In this document: in pieces, positions 1-64,000 of the stretch
Numbering within the stretch: position 1 is the first letter of the stretch
Layout: each line of letters opens with the position of its first letter
From: Phyllosticta citribraziliensis
Lineage: Eukaryota
Assembly (NCBI RefSeq): GCF_038025025.1
Contig: NW_027117344.1
Span: 124,001 to 188,000 of the forward strand
DNA length: 64,000 nucleotides
Direction of reading: 5' to 3'
Position numbers and translations under genes: made by a program
Notes under the pieces: generated by a model
The model's database searches: none
Seen by the model: the letters and a program-made list of their open reading frames with translations, nothing else
Told to the model about the DNA's origin: nothing

Positions 1-495
1 CTGAGAGGAGGAATTTTCGGGGCGGTTGTTCGAGATGAGCATGCTAGCCAGAGACTCAACTTTTGCCTCAAGAGTCTTAATCCGTGCATCTTGCTCCTGG
101 CTCCGGTGTCTGAAGAGGTTGGCCGAGGTGACATTGCTGGCTTGAAGTGACTCGACTTTCCCCTCAAGAGCTCCGATTTGTGCAGCTTGTTCTGCATTCT
201 CATCGTGGAGACGCAGGCTTCGGTGGCTCACAACTTTGATGAGATCGTGCAGCTCCTCTGTGTCCAGTGTCAAATCTATCATCTTGAAATCCTGCCCTTC
301 GATAGCACCCAGTAAGTCGCCGACCGATCCTTGACGGCACTGTTCCTCAGCATTGATTGCGTTCCACAGTTCTGCCTTCTCTTGCAAGAGGATATCCAGG
401 ACTTTGGCCGCACGGTCCTTCGACTTGCAAGCGCACTCGTCGTTGGGCCGGTTCACCCACTCCTCAATGGCCTCTTCCCGCGTGTGACGATCCAT
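1..495 (-). CDS. Partial hypothetical coiled-coil protein (runs off the window's left edge; may have an upstream exon)
   Basis: Hand translation from ATG at 495 gives 165 stop-free codons (MDRHTREEAIEEWVNRPNDECACKSKDR...QIGALEGKVESLQASN...RIKTLEAKVESLASML...) with heptad-like L/E/K periodicity. It is absent from the ORF track because no stop lies in the window. Confidence 0.6.
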   Translation of the reverse strand, partial: MDRHTREEAIEEWVNRPNDECACKSKDRAAKVLDILLQEKAELWNAINAEEQCRQGSVGDLLGAIEGQDFKMIDLTLDTEELHDLIKVVSHRSLRLHDENAEQAAQIGALEGKVESLQASNVTSANLFRHRSQEQDARIKTLEAKVESLASMLISNNRPENSSSQ

Positions 496-525
496 GTTGC
501 CGACGGGCCACTTGGGCGAGCTGTC

Positions 526-555
526 GCTGAAGCTGAAGCTGAAGCTGAAGCTGAA
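526..555. repeat. (GCTGAA)5 hexamer microsatellite
   Basis: Five exact tandem copies visible. Confidence 0.95.
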
Positions 556-1577
556 GTCGCATGGGGCAAATTACTAGCGCGCTTTGAGTGGAAACAAAAG
601 AGATCATGCTTACAGAGCGATGTCACTCAACCTCAAAAGCCGTCGGTGGCAGGATGACTTCACGACCTTGGGGTTATCGGTGGTGCGTCAAAGGGCGGTG
701 GTGGTTGAAATTTGGCGAGGTTTGAGCAGCGGAAACAAGATACAGTCGTGAGGACAAAGTGGTGCCTCTCAACCTCAAAAGCCACGGAGGGCAGAGCGAT
801 GGCGCGACCGTGAGGTTGGAGATGGGGCGGCGGTGGGCGGTGATGGTGTAAAAGTTTCGTCGAATTTGGAAAGGCAGAGGCTCTTGTGCGCGTGGGCTAC
901 CTAGCGCGCCTTCCTCCGGCGTGGTGGTTCCTTGGGGCAGGCGCAAGTTTTTGGAGCCTGGGGCACCGATCCAACTACAATCTCTCTTGAGCTCCCGAGG
1001 AAGATTTTGGAGAGTAACGCGTCAAGCACTGGCGCTCTTCATGGAGACACGGCATGTGCAGCTTCCTCTCACACATGTTGCCTGCTAATGATGTCCCTCG
1101 GTCAGGAGCTAGAATCACCATCGCCAGGACAGGCCTTTCGCTCCGAGGATGCTCAAATGCTCAGTGTCCAGGACATTGGGGTAGAGTCTCGATTTCATTG
1201 GAAAGATCGGGTGTTTCCCGCACACACAACGCGCTGGGCCACCCAAGGAGAAACAAGTCGGTTTCAGAGGGCCAGTTTACCTTACCTGGACATCCAAAGA
1301 CAGCTACAAAAGATGTGGGATAGACGCCCACAAGCTCCGGTGGGATACCGCAACTTGAGCAAGCAGTGGTGGCGAGCTAACGGCATCCCACCGCAACCAT
1401 CCCACCGGAAGAGGACGTTATGCAAGCAAAGCAGATCTTGCCTTCGCAATTGTGAGACTTCCTGCTGAGGGTCTATTCAAAAGCAGCTCTCGGGGCCGAG
1501 GTCCAGCAACCCTCATCTTTCACTTGCTCTTTTCCTTTGCCTTTTCGTCAACTGGAAAAGCAAAAACACAAGCAAAT

Positions 1578-2032
1578 ATGCCTCTTTTCGTCCCCTCGAC
1601 GCTTTACTACCTCTCAGCCGCACTCAACGTGCTCACAATCCCCAAACACGTCGCTGTCGGCTTCCGCAACATCTACCCAGCTGTCGAGAGCATCCCACCA
1701 AGTGCCTCGCTCGGTAAGCCAAAACACATCATTGGACCCACGTGGGACTATAGCAACGCTACGCTTGTCGCGTTGAGTGAGTGTTTCCTCGCGCTCACAG
1801 ACTTTCCTCTTGTTGCCACGAGACTGACACTGCGACAGCGGCGATGAACATTCTTTGGGCGCGTAAGGGCGGCCCCAGCTCAGTGGAGGAGAAGTGGGTG
1901 CTATGGACGAGTGTCGTCGGCGGCGCGGTCGTCGGCTGGCAGTACTGGCGCTGCAAGATGTATGCGGGGCTGGGGACGCTGTGGGGGGCGCCGGCGCTGA
2001 GTTTGGCGGCGATGCTTTGGCAGAGAGTTTGA
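1578..2032 (+). CDS. Small hydrophobic/membrane hypothetical protein, 2 exons
   Basis: MPLFVPSTLYYLSAALNVLTIPKHV... An intron at 1777-1838 (GTGAGT..CTGAC..ACAG) joins in frame to TAMNILWARKGGP...LSLAAMLWQRV*. Several hydrophobic segments. Confidence 0.8.
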
Positions 2033-2790
2033 GAAAACCTGTTGTGGAAGATTCGGGCGGTTGGTGGAAGATGGAGCCTGCTGTCGTGCTGAAGATGAAT
2101 GTGGATGCGGATAGAGGTGCCCTGAATCGACCAGAATGAGAGCAGGATGAGAGTGTACAGTAGTGCGTGAGAGAGAGGGATCGACCTACTGCGATGCTGC
2201 GTCAAAGAGGGCGCCGAGAGAAGTGAATACTCGCTTCGTCTTCATGTCGTGGCGAATTACCCCTCCCTGACCACACCCGTATCCTGAATGTGCTCGCGAA
2301 AGACTGCTCCTTGGGCGCGGCCACAGTGCCAAAAAGCAACTTCTGTTGACTCCACTTGTGACGCCTTTATCGATGGGGCAAGAGAAGTACAGCTGGGATA
2401 AGACGGCCCTGTTTTCTGTGGCGTGGCGTGCCACGGCCACAAGCCGTTCTGCAGTGACATGAAGCTTCTGCTTTGCGGCGACGAGCCTTGGGGCTGAAGA
2501 ACCACCAATCCTAACACGCTGCTGTAGGGTGGCTTACCCAACTACTGCAGACTCTGATCAAACCTCAGCCTCGGGCCCTGTTTGACACCTATCTGTGAAA
2601 ATACGCAGGAAATTAGCTTTTTTTTTCATTCGTATTTTGTGGAGTTCGAAGCTGAAAAGATCCAAGTGCTTTGTTGTTTACCTTGCTTTTTATTAGTATT
2701 GAGAGATGACGCGAGCATGATTGCAAGGGAAAAATGCCACCTGAATTGGGTGGTAGACAACGCAAACAGTTGCCATGATAGCAATTTGAA

Positions 2791-2889
2791 CGCATTGAAT
2801 CAGTTAGGCAACTGTTGATTTGCGCAATCAATCGATCACTTGTCTCTAACTGCGTTGCGGAGTTGCGCCAAATACTTAAAGACAGGATA
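2791..2889 (+). repeat. Diverged non-coding repeat, homologous in inverted orientation to 12931-13030; upstream of helicase-like H1
   Basis: cgcattgaatcagttaggcaactgttgatttgcgcaatcaatcgatc...tgcgttgcggagttgcgccaaatacttaaagacagg aligns with the reverse complement of 12931-13030 (cgcaatttaatcaatcaggcacctgattgtttgggcaatcaatcaatc...tgcgttgctgagctgcgccaattacttaaaggcagg). Confidence 0.85.
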
Positions 2890-3307
2890 TTCGATCTCAG
2901 ACCAAAGCGCCAACACCTACTCTTTATGTCAATGTCTCTGTAAAATTCAGTCTGGTGCAGAAATTCGGCTCCTTTCACTTACTGCCAGGCGGTGGACTTA
3001 CCACTCGGCGCCGGGAAGAAACGACGACTGCCACCGGAAGCGAGATTTAGCACCGGAAGCGAGAACACCGTCTAATACCTTGGAGCCACCCCAACTCTCA
3101 CCCACTTGCCCTCCAACCTCTGCTCTCCAACCTCCAATTTTCATCCGCGTCCACATCCCTCCGTCTCCACCAGACTCAGCCCAACCCTCGCCCACTACTT
3201 TCCAACCTCAAACCTTCGTCCAATCCAAACCACCTCCCACCACGGTAAGCTTGCGACCTGCCCTCATCCTTGTGGTATTTGAGTCTTGAACCTGACGCCT
3301 CCAGATC

Positions 3308-4345
3308 ATGTCTTCTACCAACCCCGCCAACTCGCTGCCCGAGGGCATGGCTGAGAAGCTCGCTGGCTCGGATGTGGAGCCGCCAAAGGACTGGTCGCAG
3401 TACGGCTTCCCCCAATTCTTGAAGGACAACCTTGCGAGCCTCGGCGCCACCCGACCCACCATGGCCCAGGCGGAATTGTTGGCGTGAGTTTCGCATTCAA
3501 TTGATCTTCGGAGTCGAGGCTAATATGATGAGCAGTATGCTTGGCCAGGCGGATTTCGACTCGTTTGTCACTACACAGCTTGAGGGGGAGGGAGGAAGCA
3601 CGCTGGGAATTTGTCTCTCCGCAATCCTCACGGCGTATCGCCGAATCGACGGAAGGAGGCGTTGTGTGGACCAGACGGGAAAGCTGATCCAGCCCGCGGG
3701 CCCTGAGTCCAAGGCTCGAGACAGGAGTCGCCCCATCCTCCCGGCCTCCATCATTCTGTGCCCAACAACGGACGCCGCGGAGAACATGCACAGGATGCTT
3801 CAGAGCTTGACGCACCCGGGCTGCCTGTACCTCGGCACCATAATCGACGGCAAGAAGAGAGAGGATACCGTCCTGCAGTTCGAATACGATTGCGACATCA
3901 TTGTTGCGACCCCTGCCGAGCTAATCAGCATTGTGGAGGACAAAGACTTGATCATCAAGTCGCCGCGGAGCTTCATCTTGGACGAGGTTCACTGGCTGCT
4001 CGGATCTTACTTTGAGTGGCCGCTTGAGAAGCTATACCATCTTCGTGAGTACCAACCGAAACCCTTTTCGTGCCTCACTAACATGTGACAGGAGTTATTA
4101 GCTCCACCACCAGCTTGGGCTTCGTCTGCAAGTTCTACACCGAAGCGATCCACAAGGACGTGTTGGCCTTCCGCGACCGCTCAGAGCTGCCGCTCATCAC
4201 GACGACCTTTGCCCACGATCCTGTTCCGAATCTCGAGCGCCAGCTGACCGGCGAGTTTGAGTACATGGAGGAGGTCCCGAGCTACCACAATTGCGGAAAG
4301 AATTGGTACGCAGACTACAGCTCCGCTAATTCGGGCTGGTGGTAA
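3308..4345 (+). CDS. Degenerate DEAD-box helicase-like protein H1 (N-terminal RecA domain only)
   Basis: Introns 3484-3535 and 4045-4091 splice in frame. Q-motif-like WSQYGFPQFLKDNLASLGATRPTMAQ, motif I eroded (GEGGST), Ia CPTTDAA, Ib ATPAEL, II LDEVH. Ends ...EEVPSY...YSSANSGWW* with no second RecA domain. Confidence 0.8.
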
Positions 4346-5438
4346 GATGTCTCCGGCTTCCGAATTGTCAGAGTAGGCCACGGTTGGAGTAGTGCAAGGA
4401 CGGCTCTCACGCCTAAGTTTTGGAACTGGTCGGAGCGGCGGTGGAATGCTCCTGACGCGCGCCGACTCCTCCGTTGGCCATGGTGTTCGCAGTAATGCTC
4501 AGAGCTCGGGCTTGGAACGAGTTGGAACAGTGGGAGGACAAGGTGGAATTGGTCGGAACGGTGGACAGATGCCCAGCGGAATTGAAGATGGAATCGGTCG
4601 GATAGCAGTACAACGGCTTTGAGCTCCTCCGGGCCGGAAATCCGTTGGAATCGGTGGATTGGAAATAGAACATGCTTCCCACTTACGTACTTTGTCCGAC
4701 TGCGATGTCTTTCCCGCCGAATGCCAGTCGCCATCAACAATACTGACCTGCTCGCAGCGGTTGAAGAATGCGTGGCGAGCAGTCAGCAATCATGACCTGT
4801 GCAGACATTGCCTTCTCTTTGAAGACATCTGGTAAGACCGGCCGCTGATGGCAGCTCTCTATCACTCTTGACTAGAATGAATGACGAGCAGTACCTTGCA
4901 AGAGTCGTCAGAAGCAGGTGAGTGCAACGAGACGCACGAATGCTCCCGAGCCGCCAGGGCGGTAACTCAATACGACAAGGCTGAGAAGACATGGATGAAT
5001 CGCAACGATCCATGTCTTGCGTGAGTCCTGAGATGCAATGACCAGGGATCATTCGTATTATTTGCCCGAGTGAGCAAGTTTGCGAGGGTTGGAGAATGCA
5101 TGCGCGACAGGCGGGCGGGACGGCTCGGATCGAGGATCGTCGGTGAGTAAGCGAGCCGGCATGACGCATGGCGGTCGTCAACGCCTCGCCTCACACGCTG
5201 GCAGCGGGCTCTGTACGTGAAAGATCATAAGGGAAAGAGATGCACTTTGACTCGAAAAATGACGCATATCTTTCATAAAAGTGGACGACTGAACGCGAAA
5301 AAGTACACTGACTGTCAAAGAAAATTGAAGGGGGGAGAAGAAGAGGGGCAAAAAGACAAGAAAAGACAACCATGATATCGCAAATGCAAACCGTTCCCAC
5401 ACCGTGACCACGTATTCCAACGCCTGGCAAGACCGCAA

Positions 5439-6118
5439 TCAAGCCTTTCTCTCCAAGTCATCGGAGCTGGGCGCGATCGACCGCAGCGAAACAGGGATGC
5501 CGGTCGAGTCCTCCTCGCTGGCCGAGTTCCACTTGAGCGACCACGAGCCGTCCTCGCCGGTGGGCGCCGCGTGGAACTTGGACTGCAGCGTGCCGTCGGA
5601 GCCCACCCACATCAGCCAGTCGCCGAAGAAGACGAAGCCCGTGTCGGTGTAGTTGTCGCCGGGGCTGCTGTCGGAGAGCGAGACCGAGTCGAACGAGTCC
5701 GATCCCGTGTTGATGTACATGGACATGGAGGTGGGAGCAGTGGTGTTGGAGGTGGTGGGGGAGACGCCGATGGGAGCAGAAGAGCCGTTGAACGAGACTG
5801 GACCGGTCAGTTTTGTGGAGACTTCTGAGATTTGGCGCGCTTACAGGTTACGTTGGACACAACGCTGGCGTTTGAAGGCGCGTGTTGACCAATGAGCGCG
5901 TTGCCTGAGTTGGAATTAGTCAAGTTTCTCAGGCTGCCGATGAAGTCCTCACCGTCTGCGTAGATGAGCGGAGTGCCGCCAATGGTGCCAGCGGTGCCGG
6001 TGCCGTAGGCGTGAAGCATGACGTCGGTTTTGACTGAAGCGCGGCGGTCTAGAGGGAGAGAAGCTGCAGAGACCAAAGCAGCCGTGGCGAGTAGAGCTAT
6101 CGTAGTGAATGAGTGCAT
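5439..6118 (-). CDS. Secreted hypothetical protein (signal peptide, Ser/Thr-rich), 3 exons
   Basis: Signal-like N-terminus MHSFTTIALLATAALVSAASLPLDRR with a dibasic site. Two GT..AG introns with CTAAT/CTCAG-like branch sites. Last exon is ORF 5439-5726 (FVFFGDWLMW...WSLKWN). Confidence 0.75.
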
Positions 6119-8055
6119 CTTGAATGAGCGTATAAGTATAGAATGCTGCTTGGTAGGAGCAAGTATCAAGTAGATGGACGCAGGCCTGATCCGAACTTGG
6201 CAATTCTTGTTGGAGTAAAGATGAACTGTAGAAGCATGAATGGTGGAGCGAAGGGGTTTCGCTTATTCGGGTCTCACGTGTACGGGTACGAGGTGGGTTG
6301 GAGGGTTGGTTTTAAAGAAGCGGCGGTTGCGAGCTGCTCGCAGGCACAACAGATAAGGCGGGCAGCTCAGGCTGGTAGCTGGCGCATGCATGGGCGGTGT
6401 TGCGTACGCGGCAAGGTGCCGAACAAACGGTCCCCGACAAACGGTCCTCAGAGCCACGAATCTCGGAGGCCAGCATCCCCAGTCTACCATGGTCCAGCCG
6501 AAGGCCAAGCTTTCAAGACGGGGGAGCTTGGTAACATCACGGTCCAAGTAACCAAGCCATCTTACGCATGTCAGTCAAATTTAGAAGTGATGGTCCATCA
6601 ATTGCGGCCTGAGAGGTCACTTTGCTCGAAGCTTTACCGGTCAAGGTCTCGACAGCTGGAAACGAGGAGTCTGTAAGAAGATGGATCCAGAGCGCTCAAT
6701 TGGGACTGGGAAAACGTAAGCTGGTGACGTGACGAGTTGACTGAAGAGGTGTCTGGTCCGGGAACGCGTTGTTTGGGTGCCGTGCGGTGCAGTTGGCCGT
6801 CGGAGCGGGAATTCCTTTTCCCGGAAGACCGGGCTTGGCGTGCAGGGCTGAGGTGTCCAGGCACCCGGACCCAGACCCAGGCCTTCCACGGCATCCATTC
6901 CACACCTCACCAGCCACGACGCCTTCGGTCCATCACCTCCATTTGTACGCTTTTTCCATCCAGAATCCCGCAAGCGACCCGCGTTGATTCCCATCGAAAG
7001 AATTCATCGTCGCACGGCATCTCCTGCGCCGACGACCTCCGCTGCTGCAGGAACCCACAGAGGCCGAGTCATGTGCTGACGCGTCCAACTCCCTGGCCCT
7101 ATGCGTTTGCCGCTGTTCGACGAGGGAGATCCGCGGATCGTGGTCAATCAAATCCGATACGCTCCCGTCTGGTCTCATCTGGCCAGTGAAGAGACTCGAC
7201 AAGTCGCCTATCGACTCCAACAAGATCTGGAAAGCCCGGGCTGCAACGACAAGTGCAAACCGTGGGCTCCAACCTGCCACGAGCTTCGTACAGACGTGTT
7301 GCCGAATCGTCCCGCAGTGCTCCACCAGGCCGCAATGCACCTCTCGATAGTGTCCTCTGTGCCTCATCCACGCCAGTTCAATTCTCGGGCATGCCGAAGG
7401 TACTCCATTTAGACTGCTGCCGTTCGGTTGTGGGTGGTGATCGCCCCTTCTCCGGCTTCTCTGTTCACGCCTGAACCAATCATGAGAGATGGAAACTCAT
7501 CAACTCGCTGTTGCTGTCAGTACGGCCAAAGCTGTGAATCAACACCGTTTCCGAGATTCGTCATTGACCTCTGGATGCTGACCAGAGACGTTGGCCAAAA
7601 CCGTTGAACATGATTTCGAAATCCCATGTACCTGCGACAAATTTTACACACGCGTCACTGCATCGCGTTTCCGACTGCTAAATCTGGACATCGTGCAGGT
7701 TTCAGGCCAATACATTTTTCCATATCCGTCCCCTTGGCGCCTAACCAGGGGTAGGTCTCCGCAAGGCGCTGGAGCCCCCGTGCAAAAGTCCTCGTTCTTG
7801 AGCCGCGCGTGCTTGCATCATGGGCTGTGCAGGAGGAGTTCGGGAACGCCTGATGACACCCAGTCCACTGTGCATAGTACTGCCACATCATGAAAGGCAG
7901 TCCATGCTTGTGTCGGTAGGTTGCCATGATAAATGTCTTTTGCCCGACGATGTTGTCTTTCAAGCTCGTGTCATTTACCTTTAACTTCTTCGCTCGCTAC
8001 GACAGTCATTCTTTTGGGGTACCTGACTGAAAATTTCTCTTCTTTCCTCTGAAAT

Positions 8056-9970
8056 ATGCGCGTTGGTCTTCTCGGAGCCAGTGTGCTCTGTGGTCTTGCT
8101 TCGGCGTTGCCTCAGGCCGAATCCACCTCTGCCTCCAACACTACCGCGACATCCACCACATCCAGCACCGCCTCTACTTGCTCAGGGAATGACGCCTCTT
8201 CGAGGACGTCTTGGTGCGACTACGACATTTCCACCGACTACACCACCACAGTCCCTGACACAGGCGTTGTTCGGGAATATTGGTTTGATCTGCAGGATGG
8301 GACAGCGTCACCTGACGGTATCGAGCGCTATGTGCAAACCATAAACGGAAGCGTACCTGGCCCAACAATCTATGGAGACTGGGGAGACACTGTCAGGGTA
8401 CACTTTACCAACAGCCTGAGCCAGAGCACCAATGGCACGAGTATACATTTCCACGGCATGCGCCAAAATTATACCAACCAGAATGATGGTGTTGTCTCCA
8501 TTACGCAGTGCCCCCTTGCAGTCGGGAGCAGCATGACCTATGAGTTTCGTCTGACGCAGTACGGCTCGAGCTGGTATGTTAGTCTCCAATTCCACAATGC
8601 GTGTCTAATCTTTCCAGGTACCACTCGCACTATGGACTTCAGGCTTGGGAGGGTCTTTTCGGTGGTATTCTGATCAACGGTCCCGCGACTGCAAACTACG
8701 ACGAAGATCTTGGCCACGTCTTCCTCAACGACTGGGACCACCAGACTGTCGATGAGTTGTGGGACACGGCCGAAGGCAGCGGCCCGCCGACTCTCGACAC
8801 TGGTCTTCTCAATGGCACAAACATTTATAACAATTCGGGAACCATTACTGGCGAGCGCCTCACCTTCAATTGGACCTCGGGCACCTCGTACCGCCTGCGC
8901 TTCGTCAATGCGGCCGTCGATTCGCACTACAAGGTCATGGTAGACAACCATACCATGACTGTGATTGCTGCCGACCTGGTTCCAATTGAGCCCTACGAGA
9001 CGACCGTGCTCAACATGGTATGATTGAATATCCGTCAAATTTCAAAGCTAACGTTTTCTAGGGAATGGGACAGCGATACGACGTCATCATCACGGCCAAC
9101 CAAGCATCCGTGGCCTCTGACTTTTGGATGCGAGCAATCGCGCAGTCGGCGTGCTCAGAAAACGACAACCCGACAATCAGGGGCATCGTGCACTACGACG
9201 ACTCAACAGACACGCCCTCGACATATGCCTACTCGTACACGGACGAGTGCGTCGACGAGAGTATCAGCGACCTGGTCCCCTACGTTGCCAAAACGATGGA
9301 CATTGGCACCAACCTGACCGAGGACGTCACAGTCGGTATCAACTCTGACAGCCTCTTCCGCTGGTACATGAACTCGACGTCAATGAGCGTCGAATGGGCC
9401 GACCCGACGCTCCAGCAAGTCTACAACGACGACCTCAGCTTCACCAACACCAGCGGCGTCGTGCAGCTCGACACGGCCAACCAGTGGTACTTCATCGTCA
9501 TCGAGACGTCCAACACCGTCCCGCACCCGTATGTTCCAGGTCATTGGTTAAGCTTGGGAGCCAACACTGACTCTTTGCAGGATCCATTTGCACGGGCATG
9601 ATTTCAGCATCGTCGCGCAGGGCACCGGGTCGTGGGACGGCTCCATTTCCAGCACGACGAACCCCCCGCGCCGCGACACGGCCATGCTGCTGGCGTCGGG
9701 CCATCTCGTGCTCGGCTTCGAGACGGACAACCCCGGCGCGTGGCTGATGCACTGCCATATAGGATGGGTGAGTCCAGAAAATAATCATAGAGTGAAAAAA
9801 GCAGGAGCTGACAAGCACAGCACACGTCCGAAGGCTTCGCCATCCAAATCCTCGAGCGCTACACCGAGCTGCAGGACCTGATCGACTCCGATTCGCTCAA
9901 CTCGACGTGCAGCGCGTGGACGACGTATGCGGCCGAGGCGTCGGTCACGTCGGACGACTCGGGCATCTAA
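8056..9970 (+). CDS. Secreted laccase / multicopper oxidase (AA1), 5 exons
   Basis: Signal peptide. Cu-binding motifs HFHG, WYHSH, HP|IHLHGH and HCHIGW|H are rebuilt across four introns. Ends with the ascomycete laccase DSGI* terminus at 9970. Confidence 0.95.
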
Positions 9971-10761
9971 GGAGCATTCAGCCGTCTGGACTGTACTAAT
10001 GTCTCGTCTTTCTCTCTTTTGTTCCCTGCATGTACGGCCGGAGTGGATGCACGGTTTGGTCTCTCGGACTCGCATTTTTCCTTCTTCTCGTTCGTTTCCG
10101 TCTCGTTTGTCCAGAGCACGGCGTTTGTGGGCGTCGCTTTTTCGGTTCAGGCACGAGAATACAAATACGTCTATTGCGCTGTCGTGGTGTTGCAAATACG
10201 CGCTATTCGCGGTGGTGGGCTGGGAATGCCGGCTAGTATTGCTGTGTCAGTCATCAAGAGCATCCATTCGCAAGCACACCAAGATTCCGGATGCTGTCAG
10301 GGAGCAGTCATTCGCTGACCCGGCAACACGGAGGGAGCATTCACCCTCATCAAGTCATTTCTCGAGTGTTTGTGGAAATCAGAAGATGTGATTTTGCTTT
10401 TCTATGGACGCAACACTATCCTTTGTGATTTTTCCTTTTGGCTTTTCTCCATCGCGATACTCTGAAGGTCGAGCACGTCTTTCCGGGACCTGGAGACGTA
10501 GTCCGGTTGTGCGTCGTAGTTCGGCGGAGGGGCGCAGAGTGACGACGTGGGTTCTGGAAGGGAAACCCCTCGAGCAAAGCCGAAACCTTTGAGACCGAAT
10601 GTCGTCAAAAATGAAGAACGCAGGCGGATTTTTACAGCAGCAGTATGTGAGGGCGAGCACAGAAAAAAGACCCGGGAGCATACGAGAGCCGAACTTGCGT
10701 TCATGAGGTCGGAGAAGCATGGGATGCAGCGGCGGACCCGGCTGATGCGTGTTGTGACGAC

Positions 10762-12475
10762 TCAAGCTCCACCGTTGCTGACAGCAGGAGTCGGGACTGG
10801 GTGGACCGGGGCGATGCACGCGCCTTGCCTGAAGCGATCAAGCAGCGCGAATCTGGTCAGCTCCTGCTGGCCCGAACGAACCAGATGGTGGGCCAGCTTT
10901 ACGAACAAATGCTCGTCGCGCTGCGAGTAGAAGGCCAAGCACCAGCCAGCGAACTCCGAGAGCGCAATGCGGTTGTTGCGCTGGAAGAAACGAGCCACGG
11001 GCGAGCAAGACTGCGACTCGCTGGCCATTGGGGGAAGACCGGCGTGAATAACGCACTCGACTGCCGCGATCGTGATGTTTTTGACAGCAGAGTCGGTCGT
11101 GATGATTACCTCTGCGCTCTCGCATTCGCGGCAGGTCTCCTCGCGTCCTTTGTGATTGTTGTCTCTGAGCACGACGAGCCGTCGGGTGCCACGCAGGAAA
11201 GTGCTCAGAGCGTCGATCTGCGACATGTTGGCAAAGATTATGACTTTGCCCGACATCTTTTCCATTGTCCGAGCGATCTTGCTGCTCGTCTCAACGTCGA
11301 CTTCGTCGATGGGGTCGAAGGCCATATTCGTGTGCCGCATCGGAGTTGTAGCAAGGGTCGATGCGCGTGTCGAGACCAGCAGCGTGTCCTCCTCCTCCAA
11401 GAAATCGATCACGTCGTCCTCCAAGTCGTCCGAGTACCGACAAGACACGAACGAGAAGAGAGCGTTTTCCGCGAAAACGCCTGATTTCGTCAGCAAACGG
11501 TCTGATCGTACCAAACATGGAAACTTGCGCTTGTGAAAAAGTCGCTGGAACTGCGAAAGGAAGACATCGTTGTAGAGGAGAGCTCGAGTCCCATTCATGA
11601 TGACGAACTCAGCGTCTAGCAGTGGATAGCCTCTGACAATCATGCCCCAGAGTCGTCCCGGGGTGGCAACCAAGACCTCAGCGCCGGCGTCGAGCTGCTC
11701 CCCCTGCTCCTTCAGGCTCATGAAGCCTTCGGCCTTTGCCGCACGAATCGGTCCATTGAGCGACAACGCCTTCAAAGCGCTAAATGTATACAAGACGCTC
11801 TGTCGACTCGGGCAGAGAACGACCACGGTCGGCACCGCACCTCGAGCCTGCGTTCTGCCACTGCGGACGTATCTCCTGTGCGCGATTCAGATGGCCGAAA
11901 GGCAGATCCCGATGGTGCGGTCAAGTGAGGGCTCCGCTGGAACCATGACGTGGGATTTTCCAGTGCCCATGATCCTTGTTCTCTCAGTCCCATGCTCCGA
12001 CACAAGGGGCTCGACGAAACTCACCTCAGGAACTCTCTCTGCACGTCTGAAGGTTTCCAAATCCCAAGGCGGTTGAGATTGTCGAGCAGGAACTGGGGAG
12101 GTCTGTAGTACGCCCAATCCTGCGGCGCGGAGGTATGTTGGGGGACCACCACAGCTGGAATCGTCGCTATCTCGGTGACGTTCTGGGAGACTGGTGAGCG
12201 CGAGTAACGTGGTCAATTGGAGAGCTAACTTGGTCGTTGCCCGGTTGCTGATCGTTCACCTCGTTGCCGGCGGACGAGGGAGGTTGAGAACGCAAAGTGC
12301 TGTGTCCAGTCGCCTGGAAAGGAGATATAGAAGGCTCCTACGAGGCCGTCAGCGCAGGCAGAGTGTCATTGCTTCTTTCAGCACTTACGTTTGCCCCACC
12401 AGCGCCCACAGCATCTTCCTCTGTGGAAAGCGAGGATGGTCCAGTGCCGGGCATTGCACATTCGGAGGAGGCCAT
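10762..12475 (-). pseudogene. Degenerate DEAD-box helicase-like paralog H2 with in-frame nonsense codon
   Basis: Q-motif exon DWAYYRPPQFLLDNLNRLGIWKPSDVQREFLR, then GICLSAI*IAHRR (TGA at 11887-11889, same frame as ORF 10762-11835), LCPSR, VATPGRL, motif II MNGTR, KVIIFAN, TTDSAVK. The start at 12475 is tentative. Confidence 0.8.
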
Positions 12476-12589
12476 TCGGAAGTACCGTGCTGGAACAGAG
12501 GCGAAAACCGCAACAGCGTTTGATAGATGGTGAGCCAAGGGCGGAGGATAAAGGGCGGAGGAGTAGGCCGGGCAGAGGATGTTGGGCGG

Positions 12590-12720
12590 CAGGTCGAGCG
12601 CTACAAGCGAGTTTCTGGAGGCGGTGCGGCTGTGTGTGAGCGGCCGGTGCAAACCCTACAGGTCCAGGCCTGGTGGGAAGTAGTAGAGCCGTTAACACTC
12701 CAGGTGTTATTTTGAACCGC
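12590..12720 (-). promoter_or_regulatory. Conserved upstream element of the helicase family (H2 copy)
   Basis: Sense strand reads ccgcaccgcctccagaaactcgcttgtagcgctcgacctg, plus a TAACAC-N5-GTGTTA inverted motif. Homologous to the copies upstream of H3, H4 and H5. Confidence 0.75.
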
Positions 12721-12930
12721 GGTGCAAGTAAATTGACCAAGCACCGTCCGGTAGTAGTGCACCAGGACACATTTCTTTTACACGTACTACGCGTTACTTG
12801 GCTAATTCGTTGCCCAAATATGTATTCACTAGGTATTTTGAAGCCTGTGTATAAGTAATATAAGGAAGGAGGTCATGCAAACTGATAAGTAGGTAGACAA
12901 GGGGTTGGCTAGGTGTGAAAAAAACTGCCA

Positions 12931-13030
12931 TAACCTGCCTTTAAGTAATTGGCGCAGCTCAGCAACGCAATCGGAGGCATACGATTGATTGATTGCCCAA
13001 ACAATCAGGTGCCTGATTGATTAAATTGCG
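12931..13030 (-). repeat. Diverged non-coding repeat, homologous to 2791-2889; upstream of H2
   Basis: By-eye alignment of the reverse complement to 2791-2889. Confidence 0.85.
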
Positions 13031-13420
13031 CTGCCTTCAGAAACTCGATTGCATGACTTGCGCAACTGGTTCAGTTGCCGACCAATGTACTGGGACATAC
13101 TGGACAATGGCAACTAAGCTTTCTTTCGAGAAACAGATCCTTTCCCAAGGTCAGATGAGGTACAAGGGCGCGGTGAAGTCAATTCACTAAGCAAGTATCA
13201 AATTAATCAAAAATGAGAACCAAGGGATATTGATTCTCAACGACGTGCTACGGACTTTTGCCTGCAACCTGAATTCTCTTTCTGTTCCGAAACAGTGATT
13301 TCGGACTGGTTTGGACATTTCGGAAGATTCGAAATGACACTGGAAGCTCGTAGTGCTAGGGCAAACTCGCTGGGCGTTCTCAGGCGTCAGACGGACAAAA
13401 AGCCCTGATCTCCTTTCGAT

Positions 13421-15033
13421 TCAAGCTCGCGATGCTTTGTGCAGCGGCGGTTTCGAGGGGACTTTGGGCGCAATGACTGACACATTCAACGTGTCCTCGG
13501 TTCCCAAGAAACCGACCACTCTGTCCTGAAGCATCGCAGTGTGGTATCTTGCCACGAACACGAAGGAAGTGGCATCGTCAAATATGCCTGAATCCGTCAG
13601 CAAAATGTCCAAAAGTTTCAGCAATGTAAACATACCGCGCTGGCGGAGCGATTCAACATCCTCGCCGTAGCGATCGGCCAGGAGGGTCGAGGCGGGATCC
13701 ATGATCACGAGCTCAGTCCTCACAATGGGACAGGATTTCCTGGAGACGAAATCGACCAGTCGGTCCGGCGTGGCCACCAAGATATCGCAGCCTTCGCGGA
13801 GCGTTTTGAACTGAGCTTCAAGGCTGGACGTTCCTGCTGCCATTGCTGTGCGAATTGGGCCAATATTCGCCAAGGACTTGAGGGCGGCGAAGGTATGTTT
13901 CGCCTGTCCCAGTCCTGGGCAGAGGATGATTGCGGCTGGCGTCCTACTCAGCTTTCCAGACCAAATCCATTCACCCTTGTTTAACCGCTGGTAGGCTTTA
14001 CGGATGGCCAAGAGACAAGCCCCAAGCCTCTTGCCGGATGAGGGCTCGGAGGTTGCCAAAATGTTGGTCTTGCCATTCTTGTTCTCCCTGCTTCCTCTTT
14101 AGCTAAAATTCTTCATGTTTGATGTTGATGCTGATACTCACCGGAGTAATGCCAACTGAACATCGGTGGGGGTTTTGATCTTCATGTCCTCAAGATTCTG
14201 GCACACAAACCCGGAAAACCCGAAAGCATCCCAGCCTTTCGACGGCTTCGGACTGGGTGTTGGAAGCGGTGCACGTACGGCGGTCGGCAGTTTGGGTTCA
14301 TTGCTAATTTTTGGCATTCTAGAACTGTCTCGGTGTCAGCCTACGTTCAGAGTTACGGCCACATGTCTTACATCTTTGACGGCAGGAAAAGCTTCGCAAA
14401 ATCGAATTCTTCACGGACGGTATGCTTGATGGGTGGGCGAGCGTGCTTTGCTCCCAAAAGAAGAGGTTCATCCTTCATCACCGTATGGTGAAGGTCCTGC
14501 TCCATAGAATTGACTTCCTTTGAAACAGGTCAGCAAACCCACATACACTCTGAAAACAGACTCTGAACTCACTGCTGGCTTGTCCAAGGAAGGGGACCGC
14601 GAAATCCCAAGCCCTTCGCCACTGAACTCGTAGCATCTGAGGGCGTGATACTCCGAGTTGCAGCGCAGCCCATGGCGCACACACGCCATACAAATGACGA
14701 AAAGGCGGCCCTTCGACGCACAGGCACCGCAGCCCCAGAAGACTTGCTTTCCAGCGTGGTGCTGGAATGTCCGGACGCATCTCTCGCAGATCAGCTCCAA
14801 GGAGCTTCTCCCACTGACAGAGTTTTCTTCGGTTCGGAGGGCTTCTGACTGAACATGGGCGGCGCCCGGAGCCTTCGACTCTTTGAGAGTCATGGTTGCT
14901 TTTTTCTATAGGATCTGTGAGCACGGGTAGTGAATGGTGTTGAGAGACTTACCTCATGTTCAATGGAAAGAAGGCCATTCGCCTGCGATGGACGCTGGGC
15001 CTGGGGAACGGGCTGCAGATCCTGGGATGGCAT
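13421..15033 (-). CDS. ZZ-type zinc finger + degenerate DEAD-box N-terminal RecA domain (H3), C-terminally truncated
   Basis: The ZZ exon (CERC..WGCGAC..ICMAC..C..H), the linker exon and the Q-motif exon (WDAFGFSGFVCQNLEDMKIKTPTDVQ) splice in frame, followed by ORF 13421-14059 (SSGKR, LCPGL, ATPDRL, MDPAS). Stop follows RecA1. The ATG at 15033 (ACAATG) is tentative. Confidence 0.78.
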
Positions 15034-15199
15034 TGTCGGGAATCGGTGGACAGGAGGTAGTTGTCGTGAGAAGAGGGACAGAAAGACGGGCTAGTCGAAA
15101 GGTTGAGAGTCGTGCTTTGCGAATCGTGAGTTGAAGGGTCGCAGAGAGTGAGTGGAGAAGAGGATGTGAAGGTTGTGGATTGGGGTCGAAAATTGGGGA

Positions 15200-15430
15200 G
15201 AATGGCAGTTGGTGGGTGGGTGGCGGAGTGGAGGAGTATGTTGCCAGGTCGAGCACCGTAAGCGAGTTTCTGGCGGCGATGTGAGCGCAGGCGCGGGTCC
15301 AATTGGGAAAGCGTAGGTAGAGCCAATTAACACTCCAGGTGGTGTTAATCTGCTCAAAGTAAATACCGCCACATTGACCCGCACCGCCTTCATCCCCAGC
15401 CACACTGAACCGCCTCTTGAATGATACCAG
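15200..15430 (-). promoter_or_regulatory. Conserved upstream region of the helicase family (H3 copy)
   Basis: The reverse complement aligns over ~230 bp with 23498-23735 (tatcattcaagag...ctacgctttcccaattggac...ctcgcttacggtgctcg.cctggca). Contains a perfect ATTAACAC-N8-GTGTTAAT inverted repeat. Confidence 0.8.
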
Positions 15431-15982
15431 ATGGGCGCTCACTCATCGAGATGTCTTTTCATTCCGCCCAGAGCTCCAGCTCAGTTGCTCCAATGGTCCG
15501 CTGTGGCTCCCCAAGGCGTCGACTTGAAAATGCCTCCTATACCTAGCCCTGCGCTGGACGCCAACCACCAATACGTGTTGCAAGATACTATACAGGGAGC
15601 TTCTTGGGTTGCCGCGATCCTCTTTTTTGGTGGGTTCATTATCAATGAGAAGCAACAGTTTCCAATATTGTGCTGTCTATTTGTAAAGCTGAGTATCTAA
15701 CCACGAACCCAAGACTGCTTTTCCTTCCTTTGCTCTGAGTTTCCATGTCTACCTGTAAACCCAAGGTGGCTTCTTCTTCCCTTCTTCTTAAGTTTCTCAA
15801 CACCAAGCAGTGAGCCTGGGATATGCTGACGGTGAGAGGATACTGGACGGAGGTCTTTCTGCGCGAAGACGTATTCGAAGGGAGTTTAAAGTTGTGTAAG
15901 AGCCTGCGTCGGCATGGTGATGTAAGCTCGGGAGACCTGCGGATGTCCACCTGACGACCATGCAAAAGAGAGGGCGAATGGA

Positions 15983-17657
15983 CTAGGCCGAGACATAGCG
16001 GCGCCAGGTCTGACTTGGGGCAATAGTGGCACCCGCGTTGAAAAGGTTGATGACGGAAATGCGGTTCATCTGCTGCTGGCCCGATTGCAACAGATGGTAG
16101 GCCAAGTCGGGGAACAGGTGTTCATCCTGCTTCCTATAGAAAGCGATAGTTGCACCAGGGGGTGTCCGACTTGTCGTTGTTGGTTTCGCTTTTGCGTTCG
16201 CCGTCCTTGGGGCTATGCTCTGGGTTGTCGGTTTCGGGACGCTGGGGCGTGCGGCGCGAGCGTTCCGCGCCAGGTAACGAATGATAGGGCCATCACGCTT
16301 CGACGCTGTGACCTGCGGGAGAAAACCATGGATGACAAGTTCAACGTCCGACACCCTGATGCCGTTGGCGGAACGGTCGGTGGCGAGGATGACTTTGGCA
16401 TCTTTGTTCTCGCAGCGGCGCAGAGCCGCCTCGCGCTCCGCGCTGGTGATGTAGTCGCCCTGCAACACGACAAGTCCCTCGGTACCCTGGAGCATGGAGC
16501 GCAGCTGCTGGATTTGGTGGCGATTGTTGGCGAAGATCATGGCTTTGCCGGTGCGGCGTCCAATGGTATCAATGGCCTCCCTGATCTTCTGGGTATCGAC
16601 GGCTTCGTCGGACGCATTCATGAAGGTCATGCCGGCACGTCGCATTGTACCAGCCTCAGCAGACGCGAGTGTCGACACCACCAGAGACTCATCATCCTGC
16701 AAGAAACCTTCCACGTCATTGCCAAACTTTTTCGAGTAGAAGTTGCTGAGAAAGGCAAAGATGGTGTTCTCATCAATAATGTCTGAATTTCGTTAGCAAG
16801 TGATTCAAATAACGTCAAAGAGTCCGTCAAACCTACCGTTCCTCCAAAGGTCTTCCATGCTTTCACGAAAGAACTCACCAAGAAGAGCAGTGGCATGGTC
16901 CATGATGAGATACTCCGTGCCCGAGATGGGATAGCGACCCTTTATGACAATGTCAATGAGTCTTCCTGGCGTGGCAACGACAACATCGCAGCCCATGCGG
17001 AGCTGCTTCAGCTGGTATTTCCAGCCAACATCGCCAGTGACCTTTACCGCTCTGACCGGTCCCCCGCGAGTCAACGCCTTTAGGACTTTAAACGTCTCGG
17101 TGGCACGCTCGCGCGTAGTGCAGATAACAATGACAGTGGGCAGTGACTTGAAACGTTTGGCCCTCCTGCCTTGTTGCATGTAGCGCTTGTGTGCGAAGAG
17201 CACGGCCGACAAGCACGCCCCGACAGTCTTGCCAGACTTGTTGGGGGATGTCACCAGCGCGTCCGACCTTTTCGTCTCCATGATTCTTGTAGAGGTGTTA
17301 GTCCACAGCCGCTAACAGTAGTTTTGTTGAAATCACTCACCTCAGCAACTCCGATTGGGCGACTTTGGGCTCCTTGAGACCCATGGAGGCAAGGTTCGCA
17401 AGCATGTTGTGAGGAATGCCGAAGGTAGCCCAGCTGCTCAGAGGCTCGGGGGTAACCTGGGAGTGTGTCGCCGAGCCCGGGACAGAGGAGGCATCGGGCG
17501 TGTTGCTGGAAGTCTGAGAATAGCATTAGCCAATACAACATGTTTTGTCGGTTTCAGAGCTTACCTGAGCCCATCCGGGCCACAGATCATGGTCCGACTT
17601 GACCGCTGGGGACGGAGCCCGACCGCCAGGGATGGAACCTTCCTCATTGTGGAGCAT
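15983..17657 (-). CDS. Degenerate two-RecA-domain DEAD-box helicase-like protein H4
   Basis: Q-motif WATFGIPHNMLANLASMGLKEPKVAQ, motif I NKSGKT, CTTRERA, ATPGRLID, motif II MDHAT, KAMIFAN, ATDRSANG, motif VI-like YLARNARAARP. The two family introns are present. Confidence 0.85.
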
Positions 17658-17835
17658 TGTGGAGCGAAAATGCGAGAATGGAGGTCGATTTGAAGACGGA
17701 AGGTGGAGAGAAGAGTTGGGGAATGTTGTATGTAGAGGCACGAGGCGTCAGCTGGTCTTTGAAGTTGTGCGTGAAAGGGTAGGTTGGGGTTCAGTGTTGG
17801 AGGATCGGGGTGCGGAGGTTGGATGGTGGAGGAAG

Positions 17836-17885
17836 GGTGCCAGGACGAGCACTGCAGGCGAGATTTTGAAGGCGGTGCGGTGCGG
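17836..17885 (-). promoter_or_regulatory. Conserved upstream element of the helicase family (H4 copy)
   Basis: Sense strand reads ccgcaccgccttcaaaatctcgcctgcagtgctcgtcctggcacc, matching the H2, H3 and H5 cores. Confidence 0.72.
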
Positions 17886-18372
17886 GCGTGGGTGGTTGGC
17901 GCGGGTGCAACGAAAGGTGCCAGAATCCAGCGTGAAAGAATTAACACCGGCATTGCAATCGCCGCTTTTGCATGTTAACACCAGCGGCAATCTGCACTCA
18001 TAATCCCGACCCTGGCCGGCCTGTCTTCCATCTTGCCCGCGGCTTTCGACGACGGGAGAAAACACAATATAATCGCCTACGTCTTTTGCTCAATGCTGAT
18101 TTGTTTTATACGGTGACTTCAGCTGGACTGAAAACGGACGCGAGTAGCCGTGGAACAGGTAGGTGGATGTATTGGAAGACACCCAGGAGGCTCGTTGCCC
18201 AAGACTTTCAAGTATACAAGAAAAGATCTGTTGAATGGCAGCCAGCGCGGCTCTATGAGCGCTCTGTGGAGGGCTCACAAGGGCAGAGAAACGTGACCGA
18301 GCCCTAGAAAAGACTTAAAGAAGGACAAGAGTGATGCAAGGCAAAATCGACTCGCAATTACCGCGAGAAAGA

Positions 18373-19727
18373 TCAGATCCAATCGAAGCCCACCGCAGCC
18401 GGCTGCAGAAACCGCGCGACACTCGATATCCAGCTGCCCTCCTCATTACCCCCGCTCTTCCCCTCCTCTTTCGACCGCCGCGTCAACTCAGCGTTGGTTT
18501 CGGCACTCCACAGATAATCGCTGTCGGGCATGGAAAACTGCAAGTCGGCAAGTGTCAAGAGCGGCGGCTGCGGTGTTGGACCATCGGCGGGCTCATCATG
18601 AGAAAGGAGCGGACAGCAGTGCCGCGAGACGTTGTACAGCGCGAGGCCGAAGCGCTTAATTTCTTCGGTGAAGGTCCACGCGTAGATGGGCGAGCCCGTG
18701 TCGCTGTAGTGTTGCAGCATGGTTGGGTAGTGAAACATGCGCTGGCTGCGACAGCTTTGGGTGAGCGCGAGTAGGAATGCGTATTCGATATCGGGGAGGG
18801 GCCGCTTGAGAGAGAAGGGAGAAGAGGAGGTGTCGTCTTTGATAAGGGCGAAGATGGCATTGAGGAGGATTCCTTGGTATGTACTGATGGGCCAGTGGGT
18901 AGCTGGTGCGGCGTGTGAGGATGAGAGGTCCCAGTTATCCTAGGACGGCGTGAGCGATGAGACACTTGAGCTGGGGTTTGGCTTTGTCATTCACCCTTTG
19001 ATTGTGGATGGAGACTCGAAGTTTTTCATGTATCTCGCATGCCAATTTTTGAGTACACGGCTTCTCACTCACCCACAGCCCAATCATGAGGACTGACTGG
19101 ACGAGAAACGGCGTTTCCTGCTCGGGGAAGAAGGTCGCTTTGTGGAGAAACGGCCATTTGGGATGAAATTTAGCAAAGTACGCATCAATGTACACCCGAG
19201 TGTCTGAACTCCCAGGCTCAATCTGTGCAGGGAGAGTTTGCGGTTGCTGTGGATGTTTTGAAGTGGATGCCTCGTTTCTTTCTGGTTCTGGACTTCTGGA
19301 CCGTTGTCGTAAGGGAGCCAAAGAACATTGCAATCCCCGTTCAAGACATCCATCACAAGGAGCGCATCCACGGCATGATGCCTTGCGACCGCGACAGTTG
19401 GTACAGGCCTTGAGTGCTCTGGCGCGGCCGACATCTCCGCTGTCGTGATGCGATTTTGCATGCCGACGCAGCGTGTCTCTAGTACTTTTAGCAACTGTTC
19501 TTTTGGACGATGTTTGCTTCTTACTTTCGAGGAAACGCACGATCACAAAACGGACAGGCAAACAACTGTACATTCAAGTGTTGCGTTGTGTGGCGGTTCA
19601 AATGCTCTCGGCGCGCGTAGCTGGCCTTGCAGCGGGGAAACGAGCAGTAGAATCGACCACCCATGGGTTGTTTCGGAGTGGGTCGAGAGCCGCCTTGACC
19701 GATACTATGGTTCCGGACCAGGTCCAT
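18373..19727 (-). CDS. Transcription factor with two C2H2 fingers, a Zn2Cys6 cluster and a fungal TF middle region
   Basis: CSFPRCKASYARREHLNRHTTQH, CPFCDRAFPRK|DTLRRHAKSHH (across an intron), ACTNCRGRKASCRGCAPCDGCLERGLQC, YFAKFHPKWPFLH. Confidence 0.9.
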
Positions 19728-19790
19728 TGTGGGTGCAGAAAAAGATGAAGCAGTAGGTCCAGTGGCCGCAGGGGAGCGAGATTGCGTAGA

Positions 19791-19851
19791 TGGGATGCCG
19801 GTGGGATGCCGGTGGGATGCCGGATGGCTGAGTGGGATACCGGCGGGATGC
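19791..19851. repeat. Tandem 11-bp TGGGATGCCGG repeats (3 exact + 2 degenerate) upstream of the TF gene
   Basis: Units at 19791, 19802 and 19813; variants at 19833 and 19844. Confidence 0.9.
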
Positions 19852-20045
19852 TGTGGCACGGGTGGGAGACCGGGATCAGCTTCTGACCAAACAACACGCC
19901 TGCGCCGTTCCGCGGCCCATCCCGCCGAAACCGAGACCGAAGTCGTCAAGTTACCACAGAATGTATTGGCCAAGTTGGTGACATTGATTGTATCGTACGT
20001 GGTTGTGTACAGCGAGTCCGCGCTGTTCTTCGCAACCGGTCCATT

Positions 20046-21665
20046 CTATTTCACCAAACCAGCTTCCTTCTTCTTGTCTAGCGCTGCTTCCTTCATGAAT
20101 GGACTCCGGTCCCGAATTTGTCTTCCGTAAAGCACCAGCACAACCGGCCCAAACGTCAAAGCAAGCGCGACGAATCCGAGCAAAGAGCTGGCCCACTGAT
20201 AACCCAGGTTGTTGTACATGCTCTGAGCTGCAAGAGGAATAAAGGCTGCCAGGACGTTTTCTCCCAGAGAGCAAGCCGCAATAGCGCTCGCCGCGTATTT
20301 GGCGTATGCGTCAACAATGTAGTCGCAGGCCCCGATGATGACAACCGTATTTCCTGCGCCAACCATGGCGAGCCCAACCGCAGGCGCAATCCAAGGCAGA
20401 GTCGGATACGCGGTCCATGCATACACAAACATGCCGCCCGTCATTCCAAAAAAGCCTGCAACGATGCTCATGTACAGGCGCGCCTCCGGGATCGGTGTCC
20501 CCGGAATTTCCGTGTTCCGTTTTGCTGAAGCAAAGTACAATCTGGAGTTTCCGAGCGAGACGACCAAGCCCAAAAGCTCGCCGACAACAATGGCAGACTG
20601 GAGAAAGCCGGCCTGCACTGGAGTCCAGCCGTAGAGGCCGGCAAAGACCTGTTCGGTTGATTGAGTGAAGAGGTAGATTGTGCCAATGACCAAGCCGTTG
20701 ATGAGTGTGCAGACAAAGGCAACAGGCTCCGTGACAAGCATGTAAAGCGGCCGATTCAAGCTCTTGAGCACCACCTCCAGGAGCGGCGTGTTGCTGAGTT
20801 CTTCTTGGGTGTACGCTTCCTTTCCCTCTTTGCGCAACTTTTTCGCGCGGGCAAGCAGGATGACGCTGTTCCGGGTCTCGGGCATGAGCATCCAGTAGAG
20901 CGGGTAGAGCGCACCGCACCAAATGAGCTGACAGTAGGAAATCCAGCGCCAGGAGAGGAATTTGAAGACTGAGGCTCCGATGACAGGTCCCATACTGCTG
21001 CCGGCGAGGTAGACGGCGATCCATAGGCTCATAGGCAAGGTCCGGCTGTGTTCGTCGGGCCAAATGTTGCCAATGAGACTCGACCCGGAGTTGGCGATGA
21101 TGGAAACACAGCCGCCGCAGAAGAACCGCGTGACAATCTGGAGAGTCAGACGCTGAAAACGATTGGAGACCTAGCACTCACCAAGGTTGCAAAATTCTGG
21201 GCGACAGCCTGAGGTATAAGAAAACAAAGAAAGACTCCATAAGTACCCAGAAACACCCGGCGGAAGCCAAAGTCTTCCATGAGCGGGAGAATGGTGAATG
21301 AAAAGATGGCGGCTCCAAACGCCCATGTTGTGACGGGCCAATACGAGTGGGGAAAGTTGGCCTCGCTGACGTGGAAACGCTCGTCGAGAGCTTCATGGGC
21401 GACGGTAATGATGGTTCCGTTGAGCATGGTAGTAAAAGTCGCAATCAACGAAACGGCGGTGATGGCCCATTTCTTCTTGAATGACCAGTTGAACGGGTTT
21501 CCTGGGTCGTTCGGACCGTCCCAGTCGACAATCCTGGATTCATGGTTGCGAGAGACATCTGTGCAACATGAGCACGAGCGATTGCGTGGGACAGGGTAAA
21601 GTACCAGAGTCTTCGGGCAGCGTGGCGGACAGCGTTGCCAATGGAATGGTTTCGGTGAGGGACAT
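20046..21665 (-). CDS. MFS drug:H+ antiporter (DHA1-like), 3 exons
   Basis: VDWDGPNDPGNPFNWS N-terminal signature, PLMEDFGFRRVF, GPVIGA, WRWI, PEARL, multiple TM helices. Start MSLTETIPL at 21665 joined via an intron. Confidence 0.92.
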
Positions 21666-22097
21666 GGTGTTGTTGCAAGCGCTCCGCGGAGAAACGAGAA
21701 TGATTCAATGACGTCTCGCAAGACAACCCCAACCCGATCGATTGAGCTGTTTTAAGCGCGCCAGGAGAGCTTGGAGAGTGCTGAACTTGACAATTGCAAA
21801 ACGTTTGTCATGACAGCCGACAGCGAGTCGCAGTGGAGGCCGAGCCGGCGGATGTGGGATGCCGATCCCTGACCCCTCGCCTATGACCTATGACGTGGTT
21901 TGTCATCCCTACAAACACGAACCCTCTGCTTCCACATCATCAACAGCATTGTAAGCTACAAAAGCAGACTTTGGCAATGGATTTGATCGCAAACCAACGT
22001 GTCGACCTCCGAGAGCTAGGCGACATGCCTATATATACGGAACCTGTTTGCCGGAGGGCTTCCATCATCAGCAAAAGAGCAAACAGCAATCTCCAAC

Positions 22098-22907
22098 ATG
22101 TCGGCACCCAACAAGAGTCGCCTCAATATCACGCACATCGGAACGGCCACTGCCATTCTGGAGATTGACGGCGTCAACTTTCTGACCGACCCTTTCTTCT
22201 CTCCCGCAGGCAGCGCCTTTGACCTTGGCTTCATCACCCTCAAAGTCGACGAAGATCCTGGGCTCGGGCTTGACAAACTACCTCCCATCGACGCCGTCCT
22301 TCGGAGCCACGAGGACCATGTCGACAACCTCGATGAGCTCGGCCGGCGCCTCCTCGACGGCCGCAAAGTTCTGACCACCATGGACGGCGCCAAAAACCTC
22401 GCGCCGCGCCCCGCCGTCCGCGGCATGCGTCTATGGGAAACCATCACCGACTACGAGGTCGGTGGCAAGCGCTTCACCGTGACGACCACGCCTTGCAAGC
22501 ACCTGCCGGGCGGCGAGTCGACTGGTTTCCTGCTGCACCACGACACGTTTGGCTTTACCGACGGCAAGCCAAACGCCATTTGGTTTTCGGGCGACACGGT
22601 GTGGATTCCCGAGCTGGCCGAGATCCGCAACAAATACCACGTCTTGGTCGCTGTGCTGAATCTTGGCGGAGCTCACGCCCCTAATGTGCTGGATATGGAA
22701 GGCCCAGAGATCAACATCACCATGGATGGAAAGCAGGGTGCGCGGGCCTTGCGCGAAACCGGCGCTGATGTCTTGGTTCCAATGCATTTCGCTGAGTGGG
22801 GCCATTTCAAGCAGCACGGAAAAGAGCTGAGGGAGGCTTTCGAGGCCGAGTGTATCATGGACAAGGTCCGCTGGCTCACTCGTGGCAAGCCGGTGAAGAT
22901 ATACTAG
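22098..22907 (+). CDS. Metallo-beta-lactamase-fold hydrolase (intronless)
   Basis: ITHIGTATAILEIDGVNFLTDPFF, SHEDHVDNLD, CKHLPGG, WFSGDT, PMHF motifs. Confidence 0.9.
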   Translation: MSAPNKSRLNITHIGTATAILEIDGVNFLTDPFFSPAGSAFDLGFITLKVDEDPGLGLDKLPPIDAVLRSHEDHVDNLDELGRRLLDGRKVLTTMDGAKNLAPRPAVRGMRLWETITDYEVGGKRFTVTTTPCKHLPGGESTGFLLHHDTFGFTDGKPNAIWFSGDTVWIPELAEIRNKYHVLVAVLNLGGAHAPNVLDMEGPEINITMDGKQGARALRETGADVLVPMHFAEWGHFKQHGKELREAFEAECIMDKVRWLTRGKPVKIY

Positions 22908-23497
22908 GGAATCCGTACTGCGGCTGTGATTTTCCTGTAGTCGGGTCGCAGGTCAAGTTGCGAATTTCAACGTTCTTTGCTTCTGCTTTTGTCGCGTTCT
23001 GTGTGAGCCTTCATAGTGAGTTGGGCCAGCCCTGAATACTTCCGGATTGTGTTGTGTACAACTAGCTGCCCGCTGAATCCAGAAGAGCATGGAATGTCTG
23101 AGGCACCCACCCCAGGCGGAGGGCAGTATCGACGCTGCGGCGAAAGATAAACCCATTCGTATAATTCCCTCGCTGTCAGCGGGATGTTGAAAGCGGGAAA
23201 GCGGGCCAAACGACGTGTTTCCTGCGCGGAAGATGTCAACAGAAGAAGCCGGAATCTAACTTTTGTCAGCGTTCTTGTAAAGAAAATGGACATTCGGGTA
23301 AACCCGCACAAGAACAAGATAGCAGCAGCTCAAACAGTACCTTTCATGGTATCTTGCACCACGAATTGGTGGTTAAGCGGCCATTTTAGGGCCAGGTAGG
23401 GAAGGGAAAGTAAAGTGAGCGGACCATTCGAGCCACTGAACCGCTGAGCAGCATTTCAAGACACTTCGACTGGCGACTGTGTGCCTCACATTCTCAT

Positions 23498-23735
23498 TTG
23501 ATATCATTCAAGAGACCGCTTAGTGGTTCGACGTGCGGGCGGTGCGGGAGCAGTCAGGGCCGTGTTCACTTGGGGCCGCAGAGGTTCAAAATAACACCTC
23601 CAGTGTCAATTATGGCTCTACGCTTTCCCAATTGGACATGCGCTTGCGTCTACGCCCGCGCCGCCTCCAAAATCTCGCTTACGGTGCTCGTCCTGGCACC
23701 CTACTCCATCCACAACCCACCCACCAACTGCCATC
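23498..23735 (+). promoter_or_regulatory. Conserved upstream region of the helicase family (H5 copy)
   Basis: Contains ccgcgccgcctccaaaatctcgcttacggtgctcgtcctggcacc and aataacacctccagtgtcaatt. Aligns with the H3 and H2 upstream regions. Confidence 0.8.
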
Positions 23736-23895
23736 CTCCAACACCCGACCTCAACCACAATCTCCAACCTCCAAGCACAACACCCAGCCGACGTCTCGTA
23801 CCTCCGTCCGCATCTTCTGCATCATCATCTTCAACTTCTAGTCTCCGCTCCAACAACAACCTTTCCCTTTCCCTTTCCAATCTCCTCTTTTCACA

Positions 23896-25695
23896 ATGTC
23901 TTTCTCCGGAACCCCGTCGTCTGAGCGCCGCTATGTCTTTCCTGCTTCCATCAAGGAGGAGGATGGCACGGTCCCTTGGTTCGGATGGGAAGATGTAAGT
24001 ATATCAGATCAAAACACGCTGCCTGAGCTAACACATCTTCCAGGACTCCAACGACGTTTCGGTAAAAAGGGAAGATTTGGGCTCTGACGCTGAATCTTCT
24101 GACGCGGAGAAGGAGGATCTTCCTCTCTGGCCTGGATGGGAGGAGGTAAGTTCTGAACGGAAACACAATCACGTTGCCCGCGCTCACACATCTCTCAGAA
24201 CACCGCCAACAGAGCAGTGAGAGACGATGCATCCAGCACGTCTGCCCTTTGGTCCGAGTTGATGCGCGCGGGGGAGCCTACTCCTGCTCCCGGTCCTACT
24301 CCGAGGGCGCCCTCTCCACCACCAGTACGTCCCACCGCTTATTGCGGGTGGGAAGATCTTGGACTTCCCGACTTTCTCCTCACCAATCTCAATTGGTGCC
24401 TCTGGGACGAGCCCTACGTCGTCCAGGCACAGCTACTGAGGTGAGTACCTTGAACGTTAAAGGATTCTCGCCACGAAGTCCCATGCGTTGGTGACCGGAG
24501 ACCCGGAGTCGGGCAAGACGGCCGGCTTGTGCTTGGCTGCGATCACCTTCGCCCACCAGCAATCCGGCCTGGAGCCAAAGAAGACTTCCAGAACGTCTTC
24601 GCCTCCAACAGTGATCATTCTCTGTCCGACAGGGAAGCGCGCTGTAGCCACCCATAAGGCCTTGGAGGATTTGGCATCCCGGGGACCTGTCAAGGTGGGA
24701 GTGGCAGTTGGTGGTGAGGATCTGAGCCCCCAGCTTCGGCAGCTCCAGCAGGGCTGTGATGTCTTGGTCGCGACGCCGGGACGTCTGGTTGACATCGCGT
24801 CTAAAGGGCGCAACAACCCCGTCGCAAAGTCCAAATTGTTCATTATGGATCACGCCGATGCCCTTCTGGGCGATTTCTTCCGCGAAACAACGAAGGAACT
24901 TTGGACAAAGGGTAAGCTCGTGAAGCTGTCTAATCTTGAGTAACTTGCTAACCGAATCCAGGTATCGTTGACCCAAACACTGTATTCTCATTCGTCGCCA
25001 ACGCCTATTCTCGGCAGCTGGAGGATAAAGCGGCTGAATTTCTGGGCCATGACAAGACGTTCTCGGTGTCCACCCTTGCTTCCTTGCCCAAGGCCAAGAG
25101 CTCATCGAAGCGAGCGGGCATGACCTTCCGGCAGGTCTCAAGTGTTGTTGCGAACATTGACGTCGTCAAAGGGTCTATCGAAAGCATTAGACCTACGTAT
25201 CGCAACAAGGTCATCATCTTCGCAAACTCCGATTTGCAGGTTGATGTGCTTCGCTGGGAGCTCCGGGGAATCAAAGGGCTCGTCTTGCTGTGGGGCACTG
25301 AATCTCAGCAAGGGAAAAAGGAGGCCCTTGACCGGTGCCATAGTCAAGAAGCGCGCGTCATCCTCACGACAGACGCTTCCGCCGAGGGGTTGAAAATCTC
25401 TGGCATCGGACATGTCGTTCATGCCTGGCTTCCCCGTCGTGTGAAGGAGTCGCCGCTCGAGTCTCCCTTCAACAAATTTCTCTTGCGTAGCGCACGCGCC
25501 GCTCGCCCCGGAGTCCCAGGCTCGGTCCTGGCCTTGTACAGGAAAGATGACGGCCACCTGTTCAGAGATCTGGCGTTCCACCTCGTCCGGTCTGGTCAGC
25601 AAGAGCTGAACAGCAAGGACATTTTGAATCTGTTCAAGTCCACCGCCATGATCACACCCAGTCAGATCTGGCGCCGCCACACCGCAGAGTTGTGA
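23896..25695 (+). CDS. Degenerate two-RecA-domain DEAD-box helicase-like protein H5 (may be disabled by a 22-nt intron)
   Basis: Q-motif WEDLGLPDFLLTNLNWCLWDEPYVVQ, PESGKT, LCPTGKRA, VGG, QLRQLQQGCDVLVATPGRLVD, MDHAD, KVIIFAN, TTDASAEGL, FLLRSARAARPG. Confidence 0.82.
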
Positions 25696-26630
25696 GCCCT
25701 TCTGTCCTGTCTCCTCTCTCTTTCGTCCAGTCGTTCAGCATTTTGCGGTGTCCTCCGGACATCCGCAGGTTTCCCGACCTTTCGCCTCCGCAACGACAGA
25801 CATCAATTTGTACACCATCAGTTTCGTCTCGACAAAAGCTCTTCGCGCTCCGAACGCAGATAGACACTCTAATACGCTGCTTTCTGTCAGCTCAGGGAAC
25901 CCACTGGCCACTCGTCCCAGGAAACTCACCGCTCGTCATTCAAGGGGCTCAAAAGTAATGGAGGAAGGTTTCAGGGGCATGGGTAGCTAGCTTCGGGAAA
26001 CAGGCAGCACATGAATCAAATCTGCTGCTTCTCACTAACGATTGACCTGTGAGATGCAAAAGTAACATCGCAGTCCACACCAATAATGACAATGCAAGAC
26101 AAGCTGGCGGTGTTCAAGCAGTCTGATGTCCGATCGAAATACAGTTTGAAATCTTCCCGGGGTCTTGTCATTGCTATATCCAGCTCTTTCAGAAACGAGC
26201 CCAAACCATTGCAAAAATTGCGGCAAAATCCTGCTTGTGTGACGTGAAGCCATCCATGTTCGAAGTGTGGTTTGTTGTTGGGAGAATTGGACACCTGCAA
26301 AGGGGGGCGGAATAAGTGTTAAAACAAGGGCCACAAGGCTTCGTTGTGGATACATTCACGTGATATTGTTTGGCCATTTGGCCGCTGTGTGCATAACTTC
26401 TGCTGTTCGGCGCAGATATCAAAAGTACAACGGTACGCTCCCGACGCGTTGCCCGGCACGTCACTCGCTTAAACCGTCGCCGCTTGACAACAACCTAACT
26501 CCCCAACTCCAACCCACCTCGATCCTCGACCACAACCCCAACCTCTTGCCTCTCCCTACTCCACTGCTTGCATCCTTGCTTTTTCCCTTACAAGCAAAGT
26601 TGAGTTCAAGCTTACCCGCATCGCTTTCCG

Positions 26631-28240
26631 ATGGATTCTCCGCCGGAACTGCTGCCGCTCGGCCACCAGTCTGCTCCGCAGGCAAAGGACGAAGGCGTTG
26701 AGCTGTCTCCTGAACGCGCCACCGTAAGTACCGCAAGGAAACCCCAATTAATACCCGCTCACAAACCTGCAAGTCCACCCAGAAAAAGCCCGTCGAAGCC
26801 GGAGTGTCGAGCAAGTCCCAAGCTCACCCGGCGACCACGGCCGACGCCACGCCCGACGACAGCACCACTTCGGAGACGCACTCTAACGTCTACTCCAAGC
26901 CGCCGCAGTTTTGGAGGAGATGCAACCTGCCCGAATTCCTGCTCAAGAACCTCGAGCGCGTGGGTATCAGCGGGCCCGCCGCCGTCCAGGCGGAGCTGCT
27001 GAAGTGAGTACCCCCATGACTTCAACCATACCGAGACTTGAAAGCTGACGGATTGGAACAGGACTCTCGGCACGAAGAGGTTCAACATCCTGGTCGCCTC
27101 GGAGTCTCCCGCGGACAAGAGGTTCGCCGTGTGTCTGTCGGCGCTCTGCTTCGCCCAGGACGAGCGCAAGAAGCGCATGCTGAAGAGGTCTTGGAGCCCT
27201 GCGAAAGGACCCGCCGTGGTTTTGCTCTGCCCGACCAGAGAGCACGCCTTCCAGACCTTCAATGTGCTGAAGGCTCTGGCTCACAGGAGCCCGCTCAACA
27301 CGGCGTGGGCGTACGGCGGCACTCCCATGGAGCCCCAGATCCGCCAGCTTCGAAAGCATTGCGACGTGCTGGTCGCCACGCCAGGCCGCCTCATCGAGAT
27401 AGTCGGCCGCTACACGATCGCCGAGGTGGGACTCGTCGTCGTCAACGAGTCTCAGACGCTTCTTTCCCACACTTTCCATGGCCAGATGGAAGAATTGTGG
27501 AGGCAAGGTACGTCTTCCACACTCTTCTGATTCTGTCAAGCCGCTTGCTAACAGCCATACTAGACATTGTCGACGACAATACTCTCTGGGCATTCACCTG
27601 CAACCGCACCACGGCGGCACTGCAAGCACGCATCACCTCATACCTGCGCGACAACAACCTGGTAATCAAGCACCCACACCCCGCCCACAACAACCCGCTC
27701 GCCATCTCCGTCTCCGAGTCCATCGTCCCTCACGAGCCGCGCAAAATCCGGGCCTTCGAGATCGTGCAGCACATCATCACGACACTGGCGAGGCCGCACG
27801 CGCGCGCCCTCATCCTCGCCAACAGCGTCGCCGAAGTGGAGATGCTATACCCGAAGCTGCGCTGCGTGGCCGGCCTCGTCGTGCTGCTGGGCACGTACTC
27901 GGCGCGCGAGCGCGACATGTTCCTGCGCGCCAGCGGGCGCGGCGCGACGCGCGCGATCCTGACGACGGACGCGTTTGCCGAGGGGCTCGAGTTCGACGGC
28001 GTGCGCTACGTCGTGCAGACGTACCTGCCGCGGAGCGTGGCGGCGTTGGAGAGGAGCGAGGAGGAGGACGAGGTGGCGCGTGTGCAGAGTGGCGGACGGG
28101 CGCCGGCCCGCTTTGGCCGGTATGCGTGGACGTTGCTGTACCGCCAGGAAGACGCGAGCGGGCAGCTGCCGCGGTGGCCCATCGTGTCGTGCAGTAAGGT
28201 GCTGGCTATGGCGCCGAAGAGGCAGTGGGGAGGCAGGTGA
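26631..28240 (+). CDS. Degenerate two-RecA-domain DEAD-box helicase-like protein H6
   Basis: Q-motif WRRCNLPEFLLKNLERVGISGPAAVQ, motif I eroded (SPADKR), LCPTREHA, YGG, ATPGRL, motif II VNESQ, ALILAN, TTDAFAEGL. The two family introns are present. Confidence 0.82.
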
Positions 28241-29065
28241 GCGAGGGCGCTGCTTGCTGCTTTGTCTGGGTACTGGTCTGGTTGACTGTGCCGGATCGTG
28301 AATGCTCCATGCACGTACGCAGACGCTGAGGAAGAAGGTCGACGAAGCTCAAACGAGGAAGAGAGTGAAGGAAAGGGAAGAGCTAGATAGAAAGAATGGC
28401 CAGTAGGAGGGCGGGGTGACAGTAGCCCAAAAAACCTATAGCAATCCACCACATGCCCGACTCCATCCGCCACACCATCAACCCAATCCAACCCCGTGTT
28501 CCATTCTCCTCCAATGCGATGGGACATCCTGCAGATTGACAAACAGACAGATAGACAGACAGCGGCATCACTGACATGACGGCAAAGCACGTGAGTAAGA
28601 AAGAGAATGATGGAGCCAAGGAACTGAATGCTAGAGACGTGAGTTCGTGATACGTGTTGATGCTAGGGATGAGGCGATACATGGACAGGTAGGTAAATAG
28701 GAAGAGAGATAGACAGATATTGGGGGGATAAAGATGATGTAATGGTGATAGTGAGGCAGAGAGAGAGATAGACAGAGGAAGGAGGAAGGAGGAGACAGGA
28801 AAACAAGCTCACCGCAAAGGCGAAAAGAGTCAAAAGATGAAACAGAAGAGGAGACAGGGGAAGAAGAACAAGAAAATACTGGGACCACAGAGCCCTCTAC
28901 CTTACTGCCAAAGCAAGTACGTGCCTGCCTGCCTACCCGCCACACACGGCAATCAAACCCCCATCCACAACACCAGGCCCACAACCATACCCAACAACAC
29001 ACCGCCCCATCACCCACATTCAAACACGCCAACACACTCCCCAAACAGCCCTTACACCGCCCTCC

Positions 29066-32000
29066 CTACACAGCCCTCACCCCCGCCAAATCCCTGCGCC
29101 AATCCCACGTACTCAAAAAGCTGTCCGCAGCCTCAACGACGGCATCGACGTCGAGCTCTTCGTCATCCCCCAGTAGCGCGCCCGAGACTTGCTGCGCGTC
29201 CGGCAGCCGCGCCGCAAAGCCCGCGTGGCCAGACGCTGGAGCCAATGTGCTGCTGTCGGTGCGGCGACGCTTCTGGCGGCGCTTGCGCGGCGAAGAGGAA
29301 GGAGCGGAGAGTGGATGGTTGGAGGCCTGCGTGGCGGGTTGCGAGAAGTGGAAGGCTGTCGGCGGGGCAGTCGAAGATGGGGGGAGAGAAGAGGGTTGGA
29401 TGCGGCGGCGGTGGTGGTGGTGGTAGAGGACTGGCGACACGGACGCCGACGCCGACGCCGACGGCGTGGGCTGTGAGGCAGACGGCTTGTTGATTGGCGT
29501 CCACGAGGGAGTTCCCTGACGCGTGAGCGAGTGGGCGCGCGACGGCGAGACGCCAGGCGTGCTGGCAAGCACCAAGTGGCTCTCGACGGGCGGGAACATG
29601 GTCGAGGGGTCGGCGAAGGTGGTGTCGCCGTCGGCATACGCGTTGGCAGCAGGTCTGCAGCTGGTGCTGGGAGTTGATTGATCTGGGCTGCCCGGCTGTG
29701 GGTTGAGCAGCGAGTGGATGATGCTGACGCGCTTGCGCGGCTTGGCCTTCTTGACGGTGCTGAAGGCGAAGGGAGATGCGGCATTGAAGAGATCTTGTGT
29801 GCTGACTGGTGGAGCAGCCGAGGCTGGTGGTTTTTGTGTCGATTTGGGGTCTCGATTGACCGTACGAAAGGGAGTTATAGGACTGAATGTTGGAAAGGGG
29901 CCAGTGGGAGGCGGTGTCGTGTTTTGGCTGCCTAGCATGGGTTCCATGAGGTTGTAAATATCGGACTTCTTTGCAGGAGAGACGAGCTGTTGCTGGAATG
30001 CTCGTTGGGCGGAGACGAGTGCGGCCTGTGTTGAAAAGTCCGGAGGTGGACTATCTTGGGTTAGATCGATGACAACAGGCCTGTCAGGAATAACCTCCTG
30101 GCTCAAGATGTCATGGGCCATGAGAATAGCTTCAGGCCCGCCTAGAGTAGTTCTCTGGAGCGGACTTTCATGAGCCACACCGTTGGCTTGAGGGCAGTCG
30201 GAGAGATGTTCTTGGGGTACGTTCTCGTGGGCCTCATCCGTGGTCTTGCGTCTGTGGGCGGTGTGCTTCTGGGGTAGAGTCTCGTGAGCCACGTCCGTGG
30301 TCTTGTGTCTGTCAGCGGTTTGCTCTGGGGGTAGAGACTTGTGAGCTATGTCCGGCCGGTGGGGGAGATTCTCTTTGGGCACATTATCAGGATCTGTATC
30401 ATTCGCCATTGGTCTGTCGGGGAGATTCTCTTGAGGTGGAATCGTTTGAGCCACAGACTTTGCCTTGTGCTCATCATCGAATCCTTCCTGAGGAAGAGTC
30501 TCATGAGCCACGTGGTTGGCTTCCAGCCCATCTGAAAGATTCTTCCGAGTTAGACTCTTGTGAGCCCCGTCCATGGTCTTGTACCCATCAGCGATATCCT
30601 CCTGGGGTAGAGTCTCGTGAGAAACACCATTAGTCTTGGGGTCGGTAGGAATATTCTCCTGGGATTGATTGTCGTCGACCACACAATGGCCTTCAGGCTC
30701 TTTAAGGATACGCCTCCGAGGTAGACGCTCCTGACCGGCATCCGTGGCCTTGGGCTTGAGGGAAATGTACTCTTCCACGATTGGTTCAGACTTGGAAGGA
30801 CTTTGCAGGCCTCGGTCTGACTGCGCCCGGTCATCTACTCGCAGTGGCGATGACCCAAACTTGACGGAGCGGGCGGTTGCTGCCCTCCGCTTCTCTCGCT
30901 TTGCTACAAAGACTCTTGGCTTTCCTTCGTCAGAGGGCTTTCGATAGACAAAGGGCGAATAGAGGACTGTCGGAGAGGCGTGCAGAGTGTGGTTTCTGTT
31001 CTTCTTGTCAATTTTTCGGCTAGGCTCGGATAGTCTGCGAACACCTTGAGGCCGACCGGGAGCTTCTTTTGGCGTCTCGCCATCGTATGGAACATTTTCC
31101 TGGCCCTCGGCGACTTTGATGACGTTGGTTTTGCGTGCTGGAGATGGGATCGTGAAAGCCACACTCCGAGAAGTGAGAGGAGCCCGCTCGCTCTTTGGTT
31201 CAGTAGGACCAGCGTCGTGACTTGCTTTCTTGCTTGGAGAGGCAGCACGTCTAGGAGATTCTTGGGTTTGATCCAACATTCTTACGTCCGACTCAATTTG
31301 GTCGTTGGAGTCTTCGACGTCAGGAATTCGTCGCACGGAATCCTCATCGACATTGGCTTGTAACGACGGCGGGATACCTGCCAATGTTGGTTGCGAGTTG
31401 GACCTGGCTTTGCCTGCGCCATCGGCCTCGTACAGGTCGAGGAGAGAGTCTGATGCAAATCCCCGGGTGTCCTTCTTCTTTTCCTTGAGATTCCAACACA
31501 GTTTTAGACCATTGGCCCCCAACACATGATTGACACTGGGATTCTTTTCAATTGAACGCGGGTGGGAGGGTTTGGAGGGCGTGTGGCTCTCCAAACCGTC
31601 GAGGCGATCTTCCAGCATCGAAATGTCGCCGTCGGCTACGGGCGATTCCGCACGTGGCTCCAACCGCCGCAACCACTCGCGGGTGGCTTCCTTGTTGTCA
31701 GAAGCTGCGGCGACTGCTGGAGTGACCTGACGAGGGGAAAGACTTGGAGTTCCATGGTCCGAGCAGTGCTTCTGCAACAATTTCTCCACCTTTTGCTTCG
31801 GAGCAGCCCGTCTCTGCGGTACCTCGTGTGATTTTCCCGTTGCCTTCTCCGCCACATTTGTAGATGTACAGTGTCGAAATGGACCTCGTAGGCGGGCACT
31901 CTGTATGCCGAGGGGATGGCCTTGAAGGTAGCGGCGGCTCAGATTTTCGACGCGTCGGCGCTTAGCATTGCGGTGGTCACCACGGAATTCGGCATCATCG

Positions 32001-32071
32001 ACGACATCTCGGGTGAAGAAGAAGTCGGCGTCGGGGTCGGCGAGATGGGTGTGCAGGAAGAGGGCTGCCAT
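29066..32071 (-). CDS. Large low-complexity hypothetical protein with internal 19-aa repeats
   Basis: Long ORF. Likely start MAALFLH at 32071, followed by KRRRVENLSRRYLQGHPLGIQSARLRGPF, and later STQAAL..AQRAFQ and STQDLFNAASPFAFST blocks. Divergent from the Cdc11-like gene. Confidence 0.8.
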   Translation of the reverse strand: MAALFLHTHLADPDADFFFTRDVVDDAEFRGDHRNAKRRRVENLSRRYLQGHPLGIQSARLRGPFRHCTSTNVAEKATGKSHEVPQRRAAPKQKVEKLLQKHCSDHGTPSLSPRQVTPAVAAASDNKEATREWLRRLEPRAESPVADGDISMLEDRLDGLESHTPSKPSHPRSIEKNPSVNHVLGANGLKLCWNLKEKKKDTRGFASDSLLDLYEADGAGKARSNSQPTLAGIPPSLQANVDEDSVRRIPDVEDSNDQIESDVRMLDQTQESPRRAASPSKKASHDAGPTEPKSERAPLTSRSVAFTIPSPARKTNVIKVAEGQENVPYDGETPKEAPGRPQGVRRLSEPSRKIDKKNRNHTLHASPTVLYSPFVYRKPSDEGKPRVFVAKREKRRAATARSVKFGSSPLRVDDRAQSDRGLQSPSKSEPIVEEYISLKPKATDAGQERLPRRRILKEPEGHCVVDDNQSQENIPTDPKTNGVSHETLPQEDIADGYKTMDGAHKSLTRKNLSDGLEANHVAHETLPQEGFDDEHKAKSVAQTIPPQENLPDRPMANDTDPDNVPKENLPHRPDIAHKSLPPEQTADRHKTTDVAHETLPQKHTAHRRKTTDEAHENVPQEHLSDCPQANGVAHESPLQRTTLGGPEAILMAHDILSQEVIPDRPVVIDLTQDSPPPDFSTQAALVSAQRAFQQQLVSPAKKSDIYNLMEPMLGSQNTTPPPTGPFPTFSPITPFRTVNRDPKSTQKPPASAAPPVSTQDLFNAASPFAFSTVKKAKPRKRVSIIHSLLNPQPGSPDQSTPSTSCRPAANAYADGDTTFADPSTMFPPVESHLVLASTPGVSPSRAHSLTRQGTPSWTPINKPSASQPTPSASASASVSPVLYHHHHRRRIQPSSLPPSSTAPPTAFHFSQPATQASNHPLSAPSSSPRKRRQKRRRTDSSTLAPASGHAGFAARLPDAQQVSGALLGDDEELDVDAVVEAADSFLSTWDWRRDLAGVRAV
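30065..30680 (-). repeat. About 10 degenerate 57-bp (19-aa) coding tandem repeats
   Basis: VSHETLPQEDIADGYKTMD / VAHETLPQEGFDDEHKAKS / IAHKSLPPEQTADRHKTTD / VAHETLPQKHTAHRRKTTD and others. Confidence 0.85.
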
Positions 32072-32736
32072 TGAGGAGGATGGTAGAGGGACGGAGGCAC
32101 AGAGGTTAGCAAGATGGCATGGTTTTTCTGGTGGTGCAAGGTGAATAAGCGGTGACTGGAGCGACGGAGGCCGGCACAGGCAGTGGTTTTGGCGCTTGGA
32201 GCAACGGGCACTACGCAACGAGCGGAGGCGTGCGAGGGCCAGACAGCGAGTCGGGAGACGCGTCGAGGACGAGCCAAGGCCGTGAGCCCAGCGGAAGGGC
32301 GCAGCGGGTCTTTTGTGGGCGGGCCGTGGTGGTGGAGGCGGGAGTCGTGGAGGATTTCTGGAGACGCGCACGTCGGGCCTTTGGCTGGTGTTGCGGGTTG
32401 CCGTGGCAACGATCCCGGTCTCTCTCCCGCTGTGGTTCCTGTCCATCTCGCCCGTCCGTGCCCGCCAGGTCCATCATCATAATACTACTCCACGGCTCGA
32501 GAACTAGCGACGCCACTTCTTCGCATCAGCCTGTCGTTCGGCCATCTCTCCTCTCACTCTCACTCCTCTCTCGTCGTGCGCGCGTCGCCCCTCCTCTCGC
32601 GCTTCACGCCGCCCTCCCTCCACCGTCGACCTCACCTCACCCACAGGCCGCCGCAGAGGCCATCATACGCCGCCAGCCTGTCGCGTCGTGGGATCGACAG
32701 GCCTGCAAATCGCGCCCAATTTCCAATTTCACGACA

Positions 32737-35700
32737 ATGGCACAACCATGGCTGGACGACCTGTCCGAGGACTGGCTTCCTCAGCCCGCCTCTTCTCCTC
32801 CGTCGCGTCGCGACTCTTCGGCTGCAAAATCTTCCTTCGACTCGAACCCACCTTCATCCCGCAGCCGCATACCACGACTCAAGAGCTCTCCAGCTCCCGC
32901 AGCCTTGCACACGCCGAACACGGAGCCTGTCGCGAGGCAGTTGCCCGGCAAGCGCAAGAACGTCCTCGCCGAGCGCAGCAAGAGCGACAACAACATCCTA
33001 AACAACCACCCCGCAACCTCACCCGCGCGCCCCAATGAATCGAGGGTCCCGTCGCATCCGCGATCCATTTCAACCTCATCTGCCGACTCCGTAGTGCGAA
33101 ACGGCACCGTCGAAATCAAGAGCGCCGCGCCCTTGCAGACCAAGCGACCACACGACACTCCCGAGTGGAAGCGCAGATTGATACACGGCAGGATGGGGTA
33201 CGGTGACCAAAAGGACTTGTTTAGTCCTATGGGGCTGGAGAATATTTTTCAACAGCCGGCCCCTGCACCTTCATCGTCGCCCGACAGAAAAAAGGGCCGT
33301 CTCTCGATGCTCAAAGATAGCGTCGTCATGCCGTCCAGTCCCCCGCCATGGCCGTCCCAAATTTCTCAAAGCTCACCATCCAAGCCTTCATCCCGCGACT
33401 ACGACGCGTTGGAAGAGGACTCTATGCAAAGCGTGGCGGAGAGGCCAGAGTCTGAGGATGGTTCAGTGGTCCAAACGAGGAACCCTCCAAAACTTCAGCC
33501 CATCCACGAGCACTCAAGCTTGTCCATGAAGGATCGGTCTCGTGTCACCAGCGGCCAGACTGAATTGACAGACGACAGCTTCAGCCCTGTATATATTTCT
33601 AGGCGCAACACCAAAGATGGAGGCATCGAATACCAGCCCCTGGACCTGTCCAAGTCTGAATTGGAGAGGGTTAAGAACCAATCCGAAAAGACCGATCCTG
33701 CTGCCTTCAACGAGAGCCTGAACAGCAACGGCAATACCGACATTTCGACCTTTTCAAAATTGCGATCAGAAACGCTCCCCGATGACCTTCCTACTGGCAC
33801 CCCTGATCATCTCAACGTTGGACAGTTTGTAAATCTCAAACGTGGTGGGTTTTCTGCCGATGGCTCGTTTAGAGAACGTCCCCTCAGCCCTTCCCCGTTG
33901 AAAGGAGGGACTTCGGACCCCAACGATCCAGCTCGCCAAGAAGACTCGCAGGCGACTGTGCCTATGTTCGAAGGACCAGCCATGCATATTCGTCGTCAGA
34001 TTCCTCGTTCTTCCAGCCCTCCACTGTCTCCGAAAACACCTGCACGGAGACAACCAAATTTGGACTCTGACAGGCCAAGATCCTCTGGAAGCCCTCTGAA
34101 GCTCTTCGGCGACCATGATACTTTCACGGCCAATCGGTTGTTTCGCAGAATGAGCCAGCTGGAAGATGCTTTGCCTACCACAGCAAATTCCAGCAGGCCT
34201 AGCAGCTCAGAGTCACCAGAAAAACGTCTCGAGGCATGGTTACCGTCGGTCGAGGAGGGATTCCACGAGTCGGATGACAACGAGGAACAATTCCGAACTT
34301 CAAACGGGAGCTACTTTGGTCGCGGCGAGCTGGACCACCACCGATTCCCAGAAGAGGAGTTTTCCTCTTCCCGCAACTCCACCTCTTACGATGATGACGT
34401 TGCTGCCTCTCGTCCCATTTTGCCCGAGTTCAAGTTCAACCTGATCGACGGCAACGTCCACCAGTCGAGCGTCAACAAGAGGAAGCTGTCGAGGCATACT
34501 GTCAAAAGTGGGGCGACTACCATGACAAACAAGAGTTCCATCAAGATTCCAAAATCACCCCGCCTGAGTCCCAACCAGCTGTTTCCTGCTCTCAGCTCAA
34601 GTCATTTGCCACCTGATTCTGAAGCGTCGGAGGGAAAGCGACCACCAACTTCTCCATTCAAGAATCCCCAGCCAAAGCGGCGACGCACTCTTCTCTCATC
34701 TGAGCTAGGTGATGCTGATTATTACTCGTACGACAAGCTTCAATTGGCCCTCGAGGATCCCCACGAAGATGCCCTGTCTTCGCAATACGCCCTGCGGCCC
34801 CGCAATCCAACGCCGAGCGAAAGCAGACTGGAGCAAGTCCAGCGTCAAGTCTTGAATGCAACCGATGCCTATCTGCACAACTCGCCAAAAGCTTTGCATG
34901 TCATTCAAGAGCATGTAGAGAGTCCGTCTTCCCGTCGTCTATCCGAGGAGAGGGAACACGAGCGAGCCATTGCTCGTGAGGTTGCCACATTCACCGTCAG
35001 AATGAATCAGCGCATGAGAGACGAAGACCGCAAGCGTTCCGTCACTACCCAGGACTTTTTGGACCAGGCTCGCTTGATCATGGACCACATCCGGACACGC
35101 GGACGTCCAAATAGTGCGCTGGAAAGCTTGGCCGAATCGGAGCAAAGTCCACTGCGAGAGAGGTCAACCTTTCTTCAAGTGCCAGAAAGCCCACTGTCAT
35201 TCTCGCGACCTCCAAGCCGTGAAGGCCCAAAGGATGGATGGAGTAATCCCTCTGCTCCGAGGACTTCTGATGCTCGCGTCGTTAGCCACCTCAAAAAGTT
35301 CCAAGAGACTGATGGAGAAGACTTTATGATGGCAAGCTTTCGCTCGAACAATCTCAGGCACTATGAAGATCGCACTAGCGAAGAGAGTCGCTTCCATGAC
35401 GGCCAATCTCCCGACATTCGCATCTTGACGAGGAATCTAACCATGCAAAGACGGCGAGACCGCAGTCACTCGGACGGCAGCCCACCTGGCACAAAGTCTT
35501 CCCAGTCGCCACGCTCCAGACGGTCAACTCTCGACTCATCCCTAGGAAGAACCAATGTCACCGGAATTTCTCGTCGTTCTGAAAATGTTGCCAATCTGGC
35601 TCCTGGGGCGGTCGCGCACCTCATTCCACAGGAACTGGCTGGCATGACTTTTGACCGCGAAAAGGGTATCTGGGTCAGGCGAAACGCAAAGAGCCAAAGG

Positions 35701-38559
35701 TCCAATCTTGACGTAAGCAACATTACCACTAGTGACGATGACCCTTTGAAGAACATTCCGGACCTGACGGTGGACGAGGTCAATGAGAAGCGCCAGGCCG
35801 AGTACCCACCGTCCATGTTTGAAGAAGCCAACGAGTTCCTCCAGAGCTACCGCGAAAAGGATGCCCCTTCTCGACAAGCAAGTGGAGAAAGACCGCAGAC
35901 GAGAGAGGGAGCGGAGATTCCCGTTTCCGACACCAACAGCGCTAAGTCCAAATTCTCTGTCAATCTCTCATCGAGTGCTATGCAGCCCGATACCAGAGCC
36001 ACTTCGGTGAGCGACAAGCACGGCCATGGCGGTTTGAAGCCAGTGGCTCGAGAGGAAACAATCCCCGAGGTCCCTTCGTCCATCAATCGGTCCTCCATCC
36101 ACGAAAGTTTCCAAAAGGAGCTGAGGAAGCTGTCTGGAAAATCTTTTGATAGAAAAGGAGCAAGCTTTCGCCAAAAGTCTTTCGACGAAGACAAGACGAT
36201 TGAGCTGCCGTACCTTGGCAACTACCAGACCGAGGACCAGGACGAAGCGACGCCTCTCAAGCGTGACTGGGCAACGCCACATCCGCGCTTCAACAACTTC
36301 CGCAGTGTCACCAAGGAGACCGTCACCGACCACAGCCCTACGCCTCCTCGGCAAACACATGCTGATCTGTCTTTAATCCACCGTGCTGAAATGTATTCTG
36401 AGCAAGGAAACAGCCCGTTGCGGTTCAGCGTCAGCATCACCAGACCCCTCAAGACGAGCGTCTCCAAACCTCATGGTTCGTCCGTCGGCTCCAATGCTGT
36501 CGGCCCGTATTCGCCCAAGGCTGGCACTGCATACACGACATTTTTGCTCTCAGAATTGCCCGAGTTCACGCTGAACCAGATTGATGAAAAGGAGCTTCCC
36601 AATCGTCTGGTCAAGAAGGTCGCCGCTGGCGAAAAGCAGGCTCTGTCGGTCCTCGAAGATAGATTTGCTCAAGGAACCCTGGAGCTGGTCAAGGCTTTGC
36701 AAGATGAGGCTCCAGAAGAGCTTTTCTGGGAAGATTTGAGGACCGTCGGCCTGCGGAATAAGGATCTGCCAACTCTGCACCGCCTCGACGAACTTTGCAC
36801 CAAGGTTGAAAACCTGGACGTCAGCAACAACCACATTGCGCAGTTGACGGGTGCACCGCCGTCTATCCGCCGACTCAACATCCAAAATAACTGCGTAACC
36901 AGTCTGACTGGATGGGGCCATTTGGTAAATCTTCAATACTTGGACGTGTCAGGGAATGCCCTCGACAGTTTGATTGGCTTCAAGGGTCTCGTGCATCTTA
37001 GAGAAATTCAGGCGGATGGCAATCAAATTGAGGACCTCGACGGTGTCCTGGGTCTTGACGCACTGATCAAGCTGAGCGTCAAGAACAACAAGATTCGTCG
37101 TGTGGATCTCAGAGGATGTGCGCTCGATACTTTGGTGGAGTTAGATCTGGGCGGGAATGCGATCAAGAGTATCAGGGGGCTCGAAGAGTTGCCGTTCCTC
37201 GAGCGGCTAGGCCTGGGTAAGCTCCAAGAACATGCTTCAAGATTCAAACTGACTGCTCTAGATGACAACCAACTCGTCCAATTTCCGACGCACACTCTCA
37301 CGGCCAAGGCGCATCGGCTGCGCAACCTGAGCTTGAACCGCAACCGCTTGATGACCCTCTCGCTCTCCCGATTCCCCTCTCTCGTATCCGTCTCGTGTGA
37401 TTCGAACCACTTGCCGTCGATTCCCGAACTGAACACGCTGCGACACCTCCGAATCCTTTCTGCGCGTGACCAGCAGCCGACCAGTCCTTTCAACGCCAAC
37501 GCCTTCTTCAGCAACCCTGACTTGAACGAGTTGTACCTCTCTGCGAACTCCATCTCGCATTTCACGCTACCTGCTGACGTCTCTCTCCTCAACTTGCACC
37601 GGCTGGAGCTCGCCAATTGTGGACTTGTCGCATTGCCCGAGCGCTTCGGTCTGTTGGCACCAAACGTGAGGATCCTCAACCTGAACGCCAACGCCATGCG
37701 GGATCTGCGGCCGCTGCTCAACATGAAGAAGCTGCGCAAGCTCGAAGTTGCTGGAAATCGCCTGCAGCGCCTTCGCCGCAACGTTCTCGTGCTCAGCAAG
37801 CTTGGCTCTTCGCTGAAGACGGTCGACATGCGCAACAACCCGTTCAACGTGGGGTTCTATGCGCAACCGTTGCTCGCCTCAACCCTCGCCGCCGCCTCTA
37901 CGGCCGCGCTGGCACAAAGCAAAGTCAGAGCTTCCAAGGATAACGGCAGCGCCCTCCCCCGCCTACTCACTGCGCCGCCTCCAGCCAGCGCGCCTGGGTC
38001 CTTCACGTCGGCAGCTGGTGGCGGTGTCGCCTCGCCTACCTTTTCTCCCCTATCGTTCCCGTCCACTGTGACCTCGTCCTTTGTCTCGCACCCAGCCGAC
38101 GACTCCGACGACGAGACTCCGACGCAGGCCGACGACGCCGACCCCTTCACTTCCTCCCAGCGCTTCTACGCCTCGCCGCACCCTGCCAACCTGCACAGTC
38201 TCCCACCGCAGCCCGCCGCGCTCGACGCAAACTACCGCGTCCGTCTGGACGCAGACACGGCGCTGCGGCGCCGCGTGTACGAGATGCTGGTCGCGCATGC
38301 GTGCGAGGGCGTCAAGAAGCTCGATGGGCTGTCGTTTGATCGCACGCGGGTGCTGGGCGCCGCATCCGGTAAAGGGGGCGGCAAGGCTCGCGCCGAGGAC
38401 GACGGCGTGTGGGCCCGTTTGATCGAGGTTGGTGTTGTGCGGCGGAAGGAGAAGGGCAAGAATGTTGCTGGCACGAGTGCGAGTGCCGGTGGGCACGGCG
38501 CCCCTGCGGCTGCGGCTGCGGCTGGGACGAGCATGAGGAGCTTTGAGAGCGTGGATTGA
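32737..38559 (+). CDS. cdc11: Septation initiation network scaffold, Cdc11/Nud1/SepK-like leucine-rich-repeat protein
   Basis: MAQPWLDDLSEDW start, TPEWKRRL and DLFSPMGLE blocks, long S/P-rich region, C-terminal LRR array. In-frame 45-nt intron at about 37217-37261. Confidence 0.85.
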   Translation: MAQPWLDDLSEDWLPQPASSPPSRRDSSAAKSSFDSNPPSSRSRIPRLKSSPAPAALHTPNTEPVARQLPGKRKNVLAERSKSDNNILNNHPATSPARPNESRVPSHPRSISTSSADSVVRNGTVEIKSAAPLQTKRPHDTPEWKRRLIHGRMGYGDQKDLFSPMGLENIFQQPAPAPSSSPDRKKGRLSMLKDSVVMPSSPPPWPSQISQSSPSKPSSRDYDALEEDSMQSVAERPESEDGSVVQTRNPPKLQPIHEHSSLSMKDRSRVTSGQTELTDDSFSPVYISRRNTKDGGIEYQPLDLSKSELERVKNQSEKTDPAAFNESLNSNGNTDISTFSKLRSETLPDDLPTGTPDHLNVGQFVNLKRGGFSADGSFRERPLSPSPLKGGTSDPNDPARQEDSQATVPMFEGPAMHIRRQIPRSSSPPLSPKTPARRQPNLDSDRPRSSGSPLKLFGDHDTFTANRLFRRMSQLEDALPTTANSSRPSSSESPEKRLEAWLPSVEEGFHESDDNEEQFRTSNGSYFGRGELDHHRFPEEEFSSSRNSTSYDDDVAASRPILPEFKFNLIDGNVHQSSVNKRKLSRHTVKSGATTMTNKSSIKIPKSPRLSPNQLFPALSSSHLPPDSEASEGKRPPTSPFKNPQPKRRRTLLSSELGDADYYSYDKLQLALEDPHEDALSSQYALRPRNPTPSESRLEQVQRQVLNATDAYLHNSPKALHVIQEHVESPSSRRLSEEREHERAIAREVATFTVRMNQRMRDEDRKRSVTTQDFLDQARLIMDHIRTRGRPNSALESLAESEQSPLRERSTFLQVPESPLSFSRPPSREGPKDGWSNPSAPRTSDARVVSHLKKFQETDGEDFMMASFRSNNLRHYEDRTSEESRFHDGQSPDIRILTRNLTMQRRRDRSHSDGSPPGTKSSQSPRSRRSTLDSSLGRTNVTGISRRSENVANLAPGAVAHLIPQELAGMTFDREKGIWVRRNAKSQRSNLDVSNITTSDDDPLKNIPDLTVDEVNEKRQAEYPPSMFEEANEFLQSYREKDAPSRQASGERPQTREGAEIPVSDTNSAKSKFSVNLSSSAMQPDTRATSVSDKHGHGGLKPVAREETIPEVPSSINRSSIHESFQKELRKLSGKSFDRKGASFRQKSFDEDKTIELPYLGNYQTEDQDEATPLKRDWATPHPRFNNFRSVTKETVTDHSPTPPRQTHADLSLIHRAEMYSEQGNSPLRFSVSITRPLKTSVSKPHGSSVGSNAVGPYSPKAGTAYTTFLLSELPEFTLNQIDEKELPNRLVKKVAAGEKQALSVLEDRFAQGTLELVKALQDEAPEELFWEDLRTVGLRNKDLPTLHRLDELCTKVENLDVSNNHIAQLTGAPPSIRRLNIQNNCVTSLTGWGHLVNLQYLDVSGNALDSLIGFKGLVHLREIQADGNQIEDLDGVLGLDALIKLSVKNNKIRRVDLRGCALDTLVELDLGGNAIKSIRGLEELPFLERLGLGKLQEHASRFKLTALDDNQLVQFPTHTLTAKAHRLRNLSLNRNRLMTLSLSRFPSLVSVSCDSNHLPSIPELNTLRHLRILSARDQQPTSPFNANAFFSNPDLNELYLSANSISHFTLPADVSLLNLHRLELANCGLVALPERFGLLAPNVRILNLNANAMRDLRPLLNMKKLRKLEVAGNRLQRLRRNVLVLSKLGSSLKTVDMRNNPFNVGFYAQPLLASTLAAASTAALAQSKVRASKDNGSALPRLLTAPPPASAPGSFTSAAGGGVASPTFSPLSFPSTVTSSFVSHPADDSDDETPTQADDADPFTSSQRFYASPHPANLHSLPPQPAALDANYRVRLDADTALRRRVYEMLVAHACEGVKKLDGLSFDRTRVLGAASGKGGGKARAEDDGVWARLIEVGVVRRKEKGKNVAGTSASAGGHGAPAAAAAAGTSMRSFESVD

Positions 38560-39549
38560 GCTTGCTGCGTGTGGGGCGGGCGTCTTTTCGGTTCGTTTTC
38601 TTCCGCCCTTCGACTGGGTACTGTTTGGTTCTGTGTTTTGTTCCACTGGTGTTTGGATGGTTGGATGGTTGGTTGGCTAGGTGGGCGGGCCTGGGTGCAT
38701 GGCGGCGTTTTCATCATCGTCAATTATGAGTTACATTACATTGTGGGCATGCATACATACATACGTACTGGTACTCATGCAGCAGACTTTTCTCTGTGTC
38801 TGTCTCTCTCTCTCAATCACTCTCTCGCTCTCTTCTGTGGCTGGCTGGCTGCTGGCCGGCAACGAAACTTCTCATCGTCAACAACCACAACAACTTCTTC
38901 CTCTTTCATTCGCCCTTCGCGTCCATAACTTGTCTTTGCTGGTGTTTCGGAAGGCGGGAGCAAGAGGCGGTTTTCGGCTGGCGAAGTGAGGGTGTTGGTG
39001 TTTATTTGGATTGGTTTGGCGGTTGTGGCGGCGTTATGATAGTGTTTTGACTGCGCTTTGGATTGCTCTTGGATTGTTGCTCTTGCGTTGCTCTTGGGTT
39101 GCGGGGAGTGATGTTGGTGATTGGTGTTGCTTGTTGCTGTGATGAATGCTTCTTGTTCGCTACAGCAGCAGCAGCAGCAGCAGAATGGAGGAGCCGTGAG
39201 GTCGGTGAGGTTGGTGAGTGGGTCGGTGGGCTTTGGGCTAGCTTGCTGTTTGGTGGGGTATTGCCGTGTGGACACGGCAGTGACGGATCTAAGTGAGTAG
39301 GTTAGTTGCTGTTTGGTAGATTCGTGTGTGGTAGGTCGTGCGGACCGTGATGGATGCTCCTTTCTCACGAGGAGAGCTGGTGTGAGGCAAGTGACGAATG
39401 CTCCCTGCTCACTACAGCAGCGTGAAAGAGAAGAGACAAGCGTAGGCCGTTGGCCTTCCGCGGCGCTTTGCTGTTTGGGGTATTGCTATGTGGTCTTCGA
39501 GTGAATGGCGAGTTGTCACTTCAGCGTCACTTCCCTCTGCTAACGCACA

Positions 39550-39700
39550 ACGGTACCAAACGGGCTTAGAGCAGGCGCTCAGCGGTAGCCGAGCCCACAA
39601 ACAGGCGCTGCGTGGGCGCTGCGTGGGCGGTGGGCGCGTGGGTATAAAAGGACCGCCCCCCAGCCCCCCCCGGATTTGACGAAGACGAGACACCGCACTT
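39550..39700 (+). promoter_or_regulatory. TATA-containing promoter duplicated with orphan genes A and B
   Basis: ccaaacgggcttagagcaggcgctcagcggtagccgagcccacaaacaggcgctgcgtgggcg...TATAAAAGGA...ttgacgaagacgagacaccgcac is nearly identical to 41150-41275. Confidence 0.85.
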
Positions 39701-39776
39701 TTCTCCATCATCACGCCCTTGCCGCCCCATTTGCCCTTGCGCCCCATTGCCCTTTGCGCCCCACTCGTCTGCCATC

Positions 39777-40209
39777 ATGGCCGGTCCCCCGCTCGCCCAG
39801 TGCACTTGCACCCCCTGCCACGTTTGCAAGTGTAAGTTTTTCACCTTCCTTTACCAGGTTCAGGTCACTGACCGTTCAAGTCGCCGCCGTTGACTCTGCC
39901 CTCGCCAGGGCCAAGGAGCGTGGCCGTCCATATTGGAGTCAGCGTTCTCTGGTCAGGGAAGCCGCATGCGCCCTCGACCATGTCGGCAAAAGCGGTCCTC
40001 GCCGCTTCTACACCAGTGAGTCAAAGCCGCGATGTCGTCCTCCACGCGTTGTTGTGAGACTTACAAGGGCAGGTGACATGACCGACGACCTCCAGCAGAG
40101 GGCTGGTTCGCCCGAGACCTCAGCGGCCTGGTTGGAACGATACCACCGTTTCCATGCGATGTTCAAGCAGCTCGCCGCTTGGGGATACCTTCAGCCTTCA
40201 AAACAGTAA
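39777..40209 (+). CDS. Small orphan family protein, copy A
   Basis: MAGPPLAQCTCTPCHVCK|FAAVDSALARAKERGRPYWSQRSLVREAACALDHVGKSGPRRFYT|SDMTDDLQQRAGSPETSAAWLERYHRFHAMFKQLAAWGYLQPSKQ*, with two phase-1 introns. Confidence 0.7.
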
Positions 40210-40212
40210 ACG

Positions 40213-40802
40213 GTACGTGATCTTGTGTGGATTAACTGTTGATGACTTTTGCTTACACTCCTTTCGCAGCCTTTCGAAACCGAGCTTCCCACAGTCACAG
40301 AACACCCATTGCGGTCCCCTTGGACGCGCAGAATCAGGCAAGTGAGTGACCTTGTGCTAGATCCTCTGTTGATGACTTTTGCTAACATTCTTTTCGCAGC
40401 TCTGCGATCTTGAGCTTTCTTTGCTGTCGGCCTCTTTCTCTACGCGTCTTCCTTAGGATGCACGGCCTGGCCTGCCGAGTACGCCTTCTTGCACTTAATC
40501 CCACCTCTTGACTTTTGCTTACATTCTTCCTTTCACAGTGTTTTTGCGCCTGCACCTTTTCGGTTTTCGTTTCAGTCTCGTTTTGGCGGCCAGACGTCCC
40601 TGGTATGTGGCCTTGCACTGAGTCCTCCCTCTTCAACTTTCGCTTACGTTCTGCCTTGCATAGCTTCTTGACGCACAAGAATCTGTCTTGAGTCAGTTCT
40701 GGGACGTCCGTCCTATGGCGGAGGCCTTCCTCTGTCTGCCTCGTATGTGGCCTCGCACTGAATCCTCTCTTCACGATTCCGCTGACAATTTCTCTTTCGT
40801 AG
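40213..40802 (+). repeat. Array of five homologous intron-shaped repeats (57-61 nt) separated by unique 64-79 nt segments
   Basis: Units at 40213-40269, 40342-40399, 40479-40538, 40603-40663 and 40743-40802. Each starts with a GT donor-like hexamer (GTACGT, GTGAGT, GTACGC, GTATGT x2), has a GCT(T/A/G)AC branch-like box and ends YAG. Confidence 0.85.
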
Positions 40803-41149
40803 CCTTTTTGCCCTTCCGTCTGCCTGTTTTTTGAGTCATCCATAGCGGCCATCCTCGTGGTCTTAGCTTCATGACAATACATCTTCTCGCAGACAAAAAC
40901 TCTAAACATCAGTTGTCAATTATGAATCTTCCTCCATCGTGATTTCAATCATCCGCATGCTTTGCGTAGTAGAATTGCGAAAGCTACAATCAATGGACAT
41001 CTGCAAAGACAACCTGTTCAGCAAGGTCGACGGCCTTTGATGAGGGCTTTCAGTGTGCCAATTTTGTTGAGTTGTGAATGCCTTTCGCACACTAGCCGTA
41101 TTAATGTCGTTTTCACTCCGGTTGCTTCTCTATGCAGGCGCAGGACGGC

Positions 41150-41275
41150 ACCAAACAGGCTAGAGCGGGCGCTCAGTGGGAGCCGAGCCCACAAACAGGC
41201 GCTGCGTGGGCGGTGGGCGCGTGACTATAAAAGGACTGCCTCCCCCCCGAGTTGACGAAGACGAGACACCGCACC
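41150..41275 (+). promoter_or_regulatory. TATA-containing promoter of orphan copy B
   Basis: Near-identical to 39550-39700, with TATAAAAGG at about 41226. Confidence 0.85.
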
Positions 41276-41334
41276 GTTCGCTCCATAACCACGCCCTTCC
41301 CGCCCCGTTCGCCCATCGCGCCCCATCAGTCATT

Positions 41335-41891
41335 ATGTCCAGACTTGTCACAAATTCAGAATGGAATCAAGCCTTGCGCGAGGGCGCTTGCCGGCGCTCT
41401 TCGCCTCGTCGTGGCCCCCCGGCCTCGACGGAGAGCTGTAAGTCCCTGACCCCGCTTTCACTTGGTACCCAGATCACTGATCGTCAAAGTTGTCGATGTT
41501 GATCAGGCCCTGAGCAGGGCCAGAGACCGTGGCCGTCCCACCTGGAGCCAACGCTCACAGCTCCAGGAGGCGGCCCGGGCTTTGGACCTCATTGCCAGAG
41601 GCGGTCCCAAACGTTTCTTTTTCGGTGAGTCTAAGTCACGATCGTGTCCTGAACTTGTCGCAAAACTGACCATGGCAGCTGGTGTGATCGATGAGCTCCT
41701 CTTGCACGCACACAAGCCGGAGGTTTCAGCCGCCTTCCGTGAACGCTGCCGTCGCCTTTTCGCCATGTGGGCTGAGCTGGGAGCGTTGGGAAGACTGTCG
41801 CCCCACGGCGAGGAAGCAGTAAGTGACCTCAGCTTGGATTACCTGTTCATGACTCTTGCTTACACTCCTTTCGCAGCCTTTTCGCGCTTGA
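41335..41891 (+). CDS. Small orphan family protein, copy B
   Basis: MSRLVTNSEW...|FVDVDQALSRARDRGRPTWSQRSQLQEAARALDLIARGGPKRFFF|AGVIDELLLHAHKPEVSAAFRERCRRLFAMWAELGALGRLSPHGEEA|PFRA*. Clear homology to copy A. Confidence 0.72.
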
Positions 41892-42621
41892 GAGTTCTCC
41901 ATGAGCACAGTTTCTGCCGGGTATGCCGCAAGTTCAGTCGGGTATGTGACCTTTCACTGAATCCTCTCTCGACGACTTTTGCTAACAATCCCTCTTTCGT
42001 AGTGTCTTTCCCTTTCGGTCTCCTTTCGCGAAGAGTCAATGACAACAACCACCTCCCAGTGCTTGTTTCATAATACATCTTCTCACAATGAGAAATTCCA
42101 ATACAAATTACCAATTATGAACTTCTCTTCTCCGTGATTTCAAACAACTGTATTTTTGAAGTGTTGAACGTAAGATCATAAATTGAATGGGTCGCCAGTA
42201 CGACTGCCGTTCAGCAAGTTGAATGGCCTTCGATTGAGGCCCAGCAAATTGCAGTATATATTTCACACTGAATAGTTTGTGGATGGATTTGGCGCAGACT
42301 CGGCGCAAAGCGTCCTCAAAACATCGCCGCGCTTCGAAGGTTTCTTTCTATCGCGACCTTCCACATCATCGGAGGGGCGCTCCGCGACGAAACAGCCCTC
42401 GAGGATGAGCTCATCCGTGACGTGAGGCTCGTGTTGCAGACCGGGAAGATTCAACTGTGCATTTCCCTGTCAATCCAGCCTTTCTTCGACATGCATCATA
42501 TTCTGCGACAAGACGCGCACCGCTCTTTCGACCGGACCCGGCTCGAGGCGCAAGGTCCGACGTCACCAAAACACCACACACAACCACAGCACCATCTCGA
42601 CCAACCTCCGACTTCGTCACC

Positions 42622-43039
42622 ATGGTGCTCAAACTCTCCGAATCGCGTAAGCCAAGAACCACCTCACGTTGCAGGGACCTCACCAGCTGACTGCCAAAGT
42701 GTACTGGGTTTCCTGGCTGCTCGATGTGGCGGAATCCCCAGAAAAGAGCGCCGAGAGGAAGTGCTCCCTCCTCCGAGCCGCCGCCGTGCGCCTCGACACA
42801 GTAAACGACCCTGAAGATACCACGGAGCGCCCGAGGCGCCAGTTCAGCAGCAAGTTGCGCCAGATTCCGCGGCGCGCTTCCAGGAGCTGACCGTGACAGT
42901 GAGCCTCGTCGACGAGCTTCGCGAGCGGGCTTCACGTCGAGCGACGCCTTGGGAATGGTGCCACTTCTTCAAGCGCATCGTTGCGATGTCTGAGGAGTCG
43001 GGCTTCTACGGCGAGGGCGATGGCGATGACCCCGAATAA
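42622..43039 (+). CDS. Small orphan family protein, copy C
   Basis: MVLKLSES|LYWVSWLLDVAESPEKSAERKCSLLRAAAVRLD...RRQFS|MSLVDELRERASRRATPWEWCHFFKRIVAMSEESGFY...*. The second intron needs a GC donor (GCAAGT). Confidence 0.6.
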
Positions 43040-44007
43040 AGTTGCGCAGGTACGTGGTCTTCGACGGATTCTCTGTTGCTGATTCTCGCTGACACTTTCG
43101 CCTTTTTGCAGCTCATCGGCGGCCTTTATCTGTTCACCTTACCTGGTTTTCCGCGTGGAACGAACACGTCGCGTTGCGCTGCGCCAGTGCCGGCGACTTT
43201 GCGCTGACGCCTTCATCTTCCCCAGCCCACCGACATGTAACACTTCCTTCGCTGGATTGGCCTACCTGGCATGGTACTTGTACGGGTACGTTGAGCTTTC
43301 CTGGCCCTGCTGCCATTGCCTTGTGCTGACACAGTCGTCTTTCAAGGTTGCCCCCGCACCAAGAACTTCGCCGGAACACACCTGTACCGCGCTAGACAGC
43401 TACAATGATCAATCGAACATCACGCTTCGTGCATCCTCCTGCGTCGTGCCTTTCATAATGCATCTTCTTCTTTAAATACAAACAACGGGGTGGGCAAGAG
43501 TATACTACGAATTGGTTTTGATTTCAAGCCGCGTACTCTTCTGCTTTTGTCCTGCATGCAGGGCAATTCCCTTGCTCACGGCCAAAATGAAGGCGTGTTG
43601 TGCAAGATTCGTAGTTAAAACAGTGTCCGAATTGAATGGGTTGGGGAAGCCTTCTGCTCTTCTTTGCAGGCCAAACAACCCCAGTGGTGTTAAGTGGCCT
43701 CAGAAAGGCCGTTTCGTGATGACTTCGGGCAAGCTCCGCGACAAAACAACGCTCAATTGACAAGAGAGGCGTAAGAGACGAGAGGCTCGCGTATATGGTA
43801 GAAGGAGGCGGTATGTGGAGCCTTGGCGAATCGCCTGCGGTCAAACTACACATTGCCTTCGGCTGCATTGTCGCTGTTAACTTCAATTCACTTTCTTCGC
43901 GCACCGCCTGCTGGCTCTGTATAAATATCTGCTTGGCGCCCTCCAGCCCTCATCACCAAACAAAACACTTCCTTCTCCACGACCAACCTCCATCACAACC
44001 CCAGATC

Positions 44008-44461
44008 ATGGAGCAAGCAAACCTCTGTAAGCATCCAGCCGCCTCCTCTACCAACTACCCCACTGACAAACTACAAAAGACACCTTCATCGACTCTCTCC
44101 TGGTCACGGCAAGCGGCTGCCACCCGCTATCCGAAGGCCGTCGCGACCTCCTCCGCGACGTGGCCATCCGCCTCGACCCATACCCACGAGCAGGGCCGAT
44201 GCTCTACGACCGTGAGTTTAAGGCCGCTCTAAAATAATTCCGCATGGTGCTGACTGGAAGCGCAGATGTTGTCGTCAACCATCTCTTGCACGTCGCCGCG
44301 CGCCCGGACGCTTCCAACGCGTGGCGCCTCCGCTACGACCGCCTCGTCGCCCTGGCAAGAGAGGTGTACGTCGTGGAGGCCTCCGTAAGCAACGTCCCTC
44401 AATACTTTTGGAGACCCTCACTGACTTTGGGATGTGTCACCAGCGCCAACGGATAAGGTAG
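44008..44461 (+). CDS. Small orphan family protein, copy D
   Basis: TATAAATA at about 43920. MEQANL|YTFIDSLLVTASGCHPLSEGRRDLLRDVAIRLDPYPRAGPMLYD|HVVVNHLLHVAARPDASNAWRLRYDRLVALAREVYVVEAS|RQRIR*, intron phases 1,1,0 as in copy B. Confidence 0.68.
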
Positions 44462-46789
44462 CTTGAGCGGAGAGCTTGACCCTGCGGCGGAACACATTGG
44501 AGGGCGGCAGCTTGGGATATGGGGGGCACAGTTTTGGTCGGGCGGGATACTTGGGGCGTTTCGGTCAGGCATGAGGTTGGAGAGAATGGGTAGAGAGCTC
44601 CAATGTTGAATGCTCCCTGCGTCCTTCAGAACGGTTTCTCTTGTGAGATGGATAGGCATAATGGAGCTGCTGTCTGCCGACTTCGAGTCGTGATCTACAA
44701 CGTGAGACTACGCCCTTTGAATGTTGAAACATGAGCGCGATGTCGAAAAACGAGGAAGTCAATGGTAGTGTGTCTGACCCAAGGATGCACCCTGACCCGA
44801 TGGAAGACAGCAGAGGGCCTTGGCCGCTGGCATGCCCGCCCTCAATTCAACTGCTTTGGTGAAAGGAGTAGTCGCAGCGGGTGCCGAAAGATCTGAGGCT
44901 CGCAAGTTCTAGCCGCAGCAACGAATGACTGCTCCCTAAGCGCATCAGTGATAGCGGATGAATGCTTCCAAGGTGTCACTGTTACCTCGGACGACTGCTC
45001 CTTGGGCGCACTCGTGGCATTGTACGTATGTCCTGGCCGACTGTCGCAAGAATTCGGTGTCTCCGATCAGACAAATCTCAGGACGACATTCCCAAAGCCT
45101 CGCCCGTTTCCTGGGCGGCTCACCGCAGCTTGAATCATCGTCGATTGTGCCGAGCTCTACTCGACGTCTCTTCCTGCTAATGACTTGCCAGAAACAAACA
45201 GGTACTTGCTTATATAAACAACAGCGGAGATTGTGGTAGTGTCCAGCAAGATCGGGTGTCGGGTGTGCCTGTTCCGGCAAACGGGTCAAAAACGTCGGCC
45301 AGGGTACGCGCGCAAAGGCCGCGTCTCCTACGTCAAAGAAGAGGCTGTATTGACAAAGCGATGGGGCTCCGAAATAGATTCATGGAGAGGTAGTGCAATG
45401 GAGGCTCCGTTTCAGCAACACCAGCCGCTTGTCCATGCGCCGGTGGCGCCGCGGCTAGCGGCCAGCGGCGAGCGTCTTTGGTGGGGCGAGTGGATTGCCG
45501 CGTGCGAAAGCTGACTCGTACGAGAAAGGTTTGCCCCAGCAAGCATCTCCCAGAGCCCGTCCTAGTCCTTGGCTACGGTAACGCGATAGCCCGAGATATG
45601 TCGCAGCCCGCAATCGAAGGAAGCCAACGCTGATACGAGAACAGTCGATGGCAAACAGGGGAGCCACAAGTACGTCGCGCGTCGGGACCGCGCGACCTGA
45701 CGAGCAACAGTCGTTCCAACATGCTCTTCCGAACAAAATGACAGCGTTGCACTTCAGGCATCGGTATCTGGAGTCGTTAGGTGAAGTCTTCGGAGGCATG
45801 AGAGAAACAAGATGGGGTTGGTTTAAAGTTTCGCTTACATCGGGCCGGGCCGTCTCCACAGGAGATGGTGGAACGCTCCTTCGCACGCCACACAAACAAA
45901 CGAACGGTCAATGAGACATGCTATGCTAACGAGAAGGCTGGAAAATGGTGATTTTGCAAAGAGCTGGAACGTAGTTGTGGAATTCTTGCCCATTTCGTCC
46001 TTGATTCCCGGGGAAATCGACGATTGCTCCACAATGGCCCAGGCTGGCAAGATCTGGCGTCCGCGAAACCTCAGCCACATTCTCCAACTTCTGGGAGAAT
46101 GATCAAGATCAAGATAAACAATCTCTTGGTGGCATTGCTTGATGGCACGCCGCGCAGTAGTTGTCCATCAGATCCAATTCAAGCAGAAAACGACGCTCCC
46201 TGACTGAGCCGCAGGTCCAACGTGAGCAAAGCTCACTCATTATCCGCAAGCGGAAGCGCCATGAGCTTCGCGATCGCTCTGCTCAGCGACCGGCTGTGGG
46301 CTGTGTTCAAAACGTAATCCATTTTGTCCGGGAAAAGACAAATTCTGATGGGAAATAGGATGAGCTGTCAGCTTTCTGGCTAAAACTCGATTGGGTTGTT
46401 GAACTTACGGGTAGAGTGTCGCATCGGTGGTTGTTTGAAAATGGGGCAAATGGATGGGCCTGACGGATGGCGGGGAAGTCAGAAGGTGGACGCTTGGGTG
46501 GTGTTGGTGGTAGATCTGGCGCCCGTACATTTTGTTGTGCGGCCAGCCACTTGAGGGCACCCGGACGCCTGGATCCAAGCCTGCTGCCCGGTAGAGGAAG
46601 GAGCACCATCAAGCGGCCCACAAACAATTTTTGGACCTTTTTGTGTACGACCCGCCACGTTTTTCCTGATCCACTGATCCTTGCACCCGCACTGCTCCAC
46701 CACCATCCACCATTCACAACCCTCTACCATCCTACATTCAAGCTCTACGGAACACCTTTCCATCCCAAGTCTGGTCGGACGAGTATTCC

Positions 46790-49181
46790 ATGGCGCCTGA
46801 GTATGATGCACCAGCTGGCCGCTCGCCGCCTTCCCACCAGCCAGCAGGTGAAAGGGAAAAGAGTCAGGTAAGCGTTCAGAATCAAAAAAACGGCACGGAC
46901 TGACGACCTCTTCAGATCATGGAGGAAACGGTCCCTCACGTGAAGGGCTCGAGCAAATTCTCTACTCGGTCTCCATGCAACACCCCGTTCCGTCCAGGAT
47001 CTCTGACGACGACGCACTCGTGCGACCCCGACGGCAATGCAAGTCCCAGGATGATTAGGATTGGCATCCGCTTACATGCTTCACAGAATGATGCGGATCC
47101 ACCGCACTCGGAGAAAGACCCGAACAGCTCTGCCACCGAGGAGGAAAGCACCGCGGTCCAGATCATTGACGAGATCCCTCGCCCGGACATTACACCCATC
47201 CTCACCTGCAATCGATGCTCGAAGGCGGTAGACGGCAGCGCGAAGAACGACATGGCTTGGGAGTGCACCTCATGTTCATCCAACGGCGGGCACTACATCA
47301 TTTGCTTGGAGTGCTTTCTTCATGAGCCAGTGTGTCTGTCGGCGTGTCACTCTTTGGCGTGTTGGTCGGTTTTCGAGGGCGGAGACCTTGCCGAGAGAGA
47401 CACATACTTGGATAAGCCCAAGGTATGTCGTCGACCGATCATCGTTGAAACCCTTTGCAAATGCTGACGCGCGGTACCAAAGGACGTTGAGCTTTCTGTC
47501 CTGCCTGGCGAAATGAATCCATTCCGTTGGTCCACGACGCGCATTGATTTTCAGAAGGCGGTTAGAGTCATGCTCTACAAGGCCAAGAATATCAAGCCGG
47601 GCCTTGCCTCCGAAAAGTAAGACTTTCACATTGTGACCTCTCTACACGTACTGATTCGGAAGTAGCACCTACCGAGAGCCCATCTCTCGGCACGATGGCC
47701 GTGATGAACAGCCGAACGCGCAGCCCCCAGTCCAGCTGCCCCCCGTCAGCCTTGAGCCATTGGATGATTGGTCCCCGATGGACATTCCCTCATTTGTGCA
47801 TGACAACCTCAGGTACTTGGGTGTGGGAAAGCCCACATTAGTGCAAGGCGAAATCTTCAAGTGAGTGCCGTCTGTCTTACACATTGGCACTTTAAACTGA
47901 CAAAACAATCAAGAGTCGTCGCCCGGAAACAATACAACTCCCTCATTGCATCAGAATTCTCGTCGGGCAAGACCTTGGGAATCTGCGTGGCATCCATCAA
48001 ATTTGCCAACAAGCTGGTCATGGATATGAAGTCCTCGATGCCTGAGGGCTGGGTTACTGAGCGCAAGGAGCCCAAAGTCGTTATACTTTGTCCTGTCCGC
48101 GAGCATGCCATGCAAACATTTGAGGCCTTGGACGCGTTGACGTACCGCGGCCCCATCAGTGTGGCAAGCGTCATCGGTGGGTACAGCAGGCGACACCAGG
48201 TTTCGCAATTGCGCCAGGGTTGTGATATCATCGTGGCCACACCCGGACGACTTCTAGACATCGCGAGCAATCCCAACGGGTTGTGGTATCGGCATCCGAT
48301 CGTCGATGTCCCCTTTTTCGTTATGGACGAGGTCCAAGCGTTTCTTGACGATTCCTTTGCTCAACAGATGCAAGATCTCTGGAAAAGCAGTGAGTCGCCA
48401 AGCATACTGTTCTATTTGAGCAAACAACTGACGCGTATTAGAAATCCTAAGCGATAGCACCATGCTCAGCTTCTTTTCCAGCACCTTTAGCGAAGAGTTG
48501 GTCGACAAAGTCGCAGCAATTCGCAGGTTCCGTTTGCATGTGTCGACAATCCCTCGAGACCATGTTCCAAGTCAGATGCTGCGTATGGCCAACGTCTTCC
48601 TGCCCGTCGTCGACGAGCCGCACTTTGGCACTATCCGCCTCATTATCAGAGGCAGGCCGGGTGACACCAGACAGGGAAAGGTGATGATCTTCGCCAATAC
48701 CCGCGCGCAGGTGGATCTACTTGGTAAAAGGCTCCAAGATGTCCATGGACTTGTTGTGCGCTCGGGTCAGCAAAGCCAGGAGAAGCGTGAGTGGGCCCTG
48801 CACGAAGCAGAGAATCGAACTGCCCGAGTAATCATCACGACGGACTCGTACGCAGTTGGCGTAAACATTCCCGACGTCTACTACGTCATCCACGCGTACC
48901 TCCCCTCTCGAGCGACTGGATCTGAGCTCGACTCGCCCATGATTCGGTATATTGAGCGCAATTGCCACGCTGGCCAATTCGGCAACTCGGCATACAGTCT
49001 AGCATTTTACACCAACAACGATTCCAAGTTGTTTCCGGAATTGGCCCGCCATCTTGTGCGGGTTCGTCAGAGCAGGGATGAAACCGCGGTGTATGAGAAG
49101 TTCAAGAGTGGCGAGATCGTTAAGCCAGATCAAAAGGAGGACGACACAACAACCGTCACCGACGCGAACAAGGCAACTTGA
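46790..49181 (+). CDS. ZZ-type zinc finger + full two-domain degenerate DEAD-box helicase-like protein H7
   Basis: Six exons. CNRC..WECTSC..ICLEC..C...CH, Q-motif WSPMDIPSFVHDNLRYLGVGKPTLVQ, SSGKT, CPVREHA, IGG, ATPGRLLD, MDEVQ, FSSTF, KVMIFANTR, QEKRE, TTDSYAVGVNIPDV, YIERNCHAGQFG. Confidence 0.85.
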
Positions 49182-49480
49182 TCTGGCTTGCCCTCTGAAC
49201 ACAAGGTCTTGGTGCACTTTTCGCTTTCAAACGTCTTGAAACGAGCTTTGAAATCCCTCAAGGTCCGGGACGATTGGTATATGCTTTGATATCCCTCAAA
49301 GTCATAATGGTTAAATGGCCTGCATGGTGCTGCAGGCTTTCATGAATTGGTTTTGCTGGTGGAACATCTTGGTCCATAGCATCAGTACGAGGAATCAAAT
49401 CTTCTGATTCACTGCTCTTGTTAGTTAGTCCGGTTACTTCATCTCTTTGTGTCTACTTCCTTCAACCCAAACAAAAAGAA

Positions 49481-51551
49481 ATGCCCTTGGTCGACAAGGG
49501 AGACATTCAGGAAGATAATGGTAAGCCTTGGGTACGGTATGTTTGTCATGAAGTGACAGCGCTGACTGAGGCAGAGTTCGTGGCAAGAGAGCTGATACAA
49601 TACCACAGTAGGCGTCGAAAGAAATGAGACCTACCGGCAATATGAGTATGTCTAAGGAGCAATCATCCACTGCTCCAGCTGCACTTCAGGATGTTCAATT
49701 TGCTGCTGCAGCTGTGTGCAAGGAGCATTCATACACTGCTGTAGGTGCGCTTTGGAAGCAGTCGTTCGTTGCCGCAGCTGTGAGCAAGGACCATTCGTGC
49801 ACTGCTGTAGGTGCGCCTGGGAAGCAGTCGTTCGTTGCCGCAGCCTCATTGTTTTCGACACTCACAGTGGTTCCGCCCCGTCGACCCGGACAAGCAACTT
49901 CGATCACAGTTTGGATTGGTGTTCGGCGTCCAGTTCCCCCGGGACACATCAATTGGTTGTACGCAATCAGCGAACAGCCTCTGCAGGACAGTCGAAGCCC
50001 TTTACAGACCTTGACCAACAGGGCTCTAACGTGCAATCATCAAGTTTTCGGACGCTATTTGGCCCGGCGGTACCTGAGGCACCTCTCGCCAGGTCTCGCC
50101 CAGCTACCGTTCAGCCAAGCGCCTACCAAGGCACAAAAGGCTAGTCACAGAAGAGTCGGGTAAGTCGATCAGCCTTTCGCTTCGTGCTGGAGCAACTACT
50201 CACTTTCGAATACAGCGGACACCGAGTCTCCAATCGATTTGACAGCTCTCCCTTCATCTCCAATGTCTCCTATTTCTCCGAGTCCCTGCCAATCACTCTG
50301 CCAACCACCGCATATAGAACTTGACGGTCGTTCTACTTCTCCGGGAGGCCCACGGGACAACGACAACATGTCCCTGGGCGACTTTGAACGCAAGTCGGAT
50401 GGTGAAAACAATTGGGATGCAGCGTCGACGAGAGACTTGGCGGGATATGAACACCCATCCGACGACGAATCCACCACGAGGGACAAACCGTCAGACAGCG
50501 AAGACGACCTCTTCGTCCGGACGAGAAGATCCAAGAGTATTGCACCACCTGGCGAATTGAAGAGGCCCTTGCCTTTGTCCGATTGGGAAATTCAAGCCGC
50601 AGACGAAAGCGCCGCCATAGCGAGAAGCGCGAAAAGGCCGAAAATGGACCCACAGCCCGAATCTGGCTCGACAAAAGTTTGGCGCAAGAATCCAGCACAT
50701 CCATACGCAGCGGAATCACAAGAAATTCTTGCCTGGACGTCGACCGAGCATCCGAACGGCAAGAGAGATTGGAGCATCATCGACGGACCCAACAGTCTCA
50801 TACCTCGACGGATCATGAAAGCGAAAGAACCCACGAGGAAGACTTGCCGGGATAAGCAGATCCAGCAGTTCGACGAAACCGAGTTTATGATCGAGCTGCA
50901 GGCTAATGCAATGCTCCACTTGAAGATATTCTTCCCGGATCTGAAAGCGTGGGACATTTTGGAAGGCGAGTCCAATTTTCGAGGCCAATCCGGACCTGTT
51001 CGGCGACACCCCCCGGGGCCGTTTATCACTCCATTGTTTGTACATGGAGGGAGATCTGGACGATAGCATCCCCACGAGTAAGGAATATTCGAGATATACG
51101 TATCCGGTCACATGGTTTTGCGAACGCCACGAGCGAGCCGAACACATGGACTTTAACTTGGGTACCGCGTTTCTCATGGGCTGTGGCTTGTTTTCGCGGG
51201 ATCAGCATGCTGCTACCGTTGCGCATGAAGCCGGCATCATTGTACGCGGCCACTTTTGCGGCCCAGCAACAACCAGCGTGTTGTGATTGGCGGATGGGTG
51301 CATGTGTCTGGCAAGGCCAGGTAAGCCTGCCCCGTGACCTGATAAGCAAAGTTGTGTGGCTCGCTGAGCGTGGGGCGCTTTTTTGCATCTCGCTTTTTGC
51401 ATATGGAAGGCAGACCAGCAGACGAATGCTGCTTGGGACTACGCTACCACCGCGCACGAACGCTCCCTGGTATCATAGCTCAGGCAACCACATAGACCAC
51501 CGCTCTTCAGCACGACAGTTGCTTCCCGAGAGCCCAAGCGCGTCTCGATAA
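49481..51551 (+). pseudogene. Probable fragmented gene or relic of unknown function
   Basis: Chain of abutting or overlapping + strand ORFs in shifting frames (49624-50163, 50239-51066, 51038-51286, 50949-51551) behind an ATG with a GTAAGC intron donor. No recognised domain. Confidence 0.35.
49705..49845 (+). repeat. 66-bp tandem duplication (2 copies + partial)
   Basis: AAAVCKEHSYTAVGALWKQSFV / AAAVSKDHSCTAVGAPGKQSFV at 49705-49770 and 49771-49836. Confidence 0.92.
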
Positions 51552-54500
51552 TTATTTCGCCGCGATATTACAAACATTCGGTAGGATGGCAGCGCTGGCT
51601 AGGGTCGACGAGCTCACCGACTCCTATCGTCCCAAAAGTCAGAAGACTAAAATGTCGTGCATCGCCCGTCCGTTCTCCACGAATCCTTCCGTTCCATCCA
51701 TCCACCCGCCAATCCAACGGACAGTCGCGAAACAGTGGCCAACAGCATCACAAAGAGAAGGACCAGCCGATCATTGCGGCGGCGATTTGACAGGTAGCCC
51801 GGCGACGCGTCAGCGCTGTGTCTCTTGTCATCGTGAGACGCGGCTAGCCGGTGCGGAGGGGAAGTGAGAGGGAGGGCAAGTCGAGCCGCGGAGGCGAAGT
51901 TAGGGGAGGCGGGGAAAGGAAAGAGAAGTGATGGGGACGCGGACGGCGTGAGTCGGCATTGTGCGCGTCGTGCCGTGAAAGAGCTGGCTGCGCAGAGAAA
52001 AACAACCGAACGACCTTCAGATCAGGGGTCAGGGGGCCAGCACGCGCAGCGCCCCCTCTCCCTCGCCCCCACCCCCATCCCACAGCTCGGCTCGCCCCGC
52101 CCACCCTTTTGGCCTTTCAGCGCTAAACTCCCTCCCTTCCTTCTCTTGGCTTTACCATCCGTCGCGACGCCCGTCCCGCCCATCATGCGTTATGCGTTTG
52201 ACGCCGCGCTTTATGCGTTTGACCAGCGCTTCTTCATGCGTTTGACGCGGGTTTCGCCCGCTGTCGCTTTCGCCGCCGCCACTGCCAAGGCTGCGCTTTT
52301 TCTTTCCTTTGCTTTCTTTTCTTCTTCCGTTGCTGTCCTGTGATTTGTGCGCGCTGGCTTTGCGGGGGTTGGCGTTGTTGCGGTGCTGCGGACGCGCATA
52401 CGCAACAATTAAAGAAAGAAAACCGCGCTGCTTCTGCCCACTCTCCTCCGCTCTGCTCTGCTCAGATCTGCGCCCGTCGGATTTGCGGACATAGCGAGCA
52501 GGCAAGCGCACCGCAGGCAAGAGACGATGGGGATGGTGGGATGCGTGTGGCCAAGGACGCCGTTCGCACGAGCTCTCGAGCGGGCGTGAGAAGACAGCAT
52601 GGAGGGTGCAAGGTCAACCAACGGCCGAGGACCAGCTGAGTTCGACAGCTAGCTGCCTGGTAGGTAGCCTGGGGCCTTGGCAGAGAGCTCGGTGCGCTGC
52701 CGCGGTTGGGTATGGTGAGTAAATGCCGGCAAGTGTTTTGGTTCTGCGGACGACTGGATGAATCTGGACGGAAACAGAGATGAAGGAAGATAAAGCTTGT
52801 GGGCAGGGACGATGCGACGATGTTCATCAGGCAACCGAAGGCGAACGAAGGGAAAGCGGTGGTGCTGCGCGCTAGAACTGCGAACAGCAAACAGCGCGCG
52901 ACGCGCGAGAGCTGTTCAATCACGCAAGGTATGAAGGCGCTGCTGCAGCGTAGGTAGGTAGGTACATTCAAACTGCACGCACGTACTGTACCTGCAGAAC
53001 CACACCATCACCACCGCACCACCACCACCACGACCACCACGGCCGCCACCACCCAAACCCACAAACCCTCCATCCGATCCAACCAACAGCCGCACCAGCG
53101 ATCGATTGGAACGACTTCGATTCGATGCGCTGGGCCGACCGACCGCTCTCCGCACGCCACTTCCCTGCTCGCATCACCCGCGGGCGGGCGGGCGGGCATC
53201 TCCAGTACTGTACACACTCTGGCTGAGGAACAGCCGACGGACGGAGGACGGACCGACTGCCGCGTATGCGTGCGCCCGCCCGAAAGTACATGTAGGGAAG
53301 GGAGGAGAGAAAGCATATATGACGGCACTGTAACGCCGGCCCGTCAGGGTCAGTTCAGCGCGTGGCTCGACGGCCGGCAAGCAGTCAGCGAGCGAGCATA
53401 CTGATGGACAATGATACCACTCAGCCAATATTCGTATCTGTATCGTCATCATCATCAATGACGACACTCGCCGAAACTCTGTCCGGGTCCCCCCCGCCAA
53501 AGCGCGCGCTTACCCCACATGAGCCTGTTTCCCGTTCGCACGCACGCGAGCGAGAGAAGCGCATGTGTGTGTGTGGGGTGGGTGGGGGTATCCCTGCGTG
53601 CCCGTCTGCCTGCCTGTCTGCTTGCCTGTGTGCGGGCGGGCGGGCGAACGTTGATTGATGCAAGAGACAAGAGACAAGAGTCTGCCCATCGAAATAGCGG
53701 AGAGCAAAGTAAAGAAAAGCGCGAGTGCACGGCGACGTTCTTTTTTCTTTCTCTCGCAGACAGACAGCTACCGAGCCTGCTAACCAACCTCCAACCAACC
53801 AACCAACCTACAACAAAACGAAAAAGGTATTAATGCGGAGGGGTAAGGCGAGTTCAAGCATCAGGAGGGTTCGAGTTCGAGTTCGAGGTTATAGAATGGA
53901 ATGAGAGAGAACGGAATGGAATGGAGCATTGATAGTGTACAGGGTATGATGGATGATGGTAATAATAATAGTGATGATGATGACGATGATGGTGATAATG
54001 ATGTGGTATGAGAAAACCAAACGACAAGGGAAGTGAAGTGGTACGGGGTAGAAGGGAGAGAGAGAGAGAGAGAGAGAAAACCGGGAAGGAAGCCACTCCA
54101 CACCACAACAACCTCAATCGACACACAATGACGGCCTCGACGACAATGACGACGACAACATTGATGAGATGGATGGATACCGTTCGTGCGATGTGAGTGT
54201 GAGTGTGAGTGACGAGAGAGACGAGCGAAAAGCAAGAGCCGCAGCCCCACAGCGAAAGAACAACAAGCAAACAAAAACCCGAACATGCCCGAAAAGTTAG
54301 ACGTTGCGCTGTCCTCCCCAAACCCGCCTTTAGTGCAGTTTGATATGACGACTGATAGTGAGACCGACCGGAAGAGTGCTGCTGCTCCCACCTCCTTGCC
54401 AGAGGGGGAAAATCAAAACAAAACCGAAGAAGAAAAGAAAGATAAACATGGGGGAACAAAGGAAAGAGAACGCCAGATGATTCGCGCGTGCGTGCCGTCC

Positions 54501-54657
54501 AGTCCAGTCCGAACAACCCGAAAATTTGCCCAAAATAAACCCCCCATTCGCTCGCTTTCCCAACCAATAATTCCCCATCTTGGTGCTGCTGCTGCTGCAA
54601 GTACCAGACGTAAAATCATCAAGACATGTCCTGCACTGGCCTCCAGCCAGGCCACGC

Positions 54658-54686
54658 CTAGAAGCCCTGCCAGTTTTGCTGCGGCG

Positions 54687-54723
<37 letters not shown>

Positions 54724-56866
54724 TTGTTGTTGCTGCTGCGGCGGGCCCGGTGCCCACCCTTGCATGCCGGGCTGCTGCGCGGCGGCGCTGCTCTGGTGCA
54801 TGCCAAAGTGCTGGGCCGGGCTCGGGCTGGGCTGGTACGGGTTGCGTCCCATGCTGCTGTAGGCGGCCGGGTTCATGCCACTCATGGCCGAGTAGCCCAT
54901 GGGCCCGCCGGCGCCGCCGTGCATCGAGCCGGCGCTGCTCTGCGAGTGGTGCAGCTGCGGCGGCGCGTGCATGGGCGACGGCTGCGGGTGCGGCGATTGA
55001 GACTGGCCAAACTGCGGCATGTTGTGGTGCGTTTGCGACAGCGGCGACGGCGCGGTTTGAGGAGGCGGCCACATTTGGTTTTGCGGATATCCGTATGGGC
55101 TTGGCTGGGCCGGCCCGCTTCCGGGACCCATGTTCAAGCTTGGCGAACGGTGGTGCAGCTGCTGCGGTTGATGCATGGGCCGCATCGGAGTCTGCACCAG
55201 GTTGCTCTGAGCGTGCGAAGGCTGCGAATATTGCGGCGTCATCATCTGCGTTGGAGGTTGCGAGTGGGAGGGGATGCTGGGCGGTCCGAGGCCTGAAGTC
55301 GGAGCCGGCCGCGGCGACTGGACGCCCTGCTGGATTGGCTGCACGCCTTCTCCCTCGGCGGGTTGGCGCTGGTGATTTGCCAGGACGGGCTCGTGCGGCC
55401 GCTTCCAGTAGTCGTCCATGTAGTTGCTCCGGATGCCGCGCTGCTGGCCGAGACCCTTGTTGAAGTCGGCAGCATGGGCAGCCTGGTTGAGGATTTCGGC
55501 GGCCGTGCTGGGCTGCATCCTGCCCTCGTAGGCGGGTCCGGAAATCTCGTGTCGCGGCCTCTGCAGTCCGCCAAAGTCTCGAGCGCGCAACTCCTCGACG
55601 GGAGCGAGGTTGATCATGGGAAGCGGAGCGAGCGTGGTCGGATTGACGCCGGGAGGCACGTCGAGCTGCGCAGGGCCGTTGCTGTAGATGATTTCGCCGT
55701 GCGGCAGGGCCGTCAGGGCATGCGCATTGTTCGCCTCTGCTGCAGCGGCCTCTCGTTGCCTCGCCGCGCCCGGCCTCTTTTCTCCAGCGGCATCCTCCTC
55801 GGTGAAGCCCTGCTTGCGCGCCTTGCTTTCCCAGTAGTCGTCCCTAACGCGTCTACCGTTTACAATCAGCCTGCTCCCAAACTGGCGAAACATGGAGCGC
55901 GCCGTCACAATGGCAATCTGTCGCGAGCGATACGAATACGGGAGAATCTCCTGGTGTATCAAGTCGTCCTTTTCGGCCTGGGTCGCAATGATCTTGTACA
56001 GGGAGCGGTTCTTGTTGAAGAGCAGATACGAGTCGCGGTAGCCCAGGACGCGCGCACATTCCGTCGCAAGCATAAACAGCTTGTTGCCGCGATTGGGGAC
56101 GAAAAAGGTTCGGCAGCGGTATTCCCGGCCATCGAGCGGGTGGCCGTTGGGCGTGACTTTTTTCTCTCCGGCCTCGTCGAATTCGCGCGGTATGTACTCG
56201 TCGCCCTCGGGATTCAGCTGGTCGGTGGTGTGATCTCGAACTGTCGGCAATGCTTTTAGCACCGTTCCTTTGGTGGGAGTCGACTTTGGGGGGGATGATG
56301 CGCTGGGAGAGGTTTGCGGTAGAGACTGCGACTTGAGCTGCGGGGTCTGAACGGGGCCAGGCGCGGGATGATGCAGTGGCGGATGCGTCGACGGGCTCTC
56401 CGAGATGCGACTCGTCTTGGGCGGCCTGCCCCGTTTCTTGGGCTTGTCGTCTGGCGGAGGGTGTTAGTCGAAACATTGACGAGGACGAGCAAAACGCACC
56501 ATCGTCTCCCCGGTCCGTCGAGAGGACGTGTTCTGAAGCGTCGGGCGAGCGGCTTCTTTTGATGCCGCGGGGGCTTGCGTGAGGGGCGAGGTTGGCGGAG
56601 CCGGGCAACACTGGTCGCAGCACATGTTAGCAGAGGTGGTGGTTGAGAGTTGTGGGTTGAGGTTTGAGATGCGAGACGCTGACACGCGCTTGGCCTTGTC
56701 GAGCCGAGCGGTGGCGCCGGGGGTCGAGCGGGCAGGCAGGGAAGGGCGACTTACTACCTGCTGAGTTCAAGGCGGCGGGATTGATTGTGGTGGTAGGGTC
56801 CATGATATTTCCTACGCCGCCGTTCAAAGAGGCCGAGACGGGATGGTGGGAGGTGGTCGAGTACAT
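54658..56866 (-). CDS. NPL6: Chromatin-remodelling complex subunit Npl6/Rsc7-like, with polyQ tail
   Basis: DEAGEKKVTPNGHPLDGREYRCRTF...FMLATECARVLGYRDSYLLFNKN domain, AT-hook-like KRGRPPK in the spliced N-terminus, two 5' introns. Confidence 0.88.
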
Positions 56867-57328
56867 GCCCGGTCGGAAGCGCGACGGCGACTGGGTGGAG
56901 CGCGGTGACTAGCGAGCGAGCGAGCGAACGGGCGGCCAGACAGGCGGGCGGCGGGCAGGCAGCGTAGAGGAGCGCGCCGCAACGGCGACGGGGTTTGGAG
57001 CGGCGCAGCGACGAGCAGCGGTCGAGGGCGGCGACAAGAGCGGCGAAGAGGGCGCTGTGTCGGTCATGCAGATGGGGGACTTGTCGAGTGGGAAAAGTCA
57101 AGAGTCGACGGGCTGCGGTGGGTTGGCTGTGGCGGGCGGCTGCACGGTCCCGGCAGCATCGATGGAGAGAGATATTGGCTATCTCTTTTGACCCGACGCC
57201 GACGCAACCCACGGGCCCTTGTAGTCGGGACTGGAGCAGCAAGAATGTCGATGTGGGCGGTGAGGTGTGGTGGTTGGCTGGTCGAGATGCAAGGAAGCGC
57301 TGAAGGGCGAGTGGCACCGACGAGGAGG

Positions 57329-57330
<2 letters not shown>

Positions 57331-57360
<30 letters not shown>
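57331..57360. repeat. (AG)15 microsatellite
   Basis: Direct observation. Confidence 0.95.
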
Positions 57361-57363
<3 letters not shown>

Positions 57364-60045
57364 GAGGTGAGAGGTGAGGTAGTGTGGTAGACGAGTGGTA
57401 GAGATGGCAAAACTGAACCGAAGCCGCCCAAGGATCAAGTCAAACGGGAGACGGACCGCCCGAAAAGGAAAACACGTCGTCGCAGCGTAGGTCTTGTAGA
57501 TAACTACAGTCGATGGATGGATGATGGCTTCGCGTGCCGGAGCGCCGGGAGCTTGAGACTTGGCGCGTGTCGCAAGGGAAGACGAGGGAGAAGAGTCAAG
57601 CCAGGCTCAGGCCTCGAGCTGTTCAGTCCTGGTCTCTTCACTCACTCTTCATTCAATCTGATGACCTGCATCATCTTCGTTCTCTCTCTACCTCTCCGTT
57701 CTCCCTCCTCGCATCTCCCCTCCCCCTCCCTCCCATCTACCACCACCACCACCACCACCACCACCAACACCGCCCACCCGTCTACCTCGAAGCTTGACTC
57801 CATCGCCTCTCTCCTCTCCTCTCCTCTCGCCCGTGCAACCTGGCCCTCGTCCTCTGCCCGTGTCATCTGCTCCGCCGTCTGCAGGGTCTTGCCCGCACCT
57901 CCAATCGGCCTCCGCTATGCGCCACACGTTGACATCAACCGTTTGCCCGCGAATCACCTCCCGCGTCCTTGTGACTGGCCTGCTCTCGCAAAGAATCAGA
58001 TACCCTACCGTCCATGCGATAACGACCACCCTGTCAAATCCCCCCGTCCATCATCAATCATCTTTGACCTCTTGTTCGTTCTCCATCCGTTTGCCTCTTT
58101 TCTGCGCAACGCCTGCCTGCCTGCCTGCCTGCCTGCCTGCCGACCTGCCTTGCCTTGCTTCGCTGCGTCCCGAGACGAGGGGGCCCGCTCTCTCGATTCG
58201 GCCACCATGCATCGACGCTCTACCGTAGAGGAATGTCAAGCCTGCAGTCATCTGACCAAGTCGCCGGTACGGGCGCTGCCTTCCAGCCTCTTGGAAACAC
58301 GATGCGATGCGATCAAGAGAAAATCCACTCTCCTCCACTGCTCAGTTACTTTCGTTGGTCACTCCCCTTTTTATCCATCCATCATCCCCATCCCGTCATC
58401 GAATCTCATCTCGGCCGGCCCGACCAGCTGCTGCTGTGGTCGTGACCGACGGCCGACGGACCGCTAGCCATGCAATATTCCTACACGAGGCGGCCATCTC
58501 CGGCCGTCGCGCCTCTTTTTCTTCTCTCTCGTCGTTGCCTCTCCCTGGTCGTCTCTTTGCTTTTCCTTTTCGCCTCCGTGCTGCTTCCTTCCTTGCGCGC
58601 CACGAACTACCGAAAACCCGGGAATGCTTTTTTGGGCACCCTCCCACACACACACACCGTTGGCGGGCTGGGCTGGGCCGGGCTGGGCTGTGCTTGATCC
58701 AGTAATCGTCAAGGAATCCGTCAAGCCTCTTGGGGAGCGGAGGGAGGGAGGGGGGCGCGTCGTTTGTCCATCTGCGTGTCTCAGGGCGCAGGCTGCTGCT
58801 GCATTTGCCTCCCCCCTGCCACCTGCGCGTCGCACAAAATGGGCGGTGTGTTTGCAGTAACTAGCTAGCAGACTGATTGTCACTCGCCGCCGCTGGAGTC
58901 GACTAGTTGGGTAACCGACTACGTATGTACAGGTGGGTAGGTAACTACGGAAAGTTGTCTGCTGTGCTGGTTGATGGGCTGGGCAAGGGTGACGGAGCAT
59001 TGCCTGGTTGCTGGACTGGCCGATGTGCTTGCTGCCTGCGGGCGTGACGACTGACGACTTGCTCTTCTCTTCTCTTCCGTTCTCCTTTGCCCTGGGACGT
59101 CGTTTATGCTGTCGGACGTCCATCTTTCTCTCTCTCATGCGTCCTTCTTCCACTGAACAGCTCTCTAACCACCGCATCCCATCACCATCACCATCATCGC
59201 GCCCACACAAAAACATCCCCTGTCGTCATCCCCAGCATCCAAGTTCCTGCCCTAGCTCAAGTCAAAGCAAAGCACCGGTACCTACCTACGTACTCACCTA
59301 GCTCTACTCTAGCTTGATGTTCTGTTCTGTCCTGGATGTCATGTCAGTGTGACCCCCATCCAGCCGTCAGCCCTCCCTCCGCAGCCAAAGCAGCCAAGAT
59401 AGCTAGCCCATCCATCAGTCTGTCAATCCGTCACTCTGTGCCTTGCAAGTAGGTCTGCCAACGAACCCCCCGTCTGCGCGCTACACACCCGCCCACCACC
59501 ATCTCACCCATCTCCCTCCGTTCGAGGTGGTGGTGTGTTCTGCCTACATGGCTGGCGACCTGACTAGCTTTGGCGCCGACGCGTGTCCTGCATACGTACG
59601 GGGGGAACCTGTCAACCTACACACCCCATCCACCCTGATCTAAAGTGACCCAGCCGCTCGGAAGCGCTTGTTCAATGTTGGCGCTGTTTAGCCTGGCGGA
59701 CTGCTTCGTAGGTATGTAGACAGTGTGAGGGTCAGGGTCGCCAAAAAGGCCGCGTCGGACACTGGCTGCACGGCGTTACTGCACGACATCACCGCACGAC
59801 ATCGTGGTATCCGTCTGGCTGGCTGGCTGGCTGTAGTTGGTGCTGGTGGGGAGGCGATGTTGTCGTCGTCGTTGTTGTTGACGAATGATGAGAGTGAGCG
59901 GCCGTCTGTGAGGCACACATGAGAGTATGTCTACCACGTACAGCGCCCTTCTTTTCTTCCCTTCCGCTTCTACATTCTCACCCTGTCATCTTCTCAATCA
60001 AGCGCACCCGCCTATATACAGTGTGCGATAGGCGTCGCACGGCAT

Positions 60046-60046
<1 letters not shown>

Positions 60047-60088
<42 letters not shown>
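60047..60088. repeat. (CT)21 microsatellite
   Basis: Direct observation. Confidence 0.95.
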
Positions 60089-60090
<2 letters not shown>

Positions 60091-61337
60091 CCACCTACCT
60101 GCAACACTGCAACACTGCAAAACCGACCGCTCTTCTGCGTTCTGCTCTGCTCGCTGGTTGTGTAGGCCAGGCAGGACGACTTAAAGAATAGCTGGCGGAC
60201 AGAAAAACAGACAGGCGGATTGATAGATAGATAAACGTTTCTTTGGCTCCAGAGCAGAAAAGGGCGGGACGGAATAATACTTTCTTATACACACCACGAG
60301 GCCATGCGACATGCGAGCGGCGGGTTCATGAGACTTCTTCTTCATCATCATCATCTTCATCATCCACAGAACTGCCATTCCGCATCTTCCCTCTCCCCTA
60401 CCTACTCGCAAGACTACAAGTCCTTCTACTCCCCCATCCACCCGTTGCCCAACTGCCCAACTGTCTGCCCACCCACCTGCCTTACCGCATCAGAGACCCT
60501 CTGACTAAGATACCGAACACCGAATTACTAAACATGGCCGCAAATGGCGTGCGCACGCGCCCGCGCGCCCGCCCGCACAAGCAAGCCCCCCGCTCTCGCC
60601 CTCTCCCCCTCCCTCCCCCGGGGCAGGTCCGTCCGATTTGAGATGGCCCAGTCTAGCCTAGCTGTACCGAGTAGCTGGTAGGGTGAGTGGTCAAGGCCGC
60701 ACGGCGCACTCTATCTCTGGCCGTGCAGCCCGGCGGAAAAAGAGACAGACGTCGTGTGCGCGCGTGTGTGCACGACAGCGAGGCATGTATGTAGTCATGT
60801 CGTCAAGCGGACGAGAGATAAGATTGGATGGATGGATGGATGCAGGCGGACATGTAGCTGTCGTGCATGCGTGCTGCCGCCGCAGTGCAGAGAGACTGGA
60901 AAACAGGGACCGACCGGTCAAGGGTTTCTGCAGCGGGGGCTGAGACATGACAGGACGTCTGACGGGGAGTCGAGCGTTGCGACTTGCGGCGGCGGTTCAA
61001 GCGAGAAACATTTCGAGAGGGAGAGAGAGTGCAGAAAAAGCAAAGTAGAGGTTCGGTTGGGCTACGGAGCCGTTTGATAGGGGTGTTTGTAACGTGCAGC
61101 AGCCATGCTGACGTGCCCACCGCCGTCAGAGGAGGGAGGACCCGGGAAAAGTACAGGTAGAGGTCGTTGGTTGAACGGTTCGTTTCCCACGCCGCGGGGC
61201 GCCACCACGCACCGCCTCGATCCAACGCCAGCCAGCCAACAACGCCGTCCATGTGAGCGATATGCACGCATGGCATCATGCCCTAGCCAGAAAAGAAAAA
61301 AGCAGACGACGGACTCTCGGAGCAGAAAGGGTTCGTT

Positions 61338-62101
61338 TCACTTGCGGGGCCCCGTGGGCGCCAGGCCAGGCACGCCGCTGTAGCGCTCCTCGCGCTCCGT
61401 CTTGAAGAGAATCTGGATCCAGTACTCCTTCTGGTCCTCGTCGTACCACGACCAGAAGCGGCCGTCGCGGCGGTCTACCTCGCGCGCCTGCAGCTTGAAC
61501 GCGCACGTCTCGTACGGCTCGGCTGCCACCAGCAGGTACTGGAACGACTTGTCCGGCTCCTCGACCTTTTGCTCAAACGCGCTCATGAAGCGCACCCGCG
61601 GCGTCACGCCCGCCGAGATCTCCGGGTATTGCAGCTGGAAGAGCAGCCCGTTCTGCCGCGTCAGCGGGTCCCGGATCTTGGTGATTTTGTAGCCCGGCCG
61701 CCCGATCTTGACCACGTTTTTGCGTATAGCCACGGCGCTCTGCCCCATGCCTGGCATCAGCGCGTCCTTATCGCGGCCTTCCTTTTGCTCGCGCGCGGCG
61801 CGGCGTGCCAGGTTGGTCTGATGCTTGCGGCCCTGCGTGTGGGCGAGGTACGAGCCATCGTTCTGGTGGACCGTCAGGCAGAGACGGCATTCGAAGCTTC
61901 CGACATGGTTCTTGAAAAAGTACGGGTCCTTGTCGAGGTCGATGGTCTCGAGGGCGAGCTTCCTCAGGCGCTCGCGACGGTCGGCATTGGTTGCGGATGC
62001 CGATGCGACGCCGCCGCCGCCGAATTTGGAGCCGGCGCGATTCTGTAGAGCTGTTAGAGGTGTTGTTGCGAGTGAAGGGTGTTGCGCACCTGGTAATCCA
62101 T
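61338..62101 (-). CDS. PRP11: Splicing factor 3A subunit 2 (SF3A2/SAP62/Prp11)
   Basis: MDYQ|NRAGSKFGGGG...RRERLRKLALETIDL...ECRLCLTVHQNDGSYLAHTQGRKHQTNL matrin-type finger. True start at 62101 with an intron at 62043-62089. Confidence 0.95.
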
Positions 62102-62414
62102 GGTTCAGAGCTTGGCGCAAGGAACGCGCGAGAGTGTGCTTGTAGATCTGGCTCAGCGGTTCGCAAGAGGTATTCTGTACTGCGCCAGATGGGATTGTCA
62201 ACGTGTGGCGCGTCTTGGTGTTGAATCGACAGCTGCGGCCAAGAGAGATGGCGGACACGGCCGTGCAGGATGAGTCAGCGGTGCAAACAGATCAAACACG
62301 TCCGGGCGACGCCTCCAGAAAAGTCGACGCGCTCCAACCACAAACAACAGCCGGCGCATCACTGGACCGCAGGCCCACCTTGACGACCTCGTCAAAATAA
62401 CCGGCCACTCCGCC

Positions 62415-64000
62415 ATGACCAGCCTGAAGCGATCGTTTGCGGCCGATGCTGCCGCGTCCAACCTGGCCAGCAAGGTCTACGTCAGGTCCACCCGAAGCGG
62501 CAAAGTCCAAAAAATCGTGAGAGAGGTCTACCTCAGACAAGATATCCCATGCTCGTCGAAACTTTGCACTTCGTGCCTCAATTCTGCGCCAAAGGACTAC
62601 AACAACAACAGTGGGTTTGCCGCTCGCTTTTGTTTCGAATCTAATCCCTGGCAGTCTCTCCCTTTGTGCTCTCCGAGAGGCCCGCGGGCACCAAATCATT
62701 TCCAAATGGCCACTATCTAGTCCCCGACACCAACGCTTTCCTCACTGGCATGGACCTCTTTGAAAATGAAACCGCCTTCCACGACGTCATCGTCTTGCAG
62801 ACTGTGCTTGAAGAAGTCAAAAACAGATCACTCCCTCTCTACCACCGTCTCATCAGTCTCACCAAAAACGAAGACAAGCACTTCTACGTCTTCTTCAACG
62901 ACTTCCGTCTAGAGACGTACGTCACCCGGGAAGAGGGCGAAAGCATCAACGACCGCAATGACCGCGCAGTCAGAAGAGCCGTGCAGTGGTATCACGACCA
63001 CCTCCAACAGGCTACTGGCGGCCGCAGGAAATGCCCCGCAATCGTGATGCTCTCCGACGACAAGGAGAACCTCCGCAAAGCCAAGGCCGATTCCCTTTCG
63101 GCCCTGACCATTTCCGAGTACGTCTCTGGCTTGCCCAATGCTGACCAGCTGCTCGACATGGTGGCCGCAGGCCAGGAGCAACGCGAAGTCCGCCAGGCTC
63201 AGGGCGAGTGGCTTTACCCAGAGGTGAGTCTTTTCCGCGTGTCTTGTGCGACGCTAATTTTTGCAGTACTTCTCCATTTCAAAAATGATGACTGGCGTCA
63301 AAGCGGGAACTTTGCACCAAGGCATCTTCAACGTCTCTCCTTACAACTATCTAGAAGGCTCCGTGCACGTGTCCACTTTTGAAAAGGCGCTTCTGGTCCT
63401 CGGCAGAGAAAACAGCAATCGTGCCGTGTCGGGAGACGTCGTGGTTGTCGAGGTGCTGCCCAAGGAGCAGTGGAAAGCTCCGTCTTCCAAGATTATTGAA
63501 GAAGAGACTCTCAATCGGAACGAAAATGCCGAGGCGGAGGAGGGCGAGGCTGTCGTCACGGAGCGCGAGAGGCGAGCGCTGCAAGAAGAGGTCAAGAGAG
63601 TACACGGCAAGAGTGCCGAGGGCAGGCCACAGCCAACAGCTCGCGTCGTCGGAATCATCAAGAGGAATTGGCGGCAATACGTGGGCCACGTGGATAAAGA
63701 TTCGGTCAAGTCGACAGCAAAACAGAGCCGCACGCAGCAGACAGTCTTTCTCATTCCCATGGACAAGCGCATCCCCAAGATTCGGGTGCGCACTCGACAG
63801 GCGGGCGAGATGCTGGGCAAGCGAGTGTTGGTCACAATCGACTCTTGGGATCGAGAGTCGAGGTACCCCATGGGTCACTTTGTGAGGTCGCTCGGCGAGC
63901 TCGAGTCGAAGGGTGCCGAAACAGAGGCGCTGTTGCTCGAATTCGACGTCCAGTACAGACCTTTCCCCAAAAGTGTCCTGGATTGCCTGCCGGCAGAGGG
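62415..64000 (+). CDS. DIS3: Exosome catalytic subunit Dis3/Rrp44 (5' part, truncated by the window)
   Basis: KIVREVYLRQDIPCSSKLC CR3 motif, PIN domain (PDTN, QTVLEE, ESINDRNDRA), cold-shock region NRAVSGDVV. Introns 62611-62654 and 63224-63266. Confidence 0.96.

Follow-up and report, generated by a model that had tools for sequence, protein, structure and literature searches.

The window analysed here, a stretch of 64 kb from the genome of the citrus endophyte Phyllosticta citribraziliensis, contains seven DEAD-box paralogs (H1 to H7) clustered on both strands between positions 3308 and 49181, the latter being the last base of the H7 stop codon. In an all-against-all BLASTP comparison of six-frame ORFs from the window, the domain-1 exon of H5 matches the other six loci with E-values from 1.9e-48 to 6.6e-16 (31-49% identity), and the pairwise identity among the seven copies is 26-44%. 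Pfam scans of the copies return solely DEAD, Helicase_C and ResIII. The DEAD domain (PF00270) is matched in all seven, six of them at 44.8-78.6 bits (cut-off 26) and the H2 piece at 23.3 bits, under the cut-off; for H7 in full length the score is 84.3 bits. Helicase_C (PF00271) is matched in H2, H4, H5, H6 and H7 (27.0-46.6 bits, cut-off 23.5); in H1 and H3 there is no PF00271 match, nor does tblastn find a domain-2 match nearby. The seven paralogs had been recognized in an earlier, sequence-only reading of the window, and the starts it proposed (3308+, 12475-, 15033-, 17657-, 23896+, 26631+ and 46790+) all coincide with the ATGs of our models. Three models, those of H4, H5 and H7, are identical letter for letter to the annotated proteins P0269, P0001 and P0122. 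Public annotation already lists the proteins as generic "P-loop NTPase / RNA helicase", and our literature search found no paper that discusses them.

All seven genes share two intron positions. Intron A sits after the Q motif and has a GTGAGT donor in every copy; its length is 22 nt in H5 and 50-58 nt in the other six. Intron B sits after motif II and is 47-56 nt long, with a GC donor in H2. Of these 14 introns, 13 have conserved splice signals. Because the two intron positions are common to all copies and the 16 family rows in our tree form one clade with support of 100/100, the seven genes are, judged by gene structure and phylogeny, genomic duplicates of one ancestor, as had been proposed.

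The state of preservation differs from copy to copy. H4 (15983..17657, minus strand; exons 17565-17657, 17341-17513, 16837-17285 and 15983-16782) is an intact two-domain gene of 504 aa, H7 (46790..49181, plus strand) an intact gene of six exons and 709 aa, and H6 (26631..28240, plus strand; exons 26631-26723, 26774-27003, 27062-27507 and 27564-28240) an open two-domain model of 481 codons. The motif VI region of H4 holds a 78-nt in-frame insert, and one contig of a relative passes over 16157-16236 (78 nt). H1 (3308..4345, plus strand; exons 3308-3483, 3536-4044 and 4092-4345, separated by introns of 52 and 47 nt with GTGAGT donors on both) is an open model of 312 codons with the Q motif, RecA-like domain 1 (DEAD, 44.8 bits) and the motif III region, and lacks Helicase_C. 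H3 (13421..15033, minus strand) comprises a putative N-terminal exon (14471-14905), the Q exon (14142-14335), domain 1 (13636-14087) and a short tail (13421-13587), which closes with a stop, and likewise lacks Helicase_C. H2 (10762..12475, minus strand) has both domains, but its frame is interrupted by a TGA at 11887-11889, a site occupied by Arg in P0123, its ortholog from P. citrichinensis (79.6% identity over 407 aa). A contig from an RNA-type run (11172-12100) spans the TGA with no differences from the window, and in the tree H2 sits on a branch three times the length of the P0123 branch (0.146 vs 0.047); we read H2 as a recent pseudogene in P. citribraziliensis. H5 (23896..25695, plus strand; 541 aa) depends on the 22-nt intron A (24441-24462, GTGAGT...AAG), whose retention places a stop directly after the Q motif; among the alternatives none is in frame with both a good donor and a normal length. 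The earlier view that most of the frames have stayed open thus holds for the clean two-domain ORFs of H4, H6 and H7, but not for H2 with its nonsense codon, H5 with its 22-nt intron, or H1 and H3, which are left with domain 1 alone.

The N-terminal regions of H7 and H3 are Cys/His-rich and may be ZZ-like; the exon chain in this part of H3 is provisional. The two modules are homologous to each other (E 2e-13, 8 Cys or His aligned). No Pfam match of either to the ZZ finger (PF00569) was found, even at E<=5, and their structural neighbours in the Atlas include ZZ-containing clusters at TM 0.41-0.46, under the tool's bar.

All motifs were aligned to P0005 from Penicillium vulpinum, the nearest named non-family fungal match to H5 (E 2.7e-18, 23% identity). 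P0005 is annotated as "Helicase C-terminal" and is a canonical DDX3-like protein, which unlike the family has AQTGSGKT, DEAD, SAT and HRIGRTAR. The functional roles of the helicase motif residues are textbook knowledge, and when compared with motifs I, II, III and VI of a competent DEAD-box helicase, the window copies fall short in each. Motif I reads GEGGST, PSLDRT, SSGKR, KSGKT, ESGKT, PADKR and SSGKT in H1 to H7, so GKT is restricted to H4, H5 and H7, and the first Gly of GSGKT is missing from all seven copies and nine of nine relatives (16/16 family rows). Motif II (DEVH, NGTR, DPAS, DHAT, DHAD, NESQ and DEVQ in the same order) is nowhere DEAD, with the Glu present in three copies and the fourth-position Asp in one. 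Motif III (CKF, SCR, ARY, SNF, ANA, CNR and SST) has the Ala in no copy and the Thr in one; SAT is missing from all seven copies and from seven of seven aligned relatives. In the two-domain copies motif V has retained its Thr (5/5) and lost its Arg (0/5). Intact HRIGRTGR occurs in no copy; the RxxRxxR spacing of the three motif VI arginines persists in H4 (ARNARAAR) and H5 (LRSARAAR), which qualifies the loss of this motif, and two of the three are missing in H7 (ERNCHAGQ). The RNA-facing motifs present a different picture: the Q-motif Gln is kept in 7/7 copies, and in motif Ib, which reads ATPGRL in five copies, ATPDRL in H3 and ATPAEL in H1, the Thr and Pro are kept in 7/7 and the Arg in 6/7. 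IFAN or ILAN, together with TTD or ATD, is found in all five two-domain copies. These states bear out the sequence-only reading in detail, including its spellings of motif II, GKT in three copies alone, the absence of SAT and HRIGRTGR, and the persistence of ATPxRL, IF/LAN and TD. The ATPase motifs are eroded, as it had stated, and Q, Ib with TPGRL, IV and the Thr/Gly of motif V are kept.

We considered whether H7, perhaps also H4 and H5, and the related proteins of P. capitalensis are working ATP-dependent RNA helicases, i.e. a divergent catalytic offshoot of DDX3. H7 keeps SGKT and the D-E pair of motif II, H4 and H5 combine SGKT with RxxRxxR, the P. capitalensis proteins P0003 and P0127 have SGKT or AGKT, DEAQ or DEAH, and RNGRTGR, and the Q-motif Gln is universal. 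Against this, the absence of SAT extends to the aligned relatives, the motif V Arg is missing from every two-domain copy, His replaces the catalytic Glu in H4 and H5, H7 lacks two motif VI arginines, and the first Gly of the P-loop is gone from the whole family. We regard a catalytic offshoot as unlikely. It should be mentioned that H7 and its P. capitalensis relatives, with GKT and D-E in place, could still hydrolyse ATP.

A search of 1.84 billion representative proteins, in which 151 proteins were checked for the family signature, identified 13 carriers, distributed among six Phyllosticta species, Lasiodiplodia theobromae and two further assemblies; all named carriers are from Phyllosticta or Lasiodiplodia. 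Eleven representatives are found at E<=1.2e-29, followed by a gap to 5e-17. Adjacent accession numbers show that the genes are likewise clustered in P. citriasiana, P. citricarpa and P. citrichinensis, the last of which is described as the closest relative of P. citribraziliensis in PMC9073689. Identity to P. citrichinensis is 80-87% for H2, H6 and domain 1 of H4 (82% over domain 2 between H6 and P0278). Orthologs in sister species share the degenerate motif states, e.g. PSLDRT/NGTR in H2 and PSLDRS/NGTR in P. citrichinensis, or PADKR/NESQ in H6 and PADKR/NEAQ in P. citrichinensis. Some orthologs in relatives are fragmentary (P0270, 195 aa; P0124, 249 aa; P0280, 114 aa), copy number and integrity vary between species, and reduction to domain 1 took place on at least three occasions (H1, H3 and P0270). 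The variably truncated orthologs indicate a birth-and-death turnover, in which some members are probably decaying.

The tree, in which the other subfamilies were represented by Prp28, a small mixed set of eukaryotic rows and two bacterial ones, joins the family clade to five DDX3/Ded1-like rows at 94/99, on a stem branch of 1.13 changes per site. Within the family we observed the sub-clades (H2, H3), (H4, H5), H6, and (H7, H1, P. capitalensis), each of which includes orthologs from other species; H7 is the copy nearest to the P. capitalensis members. Among PDB structures the top match is DDX3X or Vasa for 3/3 queries, namely DDX3X for P0003 (91 bits) and H4 (76 bits) and the Bombyx Vasa-like protein for H7 (96 bits), each 7-13 bits above DDX23/Prp28. 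With few subfamilies in the tree and margins of this size, the results fit a family adjoining DDX3/Ded1/Vasa, and the origin suggested earlier, from a DDX3/Ded1-like helicase, agrees with both the tree and the PDB ranking.

Evidence for selection comes from two comparisons. Among 31 cross-species coding differences, drawn from the best-supported 40 of about 1,930 in stretches aligned at >=80%, 23 are synonymous and 8 non-synonymous, against an expected synonymous share of 24-29% (binomial p 8e-9 to 2e-7); this sampling is biased towards conserved segments, with the result that the excess of synonymous changes exaggerates the constraint on the family as a whole. The pairwise dN/dS comparison, which had been proposed as a check, gave pN (0.36-0.55) below pS (0.61-0.76) in 21 of 21 paralog pairs, with dN/dS values that are rough because dS is saturated. 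The whole cluster might nonetheless be a graveyard of decaying duplicates, whose open frames and models are functionless leftovers or annotation artefacts. The nonsense codon of H2, the collapsed intron of H5, the missing domain 2 of H1 and H3, the fragments in related species, the low identity among paralogs and the unspliced contigs over H2, H4 and H6 described below are all in keeping with such decay. However, the models of H4, H6 and H7 are open over 504, 481 and 709 codons, the insert in H4 is in frame, the splice signals and an upstream element (see below) are conserved, and both substitution comparisons point to constraint. Since the eroded states are common to orthologs of different species and 23 of the 31 differences are synonymous, the family as a whole does not appear to be simply or neutrally decaying, and we consider the graveyard explanation quite unlikely. 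The earlier claim of a selected family is upheld by the orthologous motif states, the synonymous excess and the uniformly lower pN, but has to be restricted, as several members are decaying.

Contigs from RNA-type runs on H2, H4 and H6 are unspliced across introns A and B, whereas in the same runs the introns of a neighbouring transcription factor and a transporter are spliced, and therefore these contigs demonstrate no proper family mRNA; the one on H6 may be antisense or DNA carry-over. Upstream of four copies we found a conserved 35-nt element: on the minus strand ahead of H2 (12590..12624, 115-149 nt before the ATG at 12475 and inside the RNA-run contig 12102-12769), H3 (15245..15279) and H4 (17841..17875), and on the plus strand ahead of H5 (23661..23695), where the surrounding 466-nt block (23301-23766) shares 66% identity with a block upstream of H3. 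The element was matched 4 times in the window, against 0 times in 100 shuffles. A separate 97-nt block upstream of H1 (2794..2890, plus strand) is 78% identical to 12930-13026 on the minus strand, upstream of H2. The common 35-nt element suggests that H2 to H5 may be co-regulated.

The roles proposed in the sequence-only reading, such as silencing, antiviral decoys or sexual-stage granules, are speculative. RNA viruses use DDX3/Ded1. The family could be a conflict or defence module, in which fast-evolving, ATPase-dead mimics of this host factor would decoy or sense mycoviruses or selfish elements, or else a stage-specific (e.g. sexual) system operating by regulated intron retention. The rapid divergence of orthologs even between the closest species, the turnover of copy number and integrity, the repeated origin of domain-1-only forms, the unspliced contigs and the common upstream element would all be indirect hints of such a role; but most of the differences are synonymous, which indicates purifying and not diversifying selection, scans of the copies turned up no defence-type domains, and an unsystematic look at the cluster revealed nothing of viral or transposon origin, which makes this explanation very unlikely. 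A related and rather improbable version holds that the genes encode co-regulated ATPase-dead mimics of DDX3/Ded1, including the recurrent domain-1-only forms, which take part in genetic conflict or in a stage-specific RNA programme. They might, for instance, decoy or sense mycoviral or selfish RNAs by which Ded1 is normally recruited, or form clamps in RNP granules that are activated when the two family introns are spliced out in a regulated manner. If true, this would be the first described expanding pseudo-helicase family in fungi.

The reading we prefer, with a probability of roughly 0.6, is that of a lineage-specific family evolving by birth and death, whose DDX3-derived products do not hydrolyse ATP and bind or clamp RNA; the genes look like a small undescribed "pseudo-helicase" family, some copies of which are apparently selected and others broken. 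The family belongs to Phyllosticta, with a distant relative in Lasiodiplodia; its ancestor would have been a DEAD-box helicase of the DDX3/Ded1/Vasa type, and the growth by local duplication would predate the split of the citrus-associated Phyllosticta species. Of its products, H4, H6 and H7 are the intact two-domain genes and H1 and H3 domain-1-only derivatives; H2 would have been inactivated recently by a change of the CGA-to-TGA type, and H5 is probably disabled through its collapsed intron. ATP turnover would have ceased in the maintained members, since they lack the motif II Glu or Asp, the whole of motif III, the motif V Arg and portions of motifs I and VI. They retain the scaffold of two RecA domains and the motifs that face RNA (Q, Ib with TPGRL, GG, IV, and the Thr/Gly of motif V), which makes them putative non-catalytic RNA binders or scaffolds. 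Three grades of erosion can be seen: H4 and H5, which keep GKT and RxxRxxR without the catalytic Glu, would adopt an ATP-bound "clamp" state; H7 keeps GKT and D-E without two motif VI arginines; and H2 and H6, which have lost the P-loop Gly or Thr, are probably nucleotide-free. The data establish the paralogy, the motif states, the integrity of the genes, their taxonomic range and the constraint on their sequence, and from these we infer ATPase loss, RNA binding, clamping and co-regulation.

Utp25, a conserved single-copy nucleolar factor, offers one comparison. We rejected a pseudohelicase of this type as an identity for the family, as Pfam scans show no Utp25 family, we see no specific homology, and the origin appears to be DDX3-like. 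The concept is nevertheless common to both, since Utp25/Def is presented in PMC9539457 as an SSU-processome "pseudohelicase", a DEAD-box-like protein without catalytic motifs and with a non-enzymatic role.

A parallel for H4 and H5 may be eIF4AIII in the exon-junction complex and DEAD-to-DQAD mutants, which bind ATP and RNA without turnover and form stable RNA clamps. H4 and H5 resemble this state in combining GKT and RxxRxxR with the replacement of the catalytic Glu by His, clamping by them being a prediction; in eIF4AIII, however, hydrolysis is blocked by partner proteins and the residues are not lost, whereas in H4 and H5 the residue itself is gone.

The separate clade, the stem of 1.13 and the seven local paralogs led us to reject the idea that the family members are Ded1 orthologs. 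The name "DED1" given to the Lasiodiplodia protein P0130 is an automatic label, and its motifs are degenerate (STNSGKS, IEQA). Like DDX3X, Ded1 and Vasa (DDX4), the family has RecA-like domains (DEAD, joined by Helicase_C in five of the seven copies), the motifs Q, Ia, GG, Ib (TPGRL), IV and V(T), arranged as is usual, and a stretch after motif VI that aligns with the DDX3-like C-terminal region. In contrast to them, it is devoid of the motif II sequence DEAD, of SAT, the motif V Arg and HRIGRTGR, has lost GKT in 4/7 copies, and carries a Cys/His-rich N-terminal module on H7 and H3; and whereas helicases of the DDX3 type are single-copy and universal, the family is multi-copy, clustered and genus-restricted.

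All-against-all comparison of six-frame ORFs revealed a single paralog family in the window of Phyllosticta citribraziliensis, with pieces at seven loci, H1 to H7. The coordinates of the sequence-only reading hold: 3308 (+), 12475 (-), 15033 (-), 17657 (-), 23896 (+), 26631 (+) and 46790 (+) are each the ATG of a gene model, and 49181 is the end of the H7 stop codon. The Pfam DEAD domain (domain 1) was detected in all seven copies, above the cut-off in six (the H2 piece scores 23.3 bits vs. a cut-off of 26), and the Helicase_C domain (domain 2) in five, with H1 and H3 lacking it; matches to bacterial DEAD-box models of NCBIfam were all sub-threshold. The models match annotated database proteins (P-numbers) for H4 (P0269, 504 aa, or P0121), H5 (P0001, 541 aa) and H7 (P0122, 709 aa), and the domain-2 exon of H5 is 100% identical to P0001, an NCBI protein of P. 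citribraziliensis. Two common intron positions, one after the Q motif (intron A) and one after motif II (intron B), were confirmed in all seven copies. Intron A has a GTGAGT donor throughout and a length of 50-58 nt in six copies; intron B is 47-56 nt long, its donor in H2 is GCAAGT, and the H2 and H3 ORFs read through it because it is in-frame and stop-free there.

A profile of domain 2, built from five exons and run against 1.84 billion representatives, retrieved 11 proteins at E<=1.2e-29, followed by a gap to 5e-17 and then by generic DEAD-box proteins. A signature scan (IFAN, TTD, LFxxLAxHL) of 151 proteins flagged 14, i.e. 13 members and the canonical helicase P0228. The named members come from P. 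citribraziliensis, P. citrichinensis, P. citriasiana, P. citricarpa, P. paracitricarpa, P. capitalensis and Lasiodiplodia theobromae, and two further members are fragments; the L. theobromae protein is distant and carries the label "DED1" despite degenerate motifs. A metagenome scan with H4 as single-protein query gave 23 pattern matches and no relatives. Full-text search of the literature found no paper on this helicase family, whose proteins are already in public annotation, solely under generic names. Neighboring accession numbers indicate that the family genes are likewise clustered in P. citricarpa and P. citrichinensis, and that three of them are adjacent in P. citriasiana. In P. citrichinensis the H4 ortholog P0270 comprises domain 1 only, and the model P0272 represents the P0270 gene fused to the H2 ortholog; P0124 from P. 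citricarpa is a 249-aa fragment, mostly domain 2.

Between H1 and H2 lie exons of a laccase-like multicopper oxidase (8053-9598, +). The stretch from 18149 to 23381, between H4 and H5, encodes a Zn2Cys6 transcription factor and an MFS transporter as well as a protein of the metallo-beta-lactamase fold; in P. citriasiana, judging from consecutive accession numbers, the helicase genes are apparently directly adjacent. Convergent to H6 is a 1135-codon ORF (29069-32473, -) without a Pfam family (best match Viral_NABP, E 0.01, below the cut-off), with internal direct repeats at ~30168-30621 that are offset by ~57 nt and 71-80% identical. An uninterrupted ORF of 2136 codons (32149-38556, +) between H6 and H7 has leucine-rich repeats near residues 1531-1668 as its sole Pfam matches. 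Another local duplicated pair, which has no relation to the helicase family, is formed by 39530-40951 and 41125-42146. The ORFs at 39589-40206 and 41450-42070 share 49% identity over 115 aa, neither matches a Pfam family even at E<=5, and the flanking DNA is 70-94% identical. Just 3' of H7 (49654-49844) there is a direct repeat (49720-49844 vs. 49654-49778, 82% identical, offset 66 nt).

We calculated a tree of 27 rows, with three short fragments excluded. The 16 family rows form one clade (100/100), whose stem measures 1.13 changes per site; together with the two intron positions common to all copies, this bears out the earlier claim that the copies arose by duplication from a single ancestor. 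The clade groups with five DDX3/Ded1-like rows (94/99), separately from Prp28 and the bacterial rows. The best relatives of solved structure are DDX3X for the P. capitalensis member P0003 and for H4, and a Vasa-like protein followed by DDX3X for H7, with margins of a few bits over DDX23. Within a limited sampling of subfamilies, a DDX3/Ded1-like origin thus appears to be the best-supported one. Internally the family divides into H6, a clade of H7 with H1 and the P. capitalensis proteins, a clade of H4 with H5, and one of H2 with H3. Each includes orthologs from other species, which indicates that the main duplications are older than the split of the citrus species. H1 and the Lasiodiplodia protein sit on long branches, and their exact placement is unsure.

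Alignment of the copies against two canonical DDX3-like proteins from the searches (P0004 and P0005) reproduced exactly the motif states that had been read from the DNA. Motifs I, II and III read GEGGST, DEVH and CKF in H1; PSLDRT, NGTR and SCR in H2; SSGKR, DPAS and ARY in H3; KSGKT, DHAT and SNF in H4; ESGKT, DHAD and ANA in H5; PADKR, NESQ and CNR in H6; and SSGKT, DEVQ and SST in H7. HRIGRTGR (motif VI) occurs in no copy, and the RxxRxxR spacing is still present in H4 and H5. Among the kept residues are the Gln of the Q motif (7/7), Thr, Pro, Gly and Arg of motif Ib (7/7, 7/7, 5/7 and 6/7), the first Gly of GG (6/7), the motif IV Phe (4/5), and Thr and Gly of motif V (5/5 and 4/5). The motif II Glu is left in three of the seven copies and the fourth residue in one, and the motif III Ala (0/7) and the motif V Arg (0/5) are lost altogether. 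With motifs assigned as ATP-facing or RNA-facing according to textbook knowledge, this pattern suggests RNA binding without ATP turnover. The copies could be graded accordingly in their predicted state, H4 and H5 being "clamp-like", H7 having presumably lost the arginine fingers, and H2 and H6 having presumably lost the P-loop. Residual catalysis in H7, which reads SSGKT and DEVQ at motifs I and II, and in the P. capitalensis members of its clade is unlikely; the same copy has SST at motif III and no HRIGRTGR.

The degenerate motif states are common to orthologs of other species, and orthologs with identical degenerate states imply that the erosion is old and that the genes persisted afterwards. 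We compared contigs of related organisms over 10300-28300 and examined the best-supported 40 of ~1,930 single-base differences. Among these 40, 34 fall in helicase loci, three of them intronic and 31 in modelled coding sequence, where 23 are synonymous and 8 non-synonymous (H3 3:1, H4 11:3, H5 5:3, H6 4:1 among the differences listed). The synonymous share expected is 24-29% vs. the 23/31 found among these listed differences (p = 8e-9 to 2e-7); since the listing favors well-supported differences in stretches that align well, it speaks for constrained coding segments and not for a family-wide omega. Between paralogs, pN (0.36-0.55) is lower than pS (0.61-0.76) in all 21 pairs, with dS saturated. 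Protein identity to P. citrichinensis, named as the closest relative in PMC9073689, is 80% for H2, 82% for H6 domain 2 and 87% for H4 domain 1, and identity to P. citriasiana and P. paracitricarpa is 47-53%. On these comparisons, divergence of the family is fast despite the synonymous excess. A conflict or decoy role, with which fast divergence would be compatible, is very doubtful, the synonymous excess being on the other side. With the usual thresholds for RIP indices, the seven copies (TpA/ApT 0.38-0.64, (CpA+TpG)/(ApC+GpT) 1.11-1.46) resemble neighboring genes and carry no present RIP signal.

The copies differ in integrity. Clean two-domain ORFs are present in H4 (504 codons), H6 (481) and H7 (709), and these copies are best read as maintained. 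The H1 model is open over 312 codons and covers domain 1 and the motif III region only; H3 stops ~60 codons past intron B and likewise has domain 1 only, with plausible candidate junctions for its N-terminus from a stepwise exon search. No remnant of domain 2 was found near H1 or H3, and these half-proteins are perhaps maintained too. H2 has an in-frame TGA (11887-11889) where its P. citrichinensis ortholog P0123 has Arg; the codon lies inside a contig from a same-species run with no differences from the window, and on the tree H2 has a tip branch of three times the length of P0123's. H2 is best read as dying in P. citribraziliensis. The annotated model of H5 needs an intron A of 22 nt (24441-24462), probably too short for fungal splicing, the other 13 family introns being more than twice as long; if it is unspliced, a stop follows directly past the Q motif, and no alternative in-frame intron with a good donor and normal length was found. 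H5, too, is probably dying in this species. Wholesale decay of the cluster would extend the damage of H2 and H5 to all copies; we consider it quite unlikely, with the clean ORFs and the synonymous excess set against it.

Some copies carry additional regions. H7 and H3 have a common Cys/His-rich N-terminal module (E 2e-13) that Pfam does not recognize; Atlas neighbors of the H7 module include ZZ-finger clusters at a TM of only 0.41-0.46, and the likeness to ZZ fingers is a lead. A short Trp-rich motif is repeated in the N-terminal exons of H4 (17565-17657; LWPGW) and H5 (23896-24145; WFGWED, then LWPGWEE), and is also present in the P. citriasiana relative. H4 contains a 78-nt in-frame insert (16157-16236; 26 codons, many of them for Pro, Thr, Ala or Lys) within the motif VI region, a segment skipped by a related organism's contig and absent from P. 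citriasiana P0002.

At the DNA level, likeness between paralogs is confined to regions upstream of the coding sequences (23301-23766 vs. 15167-15636, 66% identity; 23656-23804 vs. 17735-17880, 74%; 2794-2890 vs. 12930-13026, 78%). A 35-nt core precedes four of the genes, H2, H3, H4 and H5, at a distance of 115-246 nt from the ATG, and occurs in none of 100 shuffles; it may serve the (H2,H3)+(H4,H5) clade as a common promoter or leader element. Its RNA fold is a 5-pair hairpin only (-3.7 kcal/mol) with unconvincing covariation, and the window as a whole gave neither an Rfam nor a tRNA hit. The H2 copy of the core lies within a contig of an RNA-containing run. None of the sequencing runs that contain the sequence is recorded as RNA. 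Two runs of the species, X1 and X2, do contain RNA, since contigs over the neighboring transcription factor and transporter are spliced; within 18149-23381, four introns are spliced in RNA-type runs (18939-18993, 19479-19524, 21138-21181 and 21559-21604). Contigs from X1 and X2 cover H2 (11172-12100, 12102-12769) and H4 (15773-16624, 15916-16221, 17203-17513). On H6, the piece 26347-28300 belongs to a longer X1 contig (6,015 nt), which runs past 28300 towards the convergent 1135-codon ORF; none of the three H6 introns is removed, an adapter marks a molecule end at 26347, and the whole could be read-through or long antisense RNA across H6. Among the pieces listed, every one is unspliced through the family introns it spans in H2, H4 and H6, for which intron retention, antisense transcription or DNA carry-over are possible explanations. 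H3 (13305-15708) has zero cover in X1 and X2 and H5 only thin cover, too little to judge expression.

We favor, with a probability of roughly 0.6, the reading that the copies are pseudo-helicases derived from DDX3, in a family that is specific to this lineage and evolves by birth and death. The locus offers a concrete target for deletion, in a citrus endophyte that is non-pathogenic, with which roles of pseudo-helicases could be tested. With "clamp-like", "nucleotide-free" and "half-helicase" variants the family forms a natural series, which could reveal the capacities of a DEAD-box scaffold that no longer turns over ATP, and the way in which pseudo-enzymes originate. Should the copies be inert, they would still be a clear case of birth and death, in a family of genomes in which tandem gene families are uncommon. 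Fungal DEAD-box helicases are among the most conserved RNA enzymes and are mostly single-copy. The present family departs from this norm in that a DDX3-type core has been duplicated locally and has lost its ATPase residues in varied combinations, and the copies so stripped are nonetheless constrained in several species.

Follow-up and report, generated by a model that had tools for sequence, protein, structure and literature searches.

Gene A, a small gene of Phyllosticta citribraziliensis, carries five related introns in series between its stop codon and the end of its transcript. Assembled contigs from public sequencing runs show all five removed with the stop codon retained, and sequence-related introns recur at the 3' ends of the neighbouring paralogs B and C, the copies matched between A and B having outlasted the synonymous sites of the genes that carry them. 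We are highly confident that these units are real, homologous 3'UTR introns. As an overall reading we favour, with some reserve, that two ancestral terminal introns were locally duplicated, have been kept by selection and would probably couple the mRNA to the exon junction complex (EJC) and NMD.

Locus and gene family

The window, by which we mean the whole 64-kb stretch of DNA analysed, appears to be a piece of fungal chromosome with 56% G+C and short GT..AG introns. Between 39.6 and 44.5 kb its plus strand holds four small tandem paralogs, A to D, whose start codons lie at 39777, 41335, 42622 and 44008, respectively; A is located 1.6 kb from B in the same orientation. Coding exons 2 and 3 can be aligned across all four genes. 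Identity to A is 57%, 32% and 30% for exon 2 of B, C and D, and 41%, 23% and 27% for exon 3. Profiles built from these two exons detected no fifth family member in the 64 kb.

After splicing, gene A encodes 108 aa that match P0001 exactly, and gene B encodes 130 aa that match P0002 exactly; the databases list both as uncharacterized or hypothetical proteins of P. citribraziliensis. An exhaustive profile search against 1.84 billion representatives gave six matches at E<=0.001, among which only P0001, P0002 and P0003, a relative of D from P. citrichinensis, are real relatives; the other three, with 8-13 short matched stretches, were read as low-complexity and set aside. Word-based protein searches with P0001 and P0002 returned no protein other than the queries themselves, and none of P0001-P0003 had a Pfam match above the cut-off. 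A lead towards a CID/VHS domain (Atlas score 0.83, below the bar of 0.9) was dropped after the fold search gave it no support, and the structural model of the B protein (five helices, mean pLDDT 69) matched nothing in the PDB at E<=0.001 (best E 0.92). Judged from these protein comparisons, the gene A family appears to be restricted to Phyllosticta. A minus-strand ORF of 177 aa (40382-40915) matched no Pfam family and was rejected, because the GT..AG joints described below assign the transcript to the plus strand.

Splicing behind the stop codon of gene A

RNA evidence was taken from assembled contigs of two public runs, X1 and X2, which stem from two studies of one organism and were compared over positions 39600-43500. 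Both runs had been labelled 'RNA?' by guess. We accept the contigs as RNA-derived because of their splice joints and because they cover the transcribed parts of A and B alone, from about 50-58 nt past the TATA boxes onward, and leave the DNA between the two genes bare. Gene C likewise has no contig, and we draw no conclusion from this. At contig level such data show joints, not splicing efficiency or isoforms.

One 768-nt contig of X1 joins position 39695 to 40842 with the two CDS introns and all five units out, and every border is GT..AG. Joints 1-4 are seen independently in X2, in which the contig ends at 40742 with an unattached tail of 11 letters; these are the letters found past 40802 and fit joint 5. 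Junction mapping, a check suggested in the preliminary description of this locus, has thus recovered five of five joints in one run and four of five, plus the 11-letter end, in the other. Unit 1 is spliced from the donor at 40213, and the stop codon is retained in the mRNA; the five units are therefore genuine 3'UTR introns, of the U2 spliceosomal type, provided that the 108-aa ORF itself is translated, as we infer. Their junctions lie 3, 75, 154, 218 and 297 nt after the stop. The array is composed as follows.

39695-40842, plus strand: gene A mRNA, one 768-nt X1 contig, all seven introns removed; it starts about 50 nt downstream of a TATAAAAG box
39777-40209, plus strand: gene A CDS, 108 aa, with CDS introns at 39832-39880 and 40016-40072 and the stop codon TAA at 40207-40209
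40213-40269, plus strand: unit 1, type I, 57-nt 3'UTR intron, joint in X1 and X2, junction 3 nt past the stop
40270-40341, plus strand: 3'UTR exon s1, 72 nt, in RNA contigs, background similarity to the other spacers
40342-40399, plus strand: unit 2, type I, 58-nt 3'UTR intron, joint in X1 and X2
40400-40478, plus strand: 3'UTR exon s2, 79 nt, in RNA contigs, background similarity to the other spacers
40479-40538, plus strand: unit 3, 60-nt 3'UTR intron, grouping with type II, the most diverged, donor GTACGC, joint in X1 and X2
40539-40602, plus strand: 3'UTR exon s3, 64 nt, in RNA contigs, background similarity to the other spacers
40603-40663, plus strand: unit 4, type II, 61-nt 3'UTR intron, joint in X1 and X2
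40664-40742, plus strand: 3'UTR exon s4, 79 nt, in RNA contigs, background similarity to the other spacers
40743-40802, plus strand: unit 5, type II, 60-nt 3'UTR intron, joint in X1, in X2 the 11-letter loose end only
40803-40930, plus strand: last 3'UTR exon of A, covered by RNA contigs as far as 40842, the remainder predicted

The true 3' end of the A mRNA probably lies near 40930, as suggested by likeness to the end of B: the distal 70 nt of the terminal exon are 76% identical between the two genes. The five units had been described beforehand from the sequence, and this description proved accurate. All five starts (40213, 40342, 40479, 40603 and 40743) were exact, with lengths of 57, 58, 60, 61 and 60 nt and start-to-start spacings of 129, 137, 124 and 140 nt, and the internal strings quoted as shared are present. 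Each unit has the splice signals claimed for it, namely a GT donor (GTACGT, GTGAGT, GTACGC, GTATGT and GTATGT in units 1-5), the branch-like motif GCT(T/A/G)AC and a YAG acceptor (CAG or TAG). The proposal of serially duplicated 3'UTR introns made at the time is likewise upheld by the splicing of all five units in X1, by the retained stop and by the homology of the units, including those of B and C.

Homology of the units within gene A and among its paralogs

Related introns are located at the 3' ends of the neighbouring genes.

41284-42121, plus strand: paralog B mRNA, 130 aa, ATG at 41335, stop TGA at 41889-41891, four introns spliced in both runs
41819-41876, plus strand: unit B1, type I, a phase-0 coding intron four codons before the B stop, spliced
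41942-42002, plus strand: unit B2, type II, a 3'UTR intron with its junction 50 nt past the B stop, spliced
43050-43111, plus strand: unit C1 of paralog C, type I, predicted only, 10 nt after the TAA of C (43037-43039)
44385-44443, plus strand: predicted terminal intron of paralog D, at the equivalent site, phase 0, immediately ahead of the stop, outside the region compared with RNA

B1 and B2 are thus among the four B introns removed in both X1 and X2. The terminal intron of D is not recognisably similar to the units (53-60% identity).

Pairwise identity is 63-81% within the five units of A and 60-84% over all eight units (A1-A5, B1, B2 and C1), as compared to 48-61% between the units and five other introns of A, B and D and to 53±4% (maximum 62%) for shuffled sequences. 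The spacers of A, at 46-63% identity to each other, are at background, which answers the units-versus-spacers comparison called for earlier. Units in matching positions of A and B are 84% (A1-B1) and 82% (A5-B2) identical, and neighbours within A 81% (A1-A2) and 75% (A4-A5). A profile built from the A units alone recovered B2 (E 9e-15), B1 (E 2e-8) and C1 (E 4e-4), and a profile built from B1, B2 and C1 alone recovered four of the five A units (E 5e-10 to 4e-4); of unit 3 only the 3' half was matched (E 0.14), and there was no further match of the B/C profile below E 1 in the 64 kb. After removal of the donor hexamer and the last 22 nt, the core-only B/C profile still found units 2, 5 and 1 (E 0.004-0.049) and missed units 3 and 4. 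Since three of the five A units are matched by their cores, the likeness exceeds generic splice signals for most units. The same unit families were recovered by an independent repeat finder.

A maximum-likelihood tree separates type I (A1, A2, B1 and C1) from type II (A3, A4, A5 and B2) with moderate support (87/90, 61 columns). Along gene A the units follow each other in the order I, I, II, II, II. A, B and C carry type I as their terminal intron in equivalent gene positions; type II is the intron that follows it downstream and is shared by A and B. All eight copies are confined to three adjacent paralogs, with none elsewhere in the 64 kb, and metagenome scans with the type I core and the type II core gave no match for either.

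The units are otherwise ordinary introns. Their length of 57-62 nt compares with 49-59 nt for nine other introns of A-D. No stable fold was detected in any of the eight when compared with shuffles (z -1.33 to +0.98), and their consensus structure amounts to -0.04 kcal/mol with no helpful covariation. In a search of 39500-43600, no unit matched Rfam; the sole match at E<=10 was MEG8_1 (E 4.8), which lies in the coding part of B and is attributed to chance. The absent fold, the negative Rfam search, the normal length and the lack of copies elsewhere in the 64 kb speak against an Introner-like element or a small-RNA host.

Edges of the homology

The segments between the units had been called unrelated and without a long ORF when joined. 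For the bulk of the spacers the first statement stands, as the best of 28 local alignments (p 0.0066) was non-significant after correction. It does not stand for the first 10 nt past the acceptors, which are alike at a mean pairwise identity of 0.45 versus a null of 0.26±0.03, a value reached in none of 5000 resamplings. The 10 nt upstream of the donors are at background (0.28 versus a null of 0.26±0.03). Unit homology, in other words, begins at the donor, extends about 10 nt past the acceptor and then falls to background. Likenesses among spacers noted by eye beyond these first 10 nt failed the shuffle test and were discarded.

The second statement is roughly right, except for an alternative-frame ORF of 93 codons that extends from the third coding exon across the joined spacers. 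Stops are sparse in the three frames of the pyrimidine-rich UTR of A (62-65% pyrimidine), with 4, 4 and 2 in about 141 codons. The equivalent alternative-frame ORF of B (51 aa) looks unlike that of A, as judged by eye and not by alignment.

Age, probable constraint and proposed origin of the array

Comparison of A with B over exons 2 and 3 gives, for the 88 codons that align well, a pS of 0.71, a pN of 0.35 and a third-position identity of 41%; pS is 0.67 over all 108 aligned codons. Identity by segment is 43-64% for CDS exons, 56-60% for UTR exons, 67% and 72% for the CDS introns, and 84% and 82% for the matching units, which bears out the earlier observation that introns are here more conserved than exons. 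The promoter is 77% identical and contains blocks of 89-93%, and blocks at the 3' end reach 74-81%. In the comparison of A with C, CDS introns are at background (52% and 56%) versus 60-74% between C1 and the A units. Synonymous sites are thus saturated and yet the matching units remain 82-84% identical; the intron sequence has therefore been constrained or homogenised. Matching units of A and B are closer to each other than neighbours within A, hence there is no homogenisation in the array, and the age of the extra copies is close to that of the A/B split.

These relationships can be accommodated by the following sequence of events. Types I and II would go back to two introns that the tandem gene family ancestrally carried at its extreme 3' end, old local duplications may have made the extra copies of gene A in their present order, and the intron sequence of about 60 nt, together with about 10 nt behind the acceptor, would have been kept, most likely by purifying selection. 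Same-type copies adjoin in A, which is the pattern expected of local tandem duplication. That the spacers are unrelated is explained by the saturation of neutral A/B sequence, so they provide no argument against tandem duplication at the DNA level. It may still be held against duplication that spacers should have been copied along with the units and that their present dissimilarity would be explained by saturation only, and a homology that stops abruptly at the donor on the 5' side is also what copying of the introns alone would leave. We consider local duplication with later constraint quite likely. One genome and units of 60 nt do not separate purifying selection from patchwise gene conversion.

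Alternative explanations

The exons behind the stop of A could be coding, or could recently have been, if an alternative donor or read-through added a C-terminal extension. A donor GTAAAC at 40207 would delete the stop and let the reading frame continue across s1 and s2 for another 42 codons, the matching unit in B is a phase-0 coding intron followed by a stop four codons later, and whether the stop precedes or follows this intron differs among A, B, C and D. However, contigs of both runs show the 40213 donor only, the spacer lengths of 72, 79, 64 and 79 nt keep no frame, the spacers are not conserved between A and B, and open stretches are expected in a UTR of such pyrimidine content, which makes a coding extension very improbable. 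Conservation of intron instead of exon sequence would also suit a host transcript that releases small functional intronic RNAs (snoRNA-, mirtron- or stable-lariat-like), as had been suggested for this locus. Typical box C/D snoRNAs are longer than the units. The suggestion found no support in the Rfam search, in the fold z-scores of the eight units (-1.3 to +1.0) or in the consensus energy and covariation given above, and the gene contains a real ORF that is conserved among the four paralogs; we regard such a host function as extremely improbable.

Two further explanations concern the origin of the array and the retention of its sequence. An excised unit may have re-entered the same or a paralogous transcript or gene at new 3'UTR sites, by reverse-splicing transposition or by low-copy Introner-like mobility, in which case the spacers would be pieces of a once continuous UTR. 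Such intron-only copying would account for homology that starts exactly at the donor, with the 10-30 nt upstream at background, for the unrelated spacers, and for units that are more alike across A, B and C than the CDS introns are (52% and 56% between A and C). Precise insertion does not, however, predict the homology of about 10 nt past the acceptor, like types adjoin as tandem DNA duplication predicts, and the type I copies that A, B and C have in common sit in equivalent positions of their genes, so that at least those three were inherited. The length of the units and the lack of a stable fold in all eight are also unlike the Introner-like elements characterised in the available part of PMC3609843, and no copy of a unit was found elsewhere in the 64 kb or, using the cores, in metagenome scans. 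Intron-only copying is in our view distinctly unlikely. Alternatively, the array may be functionless, a tolerated tandem duplication in the UTR in which likeness has been kept by patchy gene conversion. The proximity and common orientation of A and B, the similar promoter and 3' end blocks, and a conserved core that shows no structure, RNA family or known motif are all compatible with neutral leftovers. Yet conversion would have to strike the promoter, both unit types and the poly(A) region and spare every coding and UTR exon; the array shows no concerted evolution, its units clustering by type and not by gene; and only selection would keep five UTR introns splice-competent past synonymous saturation, all five being removed. 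This makes neutral persistence rather unlikely, and we retain old local duplication followed by constraint as the preferred origin.

Possible function and significance

In the mammalian literature, an exon junction more than 50-55 nt past the stop is the rule for NMD. In gene A, four of the five junctions lie 75-297 nt after the stop, and the last junction of B lies at 50 nt. Junctions past the stop can recruit the exon junction complex and UPF factors in filamentous ascomycetes, and the array might thereby couple the stability or yield of the A mRNA to NMD/EJC activity, with the number of units tuning the strength of the effect (A versus B versus C). This coupling, raised as a possibility in the preliminary description, is plausible from the junction positions, and we put forward an NMD-dosage function as a tentative and somewhat doubtful proposal. 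K-mer depth was 118 for A and 128 for B in X1, and 2.4-4.7 for A and 30.3 for B in X2, although contig depths cannot rank genes; the parity in X1 does not look like a strongly degraded A mRNA. The unit of about 60 nt could further be a selected, family-specific cis-acting module, recognised through its internal sequence by a dedicated factor, or in a special way by the splicing/EJC machinery, preserved over a time too long for synonymous sites to register and amplified to five copies for dose; we think this unlikely.

If the unit is such a module, serially duplicated UTR introns would provide a copy-number-tunable, splicing-dependent control of mRNA fate, be it through NMD sensitivity, export or yield. 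An intron located past the stop is a classic trigger of splicing-dependent mRNA decay and is uncommon in fungi: the part of PMC9801653 available to us puts genes with a 3'UTR intron, possibly regulated by NMD, at about 3% in Podospora anserina. The family described here offers a natural series, with one coding and one UTR copy in B, one predicted UTR copy in C and five UTR copies in A, all of the same intron sequence. It is suited to ask whether mRNA stability in a filamentous fungus is graded by how many junctions lie downstream of the stop, and why the internal sequence of a short intron outlasts the protein that it serves. It also adds an RNA-verified case to the debate on intron multiplication, in which segmental duplication is opposed to intron transposition within a transcript.

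Comparison with known systems

Introns and flanks that are more conserved than coding sequence are characteristic of the 'accelerated' exons of animal toxin gene families. A and B are similar to such genes in that their promoter, introns and 3' end are more alike than their exons. They differ in a dN/dS below 1 (pN 0.35 versus pS 0.71), and their exons look saturated, the UTR exons likewise.

The nearest functional parallel is 3'UTR-intron NMD control in Neurospora crassa. According to the available part of PMC7746235, which cites Zhang & Sachs 2015, the EJC-dependent NMD cases in this fungus are transcripts with one or more introns near the stop or in the 3'UTR. Gene A shares with the systems of PMC7746235 and PMC9801653, as far as these sources were available, the presence of spliced introns downstream of the stop in the mRNA of a filamentous ascomycete. 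Unlike the N. crassa cases, it carries five homologous introns in series, and its NMD sensitivity is putative.

Local Introner-like proliferation, another of the possibilities raised in the preliminary description, is not borne out by the units present in the 64 kb. As portrayed in the accessible portions of PMC3609843 and PMC4457414, the Introner-like elements (ILEs) of Dothideomycetes are, like our units, a related family of spliceosomal introns with normal splice signals in a Dothideomycete. Their copies, however, number tens to hundreds and are scattered over unrelated genes, and the same portion of PMC3609843 describes them as about twice the length of regular introns, with stable predicted folds and a lower free energy than regular introns. 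The units, in contrast, are unstructured and 57-62 nt long, thus lacking the greater length and the stable fold, two defining features of ILEs that were tested; their eight copies are confined, within the 64 kb, to three adjacent paralogs and are 60-84% identical, not near-identical. PMC4457414 contains no mention of Phyllosticta, Botryosphaeriales or Guignardia, and a literature search returned no description of this array or of Introner-like elements in Phyllosticta.

The class that fits the units best is that of introns arisen by same-gene duplication (SGD), described by van der Burgt et al. 2012 and known to us through the summary in the available part of PMC3609843; identity within A runs from 63% to 81%. 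SGD introns are sequence-related introns repeated in one gene, with ordinary length and folding energy. Half of them have duplicated exon flanks, and for the rest intron transposition within the transcript or transfer between paralogs was suggested (PMC3609843). As summarised there, they are near-identical copies, detected at BlastN level among annotated introns, whereas the copies in gene A are old, stand five in series in a 3'UTR, are shared with two neighbouring paralogs and outlast synonymous sites. The parts of the present system, 3'UTR introns and same-gene duplicated introns, are known. Their combination in five homologous, RNA-verified introns that lie serially in one 3'UTR, are shared with paralogs and are conserved past synonymous saturation did not turn up in the literature searched.

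Shared promoter blocks of A and B

Sequence likeness between A and B, two of the four small tandem paralogs A to D, extends to their upstream regions. A repeat search recovered blocks common to both promoters and 5' leaders, which are 89-93% identical and take in the TATAAAAG box and a GC-rich repeat.

39540-39776, + strand: promoter and 5' leader of A
41137-41334, + strand: promoter and 5' leader of B

Third coding positions of A and B, in contrast, are only 41% identical. Judged by sequence comparison, the promoter appears to have been kept as strongly as the 3' units, the related introns of about 60 nt.

Alternative readings of the A transcript

Two features were noted in the transcribed part of A.

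40207-40212, + strand: alternative donor GTAAAC, overlapping the TAA stop of A
39354-40700 (spliced A mRNA), + strand: 93-codon open reading frame in another frame, starting in coding exon 3 and running through the spliced UTR exons

Use of the GTAAAC donor would delete the stop and leave 42 further codons open in frame across two UTR exons; no such use was found in the RNA contigs of either public run (X1, X2). The 93-codon frame is taken as chance, because stops are rare in every frame of the pyrimidine-rich UTR of A and the alternative-frame ORF of B is, in a comparison by eye only, unlike it.

Intron structure of gene C

Two introns were predicted in C in addition to its unit.

42850-42899, + strand: predicted GC..AG intron with donor GCAAGT
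43286-43346, + strand: candidate second 3'UTR intron, GTACGT...AAG, 61 nt

The reading frame of C seems to need the GC..AG intron. Contigs of the two RNA runs fall on A and B, and none falls on C. The 61-nt candidate may be a second 3'UTR intron; it gave no match to the unit profile at E<1.

Surroundings of the gene family and a related protein

The family is flanked by repeats, and a long open frame with a second one facing it lies on its upstream side.

29066-32473, - strand: 1135-codon open frame, facing the next
32149-38559, + strand: 2136-codon open frame with leucine-rich repeats
39139-39421 and 39243-39494: G/T-rich direct repeats upstream of A
39163-39183: perfect (CAG)7 microsatellite upstream of A
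44608-44629: one further G/T-rich copy downstream of D

The 2136-codon frame, immediately upstream of the family, matches Pfam LRR_4 (E 4e-21) and LRR_8 (E 1e-16), and the 1135-codon frame has no Pfam match. The G/T-rich repeats found by the repeat search form 31-nt and 27-nt families with CTACAG-like ends, and look like intron 3' ends.

The database model of a D-like P. citrichinensis protein (P0003, 211 aa), compared with 44268-44443, tracks D as far as the end of exon 3 and departs from it exactly where the predicted terminal intron of D sits, a divergence that may reflect either a gene-model difference or real read-on.
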